Under the pieces are notes generated by a model. That model had not been told where the DNA came from. It ran no database searches and saw only the letters and a list, made by a program, of their open reading frames with translations. The position numbers and the translations under genes are program-made. A stretch of DNA of 64,000 nt from Antedon mediterranea. Lineage: Eukaryota > Animalia > Echinodermata. Numbering within the stretch: position 1 is the first letter of the stretch; each line of letters begins with the position of its first letter. This document shows, one piece after another, positions 1 through 64,000 of this stretch. The stretch spans positions 7,812,001 to 7,876,000 of the forward strand of contig NC_092672.1 of assembly GCF_964355755.1 (NCBI RefSeq). Reading direction: 5' to 3'.

Positions 1-357
1 AAACAAGAGAATTGTATTTTATTTATGATTAAGATATAAAAGTCTTGGACTTTTTTAAATAAATAATAAAAAGTTAATTGAAAATTAAAATTAGTACTTA
101 ATTTCATACGTGTTGAATCTGAGCAACTATTTTGTATACGCAGCTGCACCTGCAGAAGTAGTAGCATGTTATTCAATAATGTATTCCTAAAATCCATACT
201 TGTTCAAAACAAAGAACAACTTTCAATAAGCTAGAACAAGAAAAAAGGTTGTGGATGCTAATTCATACTTAAACGGTTCTCTAAAATTTACCACACCATG
301 TGTAAAGTGTGTAATATGTACATACAGTACTAATATATTTTAAATCCACAATTACAG

Positions 358-3300
358 ATATTACATCATACAAGCCAGGTTTCTCAAAGCCAGGTAGGAT
401 AATATTATCAAATACTTCTTAAATTATCAAATACTTCTTCATTCGAAGAAATAGATAATGAACCATTTGTAAACTATGACTATGCATTATTACTATGCAA
501 ATACTAATAACTGTAATTATTACATTTACAGATATTATTACATTCAACAAGCCAGGTTCCTTAACTTTAGGTAGGCTATTATCATCAAATTCTTCTTAAA
601 CTCTAATAAGAAAAACAATTATTTGAATTGCTCATTCGAAGAAATGCATATTTAACCATTTTGTTAAAGTCAAAGTAAAACTTTATTCATCACTCACTGT
701 GCGAAACGATGTAGTTTATGATCCTATACATTATATTAAAATACAATAAAATTATAAACTATTTATAGACTATGCATTATGTACAATACTAGTATTTATT
801 TTATTTTATTTTATGTCTTTAGGCAATGTGGCCAAGGATTACCAATAGTGAATTAATCACTGTCCTATCAGATAGGTGGTAATCCCCCTGATACAGGGGC
901 TATTTTGTGAACCAGTTCACCGGGGTAACCCCTCCTCTTTTTCGAATAATGAACTAGGTTCTTTAAAGTGCACACAGGTTATAACTGCAGTGTAGAAGAC
1001 TTGTTCCACCACCAGAACTAGGAGCGAGTCGGCCTCGAACCCTTGCCGATGTTGTTGGCTCTTTAGGTACGGTAAACGGCGCCCCTGTCTTAACCGCTCG
1101 GCCATTTGACATTGATCTGTAATTATTAATCTACAGATATGACAGACGACAAGCCAGCTTTGTTAAAGTCAGGTAGGCTATTTTATCAATAGCTTTTAGA
1201 ATTATGAATTCCTCCCGTACTCAAAATGGACCTCGGGTACTAATCTTTCTCCATACTTCTGCATTATAATTCTTTTATAGTGGTTTGAGTGTCTAAAAGT
1301 ATATTAAAACAAATTAGAGTAATAAAACGTTTAATTTTCAGATCCATCATCTATGAGCCAACCCTCAACAGCCTCAACGGATGCAACAGACGTTGCAATG
1401 GCAGGTAGGTCGCTTATTTAGTTTTCATTATTTTAATAAAGAACATGCACTGTTTACCGATTCCATGCAGTGCTGTATCTCCACATACTAATATTTCCGA
1501 GGTATTATAGGAATATTTGGTAACACAGCATCACATGTAAGATTAGGTTAAGGGTTAGGTTACTACTACATACAACATGTGAAACACATGATGTTGTATT
1601 ACCAAATATTTCTATTCTTTGGAAATAGATACAGTACCGAAAATCGGCTGGTTAAATGAAATCAATTTAAGCTATTATATGTGGATGATAATTCAGTACA
1701 TTACTGTTTACTTTTCACATTTTTTTTTGTAATCGCGAATCAGTGTTATATCGTCATTACTCGACAAATGTGAGATTTATGATACATACGCATGAATTAT
1801 TCATTGCTATAAATTATTATTCATGTTGAAGACAGAACTTTACTAACCAAACTCTTCCACTTTGTACTGTAGGCCTACAAGAAGTAATGAGAAATAAGAA
1901 TGTCTGAAATTTACGATCAAAACTATCGTGCCTAACTGCTATTAATTCAAAATATTGATGATGTATATTATATAATAACATTCCAATTATTATTTTGATA
2001 CACAGAGACTTAAGAATAAGCATACAACATCATTTTCTGGCATATAAACATTTTATTGAAAAAAATGAATGTAACCTGCATGTGATTGTGGATATGTATA
2101 ATTCAAGTTAAACGCAGATTTTATTTTTCTAATATCACATTTATGCTCAGGAAAAAGCCCGTCTTATAGTTCATGTAATATTACATGTGGGTGGGCGGGA
2201 AAAAGGGGGAGATTAAAATTATCTTACTGAATAATTGTTGGAGACGTGAGAGCAGCGTGGTCCAAGAGGATTGTACCACGCCCTCTCACTTCTCAAAATA
2301 TAATCGTGTTAAACTTTGTTTTCACACAATTCCTGCTTTTTGATACACAGAGACTTAAGAATAAGCATACAACATCATTTTCTGGCATATAAACATTTTA
2401 TTGGAAAAATGAACATTCTAAACGTGTAACCTGCATGTGATTGTGGATATGTATAATTCAAATAGACGTAGATTTTATTTTTCTAATATCACATGGATGC
2501 TCAGGAAAAATCCCGTGGCAGGTATGAAACACCGCCGAAAGCAGCTGAAATTTACGATCCAAACTATCGTGACTAACTGCTATTAATTCAAAATATTGAT
2601 GATGTATTATAATAACATTCCAATTATTATATTTGAATTTTTAGATCCAAGCTCTACTACTGCGGACCAACTATCACCTGACGCAACAAACGATGCAAAG
2701 ACAGGTAGACAAACTAATGTGTTTAAAAAGAAAAATATAAAAACAATAGTTTCTTTTTGATTTACAGACGTTTAATCAATGTTGCCATCCCTCCATTACT
2801 AATAGTAATAGGCCTATAGTAGTACTACTATAGTAGTAGTTTTTGATCCTACATACATATGGCTATTCATTATCGATATCAATCATTTTTGAACATCACA
2901 TTGAATAAGGGAATTCAACACATGGCAGGCTACACCGTATCAGCTAAGATATGAATATAACGAATTTATTTAGAATAAAACATATGTAATTTTCAGATCC
3001 ACCATCTGTGAGAAAATTCTTAACAAACTTTCTCTACAACTATTTTGTCAAAAAAAGTTGGACTGTTTGCATGGGATGTATTTTTTTTAAATATTAATCA
3101 ATTATGTGTAATGTTATTACAGTAACGAATTCATGATTTAACCAGGGAAGATTGAAAATACAATTTGTAATTTTACTTTTTCCTGTTTTAACTATAACAT
3201 TAATTAATAATGAAATAATGTCGTCCTTCTATAGGTCAGTTATAGAGAGTGTAATAACGTATTCTTTAACGGTATGGTTCGGTAGCGCTACCGAAAATGA

Positions 3301-4419
3301 AAAGCGTGACCTAAATAGAATAGTCAAGACCGCATCGCGTATAATTGGATCTGCACAACTGCCTTTGGAGAACATATTTTCGGATCGTTTTCTGAAAAAG
3401 GCAGTGGCTATTAAAGATGATCAATTTCATCCGGCCTCTAGTATGTTCCAGTTGATGCGCAGCGGTCGGCGATTTCGTTCTATTAAGGCCAATAAGGCAC
3501 GATTTACAAATAGTTTCTTTCCAGGATCTATTAGAGCCTTAAATATGATGTAGACCCCTTTTTTTTTTTTGTAATGTTTTTGTTTTTGAGTTCGTGTTGT
3601 GTCCGTTGGATATTGTGCTCCGCCAACAGAGCAAACAGAATTTCTATGTTTTTCCTAAAACAAATGATAATAAATGATACTTGACTTGACTTGACTTGAT
3701 TATAAACTATTTATGTATTAATTCATGTATTTTTATATTTCGTTTTATTTATTATTACGTAATTATGCCAACATAATCGTGAACAAAGCCAGGCCTAATG
3801 TCCAATTTATTGTTGCTAGAAATGTCTTATATTGTTACCATTTAATATTTTAAACACATTTTTTGTAGATTTAACTGATGCAGAATTAACTATATTGATG
3901 GCAAGGGTATCTGGCTGGTGTACTACCAACGGGATAAACTTAAACAAGCTGAAAGTGGTAATGAGCGAGTTCACGAATGATAAGCTTACATTAGCCACGA
4001 TCCAGAAAAAGAGCAATGCTTTAGATCTGTTAAAACTACTGAGAGAGGCTGGATTAATTAATCCAACAGACATCAGTGTTCTCATTGAAATAATTAAATT
4101 GTCTGGGATTGAGGGTGTTCAAAGCGAGATTAAGGAAGAATGGAAGGTACCAAAATTCAAAGATGTTCAAATCAAACACGTTAGAGAGCATCGTAAGAAA
4201 CTTCTGGCGTTTGGTCGCAAAGTATCCAAGGAAAACGTCAAGACGATTGGATTTCTAAACAGCATCTTAGTTGACGAAAACACTGATCCATATTTCTTAA
4301 TTTTAGAATTAGAAAGAAATGGCTTACTCAAAGCAGGAGAAATGTTCGAGAAATTCATTAAGACACTTAAAGAATTTAATATGCATAATGAAGTTGATGC
4401 ATTAGAGCACGGTGAATAA
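358..4419 (+). CDS. Gene A (5' end outside window): S/T/P-rich micro-exon linker plus C-terminal tandem death-effector-domain (tDED)-like exon
   Basis: Phase 1-1 AG/GT exons 358-393 (DITSYKPGFSKP), 532-570 (DIITFNKPGSLTL), 1137-1172 (DMTDDKPALLKS), 1342-1404 and 2645-2704, then terminal exon 3869-4419 (DLTDAELTILMARVSGW...ALDLLKLLREAGLINPTDISVLIE...EHRKKLLAFGRKVSKENV...LILELERNGLL...NEVDAL). The two helical repeats follow the caspase-8/cFLIP DED pattern. The terminal exon has the same length (551 nt) as its homolog in gene C. Confidence 0.8.
795..1110 (-). mobile_element. tRNA-derived SINE
   Basis: The minus strand shows Pol III A box TGGCCGAGCGG and B box GGTTCGAGGCC, ending in an (AAAAT)n tail at ~795-812. 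A related body segment lies at ~43780-43845. Confidence 0.65.
1903..2630. repeat. Local rearranged direct duplication in a gene A intron
   Basis: ~1997-2160 is repeated at ~2338-2515, and ~1903-1995 is repeated at ~2544-2630 (order swapped). Confidence 0.7.
3210..3699 (+). mobile_element. 5'-truncated Rex1/Babar-type LINE (ORF C-terminus plus 3' tail)
   Basis: ORF SFYRSVIESVITYSLTVWFGS...LNRIVKTASRIIG...HP....FQLMRSGRRFRSI......RFTNSFFP is typical of the Rex1/Babar RT C-terminus, and is followed by AATAAA and a (CTTGA)n tail. Confidence 0.85.
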
Positions 4420-5539
4420 TGAAAGTTTCATTCTTTTAGAAATGTTATAGTGTGTCACTTTGTGTATTACTTATCGCGATATTAGTTATTATTTTGTATT
4501 ATCACACGTTTAGTATAGTTATAGTAAGTCACGTAAATGACATTAAAACATTAAAATACAACTGGTTGATTTTTAAAGGTTTTGTGTCTTCATGAAAGAT
4601 TCAACTTTAAATGTTTACAAAGAGTTATTAACATGAACGTATAACCTCCATATTTCAATTGCTACTAAATAAATTACTGTAAGCCATTAAAGAAATTAAG
4701 CAAATTTTCATCTAACCCATTCAAAAAAATAGATATTAACAATTTTAAAAATGTATTACCAGTATCGAATAAATCATAAATTGGCTTATTAATAGTCTGG
4801 TGATGGCCTACAATGGTTTGTACGTAATATGTTAATCTGTCTTCCCCTTTCAATAATATGGATGTTTCGCAACATTACGAATACGGCAACGAAGTCGGAC
4901 ACGTCACACATTTAAGCTGATCCCCATTTCATATTCGTAAAGCGTAAACGGGAGGTCAATTTTGATCAATCAGTTGTTGAAGTCCCCACTCTCTCTAATG
5001 TTACGCTAGGCCTAGGCAGCCAAGCAACAAGCAGGTGCACTTCGATTTACCGCAGTCATATTTTGGACGGCGCCCTTAATATTTCGATGTATTCGTAGCG
5101 TTGTGAAATTAGCGTTTTCCGTCTTCCGCCATTACGCTTTCCACAGTTTGTTTCTATTTTCGTCTGTTTAGGGCAGGATGGTTTGTTATTGTGTTTGTGC
5201 CAAATTGTTCTTTATTTGGTTCATACAATAAATGTTTGGGCTTACTAGTCATTTTACTTAATACTCATTCAATTTAGTTGACCCGTGTAAAAACACGTGG
5301 TTTATGAGAAATGATTACGTCTTTCACTGCAACAATTAGATTATGTTTTGAGAAGAACATTGTAATGCTAAACATGCTATTAAAATTGAATTGTCATTTT
5401 TTTCAGTAATTTGTCTTTGGATTTATATATATATATATAAACACATTAGGCAATGAACATTAATTCTAAACCGCACGGTGATATACTGAAATTTAATTAA
5501 TTAATTTGAAACGATAAAGATGAAGAAATCTGTGAGAAT

Positions 5540-5610
5540 GAGAACCGAGACTCGAACTCGGACCGCCTGCTTGATATGCAGATGTCCTAACCATTAGACC
5601 ACTGGGCTTT
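5540..5610 (-). mobile_element. tRNA-like SINE head / tRNA pseudogene
   Basis: Minus strand TGGTCTAATGG (A box) and GTTCGAGTC (B box) with a T-arm CCGAG/CTCGG; the acceptor stem does not pair. Confidence 0.5.
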
Positions 5611-5735
5611 CATGGTATTGTTCAAACGGCGGAACAGCACTAGTCCTCAGTTGTACGCACGCGCAACAGAGATCAAATTGATACGCCCTCATCTTTCAGT
5701 ATTTTTATTCACGAGGCGGGATCTCCGAAGAGATA

Positions 5736-5737
<2 letters not shown>

Positions 5738-5814
<77 letters not shown>

Positions 5815-5870
5815 CCAAAGGCAAATTACTGAAAAAAATGACAATGCTGTGGGTATCAGTGGCTGGATCT

Positions 5871-5942
<72 letters not shown>
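5738..5942. repeat. Two (TA)n microsatellites
   Basis: Pure TA runs at ~5738-5810 and ~5873-5942. Confidence 0.95.
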
Positions 5943-5944
<2 letters not shown>

Positions 5945-6259
5945 CAGCTTATACATTTTTTACGACCTGGTATAACTTTACAGTGATCTTTGAAATAGCA
6001 ACAAAAGAAAAATGGCATGAACTGGTTATTGAAATTATTCAAATAAGAGGCTTCCTGGGTGTATAGCTCACCTGGATTCTACAACAATAATCTTATACCT
6101 GAAATACATCACGCATCAACGTATGCTCAGAGCATGATAGGCCTGTATTGAAAATGTTGTAAATCGGTATTGTGTATTTTCGGTCTGCTAATTTAGAATA
6201 AAACATAATAGTATAATCGAAAATTCCAATAATAATCTATTATTCTACATATTTTCTTT

Positions 6260-6349
6260 ACATGCTATGGTCCGATTGGAATCATAGAATTGCGGTTAAT
6301 ACGCCACAGGATCGCGGGGACTGAACAGGAACTGGAACTTTTGGTAAGC
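6260..6349 (+). promoter_or_regulatory. Putative promoter and non-coding first exon of gene B1
   Basis: Inverted CCAAT (ccgattgg) followed by a GC-richer stretch ending in the strong donor TTG|GTAAGC. The same module recurs at ~27255-27322 and ~29190-29268, upstream of B2. The exon holding the ATG begins with an acceptor at 8519. Confidence 0.4.
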
Positions 6350-8551
6350 AATCACCTTATCGTTCGATTTGATTTTACCTTACATAAACTAGTAATTAGC
6401 ATTTTTTATAAACAGTGTAGCAATCAAGATTAAAAAACTGTTTTTATTTTAGTTTTATTTAATAAGTAGAACATTCATTTATTAATTGTTTATCTCAGGA
6501 CAGTTATGTTCACATTATTTACAAGGTAACCAGATTTTTTTTACATTTTTGTTTTATTGTGATACATTGTATTTAGGTCTAATTTAGCTTAGGTCTACAG
6601 TCTTATAATAATTATCTTGCTAAGTCAAATTTTATCCATTTAAAGTAACGTAAAAGTTTTTAAATCATCACATCCGGAATTAAGGTGTGGTTTCGGAGAG
6701 TGCGCAGAATGTCATTTAGACTGGCGATATAGGTTCCAAAATCGAAAAACTTTGTTTAGACGCGAGATTAGTAGTTATTCAAAGTACGATGAATACAACG
6801 ACAAAATCAATAGATATTACAACTGCTCTATTGCACCGATTCAAAAGAAGTTATGTTACGGGCCATAGACTAACGCCCGTATTCTTAAACCGGACTTTAG
6901 TCGTAGTTCGAGCTAAAACTAAAAAAATGACGTCATTTTAATTCATAAACCGAACTTCAACTAAATCACCGACTAAATCAGGCCAACCTCCACTAAATCG
7001 AGACGGATTTTGATCGATTTTTTTAGTCCTGGAGGGGGCAGACTAAATGGTCGACTAAATGGTTTTTAAACGATGTTTATAAAAAAACGTAACAGTCATC
7101 GAATTGTTATATTGGCCAGATATTGAAGAATGAAATATCTATATTTATATTAGCTTAATTAAATATACATTGGTATAAATTATAATAATGAAAATCATCT
7201 TTATTTACAACTGTATACAAATTACATTATTTTCTTCGCGCAAGTCCGACTTGAGCTACGTCACGCCATAGCGACAATGGGAGATGCGGCAATTCACCAC
7301 GCGATGGAATGTTTAGGGGGCCTAGCGCTTTCTTGTCACGCTATGAAGTGCGTGGTTCGTGGCGATCATACTTTGTTGGGGGCCTAGAAAATATAAAAGT
7401 TACCGTACCGCCATGGTTCCTAAATATATTTTTAAGATTTTATTTGTTGTTAATCAAATATACTTCACTGTTAAATTAATACTGATATTGTTCTAATAAT
7501 TAACGATTAAAATTATTTTTCATGTATATAGTCCTGATGCGTAAAAAGTGTTGAAAGAAATGGAAAGTGATATCAATGCGCAAAATTTCGTCTGCTCCTC
7601 AAATACTCTCTTGTCATTGGCCAATGTATAGCCTTTGTTACCCAGACGTGTGCAACTCGACTAAAAGCTCGACTTCATTAAGTCGAACTGCAAACTTCGA
7701 CTACTTCGTTTTTGAATCGAATTTGAAGTAATAGCTCGAACTACGACTTTTCCAAGTCGAACTTCGACTTGCGTGCGTGAGATGAACAATTACGTCACAC
7801 TTTATAGATATGTTTAAGGAATATTCATGTTTATTTTGTGACGTTTCATGAGGGGGTTCCCAACTTATGTACGAAAAGAAATATCGTGGCCGGGAAGAGT
7901 ACGCTTTTATTATACTATACTATTATATTATTAAGGCAGACAAACCGTGCGGAGGACGGGTTACTGGAAGACCACAATTTAATTACAAAAGTAGCAAGTA
8001 GGTAACAAATCTCCCATACACAAAAAAAAATGTAAAATATCAAAACCAGTTAAATAAAAATAAAATGTAAATGAATAAACTTACAAATTCGTGTTTCCGC
8101 AGCAATGTGTTTTTAATTAGATTTTTTATTTTATCTCTATGTATCAAATACTTAATACACCACAAAAAACAACCAAAATAATATAGTTTGGCATTTTATA
8201 CTTTCGTTATGTGTTTGCGCGCATCATCTAATTCACACAGCCCAGTTTTTCTTTAGCGTCTTTTAATTTCGTAAAGTCTAAACAGTCAAATAGTGTATAA
8301 CAAATCAATGGCCGTAAATACAGTAGCTCCGAATTTTATTCGTGATACAATTTGTTTTGATTTTAATAATTTGTCAAAGTACTTTTATCAGAGTGCGCTT
8401 TTATGATACTTGCCCATGCAAAGTATTTAACCACATATTAAGGCAGAAAAAGACCATGCGGAGCACGGGTTACTGCTAGTACATTTTAATTAATAATGAA
8501 TTGTATATTTATTTATAGGTTTTAGCTGGTATTGAAATATTGCATTTGAAG

Positions 8552-11500
8552 ATGTCTGTGAGTTTTAGACAAATCTCTTTTTTTCATAATTTTGTATTAT
8601 TTCAGTAATACCAGTATTTTCAAAACTCTAACTACATATTATATAAAGCAAACAAAAACTACATACATTATAACTATAGTAACCATGCCAATATGTGCAT
8701 AAATTGATAAATTTAGTGAATATAAAGTATATACGTAGGCCTAAATGTTTCACATATCAACGCTTTCCTGCTTTTTTCATTATTAATATGTATGTAACTT
8801 TTTTTTAACTATTGCTACATTATAGAATATTTTAAAATAACATTATAATCATTATAACATCAACCTTCCATCATTATAATAGAACCGAGGATTAGTTAAC
8901 TATTCTCGATCAGTACAACTACATAACAAACTGGCAGTACTGATGAATATAATTTCTTTCAGGAAAGAGGATACATTATGCTCTGCTATAGTTGGAAGGA
9001 CGAAAGGTAAGTTAAAATAATATATATTTTATATTATTATTATATTCCATGTAAACACGTGAACGTGATTGGTTCAAATGGCATCACATGGCTACCGTTC
9101 CGGGGATCAAAAATGTTATAACGGACTGATAAGTGAGTTTAAATGTAATATAACAGATATTGATTTGTGTATAGTGTAACAGTTGAGATCCTGCTTGGGA
9201 CTTATGCCTACATTTTTTTACTCGAGACTAATTATAAAATATAATTTCGTCGGGGGATCTCAAATGTTATAATCACTTCTAAGCAATTAATATCTGTATA
9301 ATAATAACTATACGAATAACTATTATTTTATAATATGATCTATATCGCATATTTAGAAATACATGTTTTTTTTTATAAAATAACACATTTTAGTAATACA
9401 TAATGAATGAAACATTTTTAATAATTTCAACAATAAAATTGTTAACGTTTATTAGAATCGTTGAAATGATATGGGAACGTTTAGAACAAGCCGGTTACAG
9501 AGTGTGGATTGACCGAAGTGGTACAGATGGACTGAAACGAAAACATAAGTCTATTTACATTGAAATGGCAAAGGCTGTCAAAAATGCGACGGTCGTAATT
9601 GGATGTTTATCTAAAGCATACCAGGAAAGCGAAAATTGTTTACGTGGTAAATGTTTGTATTGAATAATTTAAATATTTAAAACGATTCGTTGTTTTTGCA
9701 TTATTTTTGTTTAATCTACCCAGAACTAACATGGAAATTACATTATGTTTATAATTCAGAGGGCAATATGATCGGAAATCGTAACAAAGATTGTATTCCT
9801 ATAATTGCGGAGAAGGGTTATAAACGAAACGAGTGGGTTGAGACAATATTTGGTGGACAAATCTACATTGACTTTTCAAATGCAGAGGACTTTGAAAATA
9901 GTTTCAAGATTTTGCTTTTGAGGTTAAAAGATTACACAGATTTGGTAAATTATAATTGCATTATCTATTTATTGTTAATGTTCTTCCTCTTTTGGCCAGT
10001 GTTCCATGGTATAGAATAAGTTTCAATAATAACTAAAATCATTATATTGTTACAAGCATGCTCGTGAAAAAATGAAATCATTTTCTTTTTAAAAAATGAA
10101 TGTGAATTTGTTGTAACCAGACATAACTAAAATTCTTATTGAGAATAAATCTTTGTTCCAACATTTTTCATTCATTTCTTAGTTGAAATAAATAACATTG
10201 GTACCTTATGCGATCCTAATGCACTCCAAATTTCACGAAAATTGATCGAGTTAACTCTGTACTGCGTCATCTTTTCTTAAATATTTTTTCTGCTTACATA
10301 ATTTTATTATATTTTTTAGCATTTTCTAATACATAAATTGTCATGGCCAAATAAGATAAGAGATGTTTGGTATCATAAATAGTATTTCCTACAAGCATGA
10401 ACTAATCTAATGAACACATAAAGTTCGAAATATAGAATCACTTTTACTTTTACATAAACAGTAAAATATGTGAAAAGGAGCCAAAAAATAACTTTCTTTC
10501 AAAGTTTGACTCCTGTAACAAAAATAAATTATAAGCATAAATTTTGATCCAACAAAAATAATTCAATAAGAAAAAAACAACAACTATATAAAAGAAATAA
10601 AGTAAACATGTGCTAATGTTTTTGTAAAAGTGAACATTAACTTCATTTATGAATTTAAATCTTGAAGAGGTAAATTTTATAGCTAAGGATAAATTACTCC
10701 AAAGTTGAGCTCCATTAAAAAAAAGAAGTACGAACTTTCGGAATTGCAAAATTATTTCTATTACTAAATTTGGACTAGCATTAAGTGTAATTAAATATTT
10801 CATAGTTTGATGCGGTGTTTGCCATTAATTTGGTCATTAAAATTTAACTATACTTAAATCAATCAAACAACTTATAACCGTCTAAAATACCCAGGTCTTT
10901 AAATAATGGAGAAGATGGAGCCATAAATCAAAGAAAGTTAGGCCTATATACATCTAAGACACATTTTTTGGATAAGTAAAATAGGATATAGATGCGACTT
11001 ATATGTACTACCCCAGACTTCTAAAATCTATTTGATTGAATAAATGATTTATAGGCCTAAAGCATTAGTAAAATAATACGGGGTACAATATGGCGTAAAC
11101 TAAAAAGAATTCCATATTTCTTTTTTTTATCCTATATTTAATATATGGCTTTTCCATGTGATATGTTTATCTAATTTAACAACTAAAACTGAATTTCTTC
11201 TTTAATCATAACATTTTTTGTAATAAATATTGTTTGATTTAATAATAATTTTAGATCGGTTACAAACAAGGCCAACATCCATTAAGTCGCGTGCTACAAT
11301 GCATAGTGATACCGGACCGACAGACAAACAGACCAACAGACAGACAGACCGACAGACAGACGGACCGACCGACATAGTGAACTATACTGACCGAAATTAC
11401 TGAACATGTTTAAAAATGTTGAAATGTTTAAAAACATTTATATTTTTTTAATTTACACGTGCGTAGCCTGTCACTTTTGACGTGCTCGTATAACGTAATT

Positions 11501-14500
11501 TCGAGTTGAAAAGTAAGTCAAGAAAACAGAAATCGGGCAAAAAGAGTGCGCAATAACATTTAACGCGCAGTGCGCGCGCAAAAATCTGCGCACTCATGGC
11601 AATTTTGTAAACGCTTAAAATTGCCTGAAACGTACTCTTATTTCATCGAAAATAAATTTTGAAAATTTTAAGCGCGCGTACGCATGCGTTACATGCGCTA
11701 CGCACGTAATTGTATTGCCATATGATGATTTATGCCCTGAAATTTATGAGTACCAAATTTTATTTAATTGTGATTCATGGTTGTTAAGATATGATTACAA
11801 ACGTGATTTCGTTAAATCGTGCGTAGACCACGTAATTTTTTATTGCGCACCGTGAAAACATAACCACATCAATTCCTGGCCATAAGGAATATTCTGTGAA
11901 AAATTGACTTAGCTAGATTAAACTGATATCAAGATAAGGTCATAAAGCGATAAAACGCATAGTGATACCGGACCGACAGACAGACAGACAGACCGACAGA
12001 CAGACCGACAGACAGACCGACCGACCGACATAGTGAACTATAGAGTCGCTTCCACGCGACTAAAAACAATAGAATTAGTTTTGACAAAATTAACAGTTAA
12101 TTTATTAGCGTCATACCAGTTTGAAATTTTTTTTTTAAATGATGACTTACCATAGACAAATTGTCAAATAAGTTAGTGTCATCAGCAAATAAACGAAATC
12201 CATGGTTTATTTTTTGTTTTTGATCTTTCTACCATTGGGCCATGGATATTACTAAAAACAATATAAAAAGCGTAGGGAATGAGACTTTAAGGCTGTAGAA
12301 AATTCATCTATCGATATATTATCATCGTCCAATTTGGACTGATCTTCTAGCAGAATACATTGATGTTTATCTATTTTAACAGAATCTATATATAAATTTA
12401 CGTAAGGGCAAAATTCGGTAAATCGCGCCTTACTTCTAGAATTTTCACTCGATGGTATGTAAAGTTGGTTCGTACTTTCGGTACTGATTTTAACCGCCTG
12501 ATGTAACCCTGTTTACTAATTAAATTGAGTTAGATAATTAGTTATTGACGATTAAAACGAATTTAGGTTCAACGATTTGCCCCAAATAGGGGTGTTTTCC
12601 GATCGTGGTATACACTGTCTAATGGATGTCCATCTTGAAAAATACCCGCCAAAAAAATGCGAGGAGGCTTCGCATTTTTCTATCTCCTCCTACGATAATT
12701 GTTTTTAATAGCTGAAAACCGGTTGAACAGCTAGAGTACACCATCATAATGTTGAAGACAGGCCGATTTTCTTTAAAAAATACTATTTTGATAGATTTAA
12801 TATACGATTATACAAATGTATTGATTTGCGATGAATGGAACATCCCAATCTCTCAGTCTGCCAGAGTTTGGTTTAACACAAGTACTGTAGGTAAATTTAT
12901 GAGCCCTTGGTTTAACACATACGGTAGGTAAATATATGGGCCCTTTGAGAATAAACTTGCAATACTTTGACAATACTGTAAATACCTATTAACTATTTTT
13001 CATTTGAATCGAACATTTCTTACTGTGAATGTTCGTACTGTTAGATGTAACATAAAAATATATACAAATAAACTTTATTACTGAGACTGTGGATAGGCTC
13101 TACTGTTAGATATACAAATAAACTTTATACTGACAGTTCCTTCTCAACGTTTGTATTAATTAATAATTACCAAAAATATAAACGTCGTAGTGGTGTATCG
13201 TGACATGTACTTTAATATTTCAATCGATTATGACAGTGACAATTTTAACAAAGTATTAAATCGCAAATGTTTTAGGCCTACTGTATTTAGAGGTATATTA
13301 TTTATAGGCCTATAAAACATGAACAAAATATTTCGTTACTCAGTGGATAAAGAATATATTTAAAAATTGTTCCTCTTTGTACCTATCCGCTTTCCCATCC
13401 CTCAACCCTAATGTTACATAGCGAGGAGGCTTCGCATTTTCCTATCTCCTCCTACGATAATTGTTTTTAATAGCTGAAAACCGGTTGAACAGCTAGAGTA
13501 CACCATCATAATGTTGAAGACAGGCCGATTTTCTTTAAAAAAATACTATTTTGATAGATTGCTAGAGTACACCATCATAATGTTGAAGACAGGCCGATTT
13601 TCTTTAAAAAATACTATTTTGATAGATTTAATATACGATTATACAAATGTATTGATTTGCGATGAATGGAACATCCCAATCTCTCAGTCTGCCAGAGTTT
13701 GGTTTAACACAAGTACTGTAGGTAAATTTATGAGCCCTTGGTTTAACACATACGGTAGGTAAATATATGGGCCCTTTGAGAATAAACTTGCAATAGGTTC
13801 GGAAAATGTTAAAAACCAATTTCTATTATTTGAATCGGTAAACAGTTTCCATTTATTATACATTGATAATGAAACATGAAATATTCCTATTTATGTCCCT
13901 CGAGGTTCATTACAATTTATATTTAGTAGTCCCACGGACTTCATCTTAGCCACTCCCCCGAGTGCTAAGGCCAAATTTATGATACCCTACTTTCTATGTA
14001 AGTTTATGTGCTTATAAATTAAGACTCATGTAAACAGCTTGATTACATCATTTTACAGACAAACGAAACTTTTTTAAACCTACTGTTTCAATAACTGAGT
14101 ATAATACTGTATACGTTTTCATAAGTAAGCGCATATACATTTTCGTGTTTTCATTGACGAGATTGTAATAGTAACTTCAGTAACTATTACAGTACTTATT
14201 TATTATACGACACAAGACAATTGTATCTGACAGGTACGTACATTATTCTAAAAAATAAGTCTAGATAGATCCCTTAGGCGTCATAAATCACAGGCCAACA
14301 AATCAGTACTCATGACAGAAATTCGACCCAGTTTGGTTCACACAAATGTTTACAGGAATTTCAACACCACAACCGATGATTTGCCCTAAATATTTAGGTA
14401 GACTACAGTTTAATTTTTCACTGAATAGGAGCTTGCATTTCCGATTTCCATTTCGCAGAATGTCTAGGTCTATTTATTTAGTTTGGTTCTTATAATATAT

Positions 14501-17500
14501 AAATACAATCAACTTTATTACTGCGGTTCCATCACCACCACCACGTGCCGCCCAATTCCCGTACATACATTTCCATTTCTCCCTAATTTCTTTAATCCAC
14601 ATAAATTAATTGTCCTTTATGGAATCCAGTATTGGTTTTGTTGTCTCTATTTCTGAATACCCCAATTAGGGGGACACTTCCGTTTTTGTTTAGTGTCCCA
14701 AAAAAGTCCCCGTCCGTGGATTCTACTGTATTCGAGAACCATCTGTGAGCACCCCTAGATGGTACGCGAGCGAAGCGAGCGTGCCATCTAGTTAATACAA
14801 TTTATTGGATTACGGTCGAAGCGGCCGCCAACCAAAGCGGCCGCTAGTTCAATAACGGTAATTTGTATGGAACGCCGTGTGCGCTTTGATTGTCGTTGTT
14901 TTGTCATTTTTGATTGTCATTGTTTCGATCGTCAGGTTTTCTTTTCCTCGGACGTAAATAACAACTTACATTATTAATATTATGTAATATATTCTCTTTT
15001 TTGACAGATTGAATGTGATACCTTCTTTTAAACGAAATGGCGAATCGATGATTACTTACTTTAACTGTTCTAAATGATATAGGCCTATATGTTTAATAAA
15101 GTCAATAAAAAACATTGTGGTGTTTTTATTGTATAATATATAATATGCCAATTATTAAGAATAATATATATATTTTTTCAGTAAAATATATCAAATCAAA
15201 ATATATATATTTGTTATTGTATATTAATATATTAGTAAAGTAACTACTGTAAGTAGTACGTGTTCGCAAACATAATTTAATTACAATAACATGATGACAT
15301 CAATCTATTTATTTAATATCCTAAATTGTTTTATACCTTCAGATATATAAATATTGATCAATTTAAAATTAGTTTTAAATACTAAAATAAGACGCAAGTG
15401 CCTGTACGGTACGGTAATTAATTACGTGAATTTCTGCTAATAACTCGACTGGCGGCCGGCCAGGAATAGTGCTGTAGAAGGTCGCGTTTTCGTCTTCACG
15501 TTGCTTCATTGAAAACACAAACAATGTATTACAATGGAATAACACTTAAATGTATAACACACCCTATTACTAATAATAAAAACCAAGATTCGATAGTACA
15601 GTGTAAACGAGATATAAAAATTCGGCAATACCGTACGTAACTTATTATTGCAATACTGTATAAAGATTCGATGTAAATGAGATATAAATATTCGGCAATA
15701 CCGTACGTAAATTAATGCAATACTGTAAAGATTCGATGTAAATTAATGAGATATAAATATTCGGCAATACCGTACGTAACTTATTATTGCAATACTGTAT
15801 AAAGATTCGATGTAAATGAGATATAAAGATTCGGCAATACCGTACGTAAATTATTAATGCAATACTGTAAAGATTCGATGTAAATGAGATATAAATATTC
15901 GGCAATACCGTACGTAAATTATTATTGCAATACTGTATAAAGATTCGATGTAAATGAGATATAAAGATTCGGCAATACCGTACATGAATTATTAATGCAA
16001 TACTGTATAAAGATTTGATGTAAATTAGATATAAATATTCGGCAATACCGTACGTAAATTATTATTGCAATACTGTATAAAGATTTGATGTAAATGAGAT
16101 ATAAAGTTTCGGCAATACCGTACGTAAATTATTAATGCAATACTGTAAAGATTCGATGTAAATGAGATATAAATATTCGGCAATACCGTACGTAAATTAT
16201 TATTGCAATACTGTATAAAGATTCGATGTAAATGAGATATAAAGATTCGGCAATACCGTACATGAATTATTAATGCAATACTGTATAAAGATTTGATGTA
16301 AATTAGATATAAATATTCGGCAATACCGTACGTAAATTATTATTGCAATACTGTATAAAGATTCGATGTAAATGAGATATAAAGATTCGGCAATACCGTA
16401 CATGAATTATTAATGCAATACTGTATAAAGATTTGATGTAAATTAGATATAAATATTCGGCAATACCGTACGTAAATTATTATTGCAATACTGTATAAAG
16501 ATTTGATGTAAATGAGATATAAAGATTCGGCAATACCGTACGTAAATTATTAATGCAGTACTGTAAAAAGATTCGATAGTATGTAAATGAGATATAAATA
16601 TTCGGCAATACCGTACGTAAATTATTAATGCAATACTGTATAAAGACTCGATAGTATGTAAATGAGATATAAAGATTCGGCAATACCTTAATAGTACGTA
16701 AATTATTATTGCAATACTGTAAAAAGATTCTATGAGATACAAGGATTCAGCAATACCGTACGTAAATTATTAATGCAATACTGTATAAGGATTCGATAGT
16801 AAATGAGATATAAATGTTCGGCAATACCGTACGTAAATTATTATATTGCAATACTGTAAAAAGATTCGATAGTATGTAAATGAGATATAAAGATTCGGCA
16901 ATACCGTACGTAAATTATTATTGCAATACTGTATGAAGATTCGATAGTATGTAAATGAGATATAAATATTCGCCAATACCGTACGTAAATTATTAATGCA
17001 ATACTGTTAGACAGGTTCCATTTCTCAAAAAACGGCCTAGAAAACGAATCAAGAAGCATTTTTGGGTAGAAGCTGGGATCCACTTGATTTAGGATATTTC
17101 GACCTCGCTGATTACGAATATGGCGGATCCCAAGCGAAATTCGGCCATCTAAGCCCTTAATTTGCATAATTAAAAATGGCGGCCATTTTTTATAATTACC
17201 CTATATCTCGAGAACCACTAGTCACAGATAATTAATATTGGTCTCAAAATGTTTTAAATATATGTTTTTATATTCACTTTAATGACACATTTTCTCAAAA
17301 AATGGATGCAAGTCTTATTTCTGACATTTTGACCTTTGACCTTGATTTATCGTATCTCAGTAACCAATAATCGGAGAGACACGAAATAGGGCTCAAATTG
17401 TTTAGAAACTATACATTCATATTTATTATAATGAAATGTTTTTACAAAAAATGGCCGATTCTACAACTATTGACCTTTGAACTATTAGTCAAATATAATA

Positions 17501-20500
17501 ATATAACTTTGAAAATTGTGGTCTTATGAATTTTTTTTTCTTTTTAAATTGTTTAAAACATGTGTGTTTCTATCCAGTCTAATGGCACATTTTGTACAAG
17601 AATGGCCGATAGCATGGTTATTGACCTTTAAACTATAGCATAGGCCTACTGTATACTAAATATAATATAATTGCATAACTATGAAATTATTTATACACAA
17701 TAATAATTAGTAAAATTATAAAATTCACTGCCATCAAATATTATGTGTTATGATTTATATAGATTTAAAAAAAAATTGAACACGCAAGTTACATTTGTTG
17801 AAATTTGAAATTACCTGCCATCAATATGATGGAGTATGATTATAGATTTTTTTAAATGTGAACATGTCAGCTACATTTGGAAATTACCTGCCATCAATAT
17901 GATGGATTATGATTATAGATTTAAAAAAGAATTTGAACACGTAAGCTACATTTGAAAATTACCTGCCATCAATATGATGGATTATGATTATAGATTTAAA
18001 AAAGAATTTGAACACATCAGCTACATTTGGAAATTTGGAAATTACCTGCCATCAATATGATGGATTATGATTGTATAGAGGCCTACCTGCCATCAATATG
18101 ATGGATTATGATTATAGATTTAAAAAAGAATTTGAACACGTACTAAGCTACATTTGAAAATTACCTGCCATCAATATGATGGATTATGATTGTATAGATT
18201 TAAAAGAAAATGTGAACACGTAAGCTACATTTGGAATGAACATGTTAAGGGCATTAGTTGAAGATCATTCATGCAAAGGTTTCCGTCATCTTTAGCGTTG
18301 TTACAGCGGCATAAAGCTGTACATGGTAGTTTTGACTTCTTTCACCTACATCTATTGGTTATGCATCGTGTCTTGCATCCACAATAAATCATCTCTAACG
18401 AAGCAGTAGGAATAGCTTCATTTTTCAGAAGCACTGGTTGAAGTTTACCATTAGATAGCTCCCACCCAAAATCTGTTGGTGATGGCAAATGCTGGATTGG
18501 CGATACAGCTTTTTTCCACCATACGAGTGCTTGGAAGTGTGCTCTTTTTATATGTTGGTGCACTGCATCGCTTGTTGGAGGTAATGCCTCTGGTTTTGTT
18601 TTTTTTTTAAGCCTAACTTCATTGGTACTTTTAACTTGACAAACACCGTAAACATAGCAAATGAATCTTTCCGATTTCATAATAACTTGGGCACTGATAG
18701 GTTTTCTCCCAGGTCTTTAATTAGTTCATAATTTTTTTTAATACTTCCCATGCCGATGCCTCTGAGTGACCACTTAGATATGAACAGGGAAGAGTTAAAT
18801 TACTGTATGTATGTATTAATGTAATTTAACTCTTCCCTGGATATGAGGTAGTATCGCATCCACTAATAGTGTGGAATTGGAATCAGTGCTTTTGCATAAC
18901 CCTCGGGCAAGGCTTGAAAAATGTCTTTTATAGATACTTTCTTTTTTTGGATGTCCCTGTCATCATCCATTTGGATACCATTCTTTGGTGGTGAGACACT
19001 AGAATCACTAGTACGTCTGTATCCCTAGAAGCAACTACAACTGTGTCGTATCGGACATTGGCAGCATGACAAGTCTCGTGTCCGATTCTTCATGATCTGC
19101 GACCAGAGACAACGTATTCGTGTAGACTTTTGATGATTTAACAACTGATTCTTTCATAAATCCACCAGCTGTGACAATTTCTTTGTCTATAGGAGCTTGA
19201 CGAATCAACTCCTCTGATAGAAATCGTGCCAGATCTGCTTTATTATCTTGTAATGCCAAAAAGTTTGACCAGCAATTTGGCAGCGGTATTTCACCACTTT
19301 CTATAATTCGACGAATTGGTCTCTGTGTTTTGGTTCATCTTTGTCTAGTGGTGCCCTTTATCGACAGTTTTAAGTTAGGCATGCCATGTTAAAAAAAACA
19401 AAACCAGAGGCATTACCTCCAACAAGCGATGCAGTGCACCAACATATAAAAAGAGCACACTTCCAAGCACTCGTCTGGAAAAAAGCTGTATCGCCAATCC
19501 AGCATTTGCCATCACCAACAGATTTTGGGTGGGAGCTATCTAATGGTAAACTTCAACCAGTGCTTATGAAAAATGAAGCTATTCCTACTGCTTCGTTAGA
19601 GATGATTTATTGTGGATGCAAGACACGATGCATAACCAATAGATGTAGGTGCAAGAAGTCAAAACTACCATGTACAGCTTTATGCCGCTGTAACAACGCT
19701 AAAGATGACGGAAACCTTTGCATGAATGATCTTAAACTGATGCCCTTAACATGTTCATTCCAAATGTAGCTTACGTGTTCACATTTTCTTTTAAATCTAT
19801 ACAATCATAATCCATCATATTGATGGCAGGTAATTTTCAAATGTAGCTTAGTACGTGTTCAAATTCTTTTTTAAATCTATAATCATAATCCATCATATTG
19901 ATGGCAGGTAGGCCTACTATACAATCATAATCCATCATATTGATGGCAGGTAATTTCCAAATTTCCAAATGTAGCTGATGTGTTCAAATTCTTTTTTAAA
20001 TCTATAATCATAATCCATATGTAGCTTACGTGTTCAAATTCTTTTTTAAATCTATAATCATAATCCATCATATTGATGGCAGGTAATTTCCAAATGTAGC
20101 TGACATGTTCACATTTAAAAAAATCTATAACCATACTCCATCATATTGATGGCAGGTAATTTCAAATTTCAAATTTCAACAAATGTAACTTGCGTGTTCA
20201 AATTTTTTTTAAATCTATATAAATCATAACACATAATATTTGATGGCAGTGAACTTTATAATTGTACTAATTATTATTGTGTATAAATAATTTCATAGTT
20301 ATGCAATTATATTATATTTAGTATACAGTAGGCCTATGCTATAGTTTAAAGGTCAATAGCCATACTATCGGCCATTCTTGTACAAAATGTGCCATTAGAC
20401 TGGATAGAAACACACATGTTTTAAACAATTTAAAAAGAAAAAAAAATTCATAAGACCACAATTTTCAAAGTTATATTATTATATTTGACTAATAGTTCAA

Positions 20501-23500
20501 AGGTCAATAGTTGTAGAATCGGCCATTTTTTGTAAAAACATTTCATTATAATAAATATGAATGCATAGTTTCTGAACAATTTGAGCCCTATTTCGTGTCT
20601 CTCCGATTATTGGTTACTGAGATACGATAAATCAAGGTCAAAGGTCAAAATGTCAGAAATAAGACTTGCATCCATTTTTTGGGAAAATGTGTCATTAAAG
20701 TGAATATAAAAACATATATTTAAAACATTTTGAGACCAAAATTAATTATCTGTGACTAGTGGTTCTCGAGATATAGGGTAATTATAAAAAATGGCCGCCA
20801 TTTTTAATTATGCAAATTAAGGGCTTAGATGACCAAATTTCGCTTGGGATCCGCCATATTCGTAATCAGCGAGGTCGAAATATCCTAAATCAAGTGGATC
20901 CCAGCTTCTACCCAAAAATGCTTCTTACACCATATTTCAGAGGAAATAGAACTTGTCTATGTATAAAGATTCGATAGGAGAGTGCTCAAGAAACGTCGGG
21001 TCAAGAGGATAAAATAAACAAATAAATAAATAGTACGTAATAAATGAGACATAGAGGTTCAATAGTATGTAGATTATGATGCAAACGTAAATTATTAATG
21101 ATTCGATAATATATAATGTAAATATATTTAGTTAGTTATTAATATTAAAATACAAATAAAATATACATTAATTTATCCGCAGGCAAACTTAATTATTATA
21201 GAAATATAAAGATTCGATAGTACATGATTTGGCTTATATTTATTGGTTTGACCATACACACAGCTGTAACTCAACTCGCCATAGGCCATGGCGTTGACAA
21301 CGACAATCAAAGATTAAAGCGCACATGGCGTTCCATACAAATGACGATATTAAACTGGCGGCCGCTTTGGTTGGCGGCCGCTTCGACCATACTCCCTACC
21401 TCCAATTTATTAACCCGCTGTGAAATTCATCGTCGCCATCGTCGTCGTCGTCATCGTCATCGTCATCGTCATTATTATTATGTTATCCTATCATGCCTTA
21501 TAAAACTAGAGGGTACTCCGAGAGTACAAACCTCCGCCTACTGTAAAATTCCCCTATATAAAATTCCCCCTGAATATTTTTTTTTTACATTTTTTTTATT
21601 AGTTCTAAGTGTAAATATGTTAACTGCACACTACAAAGTTGTGGATGACAGTGTGGTGTAATGGTTATGTATCCAGCCTCTCACAGTTGAGATCGCTGGT
21701 TCAAGTCCCACTGAGGTTTTTTTTTTGTTATTATTTTTTTATTTCTTTTTTGTTTTTGTTTTTTGTGGACCATGATCTTTGATCCTGACCCTTCAAAATT
21801 TAACCACAATTATATGATGTGTCATTGATCATTGTGGCTAAGTTTGGTGAGAATCGAATAAAAACTGTGGTCTCTAGGCAGTAAAATAGTTGTTTGTTAG
21901 TTGTGACCTTGACCTATGACCTTTTCCCCTCAAATTCGAACTCGTCCGAGCTTTTGGGGAATAGATCATTGTTGCCAAATTTGGTGAGAATCGGATAAAA
22001 GCTGTGGCCTCCAGGCTGTTCACAGACACACACACAAACACACAAACACACACACAAACATACAGGGGTGAAAACATAACCTCCTTGGCGGAGGTAATAA
22101 AATTGAGATGTATAAAACAGACATTTGCTAAATTATAGTAATAATAATAAATAAACAGTACATTTTATAAAACAGACACGAGGTGAAACTAAATGTATAA
22201 TAATGTTATCCGTAGAACCAATAATATTAAGAATTTAGAAATCACTCTTTTTATCTACGTATCACACACGTTGGAACATTATTTCTAATTGATAGTGGAC
22301 TTTTATAACTAGATAAACCAACTGTTTTTTGTGTTACAGAATCCTAATACCGATGATAAGGACTCATCAAATAATACTCCGCAGCATGCCGCAACTTCTG
22401 GTGAAAATCCAGGTCAGATTTAAATTTCAAAACTTAAATTGCTAGCATAAAATTAGTGTCAATAAAAATGAATGTGTGGATTGCCTCAGATCACCTGTTC
22501 GCTTCAGTAGCTCTGCCCCTGAATGCAAGAAACAAACGATCGAAAGAAAAACAAGACCATATACATGGCTGCAGTCGCGTGTTCAAGATAGTGTTTACCG
22601 ACCGACATGGTGAGCTGTAGAGTCGCGTTGTACGCACGCGACTAAAAATATATGATTTAGCAATTTTCGAAAAATGTTTTTGCTGTGCAACATCATACCA
22701 ATTTCCACAGTAATAATAGCATAATGAAAAGAGAAAACCTTTTTAATGAGTGTTTTCTTTTATCTATTTTATAGGTAAAACGACCCAAGTATCAGATGTC
22801 ATCAACATTCTCAACAGTGAAATTAAAGAACTGCAAAAACATGTTGCTGATCTCAAAGAACAAGCCAGCATGGTCAAAGATCAATACAAAACGAATGAAG
22901 CAGTTGGTTCAACAATTCCTAAAGTTCTCAGGAAAGCTAATTTAAATGAAATAGCTGATAAAGTCGAAAGTAGGCAAAAAATTAAATGCATTTTAGATTA
23001 AAATATCTTTTTTTTTAAATCTAGGCCTATATATTATATATATGTGTTAATGTATTCAATTTACTTACTTTACTTTCTTTCATTAAGCATAGTCTCGATA
23101 GATAGAGTAAAATAGAGTACTTAAACCGAACTGGGATTTAAAATTAACAATGTCAATTCAAAACAGGAATATGAAGAATTTTATTTATTTGTAACATTAT
23201 AATTGTTATTTTTCATCAAATAAAGAGTTCCTTTTTATATAGATGCAACCAATAAATTAATGGATTTGGCAAAGAAATTGGGCACTGAATGGAAACAAGT
23301 TGGAGTATATCTTGGCTTCAAGCAAGAAGATTTCTATCGGTTTGAAAATGATAGTGGTAACAACACAGCATGGGCAATTTTCAGCATGCTGGACCGATGG
23401 TATAAGAATGCAGAAGTTCATGAGAGGTATGAAAAACTTACTAAAGCGCTCAAAGAATCCGATAGGGAGGATTTAGCAGATGAAGTTCAAAGTTGGCTAG

Positions 23501-23505
23501 CATAA
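8552..23505 (+). CDS. Gene B1: TIR (TIR_2-like) - linker - coiled coil - Death domain protein, ~318 aa
   Basis: Exons 8552-8557 (MS), 8963-9006 (ERGYIMLCYSWKDE), 9456-9646 (…GYRVWIDR…VIGCLSKAYQESENCLR), 9760-9944 (EGNMIG…IPIIAEKGY…IYIDFS…), 22340-22412, 22775-22969, 23243-23505 (LMDLAKKLGTEWKQVGVYLGF…FSMLDRW…LTKALKESDREDLADEV, Death domain). All introns are GT-AG, and the total of 957 nt is in frame. Confidence 0.85.
11262..12066. mobile_element. Helentron-associated (DINE/HINE-like) non-autonomous element
   Basis: (GACA/GACC)n microsatellite blocks and a terminal hairpin agtcgc-ttccac-gcgact next to an A run. Short copies occur at ~22550-22650, ~38347-38450 and, reversed, ~54590-54712. Confidence 0.55.
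12385..14791 (+). mobile_element. Non-autonomous Helitron
   Basis: Starts A|TC(TATATATAAAT), ends with a GC hairpin (acgcgagcgaagcgagcgt) and CTAG|T. Has an internal duplication of ~12660-12963 at ~13421-13794. Its 5' kb is repeated at 51755-52790. Confidence 0.8.
15585..17007. repeat. Tandem minisatellite, ~60-64-bp unit
   Basis: Over 20 copies of aaagattcgatgtaaatgagatataaatattcggcaataccgtacgtaaattattattgcaatactgtat. The unit resumes at 20960, after the Academ insertion. Confidence 0.95.
18229..19370 (-). pseudogene. Disrupted Academ-type transposase C-terminus (XPG-like nuclease plus Cys-rich finger)
   Basis: Minus-strand motifs SIK..TR, FL...NK.DLARFL, DHEESDTR, RDTDVLVI, FHTISGCDTTSY, LPPT..AVHQHIKRAHFQ...W and CGCK..C....C.C.K..L.CT..C.C, broken by stops and frameshifts. 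Confidence 0.75.
19386..19769 (+). pseudogene. Inverted second copy of the transposase Cys-rich C-terminus
   Basis: 127-aa ORF nearly identical to the minus-strand fragment at 18229-18605. Confidence 0.75.
21503..22100 (+). mobile_element. Interspersed repeat (HINE-like) with TGACCT motifs, CA-rich tract and embedded tRNA-like segment
   Basis: Terminal hairpin acctccttggcggaggt, (CA)n-rich tract ~22021-22060, and A/B boxes TGGTGTAATGG / GGTTCAAGTCC at ~21653-21710. Confidence 0.5.
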
Positions 23506-24469
23506 TCAAATCGGTTGGTTGCTTTTGGTGTATCCTGTGGATTCTGACTGAGTAGTGGATAATTTAGATGTTTTTAACATTCAGTTTAAACAACATAATA
23601 TTATATCTTTTAATTTATATTTTATTCAGAAATTTAACATTATTATAATAGTTTTAGTTGAATATTTTGCTTCTAATACCCGTGTTTAGTATGACATATA
23701 GATATGCAATTATATTTGCTTTCATGATTTCTTACTTAATTTCTATAACTTCATTGTTTGTTACACACTACCAAATTTCAAAAGACACCGCATTGTGTGA
23801 ACCCTGGTTATCAATAGCCTAAGCAAGCAGAGAATATAGACACCCTACTACTTACATTTAGTACGATTAAATCATTATTTCTATATTTTGTATAACTATG
23901 TTTAAGAAACATGAATGCTGGCGGTAATCATGCCATCAATTCACAACGTCGATCATTCTTGAAAGTAATTGATAAGATTTCAACAAACTATTAGTTATAT
24001 GGAGTGGATAATAGATAATAAATTTAGGCTAAAAAATTGTTGAATGTGTATTGTATTCAATTAAATATAAAATGTTACATATTACATTGTGGGATTACCT
24101 CATGCTCAAAAATGAAACTTCTTACTTCTTTTCCTATACCTTTTTATTATTTAAATGTATGTATCTGGACTGTATTCCTATATCTTAAACAAAATCACTG
24201 CAGTACAGTATACTGCAGTACTACTAAAATTATAAAAACATAAATATCCCTTTATAATTTGTTTTAATATATCTCAATCATCACCAAAATCTAAATAATA
24301 AAACCCTGAACATAATCGAAAAAAAAACCAGAATAAATAAATAAACGAATAAACAGACCACGGACATACGGACGATCGATAACATACAGATATGATGAAG
24401 CGTGTGATAACGATAAAGATGGACGAAGATGTTACTGATAACTATTGACATTTCATTTAGTTTCCGTAA

Positions 24470-24660
24470 AGGCCAGCTCAGACAGCGTCGTTCAACGAGG
24501 CCCGACGACTCGTCTCGTCGAGAGAAAATTAAACATGTTTAAATTTTTCCCGACGACCTAAAACTACGCCCGACGCTATATCGTCGGAATTCAACTAAGA
24601 CAGCACTGACGAATCAAGACGTATCTTCGAGCCTCGTCGTACGACGCTGTCTGAGGCCGT
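24470..24660. mobile_element. Palindromic MITE (PIF/Harbinger-like); second copy at ~40288-40461
   Basis: ggcc…ctcagacagcgtcg … cgacgctgtctgaggcc inverted ends. Confidence 0.5.
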
Positions 24661-24715
24661 AATGAAACTTCTAGCAAAAATAGTTTCTTTCATCCCTATT
24701 AAGTATTACTTTATA

Positions 24716-25546
24716 TTACATAGCCTATGTAAATACGTGAACGTGATTGGTTGAAACTGCATCACATGACTACCGCTGCGAGGATCGTAAATCGTATATA
24801 TCCTCGAGTTCGATGATATTAACTGTGTAATTTTCGTTTGGCAACACTCGCGTCAAACAAAAGTCATCTACTGGATCTTGAACTCGCGATGGAATTGTCA
24901 ACGCTTCATGCGCTGCGCCACGGAACTTGCTTGAAGAAATTAATCAACTAAACTATTTAAACTATGCATACATAGCGCCCTCATTTGTGATTAGTCCTCC
25001 CTAGATGTGATGAAAGACCATTTGTGATTGGTTAATACTCACAGTAGTAACCGGTACGCGCGCGACGCACTGAACATCCGGTGATTCGGCTCAAAGGAAG
25101 AAGACGAATTATTATTATTTATTCGGCCTATGATAATAATAATGTAGGCTTATTGATGGAAATTCTTCTGTTATTATTTAAACGACCTAGGCTAGTGAAT
25201 ATTTTATTGCCAAGGAATCATTAATTAGTAATTATCTGTATATTATTCTTCGCAAGGTAAGGTGTTTAGGCAGCTTGTTTACATACAATACAAAAAGGAG
25301 GCCTAGCCTAGCTTCACCCGACCCAGCAGACTTGTTCTTGGCTATGTAATATAACAGATATCGCCTTTTATATCGGTAAAATATAAGATTTAACATCCCC
25401 TCGGGATGATATATTATGTACTCGGGGAATTATATATATCCTTCAGCTGCCGCTTCGGGATATATATATTCCCTCAAACCTAATATCATTCCCTCGGGGA
25501 TGTCAAATCTTATATTTCACCTCTAAGCAGGCAATATCTGTATAAT
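24716..25546 (+). mobile_element. Non-autonomous element with a long terminal foldback; relatives at ~9042-9303, ~36295-36555, ~40508-41366
   Basis: Shared head atgtaaa(t/c)acgtgaacgtgattggtt and a ~200-bp terminal inverted structure acagatat…atatctgt with nested palindromes. Confidence 0.55.
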
Positions 25547-25789
25547 ACTGGACCCACATTATTTCAGATTTAATGCTATGTTTGCCAAGACATTTCTTTT
25601 AATTTATTCACATTAAGGCTCCCGCAAAGAATCTTCTCTCACAAATATATTTTCAGAACATTGTATGTGGTCAGGAATTAAATAATGACCCTGCTGAAAA
25701 TAGATACAGTGTAAAGTTTCGGTCTCTTAATTTAGAATCCAACAATAGTATAACACAAATTAGTCTATTATATATTTTAAGTCTATTAT

Positions 25790-28700
25790 ATACAACAATT
25801 TAAAATAACGTAAAAGTTTGTAAATCATCATATCCGGTAGAATTAAGGTGTGGTTTCGGAGAGTGCGCAGAATGTCATTTAGACTGGCGATATAGGTTCT
25901 GAAATCGAAAAACTTTGTTTAGACGCAAAATTAGCCACCGATGTATTGGTAGTGATTCAAAGTACGATAAATACAACAACAAAATCAATAGACATTACAA
26001 CTGCTCTATTGCACCGATTCAAAAGAAGTTATGTTACGGGACCATATCATAATATTATGCGATGTTGATCCAAAAATAAGCTTTATCAGACGCAGTTCCC
26101 GGAAGCGAAATTACATTTAGAGTGAACGAAATATTATATATGGGAAAGATATATATATATATATATTATATATATATATATATTATATATATATTATGGG
26201 AAAGTATTGGAGTTTTTTGTTTGTTTTGTTGTTATTAAACTTGTCATAATTTCCCATCTGGTGAGTTTATATGCCTATCTCGAGAGGTTATACATTTTTT
26301 CTCATGAATATAGGCCTACACATAGTAATCCGTGAAAATAATTATAGATATCGCTTACTTATTTTTAATTCGTAATACTTGAGACCCTTTAGCTTATATT
26401 TTTTAATGTAATAATTTGACTAAAACAAATAATATAGTATTTTGACCATCGGTGTTTAGTGTAGGCGTACTTGCACCTTGTCATACAATGTTTATTGCAA
26501 ATCAAACCGATATTTATAACTCAACAGCAGAGCATCTGAAAATAATGTGAAGTTTTATATCACAAGGACTATTATTTTCTTAAATTCGACAACATTTCCA
26601 ATGTATTACAATGCTTAAACGTATGTACAGGTAGGAATTATGACGTGATTGGATATGCTAGTAAAATATCGATTCATACAACGTTGAACTCTCTATCATT
26701 ACAATACAGTTGCTTTTCTCTAGGCTGGTTGCCAACTGGACGTTTTCACCGGTATTTTCCATTTGGACATTTTCCCCACAACTCCAAGACTGATACTATT
26801 TCTTTTTTTTTATAGATTTAGTCCTTAGTACTGTTTCTTTAAAAATTATTTTCGTAACGCCACTCTCTTTTAAATTGTTTAGGCCTATATTGTTTTTTCT
26901 CAATAAATATTATATTTACAACTTTTACACATTTTACAACCTGGTAATAACTATACAGTAATCTTTGAAATAGCAACAACAAAAAGACAGCATGAACTTT
27001 TTATTCAAATTATACAAATAAGAGGCTTCCTGGATGTATAATAGTTCACCTGTATTCTACAACAATAATCTTCTACCGGAAATAGGCCTACATCACGCAT
27101 CAACGTATCAGTGCATGATAGGCCTGTATTGAAAATGTTATAAATCGATATTGTGTATTATTTTCGGTCGGTTAATTTAGAATAAAACATAATAGTATAA
27201 TGGAAATTTCCAATAATAATCTATTATTCGACATATTTTCTTTACATTCTATGGTCCGATTGGAATCACAGAATTGTGCTTAATACGCCACAGGAGCGCG
27301 GAAACTAGAACTTTTGGTAAGCAATCACCTTATCATTCGGTTTGATTTTACCTTACATAAACTAGTAATTAGCATTTTTTTAAAGCAGTGTAGCAATCAA
27401 TATTAAAAAACTGTTTTTATTTTAGTTTTATTTAGTTAGTAGAACATTCATTTATTAATTGTTTATCTCAGGACATTTATGTTCACATTATTAATAAGGT
27501 AAAAAGATTTTTTTTTATTTTTGTTTTATTGTGATGCATTGTATTGAGGTCTATAAGCTCATGTCTAGAGTATTATAATAATTATCTTGCTAATTCGAAT
27601 TTTATCAATTTAAAATAACGTAAAAGTTTGTAAATCATCACATCCGGTAGAATTAAGGTGTGGTTTCGGAGAGTGCGCAGAATGTCATTTAGACTGGCGA
27701 TATGGGTTCTGAAATCGAAAAACTTTGTTTAGACGCGAGATTAGCCGATGCATTGGTAGTTATTCAAAGTATGTTAAATACAAGGACAAAATCAATAGAC
27801 ATTACAACAGCTCTATTGCACCGATTTAACAAAAGTTATGTTACGGGCTATAGGCCTACCATTATGTATTGAGAGACTGACATAAATGCGAAAATGGAAA
27901 CTCCACTAAGTTGAATGACAAATCCCAAAGCATTTCTGGTATTTATGAGTCCCATGATATTATATAATACTGTAAATCAAAACAGTCCATGAAAGTGTTT
28001 GTTTGTACCATGGAACTATAATTATAGTTCCATGTTTGTACTAAATGACAGAAATTGAGTCTGTATTTCATATAAAAGTTATTCACTTCTGTAACAAAAA
28101 AATAATATTTATTCACATATAAAAAGAGAAAAGAAACGTTTAATTATAACTCAAAAACCATTGTCTGACAGACAATTTAAGTATTTTTTGCTTTAAATTA
28201 CATTTTTCAGGTAAAATAACTATTATGTGACAATAAAATGACACATTCAAAAACAAATTTGAAATAAAAAATATTTTTCAGAGGGACAATATTATCTTTA
28301 AAACTGTTACGTCAGCAAGCAAGCAGCGTTTTTTGTAAGAAATATTTCTTGTTTAAAGTAACTTGAAATAATTTGACTAAAACAAATAATATAGAATTTT
28401 GACCATCGGTGTTTAGTGTAGGCGTACTTGCACCTTGTCATACAATGTTTATTGCAAATCAACGATATTTATAACTCAACAGCAGAACATCTGAAATAAT
28501 ATGACGTCTTATATCACAAGGACTGTTATTTTTTTTTCGACAACATTTTCAATGTATTATAATTATGCTTAAACGTATGTACAGGTAAGAACTAGGACGT
28601 GATTGGATATGCTAGTAAAATATCTATTCATAAATCGTTGAACTCTCTATTATTATAATACAGTTGCTTTTCTCTAGGCTGGTTGCCCACTGGACATTTT

Positions 28701-31290
28701 CACCGGTATTTTCCACCTGGACATTTTCCCCACAACTCCAAGACTGATACTATTTAATATTTTTTTTATAGATTTAGTTCAGAGTACTGTTTCTTAAAAA
28801 AAACTCTTCATCTTATTTTCATAACGCCACTCTCTTAAATTGTTTAGGCCTATATTGTTTTTTCTCAATAAACTATACTATATTTTCAACTTTTACACAT
28901 TTTACAACCTGGTAATAACTATAGAGTAATCTTTGAAATAGCAGCAACAAAAAAACAGCATGAACTTGTTTAACCTTAGTTCACGTGGATTCTACAACAA
29001 TAATCTTCTACCGGAAACAGGCCTACATCACGCATCAACGTATGATCAGAGCATGATAGGCCTGTATAGAAAATGTTATAAATCGATATTGTGTATTTTC
29101 GGTCTGCTAATTTAGCATAAAACATAATAGTATAATGGAAAATTTGAATAATAATCTATTATTCGACATATGTTCTTTACATTCTATGGTCCGATTGGAA
29201 TCACAGAATTGCGCTTAATACGCCACAGGAGCGCGAGAACTCAACAGGAACTGGAACTTTTGGTAAGCAATCACCTTATCATTCGGTTTGATTTTACCTT
29301 ACATAAACTAGTAATTAGCATTTTTTTAAACAGTGTAGCAATCAAGATTAAAAAACTGTTTTTATGTTTTTATTTTAGTTTTATTTAGTTAGTAGAACAT
29401 TCATTTATTAATTGTTTATCTATCAGGACATTTAAGTTCACAATATTAATAAGGTAACAAGATTTTTTTAAATGTTTAGTTTTATTGTGATGCATTGTAT
29501 TTAGGTCTAATTAAACTCAGGTCTACGGTATTATAATAATTATCTTGCTAATTCGAATTTTATCAATTTAAAATAACGTAAAAGTTTGTAAATCAACACA
29601 TCCGGTAGAATTAAGGTGTGGTTTCGGAGAGTACGCAGAATGTCATTTAGACTGGCGATATAGGTTCTGAAATCTAAAAACTTTGTTTAGACGCGAGATT
29701 AGCCGATGCATTGGTAGTGATTCAAAGTACGATAAATACAACGACAAAATCAATAGACATTACAACTGCTCTAATGCACCGATTTAACAAAAGTTATGTT
29801 ACGGGCTATAGGCATCCATTATATTTATGTATTGAGAGACTGACATAAATGCGAAAATGGAAACTCCACTATAATTTATAGGTCCCAGCTGGGAAAAGAG
29901 TCTAACGGTTGAATGACAAATCCCAAAGCCTTTCTGGTATTTATGAGTCCCATGATATTATATAATACTGTAAATCAAAACAGTCCATGAAAGTTTTTGT
30001 TTGTACCATGGAACTATAATTATAGTTCCATGTTTGTACTAAAATGACAGAAATTGAGTCTCTATTTCATATCAAAGTTATTCACTTCTGTAACAAAAAA
30101 ATAATATTTATTCACATAAAAAAAGAGAAAAGAAACGTTTAATTATAACTCAAAAACCATTGTCTGACAGACAATTTAAGTATTTTTTGCTTTAAATTAC
30201 ATTTTTTCAGGTAAAATAAATATTATGTGACAATAAAATGACACATTCAAAAACAAATTTGAAATAAAAAATATTTTTCAGAGGGACAATATATCTTTAA
30301 AACTGTTACGTCAGTAAGCAAGCAGCGTTTTTTGTAAGAAATATTAACTTGAAATAATTTGACTAAAACAAATAATATATAATTTTAAAAAAACTGTTTT
30401 TGTTTTAGTTTTATTTAGTTAGTAGAACATTCATTTATTAATTGTTTATCTATCAGGACATTTAAGTTCACAATATTAATAAGGTAACAAGATTTTTTTT
30501 TTTTTTTTATTGTGATGCATTGTATTTAGGTCTATAAGCTCATGTCTAGAGTATTATAATAATTATCTTGCTAATTCGAATTATATCAATTTAAAATAAC
30601 GTAAAAGTTTGTAAATCATCATATCCGGTAGAATTAAGGTGTGGTTTCTGAGAGTGCGCAAAATGGCATTTAGACTGGCGATATAGGTTCTGAAATCGAA
30701 AAACTTTGTTTAGACGCGAGATTACCCGCTGCATTGGTAGTTATTCAAAATATGATAAATACAACGACAAAATCAATAGACATTACAACTGCTCTATTGC
30801 ACCGATTCAACAGAAGTTTTGTTACGGGCTATAGGCCTACAGTACCATAATCATATATTAATTCACACGGGCATTATGCGATGTTGATCCAAAAATAAGC
30901 TTTAACAGACGCAGTTTCCTGAAGCGAAATTACATTTAGAGTGAACGAAATATTATATATGGAAAAGATATAAATATATTTTTTTTTTTGTTTTTTTTTT
31001 TGCTTTGTTGTTATTCAACTTGGCATAATTTCCCATCTGGTGAGTTTATATGTCTATCTCGAGAGGTTATACATTTTTCTCATAGGCCTACACATAGTAA
31101 ACCGTGAAAATATAGAAATCGCTTTCTTATTTTTAATTCGTAATACTAGAGATTATATTTTTTACTATAGCCTAACTTGAAATAATTTGACTAAAGCAAA
31201 TAATATAGAATTTTGACCATCAGTGTTTAGTGTAGGCGTACTTGCACCTTGTCAACATTATAACAATGTTTATTGCAAATCAGCGATATT
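25790..31290 (+). repeat. Reiterated copies of the gene B upstream/first-intron region
   Basis: The module catccgg(tag)aattaaggtgtggtttcggagagtgcgcagaatg… occurs at ~6670, 25830, 27640, 29600 and 30620. The donor-containing module occurs at ~6340, 27315 and 29260. Confidence 0.85.
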
Positions 31291-31378
31291 TATCATTAAA
31301 ATGTTTTAATCTCTGCCGACTGATTGACAGACTTCAACGTGCGTGAGATGAACATGCACGTTGAAGTCTGTCCCGCCC

Positions 31379-33707
31379 GCGAATTTTTTTTTACTCGTCA
31401 TATAAGGCCGATTCAGCAGAAGTCAATAGAGGGCGCGCTGCATCGCTCATGAATATTTATTAGAAAGTGCTACTCGATCGCATGTATTAACACTTTCGCG
31501 CTAGCTATCTGCTATCTGTCGATACGCGATACGATGATACAATCGCCTTCCACTTGCTTCCACCATCTCCCTCTCTAGCCGATGGATATCACAGCTTGTG
31601 ATGTCCATAACTGTAGCGATATTGATGATGATTATTTATAAAAGAAAAAAAAACACCTGGAAATATAACTACTAGGCCTATGCCACAACCATGGTGGGAC
31701 TGAGGCATATTGCACCCATTTAAAGAAATACTGCATCCGCAGGCGACAGTCATCATGGACCGAAAATACTCAGAGAAGGCGCGATTACAATACATCGGAA
31801 ACGCAGTTTCAAACTGTTATTGTTAAATGGATTAGTTGAAGACAGTGTTGTTGTGCCAAAGAAGAAATGTCCAAATGCTTAAATAAAATGTACAGATTGG
31901 TATGATCATGGTGGTATGATGTAGGCCTAGGCCTACTGTAAAAGGGTAAAAATCAATGTTAAAACCTCCTTGGTAAAAGCGCGAAACCCTTTGGGTGTTA
32001 TTACAGTATCATCATAAATATTATTTTATTATACCACCATATACAGTGGCGTATCCAGTAGGGGAGCCGGGGGGCCCGGGCCCCCCCCCCCCCCCCCCCC
32101 CCTGATTTCGTTTCCGTCGGCACATCATCGCGGCCGTCGGCAAACAAAGGTGCCGGGGAAAAAAATAAACTATTTATTCTGACAATAATTGAACTGTAAA
32201 CATAATTCTTTTGAGTGTTTGTTTATTTACATATCATATCATCATTGATCCCTTCAGATCAACTATTTTTTATTTTCATTACATCTAACGAAACACGTTA
32301 AAAATGTGTAGCACGTACGTACGGCCGTACGCGGTAGATTGTTTACTCAAAAGTCTTTGACCTTACCCTAAAACCTTGTTTTTGCATGCAGTTGAGCCTC
32401 TCATGACCTGAGATTTGTATGTCTTCCTACGCTAAGAGATTATATAGTTCCACATGCCATGTGCTTTTTTGTCTAAGATATATTTATTATAAGTGCCAAA
32501 AACCCGGTTTTATGAGGCCTTTATTATTCAAAATTTTTAAAGAAAAAGCACATATACCATAAAAAATATCCATGTATTTCATTTTTGGAACAGATTATTC
32601 CGTGAGACTCAACCAGGGAGTTGAAAATAACAACTCCCTGGCTCAACTACAAAACCACCATTTTGTGATATGATGTCATCGTAAGCCAATCAAAGCTGAG
32701 CTTTCTCGCGATTGGCATTGCTCACGGTTGAATGATTTAGGATTCTAGCTGATTTGATTGGTGGATGCGAATCACCCGCAGCGGAATGTTTTCTCTCGCG
32801 CGTGTACCATGAATCTCTCGGATCGTTACTACACAAAGTTAGAGCAATGAATTTGTCCGAATTCCGTTAAGTAAACAACTTTATATATTTTATAAGCATT
32901 TAATAACATGTTTTATTGATATTTCCAATGGTGATATATAAAATAAATTACTAAAAAACGTAATTATTTTAACCAAAAATAGAATTGTCGACTGAGGCCG
33001 CAAATTGTTTTACTTCTTTCGTGGCTAAAAACGATCATTTTCGGCGATGTTTTAGACCCTATATTTCGAAAACTACAAGTCAGATTTTCCTAACTCTTTC
33101 TTTATTGTAATATGAATACAACATACTAACAGATAATGTTGGTTTGGTTTTAATTTTGCATCGTTATCCCATATAAGACAATATGACTATGTAATCCTAG
33201 AACATATATATTGATCAGAGACGTCGTGTATGTAAAGATAATGACACCAATTTTGTCGGCAAATTGGCAATTCCCGGCCCCCCCAACTTCAAAATCCTGG
33301 ATACGCCACTGACCATATACCTATTACAGTATTAATTAAATGTAATTATTGCACGAATTTTCATTTCATTTATTTATTTGACCAACAAATATACAATACA
33401 ATTGCTGTAACTACAAGTCAGCAGTCCCATATGATCTTAACAAAAATAAATAAATAATTGCTTTCATTGTAGGCCTATATCAGTAGTCAAGAAGAACATT
33501 ACAGTAGCACTGTAGTAGGTAGCTGATATGACAGCGAGTTGGGAAAGCAATTCCCTGCTCTGCTTGCGTGACCGCTGGCGCTGACTGTCTTAGCGTGCAG
33601 CAGCAGCAGCCTGGCTGGCTGTAATTTAAATATTCATGAGCGATAGAGCGCGCCCTCTATTGACTTCTGCTAAATCGGCCTTATATGACGAGTAAAAAAA
33701 ATTTCGC
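31379..33707. mobile_element. Mutator-like (MULE) non-autonomous element
   Basis: TIR GCGAATTTTTTTTTACTCGTCATATAAGGCCG…(~80 bp), with a perfect 9-bp TSD GTCCCGCCC at 31370-31378 and 33708-33716. Confidence 0.75.
32044..33311. mobile_element. hAT-type MITE nested in the MULE
   Basis: TIR CAGTGGCGTATCCAG / CTGGATACGCCACTG with 8-bp TSD ACCATATA. Confidence 0.85.
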
Positions 33708-33716
33708 GTCCCGCCC

Positions 33717-34617
33717 GCGATTTTTTTTTTCGTACATAAGTTGGGGACCCCTCATGAAACGTCACAAAATAAACATGAATAATTCATCAGTTACTTTTTT
33801 TGTTCCGTGTGTACCCAAGCGTATAGCAACAAGTGATTACAACTGCGATACGATTCTTTCTAGGCCTAGGATTCTAGGTCAATTCATGATATTGCCTTCG
33901 CGCACTCTTCTTCACACACACACCAACCTATGCAAAATGTGTCGAGGCTAATCGACAGCTAGGCAAGACATTCAACTAAGTAGGTAATTAGACATAGCCC
34001 ATAGAAAGCTTAGACCACAAGAAGAATGTGTATAATTTGTGTACTGTAATTTTTTAATTCTGCTATTTTATTATCAAACAATATTATGCATGTACTCAAA
34101 GGAACTTTAAAAATGCGCGTAATTATGAACACATGAGATGGAAAGATTAGAACCACAAGAATAAAAAATGTATTTTTGTGTAATGTAATTGTTTAATTTT
34201 GCTGACTTATTACTCGGACTGTCATACCTAACCGTAACACACACGTCACACCCACACAGACTACTAGAATAGACATGGGCTTTAGAGACTAATAATTAGG
34301 CCTAATAGTAATAATAGAAACTATAATTTTAACACGTAATTCTTTAGTAATACATTATATTAAAAACACTATCATAAACTAAAGGCTGATTATTTCGACA
34401 ATCCACACAAAACGCCGCTATTCTTTTATGAAATCGCACGCCGCAACCACAGCGGAGATAGGCCTAGAATCGTATCGCAGTTGTGTCGTGTAATCACTTC
34501 TTGTTGCTATACGCTTGGGTGCACACGGAACAAGAAAATTTAACTGATGAATTATTCATGTTTATTTTGTGACGTTTCATTAAGGGGTCCCCAACTTATG
34601 TAAGAAAAAAAAATCGC
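33717..34617. mobile_element. Second MULE-like element at the same target site
   Basis: ~150-bp TIRs starting GCGATTTTTTTTTTCGTACATAAGTTGGGG, flanked by GTCCCGCCC and CTCCCGCCC. Confidence 0.7.
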
Positions 34618-34808
34618 CTCCCGCCCATGCACGTTGAAACACAGCACAAAGTCCCATATCCAGTATTGCTTTCATTTTGTAGCTTACAGATATTTAAAAG
34701 TAAAGGAATACTCCGTGTATAACAAAATCAATGGCCGTAAATAGTTCCGAATTGTATTGTTGACAATTTGTTTGTTTTTTTTATAAATAATTTGTCATTG
34801 GCAAGGAA

Positions 34809-35080
34809 GCGATTTTTTTTCGTACAGAAGTTGGGGCCAATTATGTGAAAGATAGCCGAACTACTTCTTAAATATATCTAAACCAAACCCTCTAAATAAT
34901 CTCTCTCATGTAAAGTCCATAGTCCAATACACTCGACTACACAGACGGCTCGACAGAAAGCGTCTGTATTAGCTCATTTCTTACGTCACACTTTATGGAT
35001 ATGGTAAATGAATATTCATGTTTATTTTGTGACGTTTCATGAGAGGTGGTTCCCAACTTATGTACGAAAAGAAATATCGT
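34809..35080. mobile_element. Short older copy of the same MULE-like family
   Basis: GCGATTTTTTTTCGTACAGAAGTTGGGG … CCCAACTTATGTACGAAAAGAAATATCGT, with degenerate 9-bp TSD ggcaaggaa/ggccgggaa. Its right end is also present at ~7820-7888. Confidence 0.55.
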
Positions 35081-35839
35081 GGCCGGGAAGAGTACGCTTT
35101 TATTATACTTAATCATGCCATGCGAATTATTATTAAGACAGACAAACCGTGCGGAAGAAGGGTTACTGGTAGACCACAATTTAATTACAAAAGTAGCAAA
35201 TAGGTAACAAATCTCCCATACACAAAAAAAAATGTAAAATATCAAAACCAGTTAAATAAAAATAAAATGTAAATGAATAAACTTACAAATTCGTGTTTCC
35301 GCAGCAATGTGTTTTTAATTAGATTTTTTATTTTATCTCTATGTATCAAATAATTAATACACCACGAAAAACAAGCAACATAATATACGGTAGTTTGGCA
35401 TTTTATACTTTCGTTATGTGTTTGCGCGCATCATCTAATTCACACAGCACAGTTTTTCTTTAGCGTCTTTTATATTCGTAAAGTCTAAACAGTCAAAAGT
35501 AAAGTTAAGTCTAAAGTTCCACATCCACTGTACTATTGCTTTAATGTTTTAGCCTACATATATTTTAAAGTGAATGGATAGTGTATAACAAATCAATGGC
35601 CGTAAATACATTAACTCCGAATTTTATTCGTGATACAATTTGTTTTGATTTTAATAATTTGTCAAAGTACTTTTATCAGAGTGCGCTTTTATTATACTTA
35701 CCCATGCAAAGTATTTAACCACATATTAAGACAGAAAAAGACCGTGCGCAGTACGGGTTACTGCTAGTACATTTTAATTAATAATGAATTGTATAATTAT
35801 TTATAGGTTTTAGCTGGTATTGAAATATTGCATTTGAAG

Positions 35840-38800
35840 ATGTCTGTGAGTTTTTGACAAATCTCTTTTTTCACAATTTTGTATTATTTCAGTAATACCA
35901 GTATTTTCAAAACTCTAACTACATATTATATAAAGCAAACAAAAACTACATACATTATAACTATAGTAACCATGCCAATATGTGCATAAATTGTTAAATT
36001 TAGTGAATATAAAGTATATACGTATGCATACATTTTTCACATATTTGTATTGGGCTTTTTTTTAAACTATTGCTACATTATAGAATATTTTAAAATAACA
36101 TTATAATCATTATAACATCAACCTTCCATCATTATAATAGAACCGAGGATTAGTTAACTATTCTCGATCACTACAACTACATAACAAACTGGCAGTACTG
36201 ATGAATATAATTTCTTTCAGGGAAGAGGATACATTATGCTCTGCTATAGTTGGAAGGACGAAAGGTAAGTTAAAATAATATATATTTTATATTATATATC
36301 CCATGTAAACACGTGAACGTGATTGGTTCAAAAGGCATCACATGGCTACCGTTTCGTGGATCAAAAATGTTATAGCGGACTGATCAGTGGGTTATAAATG
36401 TAATATAACAGATATTGATTTATATATATGTGTAGTGTAACAGTTAATATCCTGCTTGGGACCTATGCTTTTTATTCGAGACTAATTATTAAATATTATT
36501 TCCTCGGAGGATTTCAAATGTTATAATTACCTCTAAGCAATTAATATCTGTATAATATAATGACTATACGAATAACAATGATTTTATAATAGGATCTATA
36601 TCGCATATTTAGAAATACATATTTTTTTTATATAAAATAACGCAATTTAGTAATACATACTAAACATACATACATTTTTAATAATTTAGAAATACGTGTT
36701 TTTTTTTTGTTTTTTTTAAATAACACATTTAAGTAATACATACAAATAATGAATTTTTAATAATTTCAATAATAAAATTGTTAACGTTTATTAGAATCGT
36801 TGAAAAGATATGGGAACGTTTAGAACAAGCCGGTTACAGAGTGTGGATTGACCGAAGTGGTACAGATGGATTGAAACGAAAACATAAGTCTATTTACATT
36901 GAAATGGCAAAGGCTGTCAAAAATGCGACAGTCGTAATTGGATGTTTATCTAAAGCATACCAGGAAAGCGAAAATTGTTTACGTGGTAAATGTTTGTATT
37001 GCTTTGAATAATTAAATATTTAAAACGATTCGTTGTTTTTGCATTATTTTTGTTTAATCTATCCAGAACTAACATGGAAATTACATTATGTTTATAATTC
37101 AGAGGGCAATATGATCGGAAATCGTAACAAAGATTGTTTTCCTATAATTGCGGAGAAGGGTTATAAACGAAACGAGTGGGTTGAGACAATATTTGGTGGA
37201 CAAATTTACATTGACTTTTCAAATGCAGAGGACTTTGAAAATAGTTTCAAGATTTTGCTTTTGAGGCTAAAAGATTACACAGATTTGGTAAATTATAATT
37301 GCATTATCTATTTATTGTTAATGTTCTTCCTCTTTTGGCCAGTGTTCCAAGGTATAGAATAAGTTTCAATAATAACTAAAATCATATAAATATAGTGTTA
37401 CAAGCATGCTCGTGAAAAAATGAAAATTGAGAATACATCTTTGTTCCAACATTTTTCATTCATTTCTTAGTTGAAATAAATAACATTGGTACCTTATGCG
37501 ATCCTAATGCACTCCAAATTCCACGAAAATTGATCGAGTTAACTCTGTAGGCCTACTGCGTCATCTTTTCTTAAATATTAATTTCTCTGCTTAGGCCTAC
37601 ATAATTTTATTATGTTTGGTATCATAAATAGTATTTCCTACAAGCAGGGCCATGGCCACTAATTAACTAATCAAATGAACACATAAAGTTCGAAATATAG
37701 AATCACTTTACATAAACAGTAAAATATGTGAAAAGGAGCCAAAAAATAGCTTTCTGCTAATCGAAGTTTGACTCCTGTCACAAAAATAAATTATAAGTTA
37801 AATTTTGATCCAACTACAATAATTCAATAAGAAAAAAACTACAACTATATAAAAGAAATAAAGTAAACATGTGCTAATGTTTTTGTAAAAGTGAACATTA
37901 ACTTCATTTATGAATTTAAATTTTATAGGGTAAATTACTCCAAAGTTGAGCTCCATTAAAAAAAAAGAAGTACGAACTTTCGGAATTGCAAAATTATTTC
38001 TATTACTAAATCTGGACTAGCATTTTTACTCTATTTTCACTCTTTATCTACGTATCACACACGTTGAAACATTTTTTTTTTAATTGATAGTGGACTTTTA
38101 TAACTAGATAAACCAACTGTTTTTTGTGTTACAGAATCCTAATACCAATGATAAGGACTCATCAGATAATACTTCGCAGCATGCCGCAACTTCTGGTGAA
38201 AATCCAGGTCAGATTTAAATTTCAAAACTTAAATTGCTAGCATAAAATTAGTGTCAATAAAAATGAATGTGTGGATTGCCTCAGATCACCTGTTCGCTTC
38301 AGTAGCTCTGCCCCTGAATGCAGGAAACAAACGATCGAAAGAAAAACAAGACCATATATGCAGTCGCGTGTTCAAGATAGTGTTTACCGACCAACCGACC
38401 GACCGACATGGTGAGCTGTAGAGTCGCGTTGTACGCACGCGACTAAAAATATATGATTTAGCAATTTTTGAAAAATGTTTTTGCTGTGCATGTCAGCAAA
38501 ACCAACATCATACCAATTTCCACAGTAACAATAGCATAATGAAAAGAGAAAACCTTTTTAATGAGTGTTTTCTTTTATCTATTTTATAGGTAAAACGACC
38601 CAAGTATCAGATGTCATCAACATTCTCAACAGTGAAATTAAAGAACTGCAAAAACATGTTGCTGATCTCAAAGAACAAGCCAGCATGGTCAAAGATCAAT
38701 ACAAGACGAATGAAGCAGTTGGTTCAACAATTCCTAAAGTTCTCAGGAAAGCTAATCTAAATGAAATAGCTGATAAAGTCGAAAGTAGGCAAAAAATTAA

Positions 38801-39319
38801 ATGCATTTTAGATTAAAATATCTTTTTTTTTAATCTAGGCCTATATATTATATAGATGTGTTAATGTATTCAATTTACTTACTTTACTTTCTTTCGTTAA
38901 GCATAGTCTCGATAGATAGAGTAAAATAGAGTACTTAAACCGAACTGGGATTTAAAATTAACAATCTCAATTCAAAACAGGAATATGAAGAATTTTATTT
39001 ATTTGTAACATTATAATTGTTATTTTTCATCAAATAAAGAGTTCCTTTTTATATAGATGCAACCAATAAATTAATGGATTTGGCAAAGAAATTGGGCACT
39101 GAATGGAAACAAGTTGGAGTATATCTTGGCTTCAAGCAAGAAGATTTCTATCGGTTTGAAAATGATAGTGGTAACAACACAGCATGGGCAATTTTCAGCA
39201 TGCTGGACCGATGGTATAAGAATGCAGAAATTCATGAGAGGTATGAAAAACTTACTAAAGCGCTCAAAGAATCCGATAGGAAGGATTTAGCAGATGAAGT
39301 TCAAAGTTGGCTAGCATAA
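35840..39319 (+). CDS. Gene B2: TIR - linker - coiled coil - Death domain protein (paralog or allele of B1), ~318 aa
   Basis: Exons 35840-35845, 36221-36264, 36795-36985, 37103-37287, 38135-38207, 38590-38784 and 39057-39319; all GT-AG, in frame, with the same sizes as in B1. Confidence 0.88.
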
Positions 39320-41569
39320 TCAAATCGGTTGGTTGCTTTTGCTGTATCCTATGGATTCTGACTGAGTAGCGGATAATTTAGATGTTTTTAACATTCAGTT
39401 TAAACAACATAATATTATATCTTTTAATTTATATTTTATTCAGAAATTTAACATTATTATAATAGACTAGTTTTAGTTGAATATTTTGCTTCTAATACCC
39501 GTGTTTAGTATGACATATAGATATGCAATTATATTTTGCTTTCATGATTTCTTACTTAATTTCTATAACTTCATTGTTTGTTACACACTACCAAATTTCA
39601 AAAGACACCGCATTGTGTGAACCCTGGTTATCAATAGCCTAAGCAAGCAGAGAATATAGACACCTTACTACTTACATTTAGTACGATTAAATCATTATTT
39701 CTATATTTTGTATAACTATGTTTAAGAAACATGAATGCTGACGGTAATCATGCCATCAATTCACAACGTCGATCATTCTTGAAAGTAATTGATAAGATTT
39801 CAACAAACTATTAGTTATATGGAGTGGATAATAGATAATAAATTTAGGCTAAAAAATTGTTGAATGTGTATTGTATTCAATTAAATATAAAATGTTACGT
39901 ATTACATTGTGGGATTACCTCATGCTCAAAATTGAAACGTCTTACTTCTTTTCCTATACCTTTTTATTATTTAAATGTATGTATCTGGACTGTATTCCTA
40001 TATCTTAAACAAAATCACTGCAGTACAGTATACTGCAGTACTACTAAAATTATAAAAACATAAATATCCCTTTATAATTTGTTTTAATATATCTCAATCA
40101 TCACCAAAATCTAAATAATAAAACCCTGAACATAATCGAAAAAAAACCGAATAAATAAATAAACGAATAAACAGACCACGGACATACGGACGATCGATAA
40201 CATACAGATATGATGAAGCGTGTGATAACGATAAAGATGGACGAAGATGTTACTGATAACTATTGACATTTCATTTAGTTTCCGTAAAGGCCAGCTCAGA
40301 CAGCGTCGTTCAACGGGGCCCGACGACTCGTCTGGTCGAGAGAAAATTAAACATGTTTAAATTTTTCCCGACGACCTAAAACTACGCCCGACGCTATATC
40401 GACAGCACTGACGAATCAAGACGTGTCTTCGAGCCTCGTCGTACGACGCTGTCTGAGGCCGTAATGAAACTTCTAGCAAAAATAGTTTCTTTCATCTTTA
40501 AATTGATATTACATAGCCTATGTAAATACGTGAACGTGATTGGTTGAAACTGCATCACATGACTACCGCTGCGCGGATCGTAAATCGTATATATCCTCGA
40601 GTTCGATGATATTAACTGTGTAATTTTCGTGTGGCAACACTCGCGTCCAACAAAAGTCATCTACTGGATCTTGAACTCACGATGGAATTGTCACTCACAA
40701 GACAACGCTTCATGCGCTGCGCCACGGAACTTGCTTGAAGAAATTAATCAACTAAACTATTTAAACTATGCATACATAGCGCCCTCATTTGTTATTAGTC
40801 CACCCTAAATTTGATGAAACACAGTTTGTGATTGGTTAATACTCACAGTAGTAACCGGTACGCGCGCGACGCACTGAACATCCGTTGATTCGGCTCAAAG
40901 GAAGAAGACGAATTATTATTTATTCGGCCTATGATAATAATAATAATGTAGGCTTATTGATGGAAATTCTTCTGTTATTATTTAAACGACCTAGGCTAGT
41001 GAATATTTTATTGCCAAGGAATCATTAATTAGTAATTATCTGTATATTATTCTTCGCAAGGTAAGGTGTCTAGGCAGGCTTGTTTAAATACAATACAAAT
41101 AGTAGTATTAGGAGGCCTAGCCTAGCTTCACCCAACCCACCAGCAGACTTGTTCTTGGCTATATAATATAACAGATATTGCCTTTTATATCGGTTAAATA
41201 TAAGATTTGACATCCCCTCGGGAATGATATTAAGTTCTCGGGGAATATATATTTCCCTCAGCTGGCGCTTCGGGAAATATATATTCCCTCGAACTTAATA
41301 TCATTCCCGGCCCTCGGGGATGTCAAACCTTATATTTAACCTCTAAACAGTCAATATCTGTATAATACTGGACCCACATTATTTCAGCTTTAATGCTATG
41401 TTTGCCAAGGCATTACTTTTAATTTATTCACATTAAGGCTCACGCAAAGAATCTTCTCTCACAAATATATTTTCAGAGCATTGTATGTGGTCAGGAATTA
41501 AATAATGACCCTGCTGAAAATCGATACAGTGTAAGTTTCGGTCTGTTAATTTAGAATCCAACAATAGTA

Positions 41570-43052
41570 TCTATATATAAATTATGGTTAATTCTGACAT
41601 AGGCGAGCACAATGCAAAAACAGCGGTAAAAATATCCCAGATGTACCGCGAAACGTAAATTTGATAACATTAATTTAATTTTCACATCGACGCTATTTTT
41701 CCATATTTTCTATCTTAGGAAGATATTATAATGAGTTTTTTAACACAATTTATATTTTCAACTCAATTTCAATTCTTCCCGGGTCAAAGTAATTTCCGGG
41801 TTCATCTTGCAACAACCTGGTTTCAACTATTTTCTCTCTTTTATACACACAAGGTAGCAGTTAAAATAATAGATTTGACCCTAAAGGTAACTGGAAACAG
41901 GCACTTTCCATCAATCAATACAGTGTCCCTTTGGAAGAAGGAAGAAAAAAACCGATAGTAGCAGTTTTTTGTTTATTTTAGGAACGGACAGCGCGTGTGT
42001 GAAGGTACAGTAGTTAAAAAATAAAAATTATACTGCAAATTAATAAAGATCAACTTAAATATACGCCATAAAGAATCGGAATATATTGTGGGAAATAGTA
42101 TTATAAAATTACATAGGGAGATTTGATGATAAGACATTTTGTTTAAAATCGAGTGAAATCCCGATAGTTGATTGAGTAAGCTGACAGGAATAACTGTAGG
42201 CTATCTGTTTCCCGTTAGGACCGAGATGTCTGCCCATGTTGCAAGCCGCAATGTCTTCTTTCTTGGGCCCACTCTGTCACGGCAGTTAGTTTCAAAAGAT
42301 GTTTAAATTAAATAATGTATTAATAATAATTATTATTAGGATAGTATTTATTTGAATAAACGCCTCTCCAATAAAACATCACTTTGAATAATAATCATTA
42401 TACTATTTGTAGTAGAATTCATCGCACTGTTATCTACAATTTACCAAGCATTTGTTATTCTTTTTTACTACTTTTCATATCTATTAGAGGATTTCATTTG
42501 ATTGTAAATGTTACCATATTATTAAAACTAAAAAAATTAACAAATCCCTCGAATAAGCACCTCCCTCAACTGAATTCCGCCTCCCCAAAGGGCCCTACAA
42601 AACAATAAACAATATACTTTAAAATGTTATTTTATTTTATTTTATTTTATTTCATACTCATCCAACAGCGAGAAACCCGCCAATTACAGGATGGATAAAC
42701 TATTTAATAATTTCACATGACAAACATATACACAAGATGCTCTACATAAACAAAGACTTATTATTAAGTCTTTGGGAGTGGAGTTGTAAATTGTCAAACC
42801 CTGACATATGACAGGACTTGAACCCAGGACCCTTAGATTGGTAGCCAAGCATCATAACCACCAAGCCACAGCTCCACTCCACTATTAATCATCTAAAACA
42901 CTGTGAAACAGAGTAGTTTAGTTTTACGAATGTCAAGCATTTTCAATAATGGTAACCGACAGAAAACGTACAAGGAGAACATTTTTATCATTCCGAGAAC
43001 CATCGTCTACACTTCCTAGAGGGGGAGCGAGCGAAGCGAGCTCACCCTCTAG
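41570..43052 (+). mobile_element. Non-autonomous Helitron (second family member)
   Basis: A|TCTATATATAAAT start, 3' hairpin gagcgagcgaagcgagctc and CTAG|T. It is absent at the equivalent position (25750) in the other duplicate. Confidence 0.78.
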
Positions 43053-46038
43053 TAAAATACAATTGTAAATGTCGCCCTCTATTTTTTTTTGTTTACATAG
43101 CGACCATCATTAGAATCATTTTAATTGATAATATTTTTAATTTAATAATTATTTTCAGAAGTCTCAGAAGTCATATAATGTTTTATTATACTTCTTTTTA
43201 TTTTCTAGACCCGCTATATATTTTTTACAAATATTTAAAGTATTTTAAAATAATACTAAAGCAGTGAGTGATTGTGTGAGCATGACCTTTTGACCTAAAA
43301 ACCTTTCATTCACACCAAAACACTGGGGTGTCCCCGCAGTTCACTCTCCGGAGAATGTTCAGCTGTTCAACCCCGCAGTTTTAAACTCCGGAGTTGCTTG
43401 ATTTTACCTTTCACATCAAAACAACTCCGGAGTGTTTTGCTTTGGTGGTGTGAATGAAAGGGGTATTATTATTACTAAATGAAGAATTTGTATCCCCATT
43501 ATAAGTCTAAAACGTGCTAATCTGGGAAACAACTGATTTGTGTTATATGGGGTATATACATCATACATACAGGGAGAACGGTGAATAATTACATTTCCAT
43601 TCTAAACTATTTGCTTATCAACATGTTGTGTAAAACAATTTATAGATGTAAATTTTTGTTTGTTTACATTGCTTGCATTTTCTTGAATAATAATAATAAC
43701 TGAATAATTCGGATTAGGACCTTTACGGACCCACGACAGCCACGTCACCGGCTACCATGAACGACATGGGATTAAATGGACCAGTTCACCGGTGTAACTC
43801 CTACTCTCTTGAGAAAATGCACCGAGTCCTTTTAAAGTGCACACGTTTTTTGTAATAGTGATAATATTGTTTTAAGCTAAATTCACACGGAAGATGGTGT
43901 ATACACAGAACATATAATATACAGAATTGAACGGTGAACGTTCTGTGAAACGGAATAAGTGTGAATGTAGATTCTTAGGACGTACAGTAATAAAGTGGCT
44001 TTTCTATTCTTATTTATTTAGTTATGTTTGTTTATATTTTGTTGTTTTATGTAAACTGGTTGACACATATAACCATTATGTAAAACTGTAAACAATGAAA
44101 AAAGATAAAGTAAACACCACAAAACGTAATTTGTGTTTATTAATCGTTAATCATGATGACTGACAATAACATAAATACTAAAATGTAATCATATTTCCGA
44201 TCGATGATTAGCGGTTTATACGCCCTCAAAATATGTTGTATCATTGAACTTGATTCCCTTATCTAAAATGGTATGGGCCAATAGAAAACAGGAGTTTATG
44301 AATACAATTATTTTTACATAATAATTATCATAACATTTTTAGATTATTTTTATTAATATAATGTATGTTTGTTATTATCAATAATATGGTTCTTCCATTT
44401 TATCGTTTTCAAAGAATGAACAGGTCAAATCATGTTCTAGGTGCTATGTTGCACGTATAGTTTATGACTATAACCATGCGGATGATATGTTTACTTTCTC
44501 TGTGGTCTAATGCCCGGATCCTATAGATCAATTTTTCATCCCGGATTTTCCCTTTTGATATTCGTATTTTTCAGACTTACATGATGTTTGTCTGTAAGGC
44601 CTGCATATCGCTTGACACTGTTACGTTCGTTTTATTATAACATAAGGAGGAATTATTTTAACTAAACTAATTCTTCGATGCTCACAGTAGGCCTATGTCT
44701 AAATAAAAATTATAATTCAATATTTATAATAATTCATTCCACGATTTAAACTTCTCGGAAAGTATAGGGCAAACATTGTTTGCAATTATATTGATCTATC
44801 TCGACACGGTTACTAAATTTGTACAATCGGTAATTTCCGCTCCATTCAAATGGATCAACAGTCAAATGATGAGAAATAAAATTATCCATTCGGATCAGTA
44901 GAGGGAGTGTTATGGGGAACAGCGGCAGGAAAGTGGCTCCTCGGTAAGTATTCAGTAATTTAATTTTTGGCCTAAACATTTTCCAGTTCCAGTTTTACGT
45001 ATATAATGTACCAAATGGTTGTTTGAAATGGTTATCAACTATCGAGTTTAAGTAGGCTGTAGTTATCTTTATCGAAGAATAATTATCACATTCCTCCACT
45101 GGGTATGGATTCGGTCAAGTGGATGAAGAATAATATGCAAGGATAAAAGGAATTCATGGATTTCACGGTTGATGTGACAATAGCCTATTCGTAACGTAGG
45201 TTGGGCTGCAGATTTGTTGCGAAGTATTTAGGGAAAGGCACCGGTGGATGTCGGCAATTAAGTAAGTTAGATGTTGTGTAACAGGGTGAATAGTCACACT
45301 TTTTTACTTCGTTAAAATATATTATACTGTTGATTAATGTTGATTTCCATTGAGCAGTCTGCGAAACGGGCATTTTTTAATTAGTGTAGCCTTAATAACA
45401 TTGCATTGGTTAAACGTTTTGTGATAGGCCTATATTTTTCCTTATGAAATATTTTACCGTATTCTATCCACTTAACGTGCCAAGCCCTTTCCAGATGTTT
45501 AGGAAATATTATCTAGAATTAACAGCCATCTTAATGTAGACCTTTTCCTTCCTGTAGTTATCACTATACATTTGAGATCATTAATGGTATATCTCAGCGA
45601 AGTCATCATTTGTTTATTATTTGTCATATTTTTTTCTCTTTAAAAACAAAAACGTAACACACGTAATCAATTTTTTATGAAGATTATTTTGTCAATATGA
45701 TAGACTACAAATTCGCTTGCTTTAATTCATATAAAACTATATTTTGTATTTCTGTGGTTCTTTCTTTTCGAATAGCTTCACTAACGAGATTTAATAACGT
45801 CGAACAATGTATTCCTTTGATAGGTATTATACATTGTAAACATTGTATTATTATCATGTCTAGGAATAAACTTTCAATTTGAAAGTCATCGGGAAATATA
45901 ATTCACGTGACGTCCACCTGACATGCATAAAGTAGTAGATACTATGATTGTTATGCTTAAAAGTAACTTGGTTTTAAATAAATTTTAATTTACAGATTTT
46001 GAAGTATTGAAGAAACTGTCTAAGTAAAGATATCAACC

Positions 46039-49000
46039 ATGACGGTAAGTAATTTATTTTATTATAAACATCTATTGGAGAGGAAAGTATCGAGAACAAT
46101 AGAATAAATTTAGTACCGTATACACACCAAAGTAAAACAATAAATAAGCCATACTACTACCATAGCTGGTCAATTTAAAGTTTCTTTATACACCGGCTCC
46201 ACATTTCGAAAACTTTGAATATAAAAATAAAAAACATAATTTATTTATGTCATTGCTATGTGCCTGTTTGCACTTTGTTCAATGCATTCGTTAAATATTT
46301 TTTTGTTTACTCCAATTGCCGTTGAATACGAATTTATGAATTATGAACTATATCTGTATCGATTTCACTGTTCAAACTAGGAATTATTCACTGTACCAAA
46401 TTATCATAATATAAATAAAGACTTATACCGTAATTCTATTATATCATTACTCTTACAGTATAATATGTATTGACATGAATTTATGTAATGTAATTAATGT
46501 GAATTGTTTTTAGGAAAGAGGATACATTATGCTCAGCTACAATTGGGCTCACAAAGTGTAAGTTTAACAAATAATAAAACAAGTAATAAGATATTTAGGA
46601 CTAACCATGCACCCGGATTTCAGTATTATACGCGTGATGACGCGCAAACGTCGTGTTTTATTCATTCTTGTATATCTAGTCACCATTGATAAAATTACAG
46701 ACTATAGAACAGTCAGGGTAAAATATATATAAATATGATTGGAGGAAAAGAGAAGGCAACATTATGACGTATTTCACAAAATAGTGACTAAATGCCGTCA
46801 AGAATTGCAACGTCATCGTATTACGTAAGCCTAAAAATGATATTAGTGTATAATCCATCAGTCATGTTTAGAGAACAATAGTTTTAAGAAAGAATCAATT
46901 ATTTTCTCTTCCTTAGAATCGTTAGAAATATAAGATACCGTCTATGGCAAGAAGGTTACAGAGTGTGGATAGATATTGATGAGAAGGATGGAATGAAAGA
47001 CTTTATTTACAGTGATATGCCTAATGCTGTCAAACATGCCACAGTTGTCATATCCTGTTTGTCTAAGAAATACGAAGACAGCCCTAATTGTAAAACTGGT
47101 AGGTCTGTTTTAATTGATTTTATATAAGCTTATCTAGGTTATCGACAGCGATTTATCTTAATATTCCTAACACATCTTGGCATACATGGCGTGTCATAGG
47201 CTAGCCCCAGTCTCTAAATAAATAATAGTCTTTTTATGTTGTTAGCATTCCACAAGTCATTTCGTGTCTACAAGCTACAGTTATTATACGTATGAAACGC
47301 CGCGTGTGTCTTTTTTAGCATTATTATGTCTATCTACACTATTTAGCGAGTGCCATACTTGACTTTGAAACTACAAACAAACATCAAAATATATCTATAT
47401 TGTATAACTTAAAGACAACAATCAATTATTAGAGAAACAATCATTAGAGACTTGTGGCAGGTATAATATCAAACAGACGATTTCGAGTTCGAATCTCCTT
47501 TATGTCATTTAACAAGAAAGACAATAATGCAAAAAATGCAGAGTCACCGTTATTATTAGGACCATTTTCCACTGGAAAACTGCAATGTCTTGAAACAAGG
47601 TGCAGAGAATAAAATTGATGGTGAGCTATATTTAATTTTTTTTTCTTTATTTTAGAGGGTGGTTGCATTGGACATTATAATAAGAAACGCATTCCACTAC
47701 TGATGGAGAAGGATTATAAACTTGACGACTGGGTTTTGGGAATATTTGTTGGACGAATTTGGATTGACTTTTCAAATGTAGAACGCTTTGAAGCCAATTT
47801 TCAGGAACTGCTTGCAAGACTACAGAACTACCCAACTTTGGTAAGTTAAACGATTCTACACGATTTATTGTATTATGCCCATTACAACAGACGGAACTGA
47901 AGATTGAGGACTCCTTACTAACCCTTAGCCTATAGAAAACAAACCCATTCTTTGTCAACCCTAATCATACAATAATAGATCTCACTTTTTGTTATACCAT
48001 AAGAAAATCATTTTTGTTACAGAATCCAGAGAAGAACAACCGAATACCAGCTAATCTACCGCTACCTGAACCACTTTCTTCGAACACAAATCCAAGTATG
48101 TTAAAGATTTATGTAGAAATTATCTTAACAATTAAGCTAAATAATTTAATATGCTATTTCAGAATACTATATTTACTTTTAAATTACAAGTAGTCTTGGA
48201 ATAAGCTTGGTGATAACCTACGTATATCATATGACTCCCGGGAGGCAAATGGTAAGTGTAATTTGAGTGGGGCTCATTGTTGTAGGCTTCGTCAATTCAA
48301 ATAAGCTTTTGGACACATTAGAATAAAAAGCATTGCCTGTCGATTAGAAATGGCAGAGGGTGAATTTATTTATTTACTCATATGAAATCTAAAAAACATC
48401 TACCATATAGCAAATTTAACTTAGCTGTATAAACACTGAAAAACTACAGTATATAAGCATAGGGAATTTAGGTTTTTATATCCAATTCAATTGTCTGTTC
48501 GCCATTTCCCTCTATTGTGGATGATAAAGGCAAGATACTTCTCATAAAATTCACAAATAATCTAAAAAAAAATTTACTTTTGTGTTTAGTTCCACCATCT
48601 ACATCTTCGGATCCTCCAGATACAGCGCCCCCAGTGGACACAACGGATAATCCACGTTCTTTAGGATCAGGTAAGCAAATCTTTCCTTAATCAGAAATGA
48701 CTTTTTTTTTAAACTATAGTTTACTGATAACATTTTAAAAGCTAACTGATCTATTTTACAGAAATATCTGGTAATCTTGAAGAGAGGACAACTAGTAGGC
48801 CTACAAGACCAAGTTACAGTAGGATTATATCAGAACATTAATTTCTTTACATAGGCCTATAATTATCATAGTAGGATCCTACACATTTCTACAGATAATA
48901 AACAAGAGATATATCATTGCATGTAAAGCAGTATAATTTATAGGCCTTGGGACACATCTCCTCTCAGACCTAATCTATACGTATTTCAAAATACATCAAC

Positions 49001-49666
49001 CACTAGTAACTGTGCTACTTTACCAATTAATATTATTATTATTATTACTGTATTTATTTTACATGTTAATTGTTATGAAAGAAACCATTATATAAATATT
49101 TTACTTTTTATATAGAATTGACTGAACGTGAATATGCAAGTCTGCTCGTAAAAGTTTCACAACGTTGGAAAAAGTTTGGCAACGTCCATATGTTGAAGGT
49201 ACTACTATGTGACTTTAACAAAATCGGAATAACTGAAATTCAAAAGAATAATGACGAATTTGAATTGTTTAAGTTACTCCGGGGTAGTGGTAAACTGAGT
49301 CCATCAAACATAGATGTTATCGTCGAGGCTGCGTTCTTATGCGGGGTAGGGGCTATTGAGGAGGTCATCCTGGATAAGATACCGGAATATCAGTACCCTA
49401 CGTCTAATAAAGAAATAAATACAATCACAAAATATCGCCAAAACGTGATCGAATTCGGAATTATTGTAAATCAAAGTAACTTGGAAGAAATTGTAAAATT
49501 GTCTAGTCTTCCTTGTAAGAAGGAGGCAGATAAGTGGAGTCTGATATTTGAACTAGAACTTCATAATGTACTGACTCCAAAGAATAAGGAGTCATTCATT
49601 GAAATGCTAGGAGATCTAGAAAATGACACGACGAAAGAAGTCGATGCATTGAACACTTACAAATGA
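46039..49666 (+). CDS. Gene C: TIR (TIR_2-like) - Pro/Ser/Thr linker - tandem DED-like protein, ~375-395 aa
   Basis: Exons 46039-46044 (MT), 46514-46557 (ERGYIMLSYNWAHK), 46917-47098 (…GYRVWIDID…VISCLSKKYEDSPNCKT), 47656-47840 (EGG…RIPLLMEKDY…IWIDFS), 48023-48095, 48590-48670, a probable micro-exon from 48762 (donor at 48770, 48794 or 48818, all phase 1), and 49116-49666 (tDED). Intron positions in the TIR are identical to those in gene B. Confidence 0.85.
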
Positions 49667-50159
49667 ACCAAGCATGTAACTCTATTGGTGTATATTGTAC
49701 AGTAGATTATTGTATGCATATTATTTTTCGTAGGCCTACTCTATTGTTCATACATTATTATTTTGTATAGATTATTATCAAGTGATTAATACCAAGTAAA
49801 TTAAAATACTAGTAATTTTTAAAAACTTTAAACAATGTCAACTAGCCATCATTTTTAAATAATCTGGAAGTTGTTTTTTGTATTGTATTTCTGTGTTTTA
49901 TCTTTATTGTATTTTATATACACAAGTAGGCCTAATGTTATTAAATACTTTAATAATAACTTATATGCATTTAATAAGCACTATTGCTAACTTGATACTT
50001 TTACTAATCTGCCATTATTCATTAGCTTATAGTAATGTAAATAATATTGTAGGTAGGTTCTAAACGTTTACAAAGTATTGATTTAAGCATAATTAAAAAT
50101 AAATTATCATGTATTATAATATTGTAGATTATACACGTTTCACAAATATTAATGCAAGT

Positions 50160-51660
50160 TTTTTTTTCTCTTTCGTGGGGCCAACCCACTTTTATTTCAT
50201 TCTTCATATTACACATTGTAGTTATATAGAAATTGTATAAAATGTCATTAAAAAAATGTTTTAAATATATATATATAAGTAAAAATTAAAATAATAATGA
50301 AACAATTAAAAATTAATACATGTAATTTAAAGAAATACAAGTTAATAATTTTCTTTTTACGTTACCCCATTTCTTTTTTACCTTGTTTATGTTACAAGCA
50401 TATTGATTCTGTATAAGATGTTTTAGCTCAAATCGGAACAAGTTCCAGACGACTTTTTTTGATCTAATTTTTGAATGCTTTTCTATGATTTAATAAAATT
50501 TGTTTTATAAATACAAAAAGTAAACAATGATAATAATTTATTGACATTTTCACTTTTTGTTCCAATAACAATGTCTAGCCAATCATGTACGGTTTCTTCA
50601 AGTGTATAGCATTTTAGAATCATGTTATTGAATTTTGTCCATACTTTTTGGATACTTTTACATTTCAATAGCATGTGCTTGTCTGTCTCAATTTCGTTTT
50701 GGCAGTGTTCGCACATTTCTTCAGGATATATTTTCCATATCTTAATTCGTTGTTTACATGCCAGAATCCGATGTAGCAGTTTAAAATTAAATTTTGCTAC
50801 TTTTGTTACATGTTTCATGCTATACTTTTTTAACCATATTTCATTCCACTTAAAGTTCACATTTCTAAATTCTGTTTCCCATTTCGATTGACAAAATGGA
50901 GTAATAGATATATTGTTGATAATGTGTTTATAATAAAATGAATTTTTATACTTTTTACAAAATATTGTTTGTATTTCGTGTTTGTCTCTCTCTTTTTCAT
51001 TGTTTATAATTATTTTCCTCCAATTTGAGGGAATTGCATTTACAATCTTAAAATATTCAATTATTCCATTTTGTTGCTCTGAAAGGGAGGGTATCAATTC
51101 TGTCGGAGTCATTAATCTGTGATTAACTATTATATCTTTTATTGTTTTATACCCTGCCTGTATCCAACTTTTAAAATATAATGTTTTTCCACTGCATTTT
51201 ATAAAAGTGTTTTCCCACAATAGTTGTTTTTCGTTTACATTTTGCGGGTATGTAATACTTATATTGTTAAAATACACTAACACTTTTAACATTTCTTTAT
51301 AAAATTCAGGCATACATTTCAGTTGTACATGACTTTCAAAATTGGGTTCACTAGTATTGACAGTATAATTAAATGGATACATATAATGTTTTGGTAAATA
51401 TTTCCATTTACCTGGGTCAGGGCTTAACAATCTCTTAACCCAACTAAGTTTTTTAACGAACTAACCATTGTGCTAAGATGTACCATATTTAGACCACCTT
51501 CTAATATTGAATTTATAAGGGTTTTTCTTTTATTTTTTCTCTTTTTTTACTCTACAAAAATCTATATTATACCTTTTCTACTTTTGGGAATACATATTTA
51601 GGCACATTTATGACACTAGCATTATATATAAGTTTGGAAATTGCAAATGTTTTGGCAATG
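50160..51660 (-). mobile_element. 5'-truncated L1/Tx1-clade LINE (ORF2 C-terminus with CCHC zinc finger), disrupted
   Basis: ORF 50483-51430 with LWEN..I…KWE…W..IW…FNFKLLHRIL…CEHCQNEIETDKHMLLKC. Upstream, a frameshifted RT-thumb region contains EGGL. Confidence 0.85.
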
Positions 51661-51754
51661 GCACTCAAGCGTATTATCGATAATCGCCATTTTCGACAGC
51701 AGTTAACATCACGTATGGATATAAGCTACCTTTACCTCCACGGTAAGCTTTACT

Positions 51755-52790
51755 TCTATATATAAATTTACGTAAGGGCAAAATTCGGTAAATCGCGCCT
51801 TACTTCTAGAATTTTTACTCGATGGTACGTAAAGTTGGTTCGTACTTTCGGTACTGATTAACCACCTGATGTAACCCTGTTTACTAATTAAATTAAATTA
51901 AGTTAGATAATTAGTTATTGACGATTAAAACGAATTTAGGTTCAACGATTTGCCCCGAATAGGGTATTTTCCGATCGTGGTATACACTGTCTAATGGATG
52001 TCCATCTTGAAAAATACCCGCCACAAAAATGCGAGGAGGCTTCGCATTTTCCTATCTCCTCCTACGATAATTGTTTTTAATAGCTGAAAACCGGTTGAAC
52101 AGCTAGAGTACACCATCATAATGTTGAAGACAGGCCGATTTTCTTAAAAAAATACTATTTTGATAGATTTAATATACGATTATACAAATGTATCGATTTG
52201 CGATGAATGGAACATCCAAATCTCTCAGTCTGCCAGAGTTTGGTTTAACACAAGTCGGTAAATTTATGAGCCCTTGGTTTAACATATACGGTAGGTAAAT
52301 ATATGGGCCCTTTGAGAATAAACTTGCAATACTTTGACAATACTGTAAATACCTATTAACTATTTTTGGTCCTCATTTGAATCGAACATTTCTTACTTTG
52401 AATGTTCGTCCTGTTAGATAATAATAAACTGTATTACTGACATTGTGGATAGGCTCTACTGTTAGATATATAAACACATTATTATATACAAATAAACTTT
52501 ATACTGACAGTTCCTTCTCAACGTTTGTATTAATTAATAATTACTAACAATATAAACGTCGTAGTGGTGTATCGTGACATGTACTTTAATATTTCAATCG
52601 ATTATGACAGTAACAGTTTTAACAAAGTATTAAATCGCACATGTTTTACTGTATTTAGAGGTATATTATGTATAGGCTTATAAAAAATGAACAAAATATT
52701 TCGTTACTGAGTGGATAAAGAATATATTTAAAAATTGTTCCTCTTTGTACCTATCCGCTTTCCCATCCCTCAACCCTAATGTTACATACA
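51755..52790 (+). mobile_element. Helitron 5' fragment (copy of 12385-13420)
   Basis: Near-identical ~1 kb beginning TCTATATATAAATTTACGTAAGGGC; no 3' hairpin/CTAG found. Confidence 0.75.
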
Positions 52791-55167
52791 AAACACAAAT
52801 TGGGTTTCTCTAAATGAGTCCAAATCAAAAATTTAAAAATAAGTTATAAGTGAGTTTGTCTACCAATGTGGCTACTTTTTCTAGTGATGTTTGAACATTT
52901 AAGGTTAATGTAGGCCTACATTAATATTATATATTTTACAATTAATTTCAGTAAACTGCATGTATTAAACGACAGTCAACAATTTCAACAACATGAATGG
53001 TAACTATTTTTTTTTAAACATAATATCGGTTCCTTCATCTTCAATATTCAATCTATGTAATTCTACCAATAACTAATAAATATTAATAAATAAAGAGGCT
53101 GGTTGAGGCTCAATCAAAATGAAAGACCACTAGGAGCAGAGATGTGGTGGTGCTTTTAGGAATGGTCGCTTCCCTAAGCTTTGGTCTCAGTTACCTTCCT
53201 CATTACGCCAATTAGCTGTTACTGAATCTTTTCCTTATGTTTTATCATCTATTGACTCTTTCCTTCATGATAATTATCTTTAATTCTTTTTTCTTTTTTT
53301 TTTCATTTATTTTTTTTTTATTTATTTATTTTTTTTTATTTTTAATTAAATTTTTTTGAATCATGTTTGTTCTTTTTTTTTCCTGTATACTCTCAGCTTT
53401 ATACTTTATTTGTTTATAAAAACATATATTTATTTTAGTTAAGATCATGGGACTGCTGACTCTTGTAGTTACAGTAATCATATTACTTTAGCAGTCTCTC
53501 ACCAATTTCATCTTTGTACATTGTATATATGTTTTGTTGGTCGAATAAATAAATGAAATGAAATTAAATGAGACGATTCGGCCCGGGATCATTCGGCCCT
53601 GGTAGACGATTCAGCACACTTAAATTTATCGGCTTTTATATGCATTTTATAAGCCTAAAATAAGCTTTTTTCCCCAAATTTTATTTTCAGAGAGACTATG
53701 GGATAGTACTACTAATAGATGAAGATGCAATAAAGCAAACATTTTGAAAACATTGTCAAAAATGATAATTTTTTAGTCACCGATGCCGCGCTCTCCGTGG
53801 AGTTATTTCACCGCGCTGGGCCGGTAGAAGTACACGTCCAGCTTAGGCCCGGTGTAAGATAAGTATCCGGCATTCAAAAGTGTCAGAGCGGACACTTTTC
53901 AGCATTGAATAGTGTCCAGTTGCATTTTTCAACAAGTTCGCGGACGCGGCTTTAATGCTGTCCGGTCCGTCAATAGCCAGGCAACCGTTGTATGTGGTTA
54001 GGATTTGAGATTCACAATAATTAAGACTATATTTTCTGTGCGGCCTGTGCATGCAATATAAAGACAAAGTAGACTCAAAGCTTTAAATTATAGTTGGCAC
54101 AAAACAAGTTAATCATACCCAACTAGTTTTCTTCCAAGTAATGTCCACTTTTAATTAAAGATACTTCCAATAATGTTTATAAACGTCCACTGATAAGCCT
54201 ATTCATGTCAGGGAGCGAACGTCAAAATGCCACTTAACATGTGCCCAAATTTGCCGTACCAGTCGCGTCGCGCATATCATAATATATGACGTATAAAATA
54301 GGTTAGCAGTTAGTCGACGTGAAAATCTAAATATCAGACAAAACATGAACTTTATAATAGAAGTAGCTTGATCAATGAATTTACGAGTACGGGGGAGAAC
54401 AAAAATATAAGAACTTATAATTTGTTACATAATTATTTATCAACTAGAAGAATGAAAGTAAGATGATGGTCGAGAATAACACCTAAGTGATTGTGCCGGG
54501 TAACCTGTTTGATAGGAGAGTAGCTAATAGAGACATTGATTGGTCGAAGTGAAGAAAGTCTTTGAGGCGTTCCAATAACCATAACAGTTTTTTAGTCACG
54601 TGCAACGCTACTCTAGAGCTCACTATGTCGGTCGGTTGGTTGGTCGGTCGGTTTGGTCGGTAAACACTAACTTGAGCACACGACTGCTGCAGCCATGTAT
54701 ATGGCCTTGTTTAGTGTTAAGAGCCAATTTATTTGCAAGCAGCCAAGTGGACATTTTATTAAAGTCAAAATCAAGATATGTGGTTTGTACAAATAGGATT
54801 AAGCAGGGGAATGATGATTGATAACAAATAAGCCTAATTATGTATCAACCGAATAGAGCAAAATTGTGTTTAAATACAATTACATGCAAGATATCTTAGT
54901 AGGTTACTGTAGATATCTTTTACGAAAAAAACTAAAATAACACAAACTAAAGATGCAACATGGCGCAAACGGAATATAACCATTACTTAGGCCACATGTA
55001 TTAAAATATGCTGTAACCGATTCCTGATAATTTGATATAAATAAAGATAAATCAATCGATAGAATAACATATATATTATAGCAAGAGGCTATCTATAATC
55101 CTCCTTGGCTGGGGTAAAACATATAAACACGCGGTAATTAACTATTGTAATTTTTTTTAAATATTAA

Positions 55168-55491
55168 AGATGCATTGTCCCCCAAAAACATGAAAAATGA
55201 AGGACTTTGAATAGGCTATTTTGTAGTTTTAGCCAAGTTAATACTTCCGTAAAAAAAAACCTCGAAGCAATAATGTTTTCACTTATAAAATGACAAAATA
55301 AATTCAACCAAAAACCCGTTGGCTGGCAGTCAATTTGACAATTTTTTTGCTTTAAATTACAGTCTTTTCAGGTAAATAATTTTTTTTAATTAAATTTTTG
55401 GTCAAAGTGAATAACTATTATGTGAAAACAAAATGGCATATTCAACAAAAAAATTTATACAAAATTATTTTTTCAGGGGTACAATACATCT
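55168..55491. mobile_element. Kolobok-like MITE
   Basis: TTAA|AGATGCATTGTCCCC … GGGGTACAATACATCT|TTAA. Related 3' halves occur at ~28130-28300 and ~30140-30300. Confidence 0.65.
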
Positions 55492-55523
55492 TTAAGTATA
55501 TCAATATATTTATTTTGTTGTAG

Positions 55524-57562
55524 AATTGGACTTCCAAACATTTTTGATGACGGTATCTCTATGGTGTGACAAACATGGGAATTTAAACAAGATGAAATTG
55601 GCGTTTCGTGAGTTTAATACAATCTTTAGAAGAAGCATAACACTTAGAGCTATTCAGAATGCGAAAAAATGCGTTTGATCTGATTAGAATGCTTATCGCT
55701 AATGGAATGATCCATCGAACAAATATACGTATACTTATTGAAGTTTTTAAAGTATGTGGAAGGGGTGGTGTTGAAAGCGTGATTAAGCCAGAATGGAATT
55801 TACCCAAATTCGAAGATGTTCCAATCACAAACATTTCGGATCACCGAAGAAAACTGATACAATTCGGTAACACAGTCACCAATGAAAACATGAGAGTACT
55901 TGGACAATTGTACAACATTAGAGAAAGAGATCCGTATTCTTTAACTCTACAATTAGATATAATGGGATATCTTACAGGAGACAAGATGAATGAATTCATT
56001 GAGAAACTTAAAGATTTGAAGATGTTTAATGAAGTTGATGCATTGAGTAAATATTTGACATATTTGACATTTCTATTCTATATCAAGAGCTTATCAACTT
56101 TTTTTTAAATTAATTTAAGCAGAAAGTGTGTGCCCTTTTGTAATGATTATTGCAGTATCAAGCCTATTTAGTTACTTTAAATACGTGTCTAATATTAATT
56201 AAATAATATTATAAAGTTATGAATTAATTAAATATTAGTACATGCCATTATTCACAAAATTTCACTAGATACCTAGTACTAGTCTACTTTAGTAGTAGGC
56301 CTATTAGGATTTTACTCTACTAGAATACGTGTTTGTGCATGTTGTATTATTAAACATGCACGTCGTTCGCAAGTTTGACAAAGATAAGTTGCCTTGTGGA
56401 AGCAATGCAATGGATGTTACACGTTACCGTAAACTGTTTGAAGAAACAGGTATTCATTTCATTGTCTGGATCTGTAGCACCAATTAGTTATAGACATGGG
56501 TTTAACACTGAAAGGTTAAAATTAAAATTCTTCTGAATTTAAAACTCATATCAAATAAAATACAATTTTTAAGAAAATATGAACATTTTTTTCGAAGACA
56601 TTTGATTTACCGTATAATTGACTTTTGATATGGAAATTTGAATCAGCGTTACTAAAGTATTATTTTGTTCATACTTCATACAAATCTTAAGATAACATTA
56701 TCATTATTACTTCTATGACAGAAGGCCACGGCGCTACTGGTGTGGCACATGGTGAGGCTACAGGTACACCAAACGAACCAACATCAATGACAGGTTAGGA
56801 GATTGTATGTTTGTGTTTTTTTGTGTGTTAAACTTAAATGTTTGATGATATAAAACACATTAATCTATAAGATTATGAAAGTTTCGTAATACAGTACAAA
56901 TTTCCAAATGAAAATTGTACTAGGAAGGTGTTTAAACATGATTAAGCACGTTACAGAAACATAATGTATACATACTGTATCATAGGCAGATAACACTGGT
57001 AAATCGTCTTATTATATTATTAGAATTAACAGAGGACGAATTCAATGAACTGTTAACGGATGTATCTCTTTGGTGGAAGAAACATGGAAACATTAACATG
57101 CTGAGAGTGTTGCTTAGCGAGTTTACACGTCATCATAACAGCATCGCTCTACACACATTAGAGGAAGCAAAGACACCTTATGATCTGATTCGTTTACTTA
57201 ATGCTTCAGGACTTCTCAAACCGACAGACATAGATATCCTCGTTGAAGCCACTAACTTATGCGGACTTCAGGGAGTTCGGGAAGCGATTGTGAAATCACC
57301 AAACTTCGACGTTCCATACAAAAACTTCTCAGACCATCGAAGAAAGTTAATAGCGTTGGGTCAACAAATGAATACAGACAACAAGCTAATTATAGGCCAA
57401 CTTAAGGACATTAGTGTCAACGATGACACAGATCCGTTTTGGTTAATCTTAAAATTGGAAATGAAAGGCACACTTGCAGAGGGAGAGAAGATTGAAAAAT
57501 TCATTGAACAAATGACACGTTATGGTATGACTAAAGAAGTGGAGGCATTGACAAAACTTTGA
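55524..57562 (+). CDS. Gene D: two tandem-DED-like exons (four DEDs) joined by a linker exon; +1 frameshift in the first; 5' exon not identified
   Basis: Exon 55524-56046 (LDFQTFLMTVSLWCDKHGNLNKMK…NAFDLIRMLIANGMI…SDHRRKLIQFG…NEVDAL, 523 nt, with an extra A in the A6 run at 55664-55669), linker 56722-56793, and terminal exon 57024-57562 (LTEDEFNELLTDVSLWWKKHGNINMLRV…SDHRRKLIALG…KEVEAL). All junctions are phase 1. Confidence 0.72.
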
Positions 57563-58877
57563 TAAATCAACCAGTATAAGGAAAACAACATTTGAATGAG
57601 TGCATGAATGAGACACTAGAATGCTATGGGAAAAGTTTGTTCTGCACAGAAATAACTTTTATTCTGTTTGACGTTGACGTTTGTATTGTTCTGGTATCAT
57701 TGGACAAGTTGGCCTTGATTACATATTGGACGTATAATAGTGTTGTTATAAATACAAATGATGATACATAGAAACTACTGTAGTATTAAAACAAAAGTAC
57801 TGTATGAATACACCATCAATACATGCATTTGTATAGTTAAATATTAAAAGTTGTGTCATAACAGTATTAACCAGATATTCTATAAGAATATTTAAGTTTA
57901 AAAGAGTGTACGTCCATTGTCCATTTGGAGCCAATAACAGCATTAAAAAGAACACAACTAAAGTACACAACATAATAGTTTACAACTTATGCCTCAACAT
58001 CGTCATAGAGTTGAATAATAAAGTGAATAAACAAATAATTGAATGTAATGGCCACTGTATCTGATATCGTAAAAACTAGAATCAAAAGGAACCCTTTATT
58101 ATAATAACGAACTCTTTGATTATTTCAAAGTTTAATCAGGACATTCTAAAATGTATTTGTCATTGTATATATTGTATATTATATTGTTTATACAATTTTT
58201 TCCTCTCTATTTTTTTTTTTAAGGATTTTGAAATAAATTGAATTAAATAAATTGATTTATGATTTTATTGTTTTTCTCCCCCATTAGGATAACTGGATCT
58301 TCAATTTTGCCACCAGCTTCATCATAAAAAAAATCCCCAACAATCATGCGAGTGTGATTATAATGCATTCGGCAATACAAACTAGATTACTAGAATACAA
58401 AATGTAGTACAAATACAACAATTGTGAAGAATACAAATTGATGTTCTTAATGTAATAATAATAACAATAATATGTAGATATTTATAACTCACTATAATAC
58501 AAACATAATCAAAGGCGCAGTGAATAAAAGTAACCAACAATTTTTTTTTAACAAGGAGGATTTCAGCATAGTTTTGAATAATAAGTTTAAATTTGAACAT
58601 AAAGAGGTAAGGTGCCTGAACCGGAAAAGACCGTCTTGAAGAAATGCATTAGAAGAATAAAGAGAACGGGTTAAAGAATAAGGTGAAAGAGAAACAGATT
58701 TGATGGTTGTTTGAAAACTATTGATTTGGAAAAAAGAAGGAGAATTTTAAATAGTATCCGTTATTTCATAGAAAGTCAATGAAGGTCTGTAACAATGTGT
58801 TGTTTACACCAGGGAAGAGCGACTCTCCCTCCCACTTGAGGAGTACTGAATGCAGTACTATTATTTGTATAGGCTAA

Positions 58878-61155
58878 ATAGGATAAGTAGGAGTAAGTAG
58901 GATAAGTAGGAGTAAGTAGAAGTAAGTAGGAGTAAGTAGGATAAGTAGGAGTAAGTAGAAGTAAGTAGGAGTAAGTAGGATAAGTAGGAGTAAGTAGGAG
59001 TAAGTAGGATAAGTAGGAGTAAGTAGAAGTAAGTAGGAGTAAGTAGGAGTAAGTAGAAGTAAGTAGGAGTAAGTAGGATAAGTAGGAGTAAGTAGGAGTA
59101 AGTAGGAGTAAGTAGGAGTAAGTAGGAGTAAGTAGGAGTAAGTAGGAGTAAGTAGGAGTAAGTAGAAGTAAGTAGAAGTAAGTAGGAGTAAGTAGGATAA
59201 GTAGGAGTAAGTAGGAGTAAGTAGGAGTAAGTAGGAGTAAGTAGGATAAGTAGGAGTAAGTAGGAGTAAGTAGGAGTAAGTAGAAGTAAGTAGGATAAGT
59301 AGGAGTAAGTAGGAGTAAGTAGGAGTAAGTAGAAGTAAGTAGAAGTAAGTAGGAGTAAGTAGAAGTAAGTAGAAGTAAGTAGGAGTAAGTAGGAGTAAGT
59401 AGGAGTAAGTAGGAGTAAGTAGGAGTAAGTAGGAGTAAGTAGGAGTAAGTAGGAGTAAGTAGGAGTAAGTAGGAGTAAGTAGGAGTAAGTAGGAGTAAGT
59501 AGGAGTAAGTAGGAGTAAGTAGAAGTAAGTAGGAGTAAGTAGAAGTAAGTAGGAGTAAGTAGGAGTAAGTAGGAGTAAGTAGGAGTAAGTAGGAGTAAGT
59601 AGGAGTAAGTAGGAGTAAGTAGAAGTAAGTAGGAGTAAGTAGAAGTAAGTAGGAGTAAGTAGGAGTAAGTAGGAGTAAGTAGGAGTAAGTAGGAGTAAGT
59701 AGGAGTAAGTAGGAGTAAGTAGGAGTAAGTAGGAGTAAGTAGGAGTAAGTAGGAGTAAGTAGGAGTAAGTAGGAGTAAGTAGGAGTAAGTAGGAGTAAGT
59801 AGGAGTAAGTAGGAGTAAGTAGGAGTAAGTAGGAGTAAGTAGAAGTAAGTAGGAGTAAGTAGAAGTAAGTAGGAGTAAGTAGGAGTAAGTAGGAGTAAGT
59901 AGGAGTAAGTAGGAGTAAGTAGGAGTAAGTAGGAGTAAGTAGGAGTAAGTAGGAGTAAGTAGGAGTAAGTAGGAGTAAGTAGGAGTAAGTAGGAGTAAGT
60001 ACGAGTAAGTAGGAGTAAGTAGGAGTAAGTAGGAGTAAGTAGGAGTAAGTAGGAGTAAGTAGGAGTAAGTAGGAGTAAGTAGAAGTAAGTAGGAGTAAGT
60101 AGGAGTAAGTAGGAGTAAGTAGGAGTAAGTAGGAGTAAGTAGGATAAGTAGGAGTAAGTAGAAGTAAGTAGGAGTAAGTAGGAGTAAGTAGGAGTAAGTA
60201 GGAGTAAGTAGGAGTAAGTAGGATAAGTAGGAGTAAGTAGAAGTAGGAGTAAGTAGGAGTAAGTAGGAGTAAGTAGGAGTAAGTAGGAGTAAGTAGGAGT
60301 AAGTAGGAGTAAGTAGAAGTAAGTAGGAGTAAGTAGGATAAGTAGGAGTAAGTAGGAGTAAGTAGGAGTAAGTAGGAGTAAGTAGGAGTAAGTAGGAGTA
60401 AGTAGGAGTAAGTAGGAGTAAGTAGGAGTAAGTAGGAGTAAGTAGGAGTAAGTAGGATAAGTAGGAGTAAGTAGGAGTAAGTAGAAGTAAGTAGGAGTAA
60501 GTAGGAGTAAGTAGGAGTAAGTAGGAGTAAGTAGGAGTAAGTAGGATTAAGTAGGAGTAAGTAGAAGTAAGTAGGAGTAAGTAGGAGTAAGTAGAAGTAA
60601 GTAGGAGTAAGTAGGAGTAAGTAGGAGTAAGTAGGAGTAAGTAGGAGTAAGTAGGAGTAAGTAGGAGTAAGTAGGAGTAAGTAGGAGTAAGTAGGAGTAA
60701 GTAGGAGTAAGTAGGAGTAAGTAGGAGTAAGTAGGAGTAAGTAGGATAAGTAGGAGTAAGTAGGAGTAAGTAGGAGTAAGTAGGAGTAAGTAGGAGTAAG
60801 TAGGAGTAAGTAGGAGTAAGTAGGAGTAAGTAGGAGTAAGTAGGAGTAAGTAGGATAAGTAGGAGTAAGTAGGAGTAAGTAGGAGTAAGTAGGAGTAAGT
60901 AGGAGTAAGTAGGAGTAAGTAGGATAAGTAGGAGTAAGTAGGAGTAAGTAGGAGTAAGTAGGAGTAAGTAGGAGTAAGTAGGAGTAAGTAGGAGTAAGTA
61001 GGAGTAAGTAGGAGTAAGTAGGAGTAAGTAGGAGTAAGTAGGAGTAAGTAGGAGTAAGTAGGAGTAAGTAGGAGTAAGTAGGAGTAAGTAGAAGTAAGTA
61101 GGAGTAAGTAGGAGTAAGTAGGAGTAAGTAGGAGTAAGTAGGAGTAAGTAGGATA
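58878..61155. repeat. ~2.3-kb satellite of the 10-bp unit GTAAGTAGGA (variants GTAAGTAGAA and 9-bp TAAGTAGGA)
   Basis: Directly visible, highly homogeneous tandem array of over 200 units. Confidence 0.97.
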
Positions 61156-64000
61156 AATATCACCGTACGATTGACGTAATATGTTGGTTTACTATACTAT
61201 GGCCAGATTATATCATTTCATGTAATACTTTGCTATGCTAGTGTTACAGCAGTTCACTGTGCTAACCACCGTCCCTATACATTTCTCTTCTGGTAAAAAT
61301 ACCAATAAACAAACACCCAGCCGTTCTTACAATCACAATACAATAACCTTAGACATCCTAATAAATATACCACTAAAAATAATTAACTTTAGTACATTAT
61401 AAATTTCACTATGGTATGCATGTTAAACAACCACCGTATTTATTTTTTTATAAATACCAATAGCAAGATAGTTGGAAAGTAAATACAAATTTACTTTATG
61501 CCTACAAAGTTATGGACACGACATCACATTTGTGTACGCTAGTCCTCCCGACATTGCTAATTTAGCTATAGGATTGGCGGTACGTTAAGTAAAGCTTAAA
61601 GCACATAAACCATAAACAATAATCATGGCACCAAGTATTGAATTAAAAGATAGGCTTACCCATGCATATTGGTCATGGTCCATAAATGGATAAATTCCTT
61701 CACTCAATCAGTCTTCTAGGGTATACATCATTTAATTACAATCCAATCAACTCAAATTTTAACATAAAACACTCCATTAGTTATTTCCCCTCCTGCATTA
61801 TACGCCTATCTTTACCATTTGACCATTGGTCTTGCAGCATAGTGTGCTAAAATCCGACATAGAAATTCCTTTCTCGATGTGGCATGATGGGACAGCACAC
61901 TCAATTGTACGCGGCGCAACCAAGACATCAAATAATTGGTATACGCCCTCATCTTAACAAGAATCTATATAGATCTAACACCGTATTTAGCGAAACTGAA
62001 AATCAGTCAATCATTAATAAAAACTTTTGCCTTAGGATTAGCTCATTTTTTAGAAGTTTCTTTTTTAACAGTTTGACGTACGGTACCTCGGAAAACACAT
62101 CTATACTGTTTTTCCAGGGGAGGGGGAGGGAGGGAGGGGGAGCAAGTTTTTGAATGCGAATGAAAACGACTAGGCCCTAATAAGATTAAATTACAATACA
62201 GTACAATATTATTTCTAGTGTAAAAGATTGAATACTGTATGTTCGGGGGAAATATTAGTCAGGTAACCGTTTTATGATAGGTGGTTTGGATTTGAGATTC
62301 AGGTTTTGATCGCGCATGTAGCCTACTTGTCTTCTTTTTAACGACCTTCGTTAAAGACCACTATAATTAAGACTATTTTCTGTGCAGCCTGTGCATGCCA
62401 TAACAAGGCAAAGTAGGCACAAAGCCTTAAATTATAGTTGGCACAAAACAAGTTGATGATGCCCCACTAGTTTTCTTCCAATTAAAGTCCACTTTAGTTA
62501 AAGACACCTCCAATTAGCGACCATTATATTATTTGAGTAAAGACAAGAATAATAAATATTTTTAATTATGTGACAAAAACACGTAACTGTACTGGTACTC
62601 TTCCAATAAAAGATCACTTTACTTAAAGACAGCTTCAATTAGCGACCATTATATTATTTGGTATGAGTAAGTTTTTAATTATGTGACAAAAACACGTTGT
62701 GTACTGGTTCTTATATCAAAAACACAATGAATGGCTAGATAATAAAATTCATTCTCAATGAAACAGCAGTTAAAATAAATTCATTCAGCAATCGAAATAT
62801 CGCAGAATCACATTGCAACGTATGTACCCTATACTGTACACCTCAGATATATTCATGGACAAGTACGTACCGAGGGACTTATATTCTAATGTCGATTCCA
62901 GTCTCTACCCCGAAGTAAACCAAAGTAAAGATAATCATTCATCTATTGTAAACATGATTAAATCAGCTTATCATAATTTTGAGTTCTGGTAATTAAATAA
63001 ATAATATGGTAAGAATAGGCTATGATTATCTTTCTGGAAATTGATAACTGCACTATTTACCAAACAATAGGAGATTCGTTCGTTCCAGCGATTAATTTAG
63101 AATAGTGGGAAATATCTTATTCTATAAATAGGCCTATAAAGGGGAAACAGTGTTTATAATAACCTACATGACGCGAACTTCTATTGTTAGCGTTTACCTT
63201 CCTGTAAATTGATCTATCGCCATTTTGGCTTAATACACGGTAAGTATACTATTTCGATTTTTTTATTTCTGTTTAAGCATTTCTACCAAACAAAAACCGT
63301 TTGTGTGTGAATATTGTTAGTATGGTCTATAAAGGAGTACAGTCTAAGACTCGAACACACAAAATAAAGTAGCCACAGGATGTGTACTTACAATAGATTA
63401 AATTATTAATATTGAGGTGTGGGAGTGTCATGAATACGGTAAGCCTATTCTTAATTCTTAATTAGTGGTGTTATAAAGTAATGCTACTTACTATTTATAT
63501 GTTTTACAATTAATTTCAGTAAACTGCATACCTATTATTAAACGATAGTCAAGAATTTCAACAATATGGATGGTAAATATATCCTTTTTTATGTTTCCTT
63601 CTAATCTATAAACTAATAGTTCAACCAATAAATAAAAAGCCAGCTTTGGTTGGCCTTAGTATGTAATAGGCTGATCAGTCTACAAATAAACAAATAGGCC
63701 TACATGTCTTCTTCGAAGAAAAAACACTTTTGGGACCAGGTTTCTGGTGGTTCCTTCTGTTTTTTGGTATCGACTGTTCAGCTTGTGTATTATTATTAAT
63801 ATTATTATCAATACAATGACATGGTGAACATAAGAGAAAAAAGATCTGGACAATTGAAGACGTGAGCACTATTACCACGGGTCAGCAAGCATGTTCACAA
63901 GTCAGATAAAATTAACCATGACTCTCTGGCATGGAAACAGATAAAGTTCTATAGGATACATTAAAAAACAAACTGCAAATGTCAAACAATACTGAAACGA

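Follow-up and report, generated by a model that had tools for sequence, protein, structure and literature searches.

Organization of the gene cluster

The window analyzed here, a stretch of 64,000 nucleotides from the genome of the crinoid Antedon mediterranea, holds between positions 358 and 57562 five gene models, all on the + strand, in the order A (a tandem DED, tDED), B1 and B2 (TIR–coiled coil–Death domain, DD), C (TIR–tDED) and D–E (tDED–tDED). An earlier note on this DNA had described five co-oriented models, and the GT-AG junctions and open frames of B1, B2, C and the listed exons of A bear this out. As that note also held, B1, B2 and C have a TIR module in common, with exons of 44, 185 and 73 nt and intron phases 0/2/1/0/1; the second TIR exon differs in length (191 nt in B, 182 nt in C), and most of the 73-nt exon after the TIR is linker. 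Every downstream module begins at a phase-1 acceptor, so any module swap keeps the reading frame. No N gaps were found in the window, and bacterial contamination was rejected because the genes are spliced and intron-rich.

Profile searches placed the TIR_2 (E 3e-10 and 2e-8) and Death (E 2e-13 and 6e-13) matches above the Pfam cut-offs, but the DEDs postulated in the earlier note fared less well, since the tDED exons of A (2e-5), E (0.01) and C (0.013) scored below the DED cut-off and D gave no match. A, D and E were assigned as tDEDs by alignment, and the tDEDs of the window genes are pairwise 31-43% identical. No caspase or pseudo-caspase domain was found in the window; A, C and E each reach a stop codon after the tDED exon, and there is no further coding match. 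Nor does any model of the window combine a single DED and a DD in one chain, which is the FADD layout.

Gene A (358..4419; RefSeq XP_071944121-124) encodes a protein of 256-268 aa in which a short low-complexity Ser/Thr/Asp/Pro tail (exons 358-393, 532-570, 1137-1172, 1342-1404 and 2645-2704) precedes a tDED encoded by a single exon (3869-4419; Pfam DED E 2.3e-5, below the cut-off). Its coding sequence begins with an exon upstream of the window, and otherwise the RefSeq protein, which has three isoform sequences, is the same as the present model. The earlier note had left the N-terminal part of this protein blank; the tDED stands, but a hidden upstream domain was rejected, as only the short tail lies there.

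Gene B1 (8552..23505; RefSeq XP_071944125/126) encodes a TIR_2–coiled coil–Death protein of 318 aa from TIR_2 exons at 8552-57, 8963-9006, 9456-9646 and 9760-9944, a linker at 22340-22412, a coiled-coil-like exon at 22775-22969 and a Death domain exon at 23243-23505, and it has a 12.4-kb intron filled with repeats. Gene B2, a copy of B1 (35840..39319; RefSeq XP_071944129), has exons at 35840-45, 36221-36264, 36795-36985, 37103-37287, 38135-38207, 38590-38784 and 39057-39319. Both models are identical to their RefSeq proteins. They differ at 14/951 coding bases (8 amino-acid differences; dN 0.011 and dS 0.031, from few sites), so that the two TIR–DD genes of the earlier note are real as models but reflect one recent duplication rather than two independent architectures, and in both a 195-nt coiled-coil-like exon separates the TIR from the DD. 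The duplicate is set in repeat-rich DNA; between the copies, intron 2 shows 27 substitutions and 99 gap letters, and relative to B2, B1 carries an 11.5-kb insertion. The best PDB matches of the gene B DD are PIDD, THOC1 and RIPK1, and the domain also scores on PF20690 bDLD3 (E 1e-6), where Death scores higher. The DD exon gave one match among 28 candidates, B itself, which is weak evidence from a shallow word-index search.

Gene C (44914..49666; RefSeq XP_071944130/131, 392 aa, identical to the present model) encodes a TIR_2–linker–tDED protein, which confirms the TIR–tDED architecture described previously. It comprises a 5' UTR exon (44914-45261), an exon at 45996-46044 with the ATG at 46039, TIR_2 exons at 46514-46557, 46917-47098 and 47656-47840, Pro/Ser/Thr linker exons at 48023-48095, 48590-48670 and 48762-48818, and the tDED exon (49116-49666). 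A likely-RNA contig joins the 5' UTR to the tDED exon and skips exactly the predicted introns; the gap in this contig is 671 nt, the length of the seven predicted internal exons, over a genomic span of 3854 bases. Another contig, from likely-RNA run X1, begins exactly at the gene B DD acceptor, and X1 has B1-type letters at 8 listed positions. No run is recorded as RNA, and calling X1 likely RNA is a guess backed by the intron-skipping contigs; its sample differs from that of the DNA runs. Read in this way, the contigs support the splice models.

The last locus consists of tDED exon D (55524..56046) and, at 56722..57562, a linker exon (56722-56793) and tDED exon E (57024-57562). Both were correctly taken for tDEDs, and RefSeq joins them (XP_071944564, 332 aa), but a run of six A at 55664-55669 puts D out of frame in this assembly, so that the tDED–tDED protein proposed earlier is not intact. 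The RefSeq model starts at ATG 55659 and loses about 45 N-terminal residues, and no start exon was identified upstream of D.

The TIR domain and its putative catalytic motif

The window TIR passes the cut-off for PF13676 (TIR_2). On the main TIR exon of B, PF01582 reached 14.6 bits, short of its cut-off of 21.3, and it gave no match on full-length C. When the TIR profile was compared with the PDB, all five matches at E<0.01 were to Cat1 or plant RPP1-type TIRs and none was to TLR/MyD88, these being weak matches (best E 2e-5) confined to the N-terminal half of the TIR. Structures of TLR, IL-1R, MyD88 or MAL were absent from the 19 PDB matches, and SARM1/TIR-1 appeared only at E 1.5.

The Cys and Glu of the window TIR align with those of plant and bacterial NADases, and the Glu aligns with E158 of RPP1 chain 7CRB, the catalytic residue of RPP1. 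The Trp that precedes the Cys in these NADases (Cat1, RPP1) has a role in substrate binding and is replaced by Asn in all crinoid sequences aligned. S72, N74, C75 and E78 are invariant in 5/5 aligned crinoid TIR+tDED proteins, and the Cys and Glu are also retained in B1 and B2, while overall TIR identity falls as low as 27-55%. The TIR of B is 55% identical to that of C and keeps an open frame and the Glu; dN/dS between the two is about 0.6, which indicates only moderate constraint. A conserved phase-1 intron splits the codon of the putative catalytic Glu, E78 in C (47098..47657) and E81 in B (9646/9760-61 in B1 and 36985/37103-04 in B2).

A Glu in helix alpha-C with a neighboring Cys, as in C75/E78, is the motif given for enzymatic TIRs in PMC9153377. 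Such TIRs require oligomerization (PMC12162218; 10.64898/2026.04.30.722052). According to 10.64898/2026.04.20.719644, 12/61 Glu-bearing animal TIRs expressed alone in E. coli were active and 49/61 were silent, some being inactive because the Glu points away. A 2026 screen reports that some animal TIRs make cADPR and gives no mechanism by which they are switched on.

The tandem DED and its family in crinoids

The predicted structure of the C tDED (pLDDT 94) is a death fold, as the earlier note supposed. It superimposes on the caspase-8 tDED 4ZBW with Z 17.2 and an rmsd of 2.6 over 167 residues, and the nine best rows of the structure comparison are all tDED proteins. The C tDED shares only 13-19% identity with solved tDEDs, so that filament surfaces need not be conserved. 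Foldseek with the same model returned no row at E<=0.001 (best 5e-3, TM 0.70), and single-sequence and profile searches of the PDB left the tDED undetected, with cFLIP and FADD only at E 1.6-2.7. Complex prediction with four C tDED copies, in which the alignment was not used, scored 0.00 and speaks neither for nor against self-assembly, and AlphaFold2 on full-length C from a two-sequence alignment gave pLDDT 38, too low to serve as a model of the TIR.

All 22 tDED relatives looked up are crinoid, in line with the claim that the architectures are lineage-restricted. Homologue searches by word index did not go deep (2, 2 and 1 matches) and have little bearing on absence outside crinoids. TIR–tDED also occurs in Anneissia, and hence in two crinoid genera, and the crinoid tDED tag is found as well on NLRs, ROCOs, RIG-I, a caspase, a kinase and a Rel protein. 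TIR+tDED accounts for 6/150 tDED matches and occurs in three orders; a single clade for the tDEDs of these proteins was rejected (AU p 1e-7), indicating that TIR and tDED were joined, or joined anew, on several occasions. In 54/150 matches there is little beyond tDEDs. The closest relatives of the C and E tDEDs are encoded by other genes and not by their window neighbors. One protein encoded on the same chromosome as the window, P0002, accession XP_071945477, has two tDEDs, of which the N-terminal one is 71% identical to a tDED of the NLR P0034 and the C-terminal one 67% identical to the C tDED, making P0002 a candidate bridge as judged from sequence. None of 22 NLR proteins has a tDED in the clade of the window tDEDs, which leaves a direct NLR-to-C pairing without sequence support. 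P0028 is a crinoid caspase-8-like protein with two tDEDs. No paper describing TIR–tDED was found in a literature search, and among the Atlas rows listed, which hold only clusters of at least 50, no cluster has both TIR and DED families. Pfam largely misses this tDED family, which is therefore easily overlooked in echinoderm immune surveys.

Comparison with known systems

Orthology to MyD88, FADD and SARM1 was rejected on domain order and architecture, and no architecture of the window is orthologous to caspase-8 either. Like MyD88, B1 and B2 have a TIR and a Death domain in one cytoplasmic protein of about 300 aa, but MyD88 has an N-terminal DD and a C-terminal TIR, whereas B has the reverse order and an extra coil, a TIR_2-type TIR that carries the Cys/Glu motif and falls below the PF01582 cut-off, and a DD closest to those of PIDD, THOC1 and RIPK1. 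The tDED fold of C is that of the caspase-8/cFLIP/vFLIP proteins of the DISC and DED filament, and C, a tDED with a putative proximity-needing enzyme, beside the tDED-only A appears to mirror caspase-8 beside cFLIP-S. In contrast to caspase-8 and cFLIP, the cargo of C is a TIR rather than a caspase, its tDED is C-terminal and of low identity, and the cluster has no caspase domain.

The oligomerization-activated TIR NADases (SARM1, plant TNL RPP1/Roq1, Cat1, TIR-SAVED and TIR-STING), which include the best PDB matches, share the alpha-C Cys/Glu and tether the TIR to a self-assembling module, as the window proteins would through their death folds. Unlike them, the window proteins have no ARM/SAM, NB-ARC/LRR or nucleotide-sensing domain, and so depart from the ARM–SAM–SAM–TIR architecture of SARM1; their scaffold is a death fold, and they have Asn for Trp. 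Bacterial bDLD3/EAD adaptor–effector systems (PMC8195603) also place one small helical tag on sensors and on effectors including TIR, caspase and kinase, but the window genes are intron-rich and animal, with true metazoan DD and tDED, and the analogy does not imply descent. Lineage-specific TIR/death-fold shuffling in invertebrate deuterostomes is likewise seen in the amphioxus hybrids (PMC2575513) and in TIR group 18 of Toshchakov and Neuwald (PMC7075850), whose description fits the window TIR proteins in taxon and architecture. DED is among the TIR partners in no genome of Additional Table 4 of PMC2575513, a table that does not include crinoids. DED–NACHT and DED–RLR fusions are already known (DED-RLRs, PMC8662601).

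Proposed mechanism and alternative explanations

Since the TIR keeps the putative NAD-cutting Glu and is joined to a tDED or a DD, these proteins are likely enzymes that death-fold clustering would switch on. The fuller reading is that a TIR_2 with Cys/Glu, shuffled at phase 1 to a tDED (C) or to coil plus DD (B1, B2), forms NAD+-cleaving immune effectors activated in this way, and it is a tentative one whose chance of being right falls a little short of even. A tDED-bearing sensor (NLR, ROCO or RIG-I) would oligomerize on its ligand and recruit C through tDED contacts, with or without a bridging two-tDED protein such as P0002. Packing would then gather the TIRs, each on a flexible linker of about 70 residues, into composite active sites, with NAD+ loss or a cADPR-type signal as the output. 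By analogy, the TIR would likely take the place held by the caspase in vertebrates. Gene B would be a derived copy rewired to a DD platform, its coil possibly pre-dimerizing the protein, and gene A would act in the manner of cFLIP-S, tuning or capping the assembly, as would D–E if intact. Under this reading, a TIR fused to a caspase-8-like tDED offers a concrete, cheaply testable answer to how enzymatic animal TIRs are activated, and would tie DISC/inflammasome architecture to NAD+ signaling in an animal. The locus also records a rewiring step, in which a phase-1 exon swap transferred a TIR module from a DED platform to a DD one. A broader version, in which crinoid innate immunity runs on a tDED 'bus' nucleated by NLR, RIG-I and ROCO proteins, with two-tDED adaptors such as P0002 translating between tDED codes as ASC and FADD do and a TIR NADase in place of a caspase as terminal effector, is unlikely; if true, this would be an animal inflammasome that cleaves NAD+ to signal or kill, convergent with plant resistosomes and with the death-like-domain systems of bacteria.

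The earlier note is thus partly confirmed in what it observed and partly supported in what it made of it. Its clustered TIR effector gains specificity from the retained putative catalytic Glu, and we infer that proteins of the cluster may form filaments or act as decoys, as it proposed. Its treatment of the five neighbors as one module is not supported, given the divergence of their tDEDs, the closer relatives of C and E elsewhere and the frameshift in D; that a DD usually assembles with DDs and a DED with DEDs (PMC11874512) also counts against it. The cluster resembles a local array produced by duplication and exon shuffling, within a tDED family that extends across the genome.

It is possible, if rather less probable than not, that the TIRs are non-enzymatic scaffolds and that B and C serve as adaptors of the MyD88/FADD kind in reversed order, or as decoys, linking TIR receptors (TLRs, other TIR_2) to DD/DED complexes (caspase-8, kinases). 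Animal proteins that combine a TIR with a death fold have this role in the textbook view (PMC7075850), the Atlas feature search for C ranks MyD88 clusters first (0.84, a lead only), the screen cited above saw activity in only a minority of Glu-bearing animal TIRs, and crinoids have a two-tDED caspase-8-like protein in P0028. However, the preference for PF13676 over PF01582, the lack of receptor or adaptor TIRs among the PDB matches and the invariance of the Cys/Glu motif in otherwise divergent TIRs argue against it. Quite unlikely is a birth-and-death array of shuffled exons with no shared pathway, in which C is perhaps an old functional gene, with B1/B2, A and D–E as copies of recent origin or by-products in decay. 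Phase-1 acceptors that keep every swap in frame, the broken D, the very recent B duplicate in repeat-rich DNA, a DD exon with no relative detected beyond B and the many matches with little more than tDEDs would all fit such an array, whereas the splicing of B and C in a likely-RNA run from a separate sample, the open frame and Glu of the diverged B TIR, the dN and dS between B1 and B2, the isoforms of A and the retention of TIR–tDED in two genera do not favor it.

It is also improbable that the assembler set two haplotypes of a single gene in tandem as B1 and B2 and that the D frameshift is a homopolymer error. The number of coding differences between B1 and B2 is about that of allelic variation, and the break in D sits in an A run, but the window has no N gap, and the intron 2 differences and the 11.5-kb insertion in B1 speak against haplotypes. 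This alternative bears on gene count rather than mechanism and is compatible with the other readings. A further point against it comes from one DNA sample, in which contig X2-9 has B1 letters at 39899/39932/39939, whereas contig X4-18 lacks them and has 5 differences from B2, which hints at a third version of gene B besides B1 and B2.

Gene models and splicing

The TIR–tDED and TIR–coil–DD proteins are a real, expressed crinoid family inside a larger system that uses tandem death-effector domains (tDEDs) as tags. The window in which their genes lie is AT-rich (GC about 0.32), contains no N, and carries abundant dispersed and tandem repeats throughout. Its genes correspond letter for letter to RefSeq proteins of Antedon mediterranea, every one of which is named 'uncharacterized protein'. 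In models derived from splice signals, gene A (358..4419) encodes a low-complexity tail and a tDED; B1 (8552..23505) and B2 (35840..39319) each encode a TIR–linker–coil–Death domain (DD) protein of 318 residues, with eight differences between the two; and gene C (44914..49666) encodes a TIR–linker–tDED protein of 392 residues. These four models agree with RefSeq. The model of the D–E locus (55524..56046 and 56722..57562) reads tDED–linker–tDED, its frame shifted at an A run (55664-55669), and its 332-residue RefSeq protein starts after the frame break.

B and C have in common the start exon and exons of 44, 191/182, 185 and 73 nt with identical phases, and their TIR domains are 55% identical. 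Phase 1 is found at the end of the 73-nt exon and at the start of each later coil, linker, DD or tDED exon, and in-frame module swaps are therefore possible.

Splicing evidence for B and C comes from one study, run X1, whose RNA status is a guess. Bases 1-348 of a 1750-nt contig from this run align with 44914-45261, up to a GT donor of gene C, and its bases 1020-1748 align with 49116-49844, from the tDED acceptor onward. The 671 bases between, as against 3854 in the genome, equal by length arithmetic the seven predicted internal exons (49+44+182+185+73+81+57), whereas alternative exon models give 614 or 647. In a 748-nt contig, mostly B1-type in its letters, the DD exon match begins exactly at 39057; its 347 upstream bases would correspond to the coil and linker exons plus 79 nt of TIR exon 3. 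The 73-nt exon is covered by another contig at equal depth.

Domains and predicted folds

The earlier note had assigned TIR, Death and DED domains to these genes. At the profile level this holds for TIR_2 and Death, which pass the Pfam cut-offs, but not for DED, which falls below cut-off on every single window exon. The death fold itself is borne out by the AlphaFold2 prediction for the gene C tDED (55-row alignment, pLDDT 94), for which a wide structural search places the caspase-8 tDED at the top (Z 17.2, rmsd 2.6, 167 residues, 16% identity), followed by cFLIP and vFLIPs (Z 12-17), then single DEDs at Z 8-9 and, at Z 6 or below, other death folds. The DD of B is closest to those of PIDD, THOC1 and RIPK1 (best E 3e-5), and sub-threshold matches to coiled-coil families suggest that the exon between TIR and DD may encode a coil.

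Five crinoid TIR+tDED proteins, combined in one profile, share invariant S72, N74, C75 and E78. With E<0.01 this profile matches five PDB entries, which are Cat1 and plant TIRs of the RPP1 type; the crinoid Glu aligns on RPP1 residue 158, and Asn stands where these TIRs have Trp before Cys.

The tDED family

A search of 1.84 billion representatives with a four-exon tDED profile gave 179 proteins with E<=0.001. Partner domains in the best 150 of the 179, tallied from Pfam with labels assigned by hand, are NACHT (22), Roc/COR (18), TIR (6), LRR only (3) and NHL (2), with one each of caspase, kinase, RIG-I, USP, Rel, HEPN, ubiquitin-like, fibrinogen, ENTH, ZU5, TPR-AAA, ankyrin, B-box and Death; 85 have no partner domain. 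Taxon look-ups for 22 of these 150 gave crinoids in every case, 10 from Antedon and 12 from Anneissia, and a related DED cluster in the Atlas spans echinoderms. The order TIR–tDED occurs in Antedon gene C, and in Anneissia P0003 (TIR about 51% identical) and P0038, tDED–TIR in Antedon P0133 and in Anneissia P0139 (a divergent TIR lacking Cys/Glu), and tDED–TIR–tDED in P0041. The reverse-order P0133 gene (XP_071944411/412) belongs to the same TIR subfamily as the window genes and keeps the Glu.

A FastTree of 195 rows groups the window's four tDEDs in a single clade of 27 rows, and 23 of these rows form a clade with support 99/94 in a 54-row IQ-TREE subset, the group tested having been picked after the first tree was seen. 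Within the clade the tDED is mostly C-terminal, either carried by TIR, ROCO, kinase or TPR-AAA proteins or forming the second half of proteins with two tDEDs; the clade contains no NLR tDED. A single clade for the seven TIR-linked tDEDs is rejected (AU p 1e-7, LG+G4). In P0002 (XP_071945477), a two-tDED Antedon protein, the N-terminal tDED is 71% identical to one in the NLR P0034 and the C-terminal tDED 67% identical to that of gene C; judged by these sequences, P0002 may be a candidate ASC/FADD-like bridge or merely a product of shuffling.

Other fusions join a crinoid tDED to Rel (P0081, XP_071955940, Antedon), caspase (P0028, with two tDEDs), RIG-I (P0073), ubiquitin hydrolase (P0067), kinase (P0023, Anneissia) and HEPN (P0124, Antedon). 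The NF-kB-like P0081 seems unusual.

Possible mechanism

tDEDs polymerise and recruit within their own family (PMC11874512), and TIR NADases require oligomerisation (PMC12162218 and 10.64898/2026.04.30.722052). The favoured reading, put at a little under an even chance, is that assemblies of tDED or DD nucleated by a sensor would bring the crinoid TIRs together as working NADases or cADPR cyclases. The architecture, the splicing, the folds, the Glu and the recurrence are established. Against catalysis count the Asn-for-Trp change and the activity rate in animals, where 12 of 61 Glu-bearing TIRs are active when expressed alone (10.64898/2026.04.20.719644). A rival reading, an adaptor or decoy role with a non-catalytic TIR, is less probable. 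The earlier note took the five co-oriented neighbours for one lineage-specific innate-immune or cell-death module, but their joint action is unproven because the window tDEDs are 31-43% identical to one another and have their closest relatives in other genes. A second rival, a birth-and-death array with no common pathway, is judged improbable.

Relation to known architectures

Invertebrate TIR repertoires have reportedly been covered by Poole and Weis 2014, Gerdol 2017, Huang 2008 and Tassia 2017. The crinoid TIR–tDED/TIR–coil–DD family is apparently undescribed. Full-text literature yielded no description of crinoid DED families or of a TIR–tDED protein, an architecture that surveys of invertebrate TIR repertoires might list, and the terms 'TIR-DED' and 'DED-TIR' have zero occurrences in the TIR/DED literature retrieved by full-text search. 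The available parts of PMC8195603, PMC7075850, PMC5094078, PMC8662601, PMC11874512, PMC12162218, PMC9153377, PMC11797021, PMC12909245, 10.64898/2026.09.21.753143 and 10.64898/2026.04.30.722052 yielded no TIR–tDED description, and DED is absent from the TIR-partner lists in supplement 4 of PMC2575513. A ctenophore and anemones are known to combine TIR_2 with a Death domain, DED–NACHT and DED–RLR fusions are already known, shuffling domains in this way is familiar among invertebrate deuterostomes, and bacteria already offer a death-like tag with a TIR effector. What is new is a caspase-8-type tDED bearing a potentially catalytic TIR.

Repeats and mobile elements

A 138-codon open frame at 3137-3553 (+), in the last intron of gene A, had no match in a Pfam search; it seems to resemble the C-terminal part of the reverse transcriptase ORF of a LINE. 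Downstream of gene C, a 325-codon open frame at 50483-51460 (-) with a zf-RVT match (E 4e-6) is the 3' end of a LINE, and contigs from the probable RNA run cover it. The long intron of B1 holds a 3.9-kb palindromic element (17051-20926) with arms 99% complementary and decayed transposase-like coding, in which each arm carries a CXC-type motif (19374-19766; PF03638, E 0.044), and it resembles a fold-back transposon. Positions 58875-61153 hold about 230 copies of a 10-bp satellite, strongly strand-skewed, and 15602-17007 hold about 20 copies of a 70-bp minisatellite. Between B1 and B2, a 2-kb tandem duplication (26407-30386, 89% identity) has repeats in common with the region upstream of B1 and may mark the B1/B2 duplication junction.

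Follow-up and report, generated by a model that had tools for sequence, protein, structure and literature searches.

Does a glutamate whose codon is completed only by splicing mark the TIR proteins of this locus as NAD+-cleaving enzymes? We addressed this in a 64,000-nucleotide stretch of the Antedon mediterranea genome (contig NC_092672.1, positions 7,812,001 to 7,876,000; hereafter, the window), for which an earlier note, made from the letters alone, had proposed TIR enzymes with a hidden catalytic glutamate. The window encodes three tandem paralogues, B1, B2, and C, which are soluble TIR-death-fold proteins that retain the glutamate of helix alpha-C. Judged from their sequences and structural models, they may be NAD+-cleaving immune effectors that are switched on by death-fold clustering, a reading that we favor tentatively and place somewhat short of an even chance.

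Three tandem genes and a split glutamate codon

A six-frame motif scan found CLSKAYQESENCLR, CLSKKYEDSPNCKT, IMLCYSW/IMLSYNW, and VWID at three places in the window, whose plus strand carries three copies of a three-exon TIR. The first coding exon of B1 (8519-8557; ATG at 8552) encodes Met-Ser. TIR exon 1 (8963-9006) encodes strand beta-A with IMLCYSW, including a Cys10 codon (TGC, 8984-8986) where the family has Ser, and TIR exon 2 (9456-9646) encodes VWID with Asp36, a lengthened BB loop, beta-C, the start of alpha-C (SENCLR), and the first base of the Glu81 codon. A 113-nt, phase-1 GT-AG intron (9647-9759) interrupts this codon, and TIR exon 3 (9760-9944) supplies its remainder and continues from alpha-C to alpha-E. 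Beyond an intron of 12,395 nt lie a linker exon (22340-22412), an exon for a likely coiled coil (22775-22969), and a death-domain exon with the stop codon (23243-23505; PF00531, E = 2.1e-14, above the cut-off). B2 (35840-39319, plus strand) is a near-identical duplicate, with coding exons at 35840-35845, 36221-36264, 36795-36985, 37103-37287, 38135-38207, 38590-38784, and 39057-39319. C (46039-49666, plus strand) encodes a TIR, a linker, and a tandem death-effector-domain (DED)-like unit from exons at 46039-46044, 46514-46557, 46917-47098, 47656-47840, 48023-48095, 48590-48670, 48762-48818, and 49116-49666.

GT-AG exon sets taken from the window reproduced the proteins P0003 (B1) and P0004 (C; XP_071944130) letter for letter, and the B2 exons, placed by their offset from B1, gave P0001 (XP_071944129) exactly. 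B1 and B2 are each 318 amino acids long and differ at eight of them; C has 392. When the middle exon served as a protein query, the one match came from Antedon mediterranea; its cluster contains XP_071944125 and XP_071944126 (B1) together with XP_071944129 (B2). We noted that RefSeq isoform P0002 (311 amino acids; 8978-23505) starts at a Met inside beta-A, which would leave a TIR without its first seven residues.

In B1, exon 9456-9646 ends in TGT TTA CGT G|gt and exon 9760-9944 begins with ag|AG GGC; the Glu81 codon is thus G (9646) plus AG (9760-9761), and it is divided identically in B2 (36985 and 37103-37104) and C (47098 and 47656-47657). Reading through the B1 intron gives CLRGKCLY*, with a stop five codons into the retained intron, so the unspliced ORF has Gly in place of Glu, as the earlier note had claimed. 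Its statement that the codon is formed as G|AG only by splicing agrees with the exon structures of all three genes and, in B1, with a joint in a contig from run X1. The term 'hidden' is apt for ORFs but not for the public RefSeq models of B1, B2, and C from Antedon mediterranea, which already contain the glutamate.

The X1 contig, a single contig, splices 8557>8963, 9006>9456, and 9646>9760, all with GT..AG ends; the RNA status of X1 is a guess, and no run was recorded as RNA among the matches listed in the run search. On its shorter side, the 9646>9760 joint is covered by 137 letters. The contig shows no mismatch to B1 over 9454-9645 and one (9833 G>C) over 9759-9895, and it equals B1 at all five sites within its covered span at which B1 and B2 differ. 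Since the contig crosses three introns and sides with B1, B1 is transcribed and spliced at the proposed junction. This support covers the 5' part of B1; the junctions between the B1 TIR and its death domain, and all those of B2 and C, come from RefSeq models. The 9833 G>C change, which would convert Glu105 to Asp, is likely allelic.

The split codon itself carries no information. Given an exon that ends in G, base composition yields a Glu codon with a chance of ~0.18, and the three paralogues inherited one intron, so the split is unremarkable. What sets the residue apart from chance is that it forms a conserved column of the family, with Glu in 197 of 206 homologous domains. Alternative splicing that drops the glutamate was considered and rejected: the next AG, 2 nt downstream, shifts the frame, and intron retention meets the stop described above.

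Kinship of the TIR and death-fold domains

The domain had been described as TIR_2-like, and Pfam TIR_2 (PF13676) indeed scored 74.9 bits for P0003 and 63.2 bits for P0004 against a curated cut-off of 28 bits; PF01582 gave no row for either protein at E 1e-3. In B1 and B2, the TIR (residues 1-142) is followed by a linker, a likely coiled coil (about 170-230, from heptads and weak coiled-coil Pfam rows only), and a death domain (PF00531, 53.9 bits over P0003 residues 236-317; cut-off 22.6 bits). The solved sequences nearest to this death domain are PIDD, THOC1, RIPK1, and RAIDD (PIDD, E = 3e-5 with the B2 protein as query). In C, a proline-rich linker leads from the TIR to a C-terminal helical unit of 182 residues, the model of which (pLDDT 89.3, from a six-row alignment) resembles a tandem-DED fold. 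All 27 Foldseek matches listed for this unit were caspase-8, cFLIP, or vFLIP DED structures (best TM 0.65-0.70, best E 0.01); its Pfam DED score of 16.2 bits lies below the 35.9 cut-off. The proposed fusion of TIRs to death folds is therefore borne out by the death domain in B1 and B2 and, as modeled, by the tandem-DED-like unit in C.

Related crinoid proteins shuffle the same modules, as TIR-tandem DED (Anneissia P0010), TIR-death domain (Antedon P0011), tandem DED-TIR-tandem DED (Anneissia P0147, from the alignment), and tandem DED-tandem DED (Antedon P0159). The window itself has three TIR-less tandem-DED-like exons on the plus strand, 31-36% identical to the C unit: the terminal exon of an upstream gene (3860-4419), before which no TIR exon was found in the window; a broken copy (55515-56108) with a frameshift near 55640-55670; and an intact terminal exon (57021-57562), upstream of which no TIR exon was found. 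These exons are possible cFLIP-short-like regulators. Elsewhere in the TIR family, P0005, P0006 (Clavelina), P0007, and P0009 consist of two or three tandem TIRs, and further relatives have ARM, SAM, NACHT, kinase, ankyrin, or fibrinogen domains.

A profile built from full-length relatives matched only ARM-repeat structures, so we worked with one drawn mostly from TIRs alone. In the latter, S-x-N-C-x-x-E aligned with RPS4 SVWCVRE, RPP1 SSWCLDE, and Cat1 SDWCWDE, which places Glu81 in register with the RPS4 residue that we take to be the catalytic E88. The five best distinct entries were from Cat1, RPS4, RPPT/RPP1, and TIR-1 (E 4e-9 to 1e-3); MyD88 (E 0.27) and TLR1 (0.57) ranked below the enzymatic TIRs. 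A single-exon search of solved structures yielded nothing beyond weak matches to plant TIRs (E of at least 0.35), and an ESM Atlas search only TIR_2 clusters. In an AF2 model of the TIR (pLDDT 89.9), Glu81 lies within helix 76-87. The profile register and the modeled helix both favor the earlier placement of this residue at the alpha-C position of enzymatic TIRs.

The model superposed on the SPARTA TIR (Z 17.6, rmsd 2.2, 132 aligned residues) and the SARM1 TIR (Z 16.1, rmsd 2.2, 122 aligned), and about as well on TIRs that are non-enzymatic or untested, namely Hydra TRR-2 (Z 16.9), IL-1RAcPb (15.3), and MyD88 (15.2), so the fold does not separate enzymes from scaffolds. For SARM1, the superposition gives ranges only (4-137 on 561-700). 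The pairwise alignment of the paralogue P0011 with SARM1 matches its SY and ID with SARM1 SY (568) and ID (594) and slips around E642. In a tree of 34 rows hand-picked from 209, the seven crinoid TIRs formed one group (100/99), nearest to two hemichordate TIRs (89/85), and the B1/B2 branch was long (0.97).

By sequence, B1, B2, and C appear to be crinoid members of a known but uncharacterized, widespread TIR_2 family. The ARM-TIR(-SAM)/orphan TIR_2 proteins (clades 10-11 of a TIR atlas, in the part of it available; 10.64898/2026.04.30.722052) share the motifs M[IL]SY[QN]W, W.D..M, and S..Y..S.NC..E; in them the TIR follows ARM repeats, whereas the crinoid genes join an N-terminal TIR to a death domain or a tandem-DED-like unit. 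By motif look-up only, 14 of the atlas rows listed bear these motifs (eight in clade 10, two in clade 11, and four unsupported), and the available part of the atlas table has no Antedon or Anneissia row. According to the accessible text of that work, TIR_2 defines no subtype and clades 10-13 are uncharacterized (10.64898/2026.04.30.722052 / PMC13142454); Aplysia has ARM-TIR proteins and orphan TIRs whose function is unknown, as listed in the accessible text of the report (PMC9334734). A second preprint, also available in part, covers Glu-bearing animal TIRs outside the TLRs that are cytoplasmic and keep the alpha-C Glu, as the crinoid genes do; the architectures in its Figure 3 legend (ARM, BRCT, ROC-COR, LRR, NTPase, RCC1, SLOG, and TM) include no death fold, unlike the crinoid genes (10.64898/2026.04.20.719644). 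In the literature covered, which leaves out most subscription papers, the papers listed included neither a study of these genes nor one of a TIR-tandem DED enzyme.

The three genes are not SARM1 orthologues, being TIR-coiled coil-death domain and TIR-tandem DED rather than ARM-SAM-SAM-TIR. With SARM1/TIR-1 they share the TIR fold, the SY and ID motifs, and a proposed activation by clustering; they differ from it in their 16% identity, in the lack of ARM, SAM, the SARM1-specific loop, and the Trp four residues ahead of the Glu (position E-4), and in the death fold that takes the place of the SAM octamer. Plant TNL TIRs (RPS4, RPP1, and ROQ1) and the bacterial Cat1 and SPARTA TIRs are the best profile and structure matches and share the Glu register and the N-terminal TIR, but the crinoid chain has no NB-ARC/LRR, CARF, or APAZ sensor, and Asn replaces the Trp. 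By analogy, the genes may act in the manner of SARM1 or a plant TNL, with a different module in charge of clustering. They are not MyD88 orthologues either: B1 and B2 resemble MyD88 in having one TIR and one death domain, but their order is reversed, a likely coiled coil lies between the two, the Glu is present, and the TIR belongs to another subfamily. C is like caspase-8 and cFLIP in its modeled tandem-DED-like unit, but has no caspase domain and an N-terminal TIR.

Pocket residues and the case for enzymatic activity

We then compared the putative active site across the family. A HMMER scan returned 2,405 representatives at E<=0.001; residues were counted in the best 150 of the 2,405, in which 208 of 209 domains were kept and, less the window's own two, left 206 domains from 148 proteins, and selection by likeness to the query somewhat inflates their conservation. 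Among these 206, Glu81 is kept in 197, Ser10 in 202, Tyr11 in 200, and Asp36 in 193; two further aromatics, W13 (183) and Y72 (204), are also conserved. B1, B2, and C all retain Tyr11, Asp36, and Glu81, and Y11, D36, Y72, S75, C78, and E81 are present in all seven crinoid rows, at 32-98% identity. Of the residues equivalent to this pocket, mutation of SARM1 Y568 or D594 lowers activity, according to the accessible part of a study that also covers E642 (PMC8266388). S10, Y11, or D36 is altered in 5/9 domains that have lost the Glu and in 6/197 that bear it (Fisher p 2e-5, relatedness ignored). Such joint decay, with fixation in crinoids, is to us the best evidence that the site may be in use. 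A concentration of Glu-less copies in tandem-TIR proteins was considered and set aside (7/111 versus 2/95, p 0.18).

By itself, the glutamate is a modest predictor of activity, and a large known family carries it by default. According to the accessible text of a 2026 preprint, it is retained by the majority of animal TIRs other than those of TLR/IL-1R; in an E. coli screen, 12/61 Glu-bearing animal TIRs were active, an echinoderm and a lancelet TIR among them, whereas TLR2, IL-1R9, and IL-1R10 kept the Glu without activity (10.64898/2026.04.20.719644). Likewise, Dictyostelium TirB and TirD keep the Glu and have no NADase activity, in the available part of the atlas (10.64898/2026.04.30.722052 / PMC13142454). 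The earlier interpretation is hence only partly upheld: the Glu stands in register, but that it makes these proteins enzymes rather than scaffolds does not follow, as its retention predicts activity weakly.

A second feature bears on the product. The residue at E-4 is Asn in B1, B2, and C, and among the 206 relatives it is Asn in 171, Tyr in five, and Trp in none. The accessible text of one study tabulates an aromatic (W, Y, or F) at this position in 12/12 cyclase TIRs and ties it to cyclization; the aromatic of this WxxxE motif corresponds to AbTir W204 and SARM1 W638, and loss of the Trp reduces or abolishes activity in SARM1, L6, and ROQ1 (10.1101/2022.05.07.491051). The proposal of 'NAD+-cleaving or signal-producing' enzymes is weakened in its second half, as the aromatic of all 12 tabulated cyclases is Asn here. 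The absent Trp also counts against enzymatic activity in general, as do, for B1 and B2, Cys10, a BB-loop spacing of 18 residues, and the long branch. The rank of enzymatic TIRs at the top of the family profile and the pocket residues, kept and lost jointly, speak in its favor.

If the proteins are enzymes, we propose that an upstream death-fold platform (a death-domain-bearing NLR, a FADD-like adaptor, or a DED filament) would recruit the C-terminal death domain or tandem DED. Clustering would allow head-to-tail stacking of the N-terminal TIRs and thereby a two-subunit active site, in which Glu81 would cleave NAD+ to nicotinamide and ADPR, linear ADPR being likelier than a cyclic isomer given the Asn that stands in for the Trp in WxxxE. 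Activation of the TIR by the death fold is inferred here from architecture only. Precedents for its parts, each from the available portion of its source, are bacterial death-like domains fused to TIR effectors (PMC8195603) and sea-urchin NLRs with N-terminal death domains (PMC11508797). Considered singly, C is somewhat more likely than not to turn over NAD+ in some form, and for B1/B2 the same question is nearly balanced, leaning slightly toward no; the whole chain of recruitment, stacking, and cleavage in all three genes is less probable than turnover by any one of them. C is the better candidate because B1 and B2 alone have Cys10 and the lengthened BB loop.

A less probable but substantial alternative is that the three proteins are non-enzymatic adaptors, whose TIR co-assembles with an upstream TIR receptor while the death domain or tandem DED recruits RIPK-, RAIDD-, FADD-, or caspase-8-like partners, the Glu being inherited and idle. 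A death domain joined to a TIR follows MyD88 logic, the nearest death domains are those of PIDD, RIPK1, and RAIDD, the C-terminus of C is like the caspase-8/cFLIP tandem DED, and the E-4 aromatic is missing; moreover, 49/61 Glu-bearing animal TIRs gave no product in the screen, as far as its accessible text goes (10.64898/2026.04.20.719644). That screen, however, was run without native oligomerization and read out three cyclic products and the NAD+ level, by the same text. By PF01582 and the higher rank of enzymatic TIRs, this TIR falls outside the TLR/MyD88 type, and the pocket residues do not vary within the crinoid clade, at about 40% identity, and change jointly upon Glu loss, all of which argues against an idle site.

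It is rather unlikely, though compatible with the drift in B1 and B2, that labor is divided: C would be active, and the young duplicates would be either weakened enzymes or decoys, serving to tune or inhibit the assembly of TIRs. Position 10 is Cys (TGC) in B1/B2 and Ser (AGC) in C; Cys occurs in 0/206 relatives, and Ser10 is present in 195/195 ungapped Glu-bearing ones. The BB-loop spacing is 18 in B1/B2 and 15 in C against a family mode of 12, and the B1/B2 loop, six residues longer and of low pLDDT, has Thr for a Met found in 174/206. By these residues, the pocket of B1/B2 appears the most altered among the three genes, and their branch is long. On the other hand, no essential role is known for the beta-A Ser10, Ser to Cys is conservative, and Y11, D36, and E81 are intact. 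B1 is also transcribed and spliced, and dN/dS is 0.17 between the B1 and B2 TIRs (from just three nonsynonymous and four synonymous changes, too few to test) and 0.40 between B1 and C.

Finally, self-assembling or direct-sensing enzymes, like TIR-only and Thoeris TIRs, that make a cyclic or unusual ADPR messenger while the death fold or coiled coil restrains them or relays the signal are improbable given the E-4 counts above, even though canonical cADPR was what the majority of active animal TIRs produced as isolated domains (accessible text of 10.64898/2026.04.20.719644) and W13 and Y72 might replace the missing Trp.

Returning to clustered NAD+-cleaving effectors, more notable than the Glu are the crinoid shuffling of TIRs with death folds, the Asn in place of Trp, and the drifted B1/B2 pocket. 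The proteins are small and soluble, belong to a widespread TIR family without known chemistry, and have in their death fold a candidate switch; C, with its consensus pocket, and B1/B2, with a drifted one, form a natural pair. If this reading is true, death-fold-driven NAD+ cleavage would tie the death-fold signalosomes of animals to the enzymology of TIRs, a coupling that has to date been proposed for bacteria. It would also provide animal TIR enzymes beyond SARM1 with a native route of activation, which the 2026 screen could not reproduce by its own account, in the text available (10.64898/2026.04.20.719644). A further reading is rather unlikely: death-domain NLRs or DED filaments may recruit TIR-death domain and TIR-tandem DED proteins instead of a caspase, a crinoid split version of a plant TIR-NLR whose platform output would be NAD+ cleavage rather than proteolysis, with the TIR-less tandem-DED neighbors as cFLIP-like brakes. 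Were this so, the large Asn-xxx-Glu TIR family would gain its first mechanism.

Duplication and neighboring sequence

The coding sequences of B1 and B2 differ at synonymous sites by pS 0.032 and their introns differ by insertions, which bears on whether they are two loci or a false haplotype duplication. Several copies of the segment 5927-6868 upstream of B1 lie between the two genes (25.8-31.3 kb, 85-88% identity), consistent with a tandem duplication unit that included upstream sequence. Intron 4 of B1 (9945-22339) measures 12,395 nt, compared with 847 nt in B2. It contains a ~70-bp tandem array at 15.6-17.0 kb and a 1.56-kb inverted repeat (17051-18606 / 19391-20926, 96.6%) with CXC-type ORFs at 18342-18716 (minus strand) and 19374-19769 (plus strand), which are presumably transposase-like. 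Downstream of C, a 325-amino-acid ORF on the minus strand (50483-51460; zf-RVT, E = 4e-6) is the end of a non-LTR retrotransposon, and a long low-complexity tandem repeat at 58776-61196 has a strong GC skew that gives rise to spurious long ORFs.

Follow-up and report, generated by a model that had tools for sequence, protein, structure and literature searches.

A feather-star gene encoding a TIR domain joined to a predicted tandem DED module

Gene structure and genomic neighborhood

The window analyzed here, that is, the whole 64,000-nucleotide stretch of Antedon mediterranea DNA, includes a gene with eight coding exons (positions 46039-49666) encoding a 392-aa protein that ends in a single stop (Table 1). 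The translation is identical to the Antedon mediterranea database protein P0001 at 392 of the 392 positions. One 1750-nt spliced contig from run X1, which is called RNA by guess, covers positions 44914-49844 and unites all eight coding exons; eight introns are removed in this contig (one in the 5' UTR and seven in the CDS), with GT..AG ends throughout, and the 3' UTR extends to at least position 49844. This single contig, from one study, constitutes the transcript evidence; for the three DNA-type runs that were compared, none of these joints occurs among the matches listed (15/20 joint rows). The TIR-tandem DED gene is a real, spliced feather-star gene, and the concern that the TIR exons and the exon at 49116 might come from separate transcripts is answered by the contig that joins them. 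Two other splicing candidates were discarded: a donor of exon 7 at 48794, given that the X1 contig sets this donor at 48818, and an exon at about 48190-48252, which is absent from the contig and in the wrong phase.

The preliminary description of this locus, made from the sequence, proposed an in-frame TIR domain, a P/S/T-rich linker and two DEDs with no caspase domain, a model that is borne out by the spliced contig, the identity to P0001, the Pfam matches and the AF2 prediction. It also noted that the ORF track misses the TIR part almost entirely, which is the case because the TIR coding sequence is split across exons of 44, 182, and 185 nt, with an intron interrupting even the Glu78 codon.

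The window is a tandem cluster that has recently undergone duplications, and it contains repeats as well as a copy of the module with a frameshift. Two TIR-Death paralogs lie upstream of the gene. The nearer one shares the first TIR exons and their phases; a linker and a second middle exon come next, and the last exon, in phase 1, encodes a Death domain. Its TIR is identical to that of the TIR-tandem DED protein in 76 of the 139 positions. Four diagnostic bases of the farther paralog are present in an X1 contig.

Table 1 Features of the TIR-tandem DED gene and of its paralogs in the window
Feature	Positions	Strand	Basis or relationship
Tandem-DED terminal exon, paralogous	3869..4419	+	30% identical; last exon of database model P0051
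Second TIR-Death paralog	8552..23505	+	310/318 identical to the 35840..39319 paralog
TIR-Death paralog, 318 aa, open frame	35840..39319	+	Sequence comparison
5' UTR exon	44914..45261	+	Start of X1 contig; joint 45261>45996, GT..AG
Exon with start codon at 46039 (Met-Thr)	45996..46044 (coding 46039-46044)	+	X1 contig, P0001
TIR exon, residues 3-17	46514..46557	+	X1 contig, P0001, Pfam
TIR exon, residues 18-77; final base is first base of Glu78 codon	46917..47098	+	X1 contig, P0001
TIR exon, residues 78-139; completes Glu78 codon	47656..47840	+	X1 contig, P0001, alignments
Linker exon 1, P/S/T-rich	48023..48095	+	X1 contig, P0001
Linker exon 2, P/S/T-rich, phase 1-1	48590..48670	+	X1 contig, P0001
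Linker exon 3, phase 1-1	48762..48818	+	Joint 48818>49116 in X1 contig; P0001
Terminal phase-1 exon, whole predicted tandem DED (residues 211-392) and stop	49116..49666	+	X1 contig, AF2, fold search
Tandem-DED terminal exon, paralogous	57024..57562	+	36% identical; last exon of database model P0011

The TIR domain and the tandem-DED module

Residues 7-130 match the Pfam family TIR_2 (PF13676) with 63.2 bits (cut-off 28; E 4e-17), and no Pfam match to PF01582 or to the Death domain was detected in the 392-aa protein at E<=1. Among solved structures, 26 sequences are matched by the TIR at E<=1, led by Cat1, RPP1, Roq1, and RPS4; the best matches are Cat1 (E 2e-06) and the plant TIR NADases (9e-06 to 9e-04), followed by AbTIR and then TIR-1/SARM1, and none of the 26 is a MyD88, MAL, or vertebrate TLR. 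In these alignments (of sequences only), Glu78 coincides with the Glu of the WCxxE motif of Cat1, the plant TIR NADases, AbTIR, and TIR-1/SARM1, the Trp of which is replaced by Asn in this TIR. Glu78 is invariant in all five aligned crinoid TIR-DED proteins (33-53% identity), together with S10, Y11, W34, D36, Y69, and C75, among others, and its equivalent is kept in both TIR-Death neighbors. More than 70% of TIRs have a Glu in the catalytic position, and its presence is no guide to activity (PMC7075850); Glu78 by itself is no proof of activity. For animal TIRs outside the TLRs, one of them from an echinoderm, Glu-dependent production of cADPR has been reported, with only 12 of the 61 Glu-bearing animal TIRs active as isolated domains (Hurieva et al., bioRxiv 10.64898/2026.04.20.719644). 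A sequence search with the TIR region produced only 2 proteins among 14 candidates, too few for a picture of TIR-DED proteins outside crinoids.

The combination of a TIR with a death-fold domain, which is the layout of MyD88, would suit a non-enzymatic adaptor, such that the TIR would bind other TIRs (of the TLR type, the MyD88 type, or of its own TIR-Death paralogs) and the DED would signal to a caspase, a kinase or Rel. MyD88 clusters rank first in the ESM Atlas feature search (0.84, graded by the tool as a lead only), followed by leads to EAD7/EAD8/EAD2-TIR clusters (0.80-0.83), and the adjoining TIR-Death paralogs could co-assemble with this protein through their near-identical TIRs, turning Death-domain signals into DED signals. 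Against such a role stand the TIR_2 class and the solved matches listed above, as well as the Glu, invariant here but seldom present in MyD88 and TIRAP (under 10%; PMC7075850). We consider an adaptor of this kind a possible but doubtful solution.

The TIR is followed by a linker (residues 140-210) in which P, S, and T account for 46% of the residues, and by the module encoded in the last exon. The Pfam DED profile yields 14.1 bits on this exon, below the gathering score of 35.9, vs 37.5 bits on the close relative P0002. When modeled by AF2 without an alignment, the exon gave a pLDDT of 39.6, and the model built on a 53-row alignment (pLDDT 94.0, pTM 0.89) was used instead. In a VIA fold search of this model against 48,161 chains, the best matches were the tandem DEDs of caspase-8, vFLIP, and cFLIP, over the full length: caspase-8 (4zbw) with Z 17.2, rmsd 2.8, and 167 aligned residues, MC159 with Z 13.8, and cFLIP-S with Z 12.6, whereas single DEDs reached Z of at most 8.6. 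The top rows of a Foldseek search with the module were likewise all caspase-8, cFLIP, or vFLIP (best E 6e-03, TM up to 0.72), with no match at E<=0.001. The last exon is thus predicted to encode two packed DED folds of the caspase-8/cFLIP type, the arrangement that the preliminary description had read from the sequence and that the model reproduces. A profile comparison of DED1 with DED2 was uninformative (probability 5.8%), and a prediction of two copies of the module as a complex, run without a supplied alignment, gave a score of 0.00 and counts neither for nor against pairing. Peptidase_C14, the caspase domain, had no Pfam match in the 392-aa protein.

The RxDL motif in helix 6 is a feature of tandem DEDs; it is absent in this module, and of the 154 family modules, only 4 contain the pattern at any position. 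In DED1, the hydrophobic pair is kept as V238/L239, aligned with the FL of cFLIP. In DED2, K337/L338 stand where caspase-8 has F122/L123, so that the FL motif is missing; the register was obtained by counting without gaps from the YR start along the DED2 sequence of cFLIP. Caspase-8 requires the DED2 FL motif for chain formation, and when this motif is lost, recruitment is still allowed but chain growth stops (PMC3477315). This combination of a kept DED1 pair and a lost DED2 pair would suit a regulator resembling cFLIP-S or vFLIP that enters assemblies through its DED1 surface but is unable to extend them, thereby capping or diverting chains of caspases or NLRs, the TIR being a secondary output; cFLIP and vFLIP are also the best matches of the module profile among PDB sequences (E 0.005-0.015). 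Nevertheless, we deem a regulator of this type quite improbable, given that the DED2 Phe is missing across the family (in 150 of the 154 modules, those of NLRs and of the caspase included, with F in only 4), which does not set this protein apart, and that a TIR whose Glu is invariant and conserved between two crinoid genera would be superfluous in a pure decoy.

The preliminary description had further suggested, as one of two alternatives, that a TIR of the TLR/MyD88 type is wired directly to caspase-8 filaments, a shortcut that would bypass MyD88 and FADD. The TIR_2 class, the enzymes among the nearest structures, and K337/L338 all argue against this connection, and only the Atlas lead leans toward it.

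A crinoid family of tandem-DED modules

The module belongs to a family with 114 matches, in which it is fused to NLR, Roc-COR, kinase, RIG-I, Rel, deubiquitinase, and caspase domains; the sensors among these include 20 NACHT, 17 Roc/COR, and 1 RIG-I protein. Most family members fall below the Pfam DED cut-off, and one of the matches (P0092), a repetitive fish protein with 42 matched residues, was treated as spurious. In the tree, the module groups in a 27-member clade of mostly C-terminal crinoid modules (19 of the 27; support 99/95), which includes Roc-COR-DED proteins and a kinase-DED protein (P0012) and contains no NLR or caspase modules. The AU test rejected grouping with either module of the caspase-8-like protein P0045 (p-AU 9e-80 and 4e-57), the Anneissia protein that is the sole crinoid caspase in the tree set. 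Descent from a caspase-8 prodomain is rejected by this test, with P0045 as the only caspase sampled. Hence the idea of a caspase-8-like design in which a TIR replaces the protease as effector holds as an analogy and fails as a line of descent, considering also the C-terminal position of the module. The kinase-DED relative and the crinoid caspase and Rel proteins that carry the module would offer partners to an adaptor; the rejected grouping with caspase modules and the missing DED2 motif count against it.

The closest module is the C-terminal one of the four-DED protein P0002 (67% identity), the N-terminal module of which groups among the sensor-type N-terminal modules. The same TIR-DED architecture is encoded in Anneissia japonica (39% identity, with 99% of the length aligned), where there is also a second such gene (P0041), and the inverse order, DED-TIR, is found in P0094 (Antedon) and P0040 (Anneissia), with modules from other clades. 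A single clade for all TIR-linked modules was rejected (AU test, p-AU 8e-08), and therefore, the TIR/tandem-DED pairing was assembled more than once. Compared with the 67% identity to P0002, the module is only 40% identical to its Anneissia counterpart, which suggests exon replacement, judging from the sequences; the fusion likely arose through shuffling of the phase-1 terminal exon. Feather stars have a habit of joining this module to many of their immune proteins, and the gene is one of the results.

Conceivably, the shuffling of exons in a gene cluster with rapid turnover produced the fusion as a neutral by-product, transcribed without a selected function, as the duplications, the frameshifted copy and the repeats in the window, along with the disparity between the two module identities, might indicate. 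The intact frame, the spliced contig, the occurrence of the same architecture in another crinoid genus and the repeated independent pairing speak against this origin, as do the variants listed for the DED exon, three of four of which are silent (a small sample), making neutrality the least probable of the explanations considered here.

The order of the domains bears on yet another possibility, namely, that sensing or triggering is the task of the TIR, which would self-assemble or respond to a ligand or the NAD+ state, and that the tandem DED provides the output by nucleating DED assemblies downstream. The C-terminal position that the module shares with the Roc-COR-DED and kinase-DED proteins of the clade is compatible with an output role, and the TIRs of Thoeris act as sensors (bioRxiv 10.64898/2026.04.20.719644). 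However, no ligand-binding repeat domain was found by Pfam, and TIRs of the same class precede the module in some fusions and follow it in others, an arrangement more in keeping with a tethered enzyme than with a fixed polarity; a sensor TIR thus appears very unlikely.

Possible function and relationship to known systems

The explanation that we tentatively favor is that the protein is an immune effector enzyme, with a TIR that would cleave NAD+ once the tandem DED clusters the protein. SARM1 and the TIRs of plant TNLs are activated by clustering, and here, too, clustering would bring the TIRs together and thereby switch them on. The tandem DED would bind similar modules on partner DED proteins, the closest candidate being the C-terminal module of P0002, and P0002 itself could be an ASC-like bridge leading from a DED-tipped sensor to the TIR effector. 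A bridge has to be assumed because the 27-member clade includes no NLR or caspase module, and nothing therefore points to a sensor recruiting the protein directly. The clustering surface would have to stand in for the DED2 FL motif of caspase-8, which is absent here, and one candidate is the Tyr that the family conserves at the 339 column. The output would be either NAD+ loss or a cADPR-type signal, the latter being the most likely one by the pattern in the animal TIRs tested. The interchangeable death-fold exons attached to one TIR would fit a constant effector combined with a variable connector, a logic described for death-like adaptors (PMC8195603).

If this enzyme reading is correct, the protein would be a DED-controlled animal TIR enzyme, linking DED assemblies to NAD+ chemistry rather than to proteolysis. 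A more far-reaching version, under which crinoid immunity has been rebuilt on a tandem-DED plug in sensor-type and effector-type forms, comprising NLRs/RIG-I, P0002-type bridges, and a DED-assembled TIR NADase as the executor, seems unlikely; it would amount to an inflammasome-like platform in an animal, with execution by NAD+ consumption or cADPR synthesis in place of protein cleavage.

In those parts of the literature that were covered by the search, no description was found of a tandem DED on a TIR or of the crinoid module family, and on that coverage the wider family looks undescribed. The architecture alone is a modest surprise because marine invertebrates are well known for TIR fusions with death folds and for lineage-specific grafting of domains. 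Many animal TIRs have recently proved to be enzymes. Assays of isolated domains, by their authors' own account, leave open how full-length TIRs are switched on (bioRxiv 10.64898/2026.04.20.719644); a protein with a TIR and a death fold, located beside paralogs that carry the same TIR on a Death domain, provides a small natural set for testing this switch.

With caspase-8, caspase-10, cFLIP, and vFLIP, the protein shares the predicted packing of two DEDs and the DED1 hydrophobic pair; it differs in the C-terminal position of the module (caspase-8 and -10 have an N-terminal tandem DED followed by the caspase), the absence of a caspase or pseudo-caspase, the low identity (16%), the K/L pair in DED2, and the separation from crinoid caspase modules. 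MyD88 and the invertebrate Death-TIR, CARD-TIR, and TIR-Death proteins likewise combine a TIR, a linker, and a death fold; here, the order is opposite to that of MyD88 (N-terminal Death, C-terminal PF01582 TIR), the death fold is a tandem DED, the TIR is of the TIR_2 class, and the Glu that MyD88 mostly lacks is present. The TIR partners in amphioxus include Death and CARD, and a tandem DED is listed for no TIR in 12 genomes (PMC2575513, supplement 4).

SARM1/TIR-1, the plant TNL NADases (RPP1, Roq1, RPS4), and Cat1 have the nearest solved TIRs, with the catalytic-position Glu aligned, and the shared logic that we propose is activation by clustering through a fused domain. In this putative enzyme, by contrast, the TIR begins at about residue 4, there is no ARM, SAM, NB-ARC, or CARF domain, and Asn replaces the Trp before CxxE. 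The bacterial EAD/bDLD-TIR effectors, in which a small helical adaptor is common to a STAND sensor and a TIR effector, as in the pair of bDLD3-STAND and bDLD3-TIR (Kaur et al. 2021, PMC8195603), resemble the proposed arrangement without an evident link in sequence; the protein described here is of animal origin, is encoded by an intron-split gene, and carries a tandem DED, with the sensor and effector modules in different clades. DEDs have also been grafted on NLRs in amphioxus, sea urchin, and Nematostella, and on RLRs in lophotrochozoans and Patiria; these DED-NACHT and DED-RLR proteins carry single DEDs on sensors, as opposed to the tandem DED on a TIR in the feather star.

Structure and transcription of the TIR-DED gene

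In this AT-rich animal DNA, joining canonical splice sites yields an open frame that encodes a TIR domain, a linker and two DEDs (TIR-DED gene); the exon model was fixed by alignment of four public runs. Record 2 (1750 nt) of X1, a public sequencing run that we took, by guess, to be RNA, spans 44914-49844 and skips eight GT..AG introns, and the translation of the coding exons (392 aa) is identical to the database protein P0001, which its source assigns to Antedon mediterranea. The TIR and DED exons therefore belong to one transcript, as judged from one assembled contig of a single study along with the database gene model. This agrees with the intact in-frame arrangement proposed in the preliminary description and answers the concern that the TIR exons and the exon at 49116 come from separate transcripts. 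Three DNA-type runs from a different sample showed no such splice joint within the rows listed (15 of 20). Three DNA-type runs of one sample contain a backward joint, leading from 47108 to 46913 and adding 12 extra letters, at roughly half depth; variants at positions 47050 and 47053 reach the same level. A haplotype in which the 182-nt TIR exon is tandemly duplicated, with 26 nt between the copies, is likely. Because an intron would probably not fit into 26 nt, use of the two copies would be mutually exclusive. X1 carries the variant form of this exon in its transcript, with 10 differences, including I62V and S63A.

Features of the window
Feature	Position	Strand	Details
Short-exon string	360-4419		tandem-DED exon last; database model P0051 without other domain
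Tandem-DED last exon	starts 3869		phase 1
TIR-linker-Death gene 1	8552-23505		open frame 318 aa; Death Pfam E 5e-13; 12-kb intron filled with repeats
TIR-linker-Death gene 2	35840-39319		open frame 318 aa; Death Pfam E 2e-13
TIR-DED gene	46039-49666	+	eight coding exons; tandem-DED last exon 49116-49666
LINE-like fragment	50486-51460	-	325-codon open frame; zf-RVT match; directly downstream of TIR-DED gene
Two tandem-DED exons	55524-57562		short linker exon 56721-56793; first tandem-DED exon frameshifted between about 55625 and 55660; database model P0011 begins past the break
Tandem-DED last exon	starts 57024		phase 1
Tandem repeat of short unit	58880-61200		very strong GC skew

The two TIR-linker-Death neighbors are identical to each other at 310 of 318 residues and share 55% TIR identity with the TIR-DED gene, and their first five exons match those of the latter in size or phase (6, 44, 191 versus 182, 185, and 73 nt); the terminal exon of both, in phase 1, encodes the Death domain. 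Four diagnostic bases of gene 1 are present in an X1 contig which, from length arithmetic, we infer to join its TIR and Death exons. In a 7-row TIR tree, the TIR of the TIR-DED gene groups as sister with that of the TIR-Death paralog (98/97), and a tandem DED is present in each of the five outer rows, which, with sampling as thin as seven rows, suggests that a Death exon replaced the DED exon within the Antedon line. The 12 bases preceding the acceptors of the Death exon (39045-39056) and the tandem-DED exon (49104-49115) are identical, a match that could be coincidental or could be left over from an exon swap. The 5' end of P0051 may lie outside the window.

Fold, family and origin of the tandem-DED module

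Pfam scanning of the TIR-DED protein detected TIR_2 at residues 7-130 (63.2 bits, cut-off 28), left the DED below threshold (14.1 versus 35.9 bits) and found no caspase domain; the absence of a caspase and the P/S/T-rich linker (46% P/S/T) had both been described from the sequence. Modeled from the single sequence, the last exon gave a poor fold; the model built on a 53-row alignment (three exons from the window; P0004, an Anneissia isoform; and, selected from 114 matches, 49 proteins that are short or have a single module) reached pLDDT 94.0 and pTM 0.89. Compared with 48,161 chains, its top nine matches were all tandem DEDs, from caspase-8, vFLIP or cFLIP (Z from 17.2 down to 12.2, 158-172 residues aligned), followed by single DEDs (Z ≤8.6), so the prediction bears out a DED pair. 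Foldseek produced the same rank order, with no rows at E ≤0.001; by sequence, the best matches to the profile of the alignment were cFLIP, vFLIP, and caspase-8, at weak significance (E 0.005-0.06). That the protein is a FLIP-like cap appears unlikely.

The full-library search with the last exon retrieved 114 cluster representatives. Pfam scans of all 114 placed the module on 20 NACHT, 17 Roc/COR, and 5 TIR_2 proteins and on one protein each with a kinase, RIG-I helicase, Rel, ubiquitin hydrolase, or caspase domain; many of the remainder are the module alone or module repeats. Crinoid proteins with the same module include P0059 (RIG-I helicase), P0079 (Rel), P0072 (ubiquitin hydrolase), and P0012 (kinase); the caspase-8-like P0045 of Anneissia has two modules (four DEDs) and the active-site motif QACQR. 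Organism names, checked for 23 matches, comprised 22 from Antedon or Anneissia and one fish, a repetitive protein judged spurious; because the other 91 lie outside this check, "crinoid family" is an extrapolation. An Atlas structure search found a DED cluster in which Echinodermata is the commonest phylum. Anneissia japonica LOC117114152 has the same TIR-DED architecture (39% identity across 99% of the length); a neutral product is, in our estimate, the least probable reading of the gene. The three annotated isoforms of this locus (P0003, P0004, P0005) have a common linker and differ in the TIR exons and the whole tandem-DED part, a pattern explained either by alternative splicing of cassettes or by tandem genes merged into one model.

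In a FastTree phylogeny of 154 modules, the TIR-DED module falls within a 27-member clade (0.955), in which 19 modules are C-terminal; the clade includes TIR, kinase, and Roc-COR fusions and lacks NLR and caspase modules. The sister of the TIR-DED module, with 67% identity, is the C-terminal one of P0002, a protein with four DEDs; the N-terminal module of P0002 lies among N-terminal sensor-type modules, in a poorly resolved region. IQ-TREE analysis of 36 modules hand-chosen from the 154 retained the clade (99/95) and rejected both the trees forcing the TIR-DED module together with either P0045 module and the tree forcing seven TIR-linked or sister modules into one group; these tests used groups named after quick trees had been seen, one caspase, and the simpler LG+G4 model. 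With this one caspase sampled, the TIR-DED protein is therefore not a caspase-8 with an exchanged effector, and the earlier suggestion of a caspase-8-like design with TIR in place of the protease is supported as an analogy and not as descent. Rejection of the seven-module group, together with the DED-TIR domain order of P0094 (Antedon) and P0040 (Anneissia), indicates that the pairing arose more than once, and in both orders.

Assembly, possible enzymatic activity and proposed mechanism

The position of the cFLIP FL motif in DED1 is V238/L239, retaining the hydrophobic pair. Caspase-8 chains and filaments require the DED2 FL motif, according to the available part of PMC3477315; the equivalent in the TIR-DED protein is K337/L338, and Phe occupies this position in 4 of the 154 modules, so that, judged by these residues, canonical caspase-8-type chain growth seems unlikely for this protein and the whole family. 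Some form of assembly is inferred from the presence of the large family on oligomerizing sensors. An arrangement with the TIR as trigger and the DED as output appears highly unlikely.

Across five crinoid TIR-DED proteins (the others 33-53% identical to P0001), S10, Y11, W34, D36, Y69, C75, and E78 are invariant. The crinoid TIR profile matched 26 solved sequences at E ≤1. Cat1 ranked first (2e-06), ahead of the plant TIR NADases, Roq1 and RPS4; AbTIR and TIR-1/SARM1 came next, and a Hydra Toll-receptor-related TIR was last (0.86); none of the 26 was MyD88, MAL or a vertebrate TLR. E78 aligns with the Glu of the WCxxE motif in Cat1, plant NADases and other solved enzymes, whereas the Trp position is Asn in P0001. 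The Glu by itself is weak evidence of activity because, per the available part of PMC7075850, more than 70% of TIRs have it; the same source describes it as rare in MyD88 and TIRAP. In the accessible part of Hurieva et al. (bioRxiv 10.64898/2026.04.20.719644), the isolated domain showed activity for 12 of 61 animal TIRs that carry the Glu; most of the active ones produced cADPR, and one came from an echinoderm. An Atlas feature search put MyD88 clusters on top (0.84), with clusters of bacterial EAD-TIR scoring 0.80-0.83, all of them under the bar of 0.9. A non-enzymatic adaptor, the foremost rival reading, seems rather doubtful. We tentatively favor a TIR enzyme that would be activated by clustering of the tandem DEDs; its recruitment would most plausibly depend on a module of the same kind, for example the C-terminal one of P0002.

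Comparison with known fusions

No TIR-DED fusion was found in the literature searched, the Gerdol and Poole-Weis TIR surveys and most subscription literature being outside its coverage. This holds for the accessible text of PMC2575513, PMC5094078, PMC8195603, PMC6321704, PMC8998645, PMC8662601, PMC11797021, and bioRxiv 10.64898/2026.09.21.753143; "DED" is absent from the supplements of PMC7075850, PMC5094078, and PMC8662601. Across 12 genomes, the tabulated partners of TIR (PMC2575513 supplement 4) include Death and CARD and no DED. Already known, from the available portions of PMC2575513, PMC8998645, and PMC8662601, are fusions of TIR with death-fold domains and the grafting of DED onto NLRs and RLRs.
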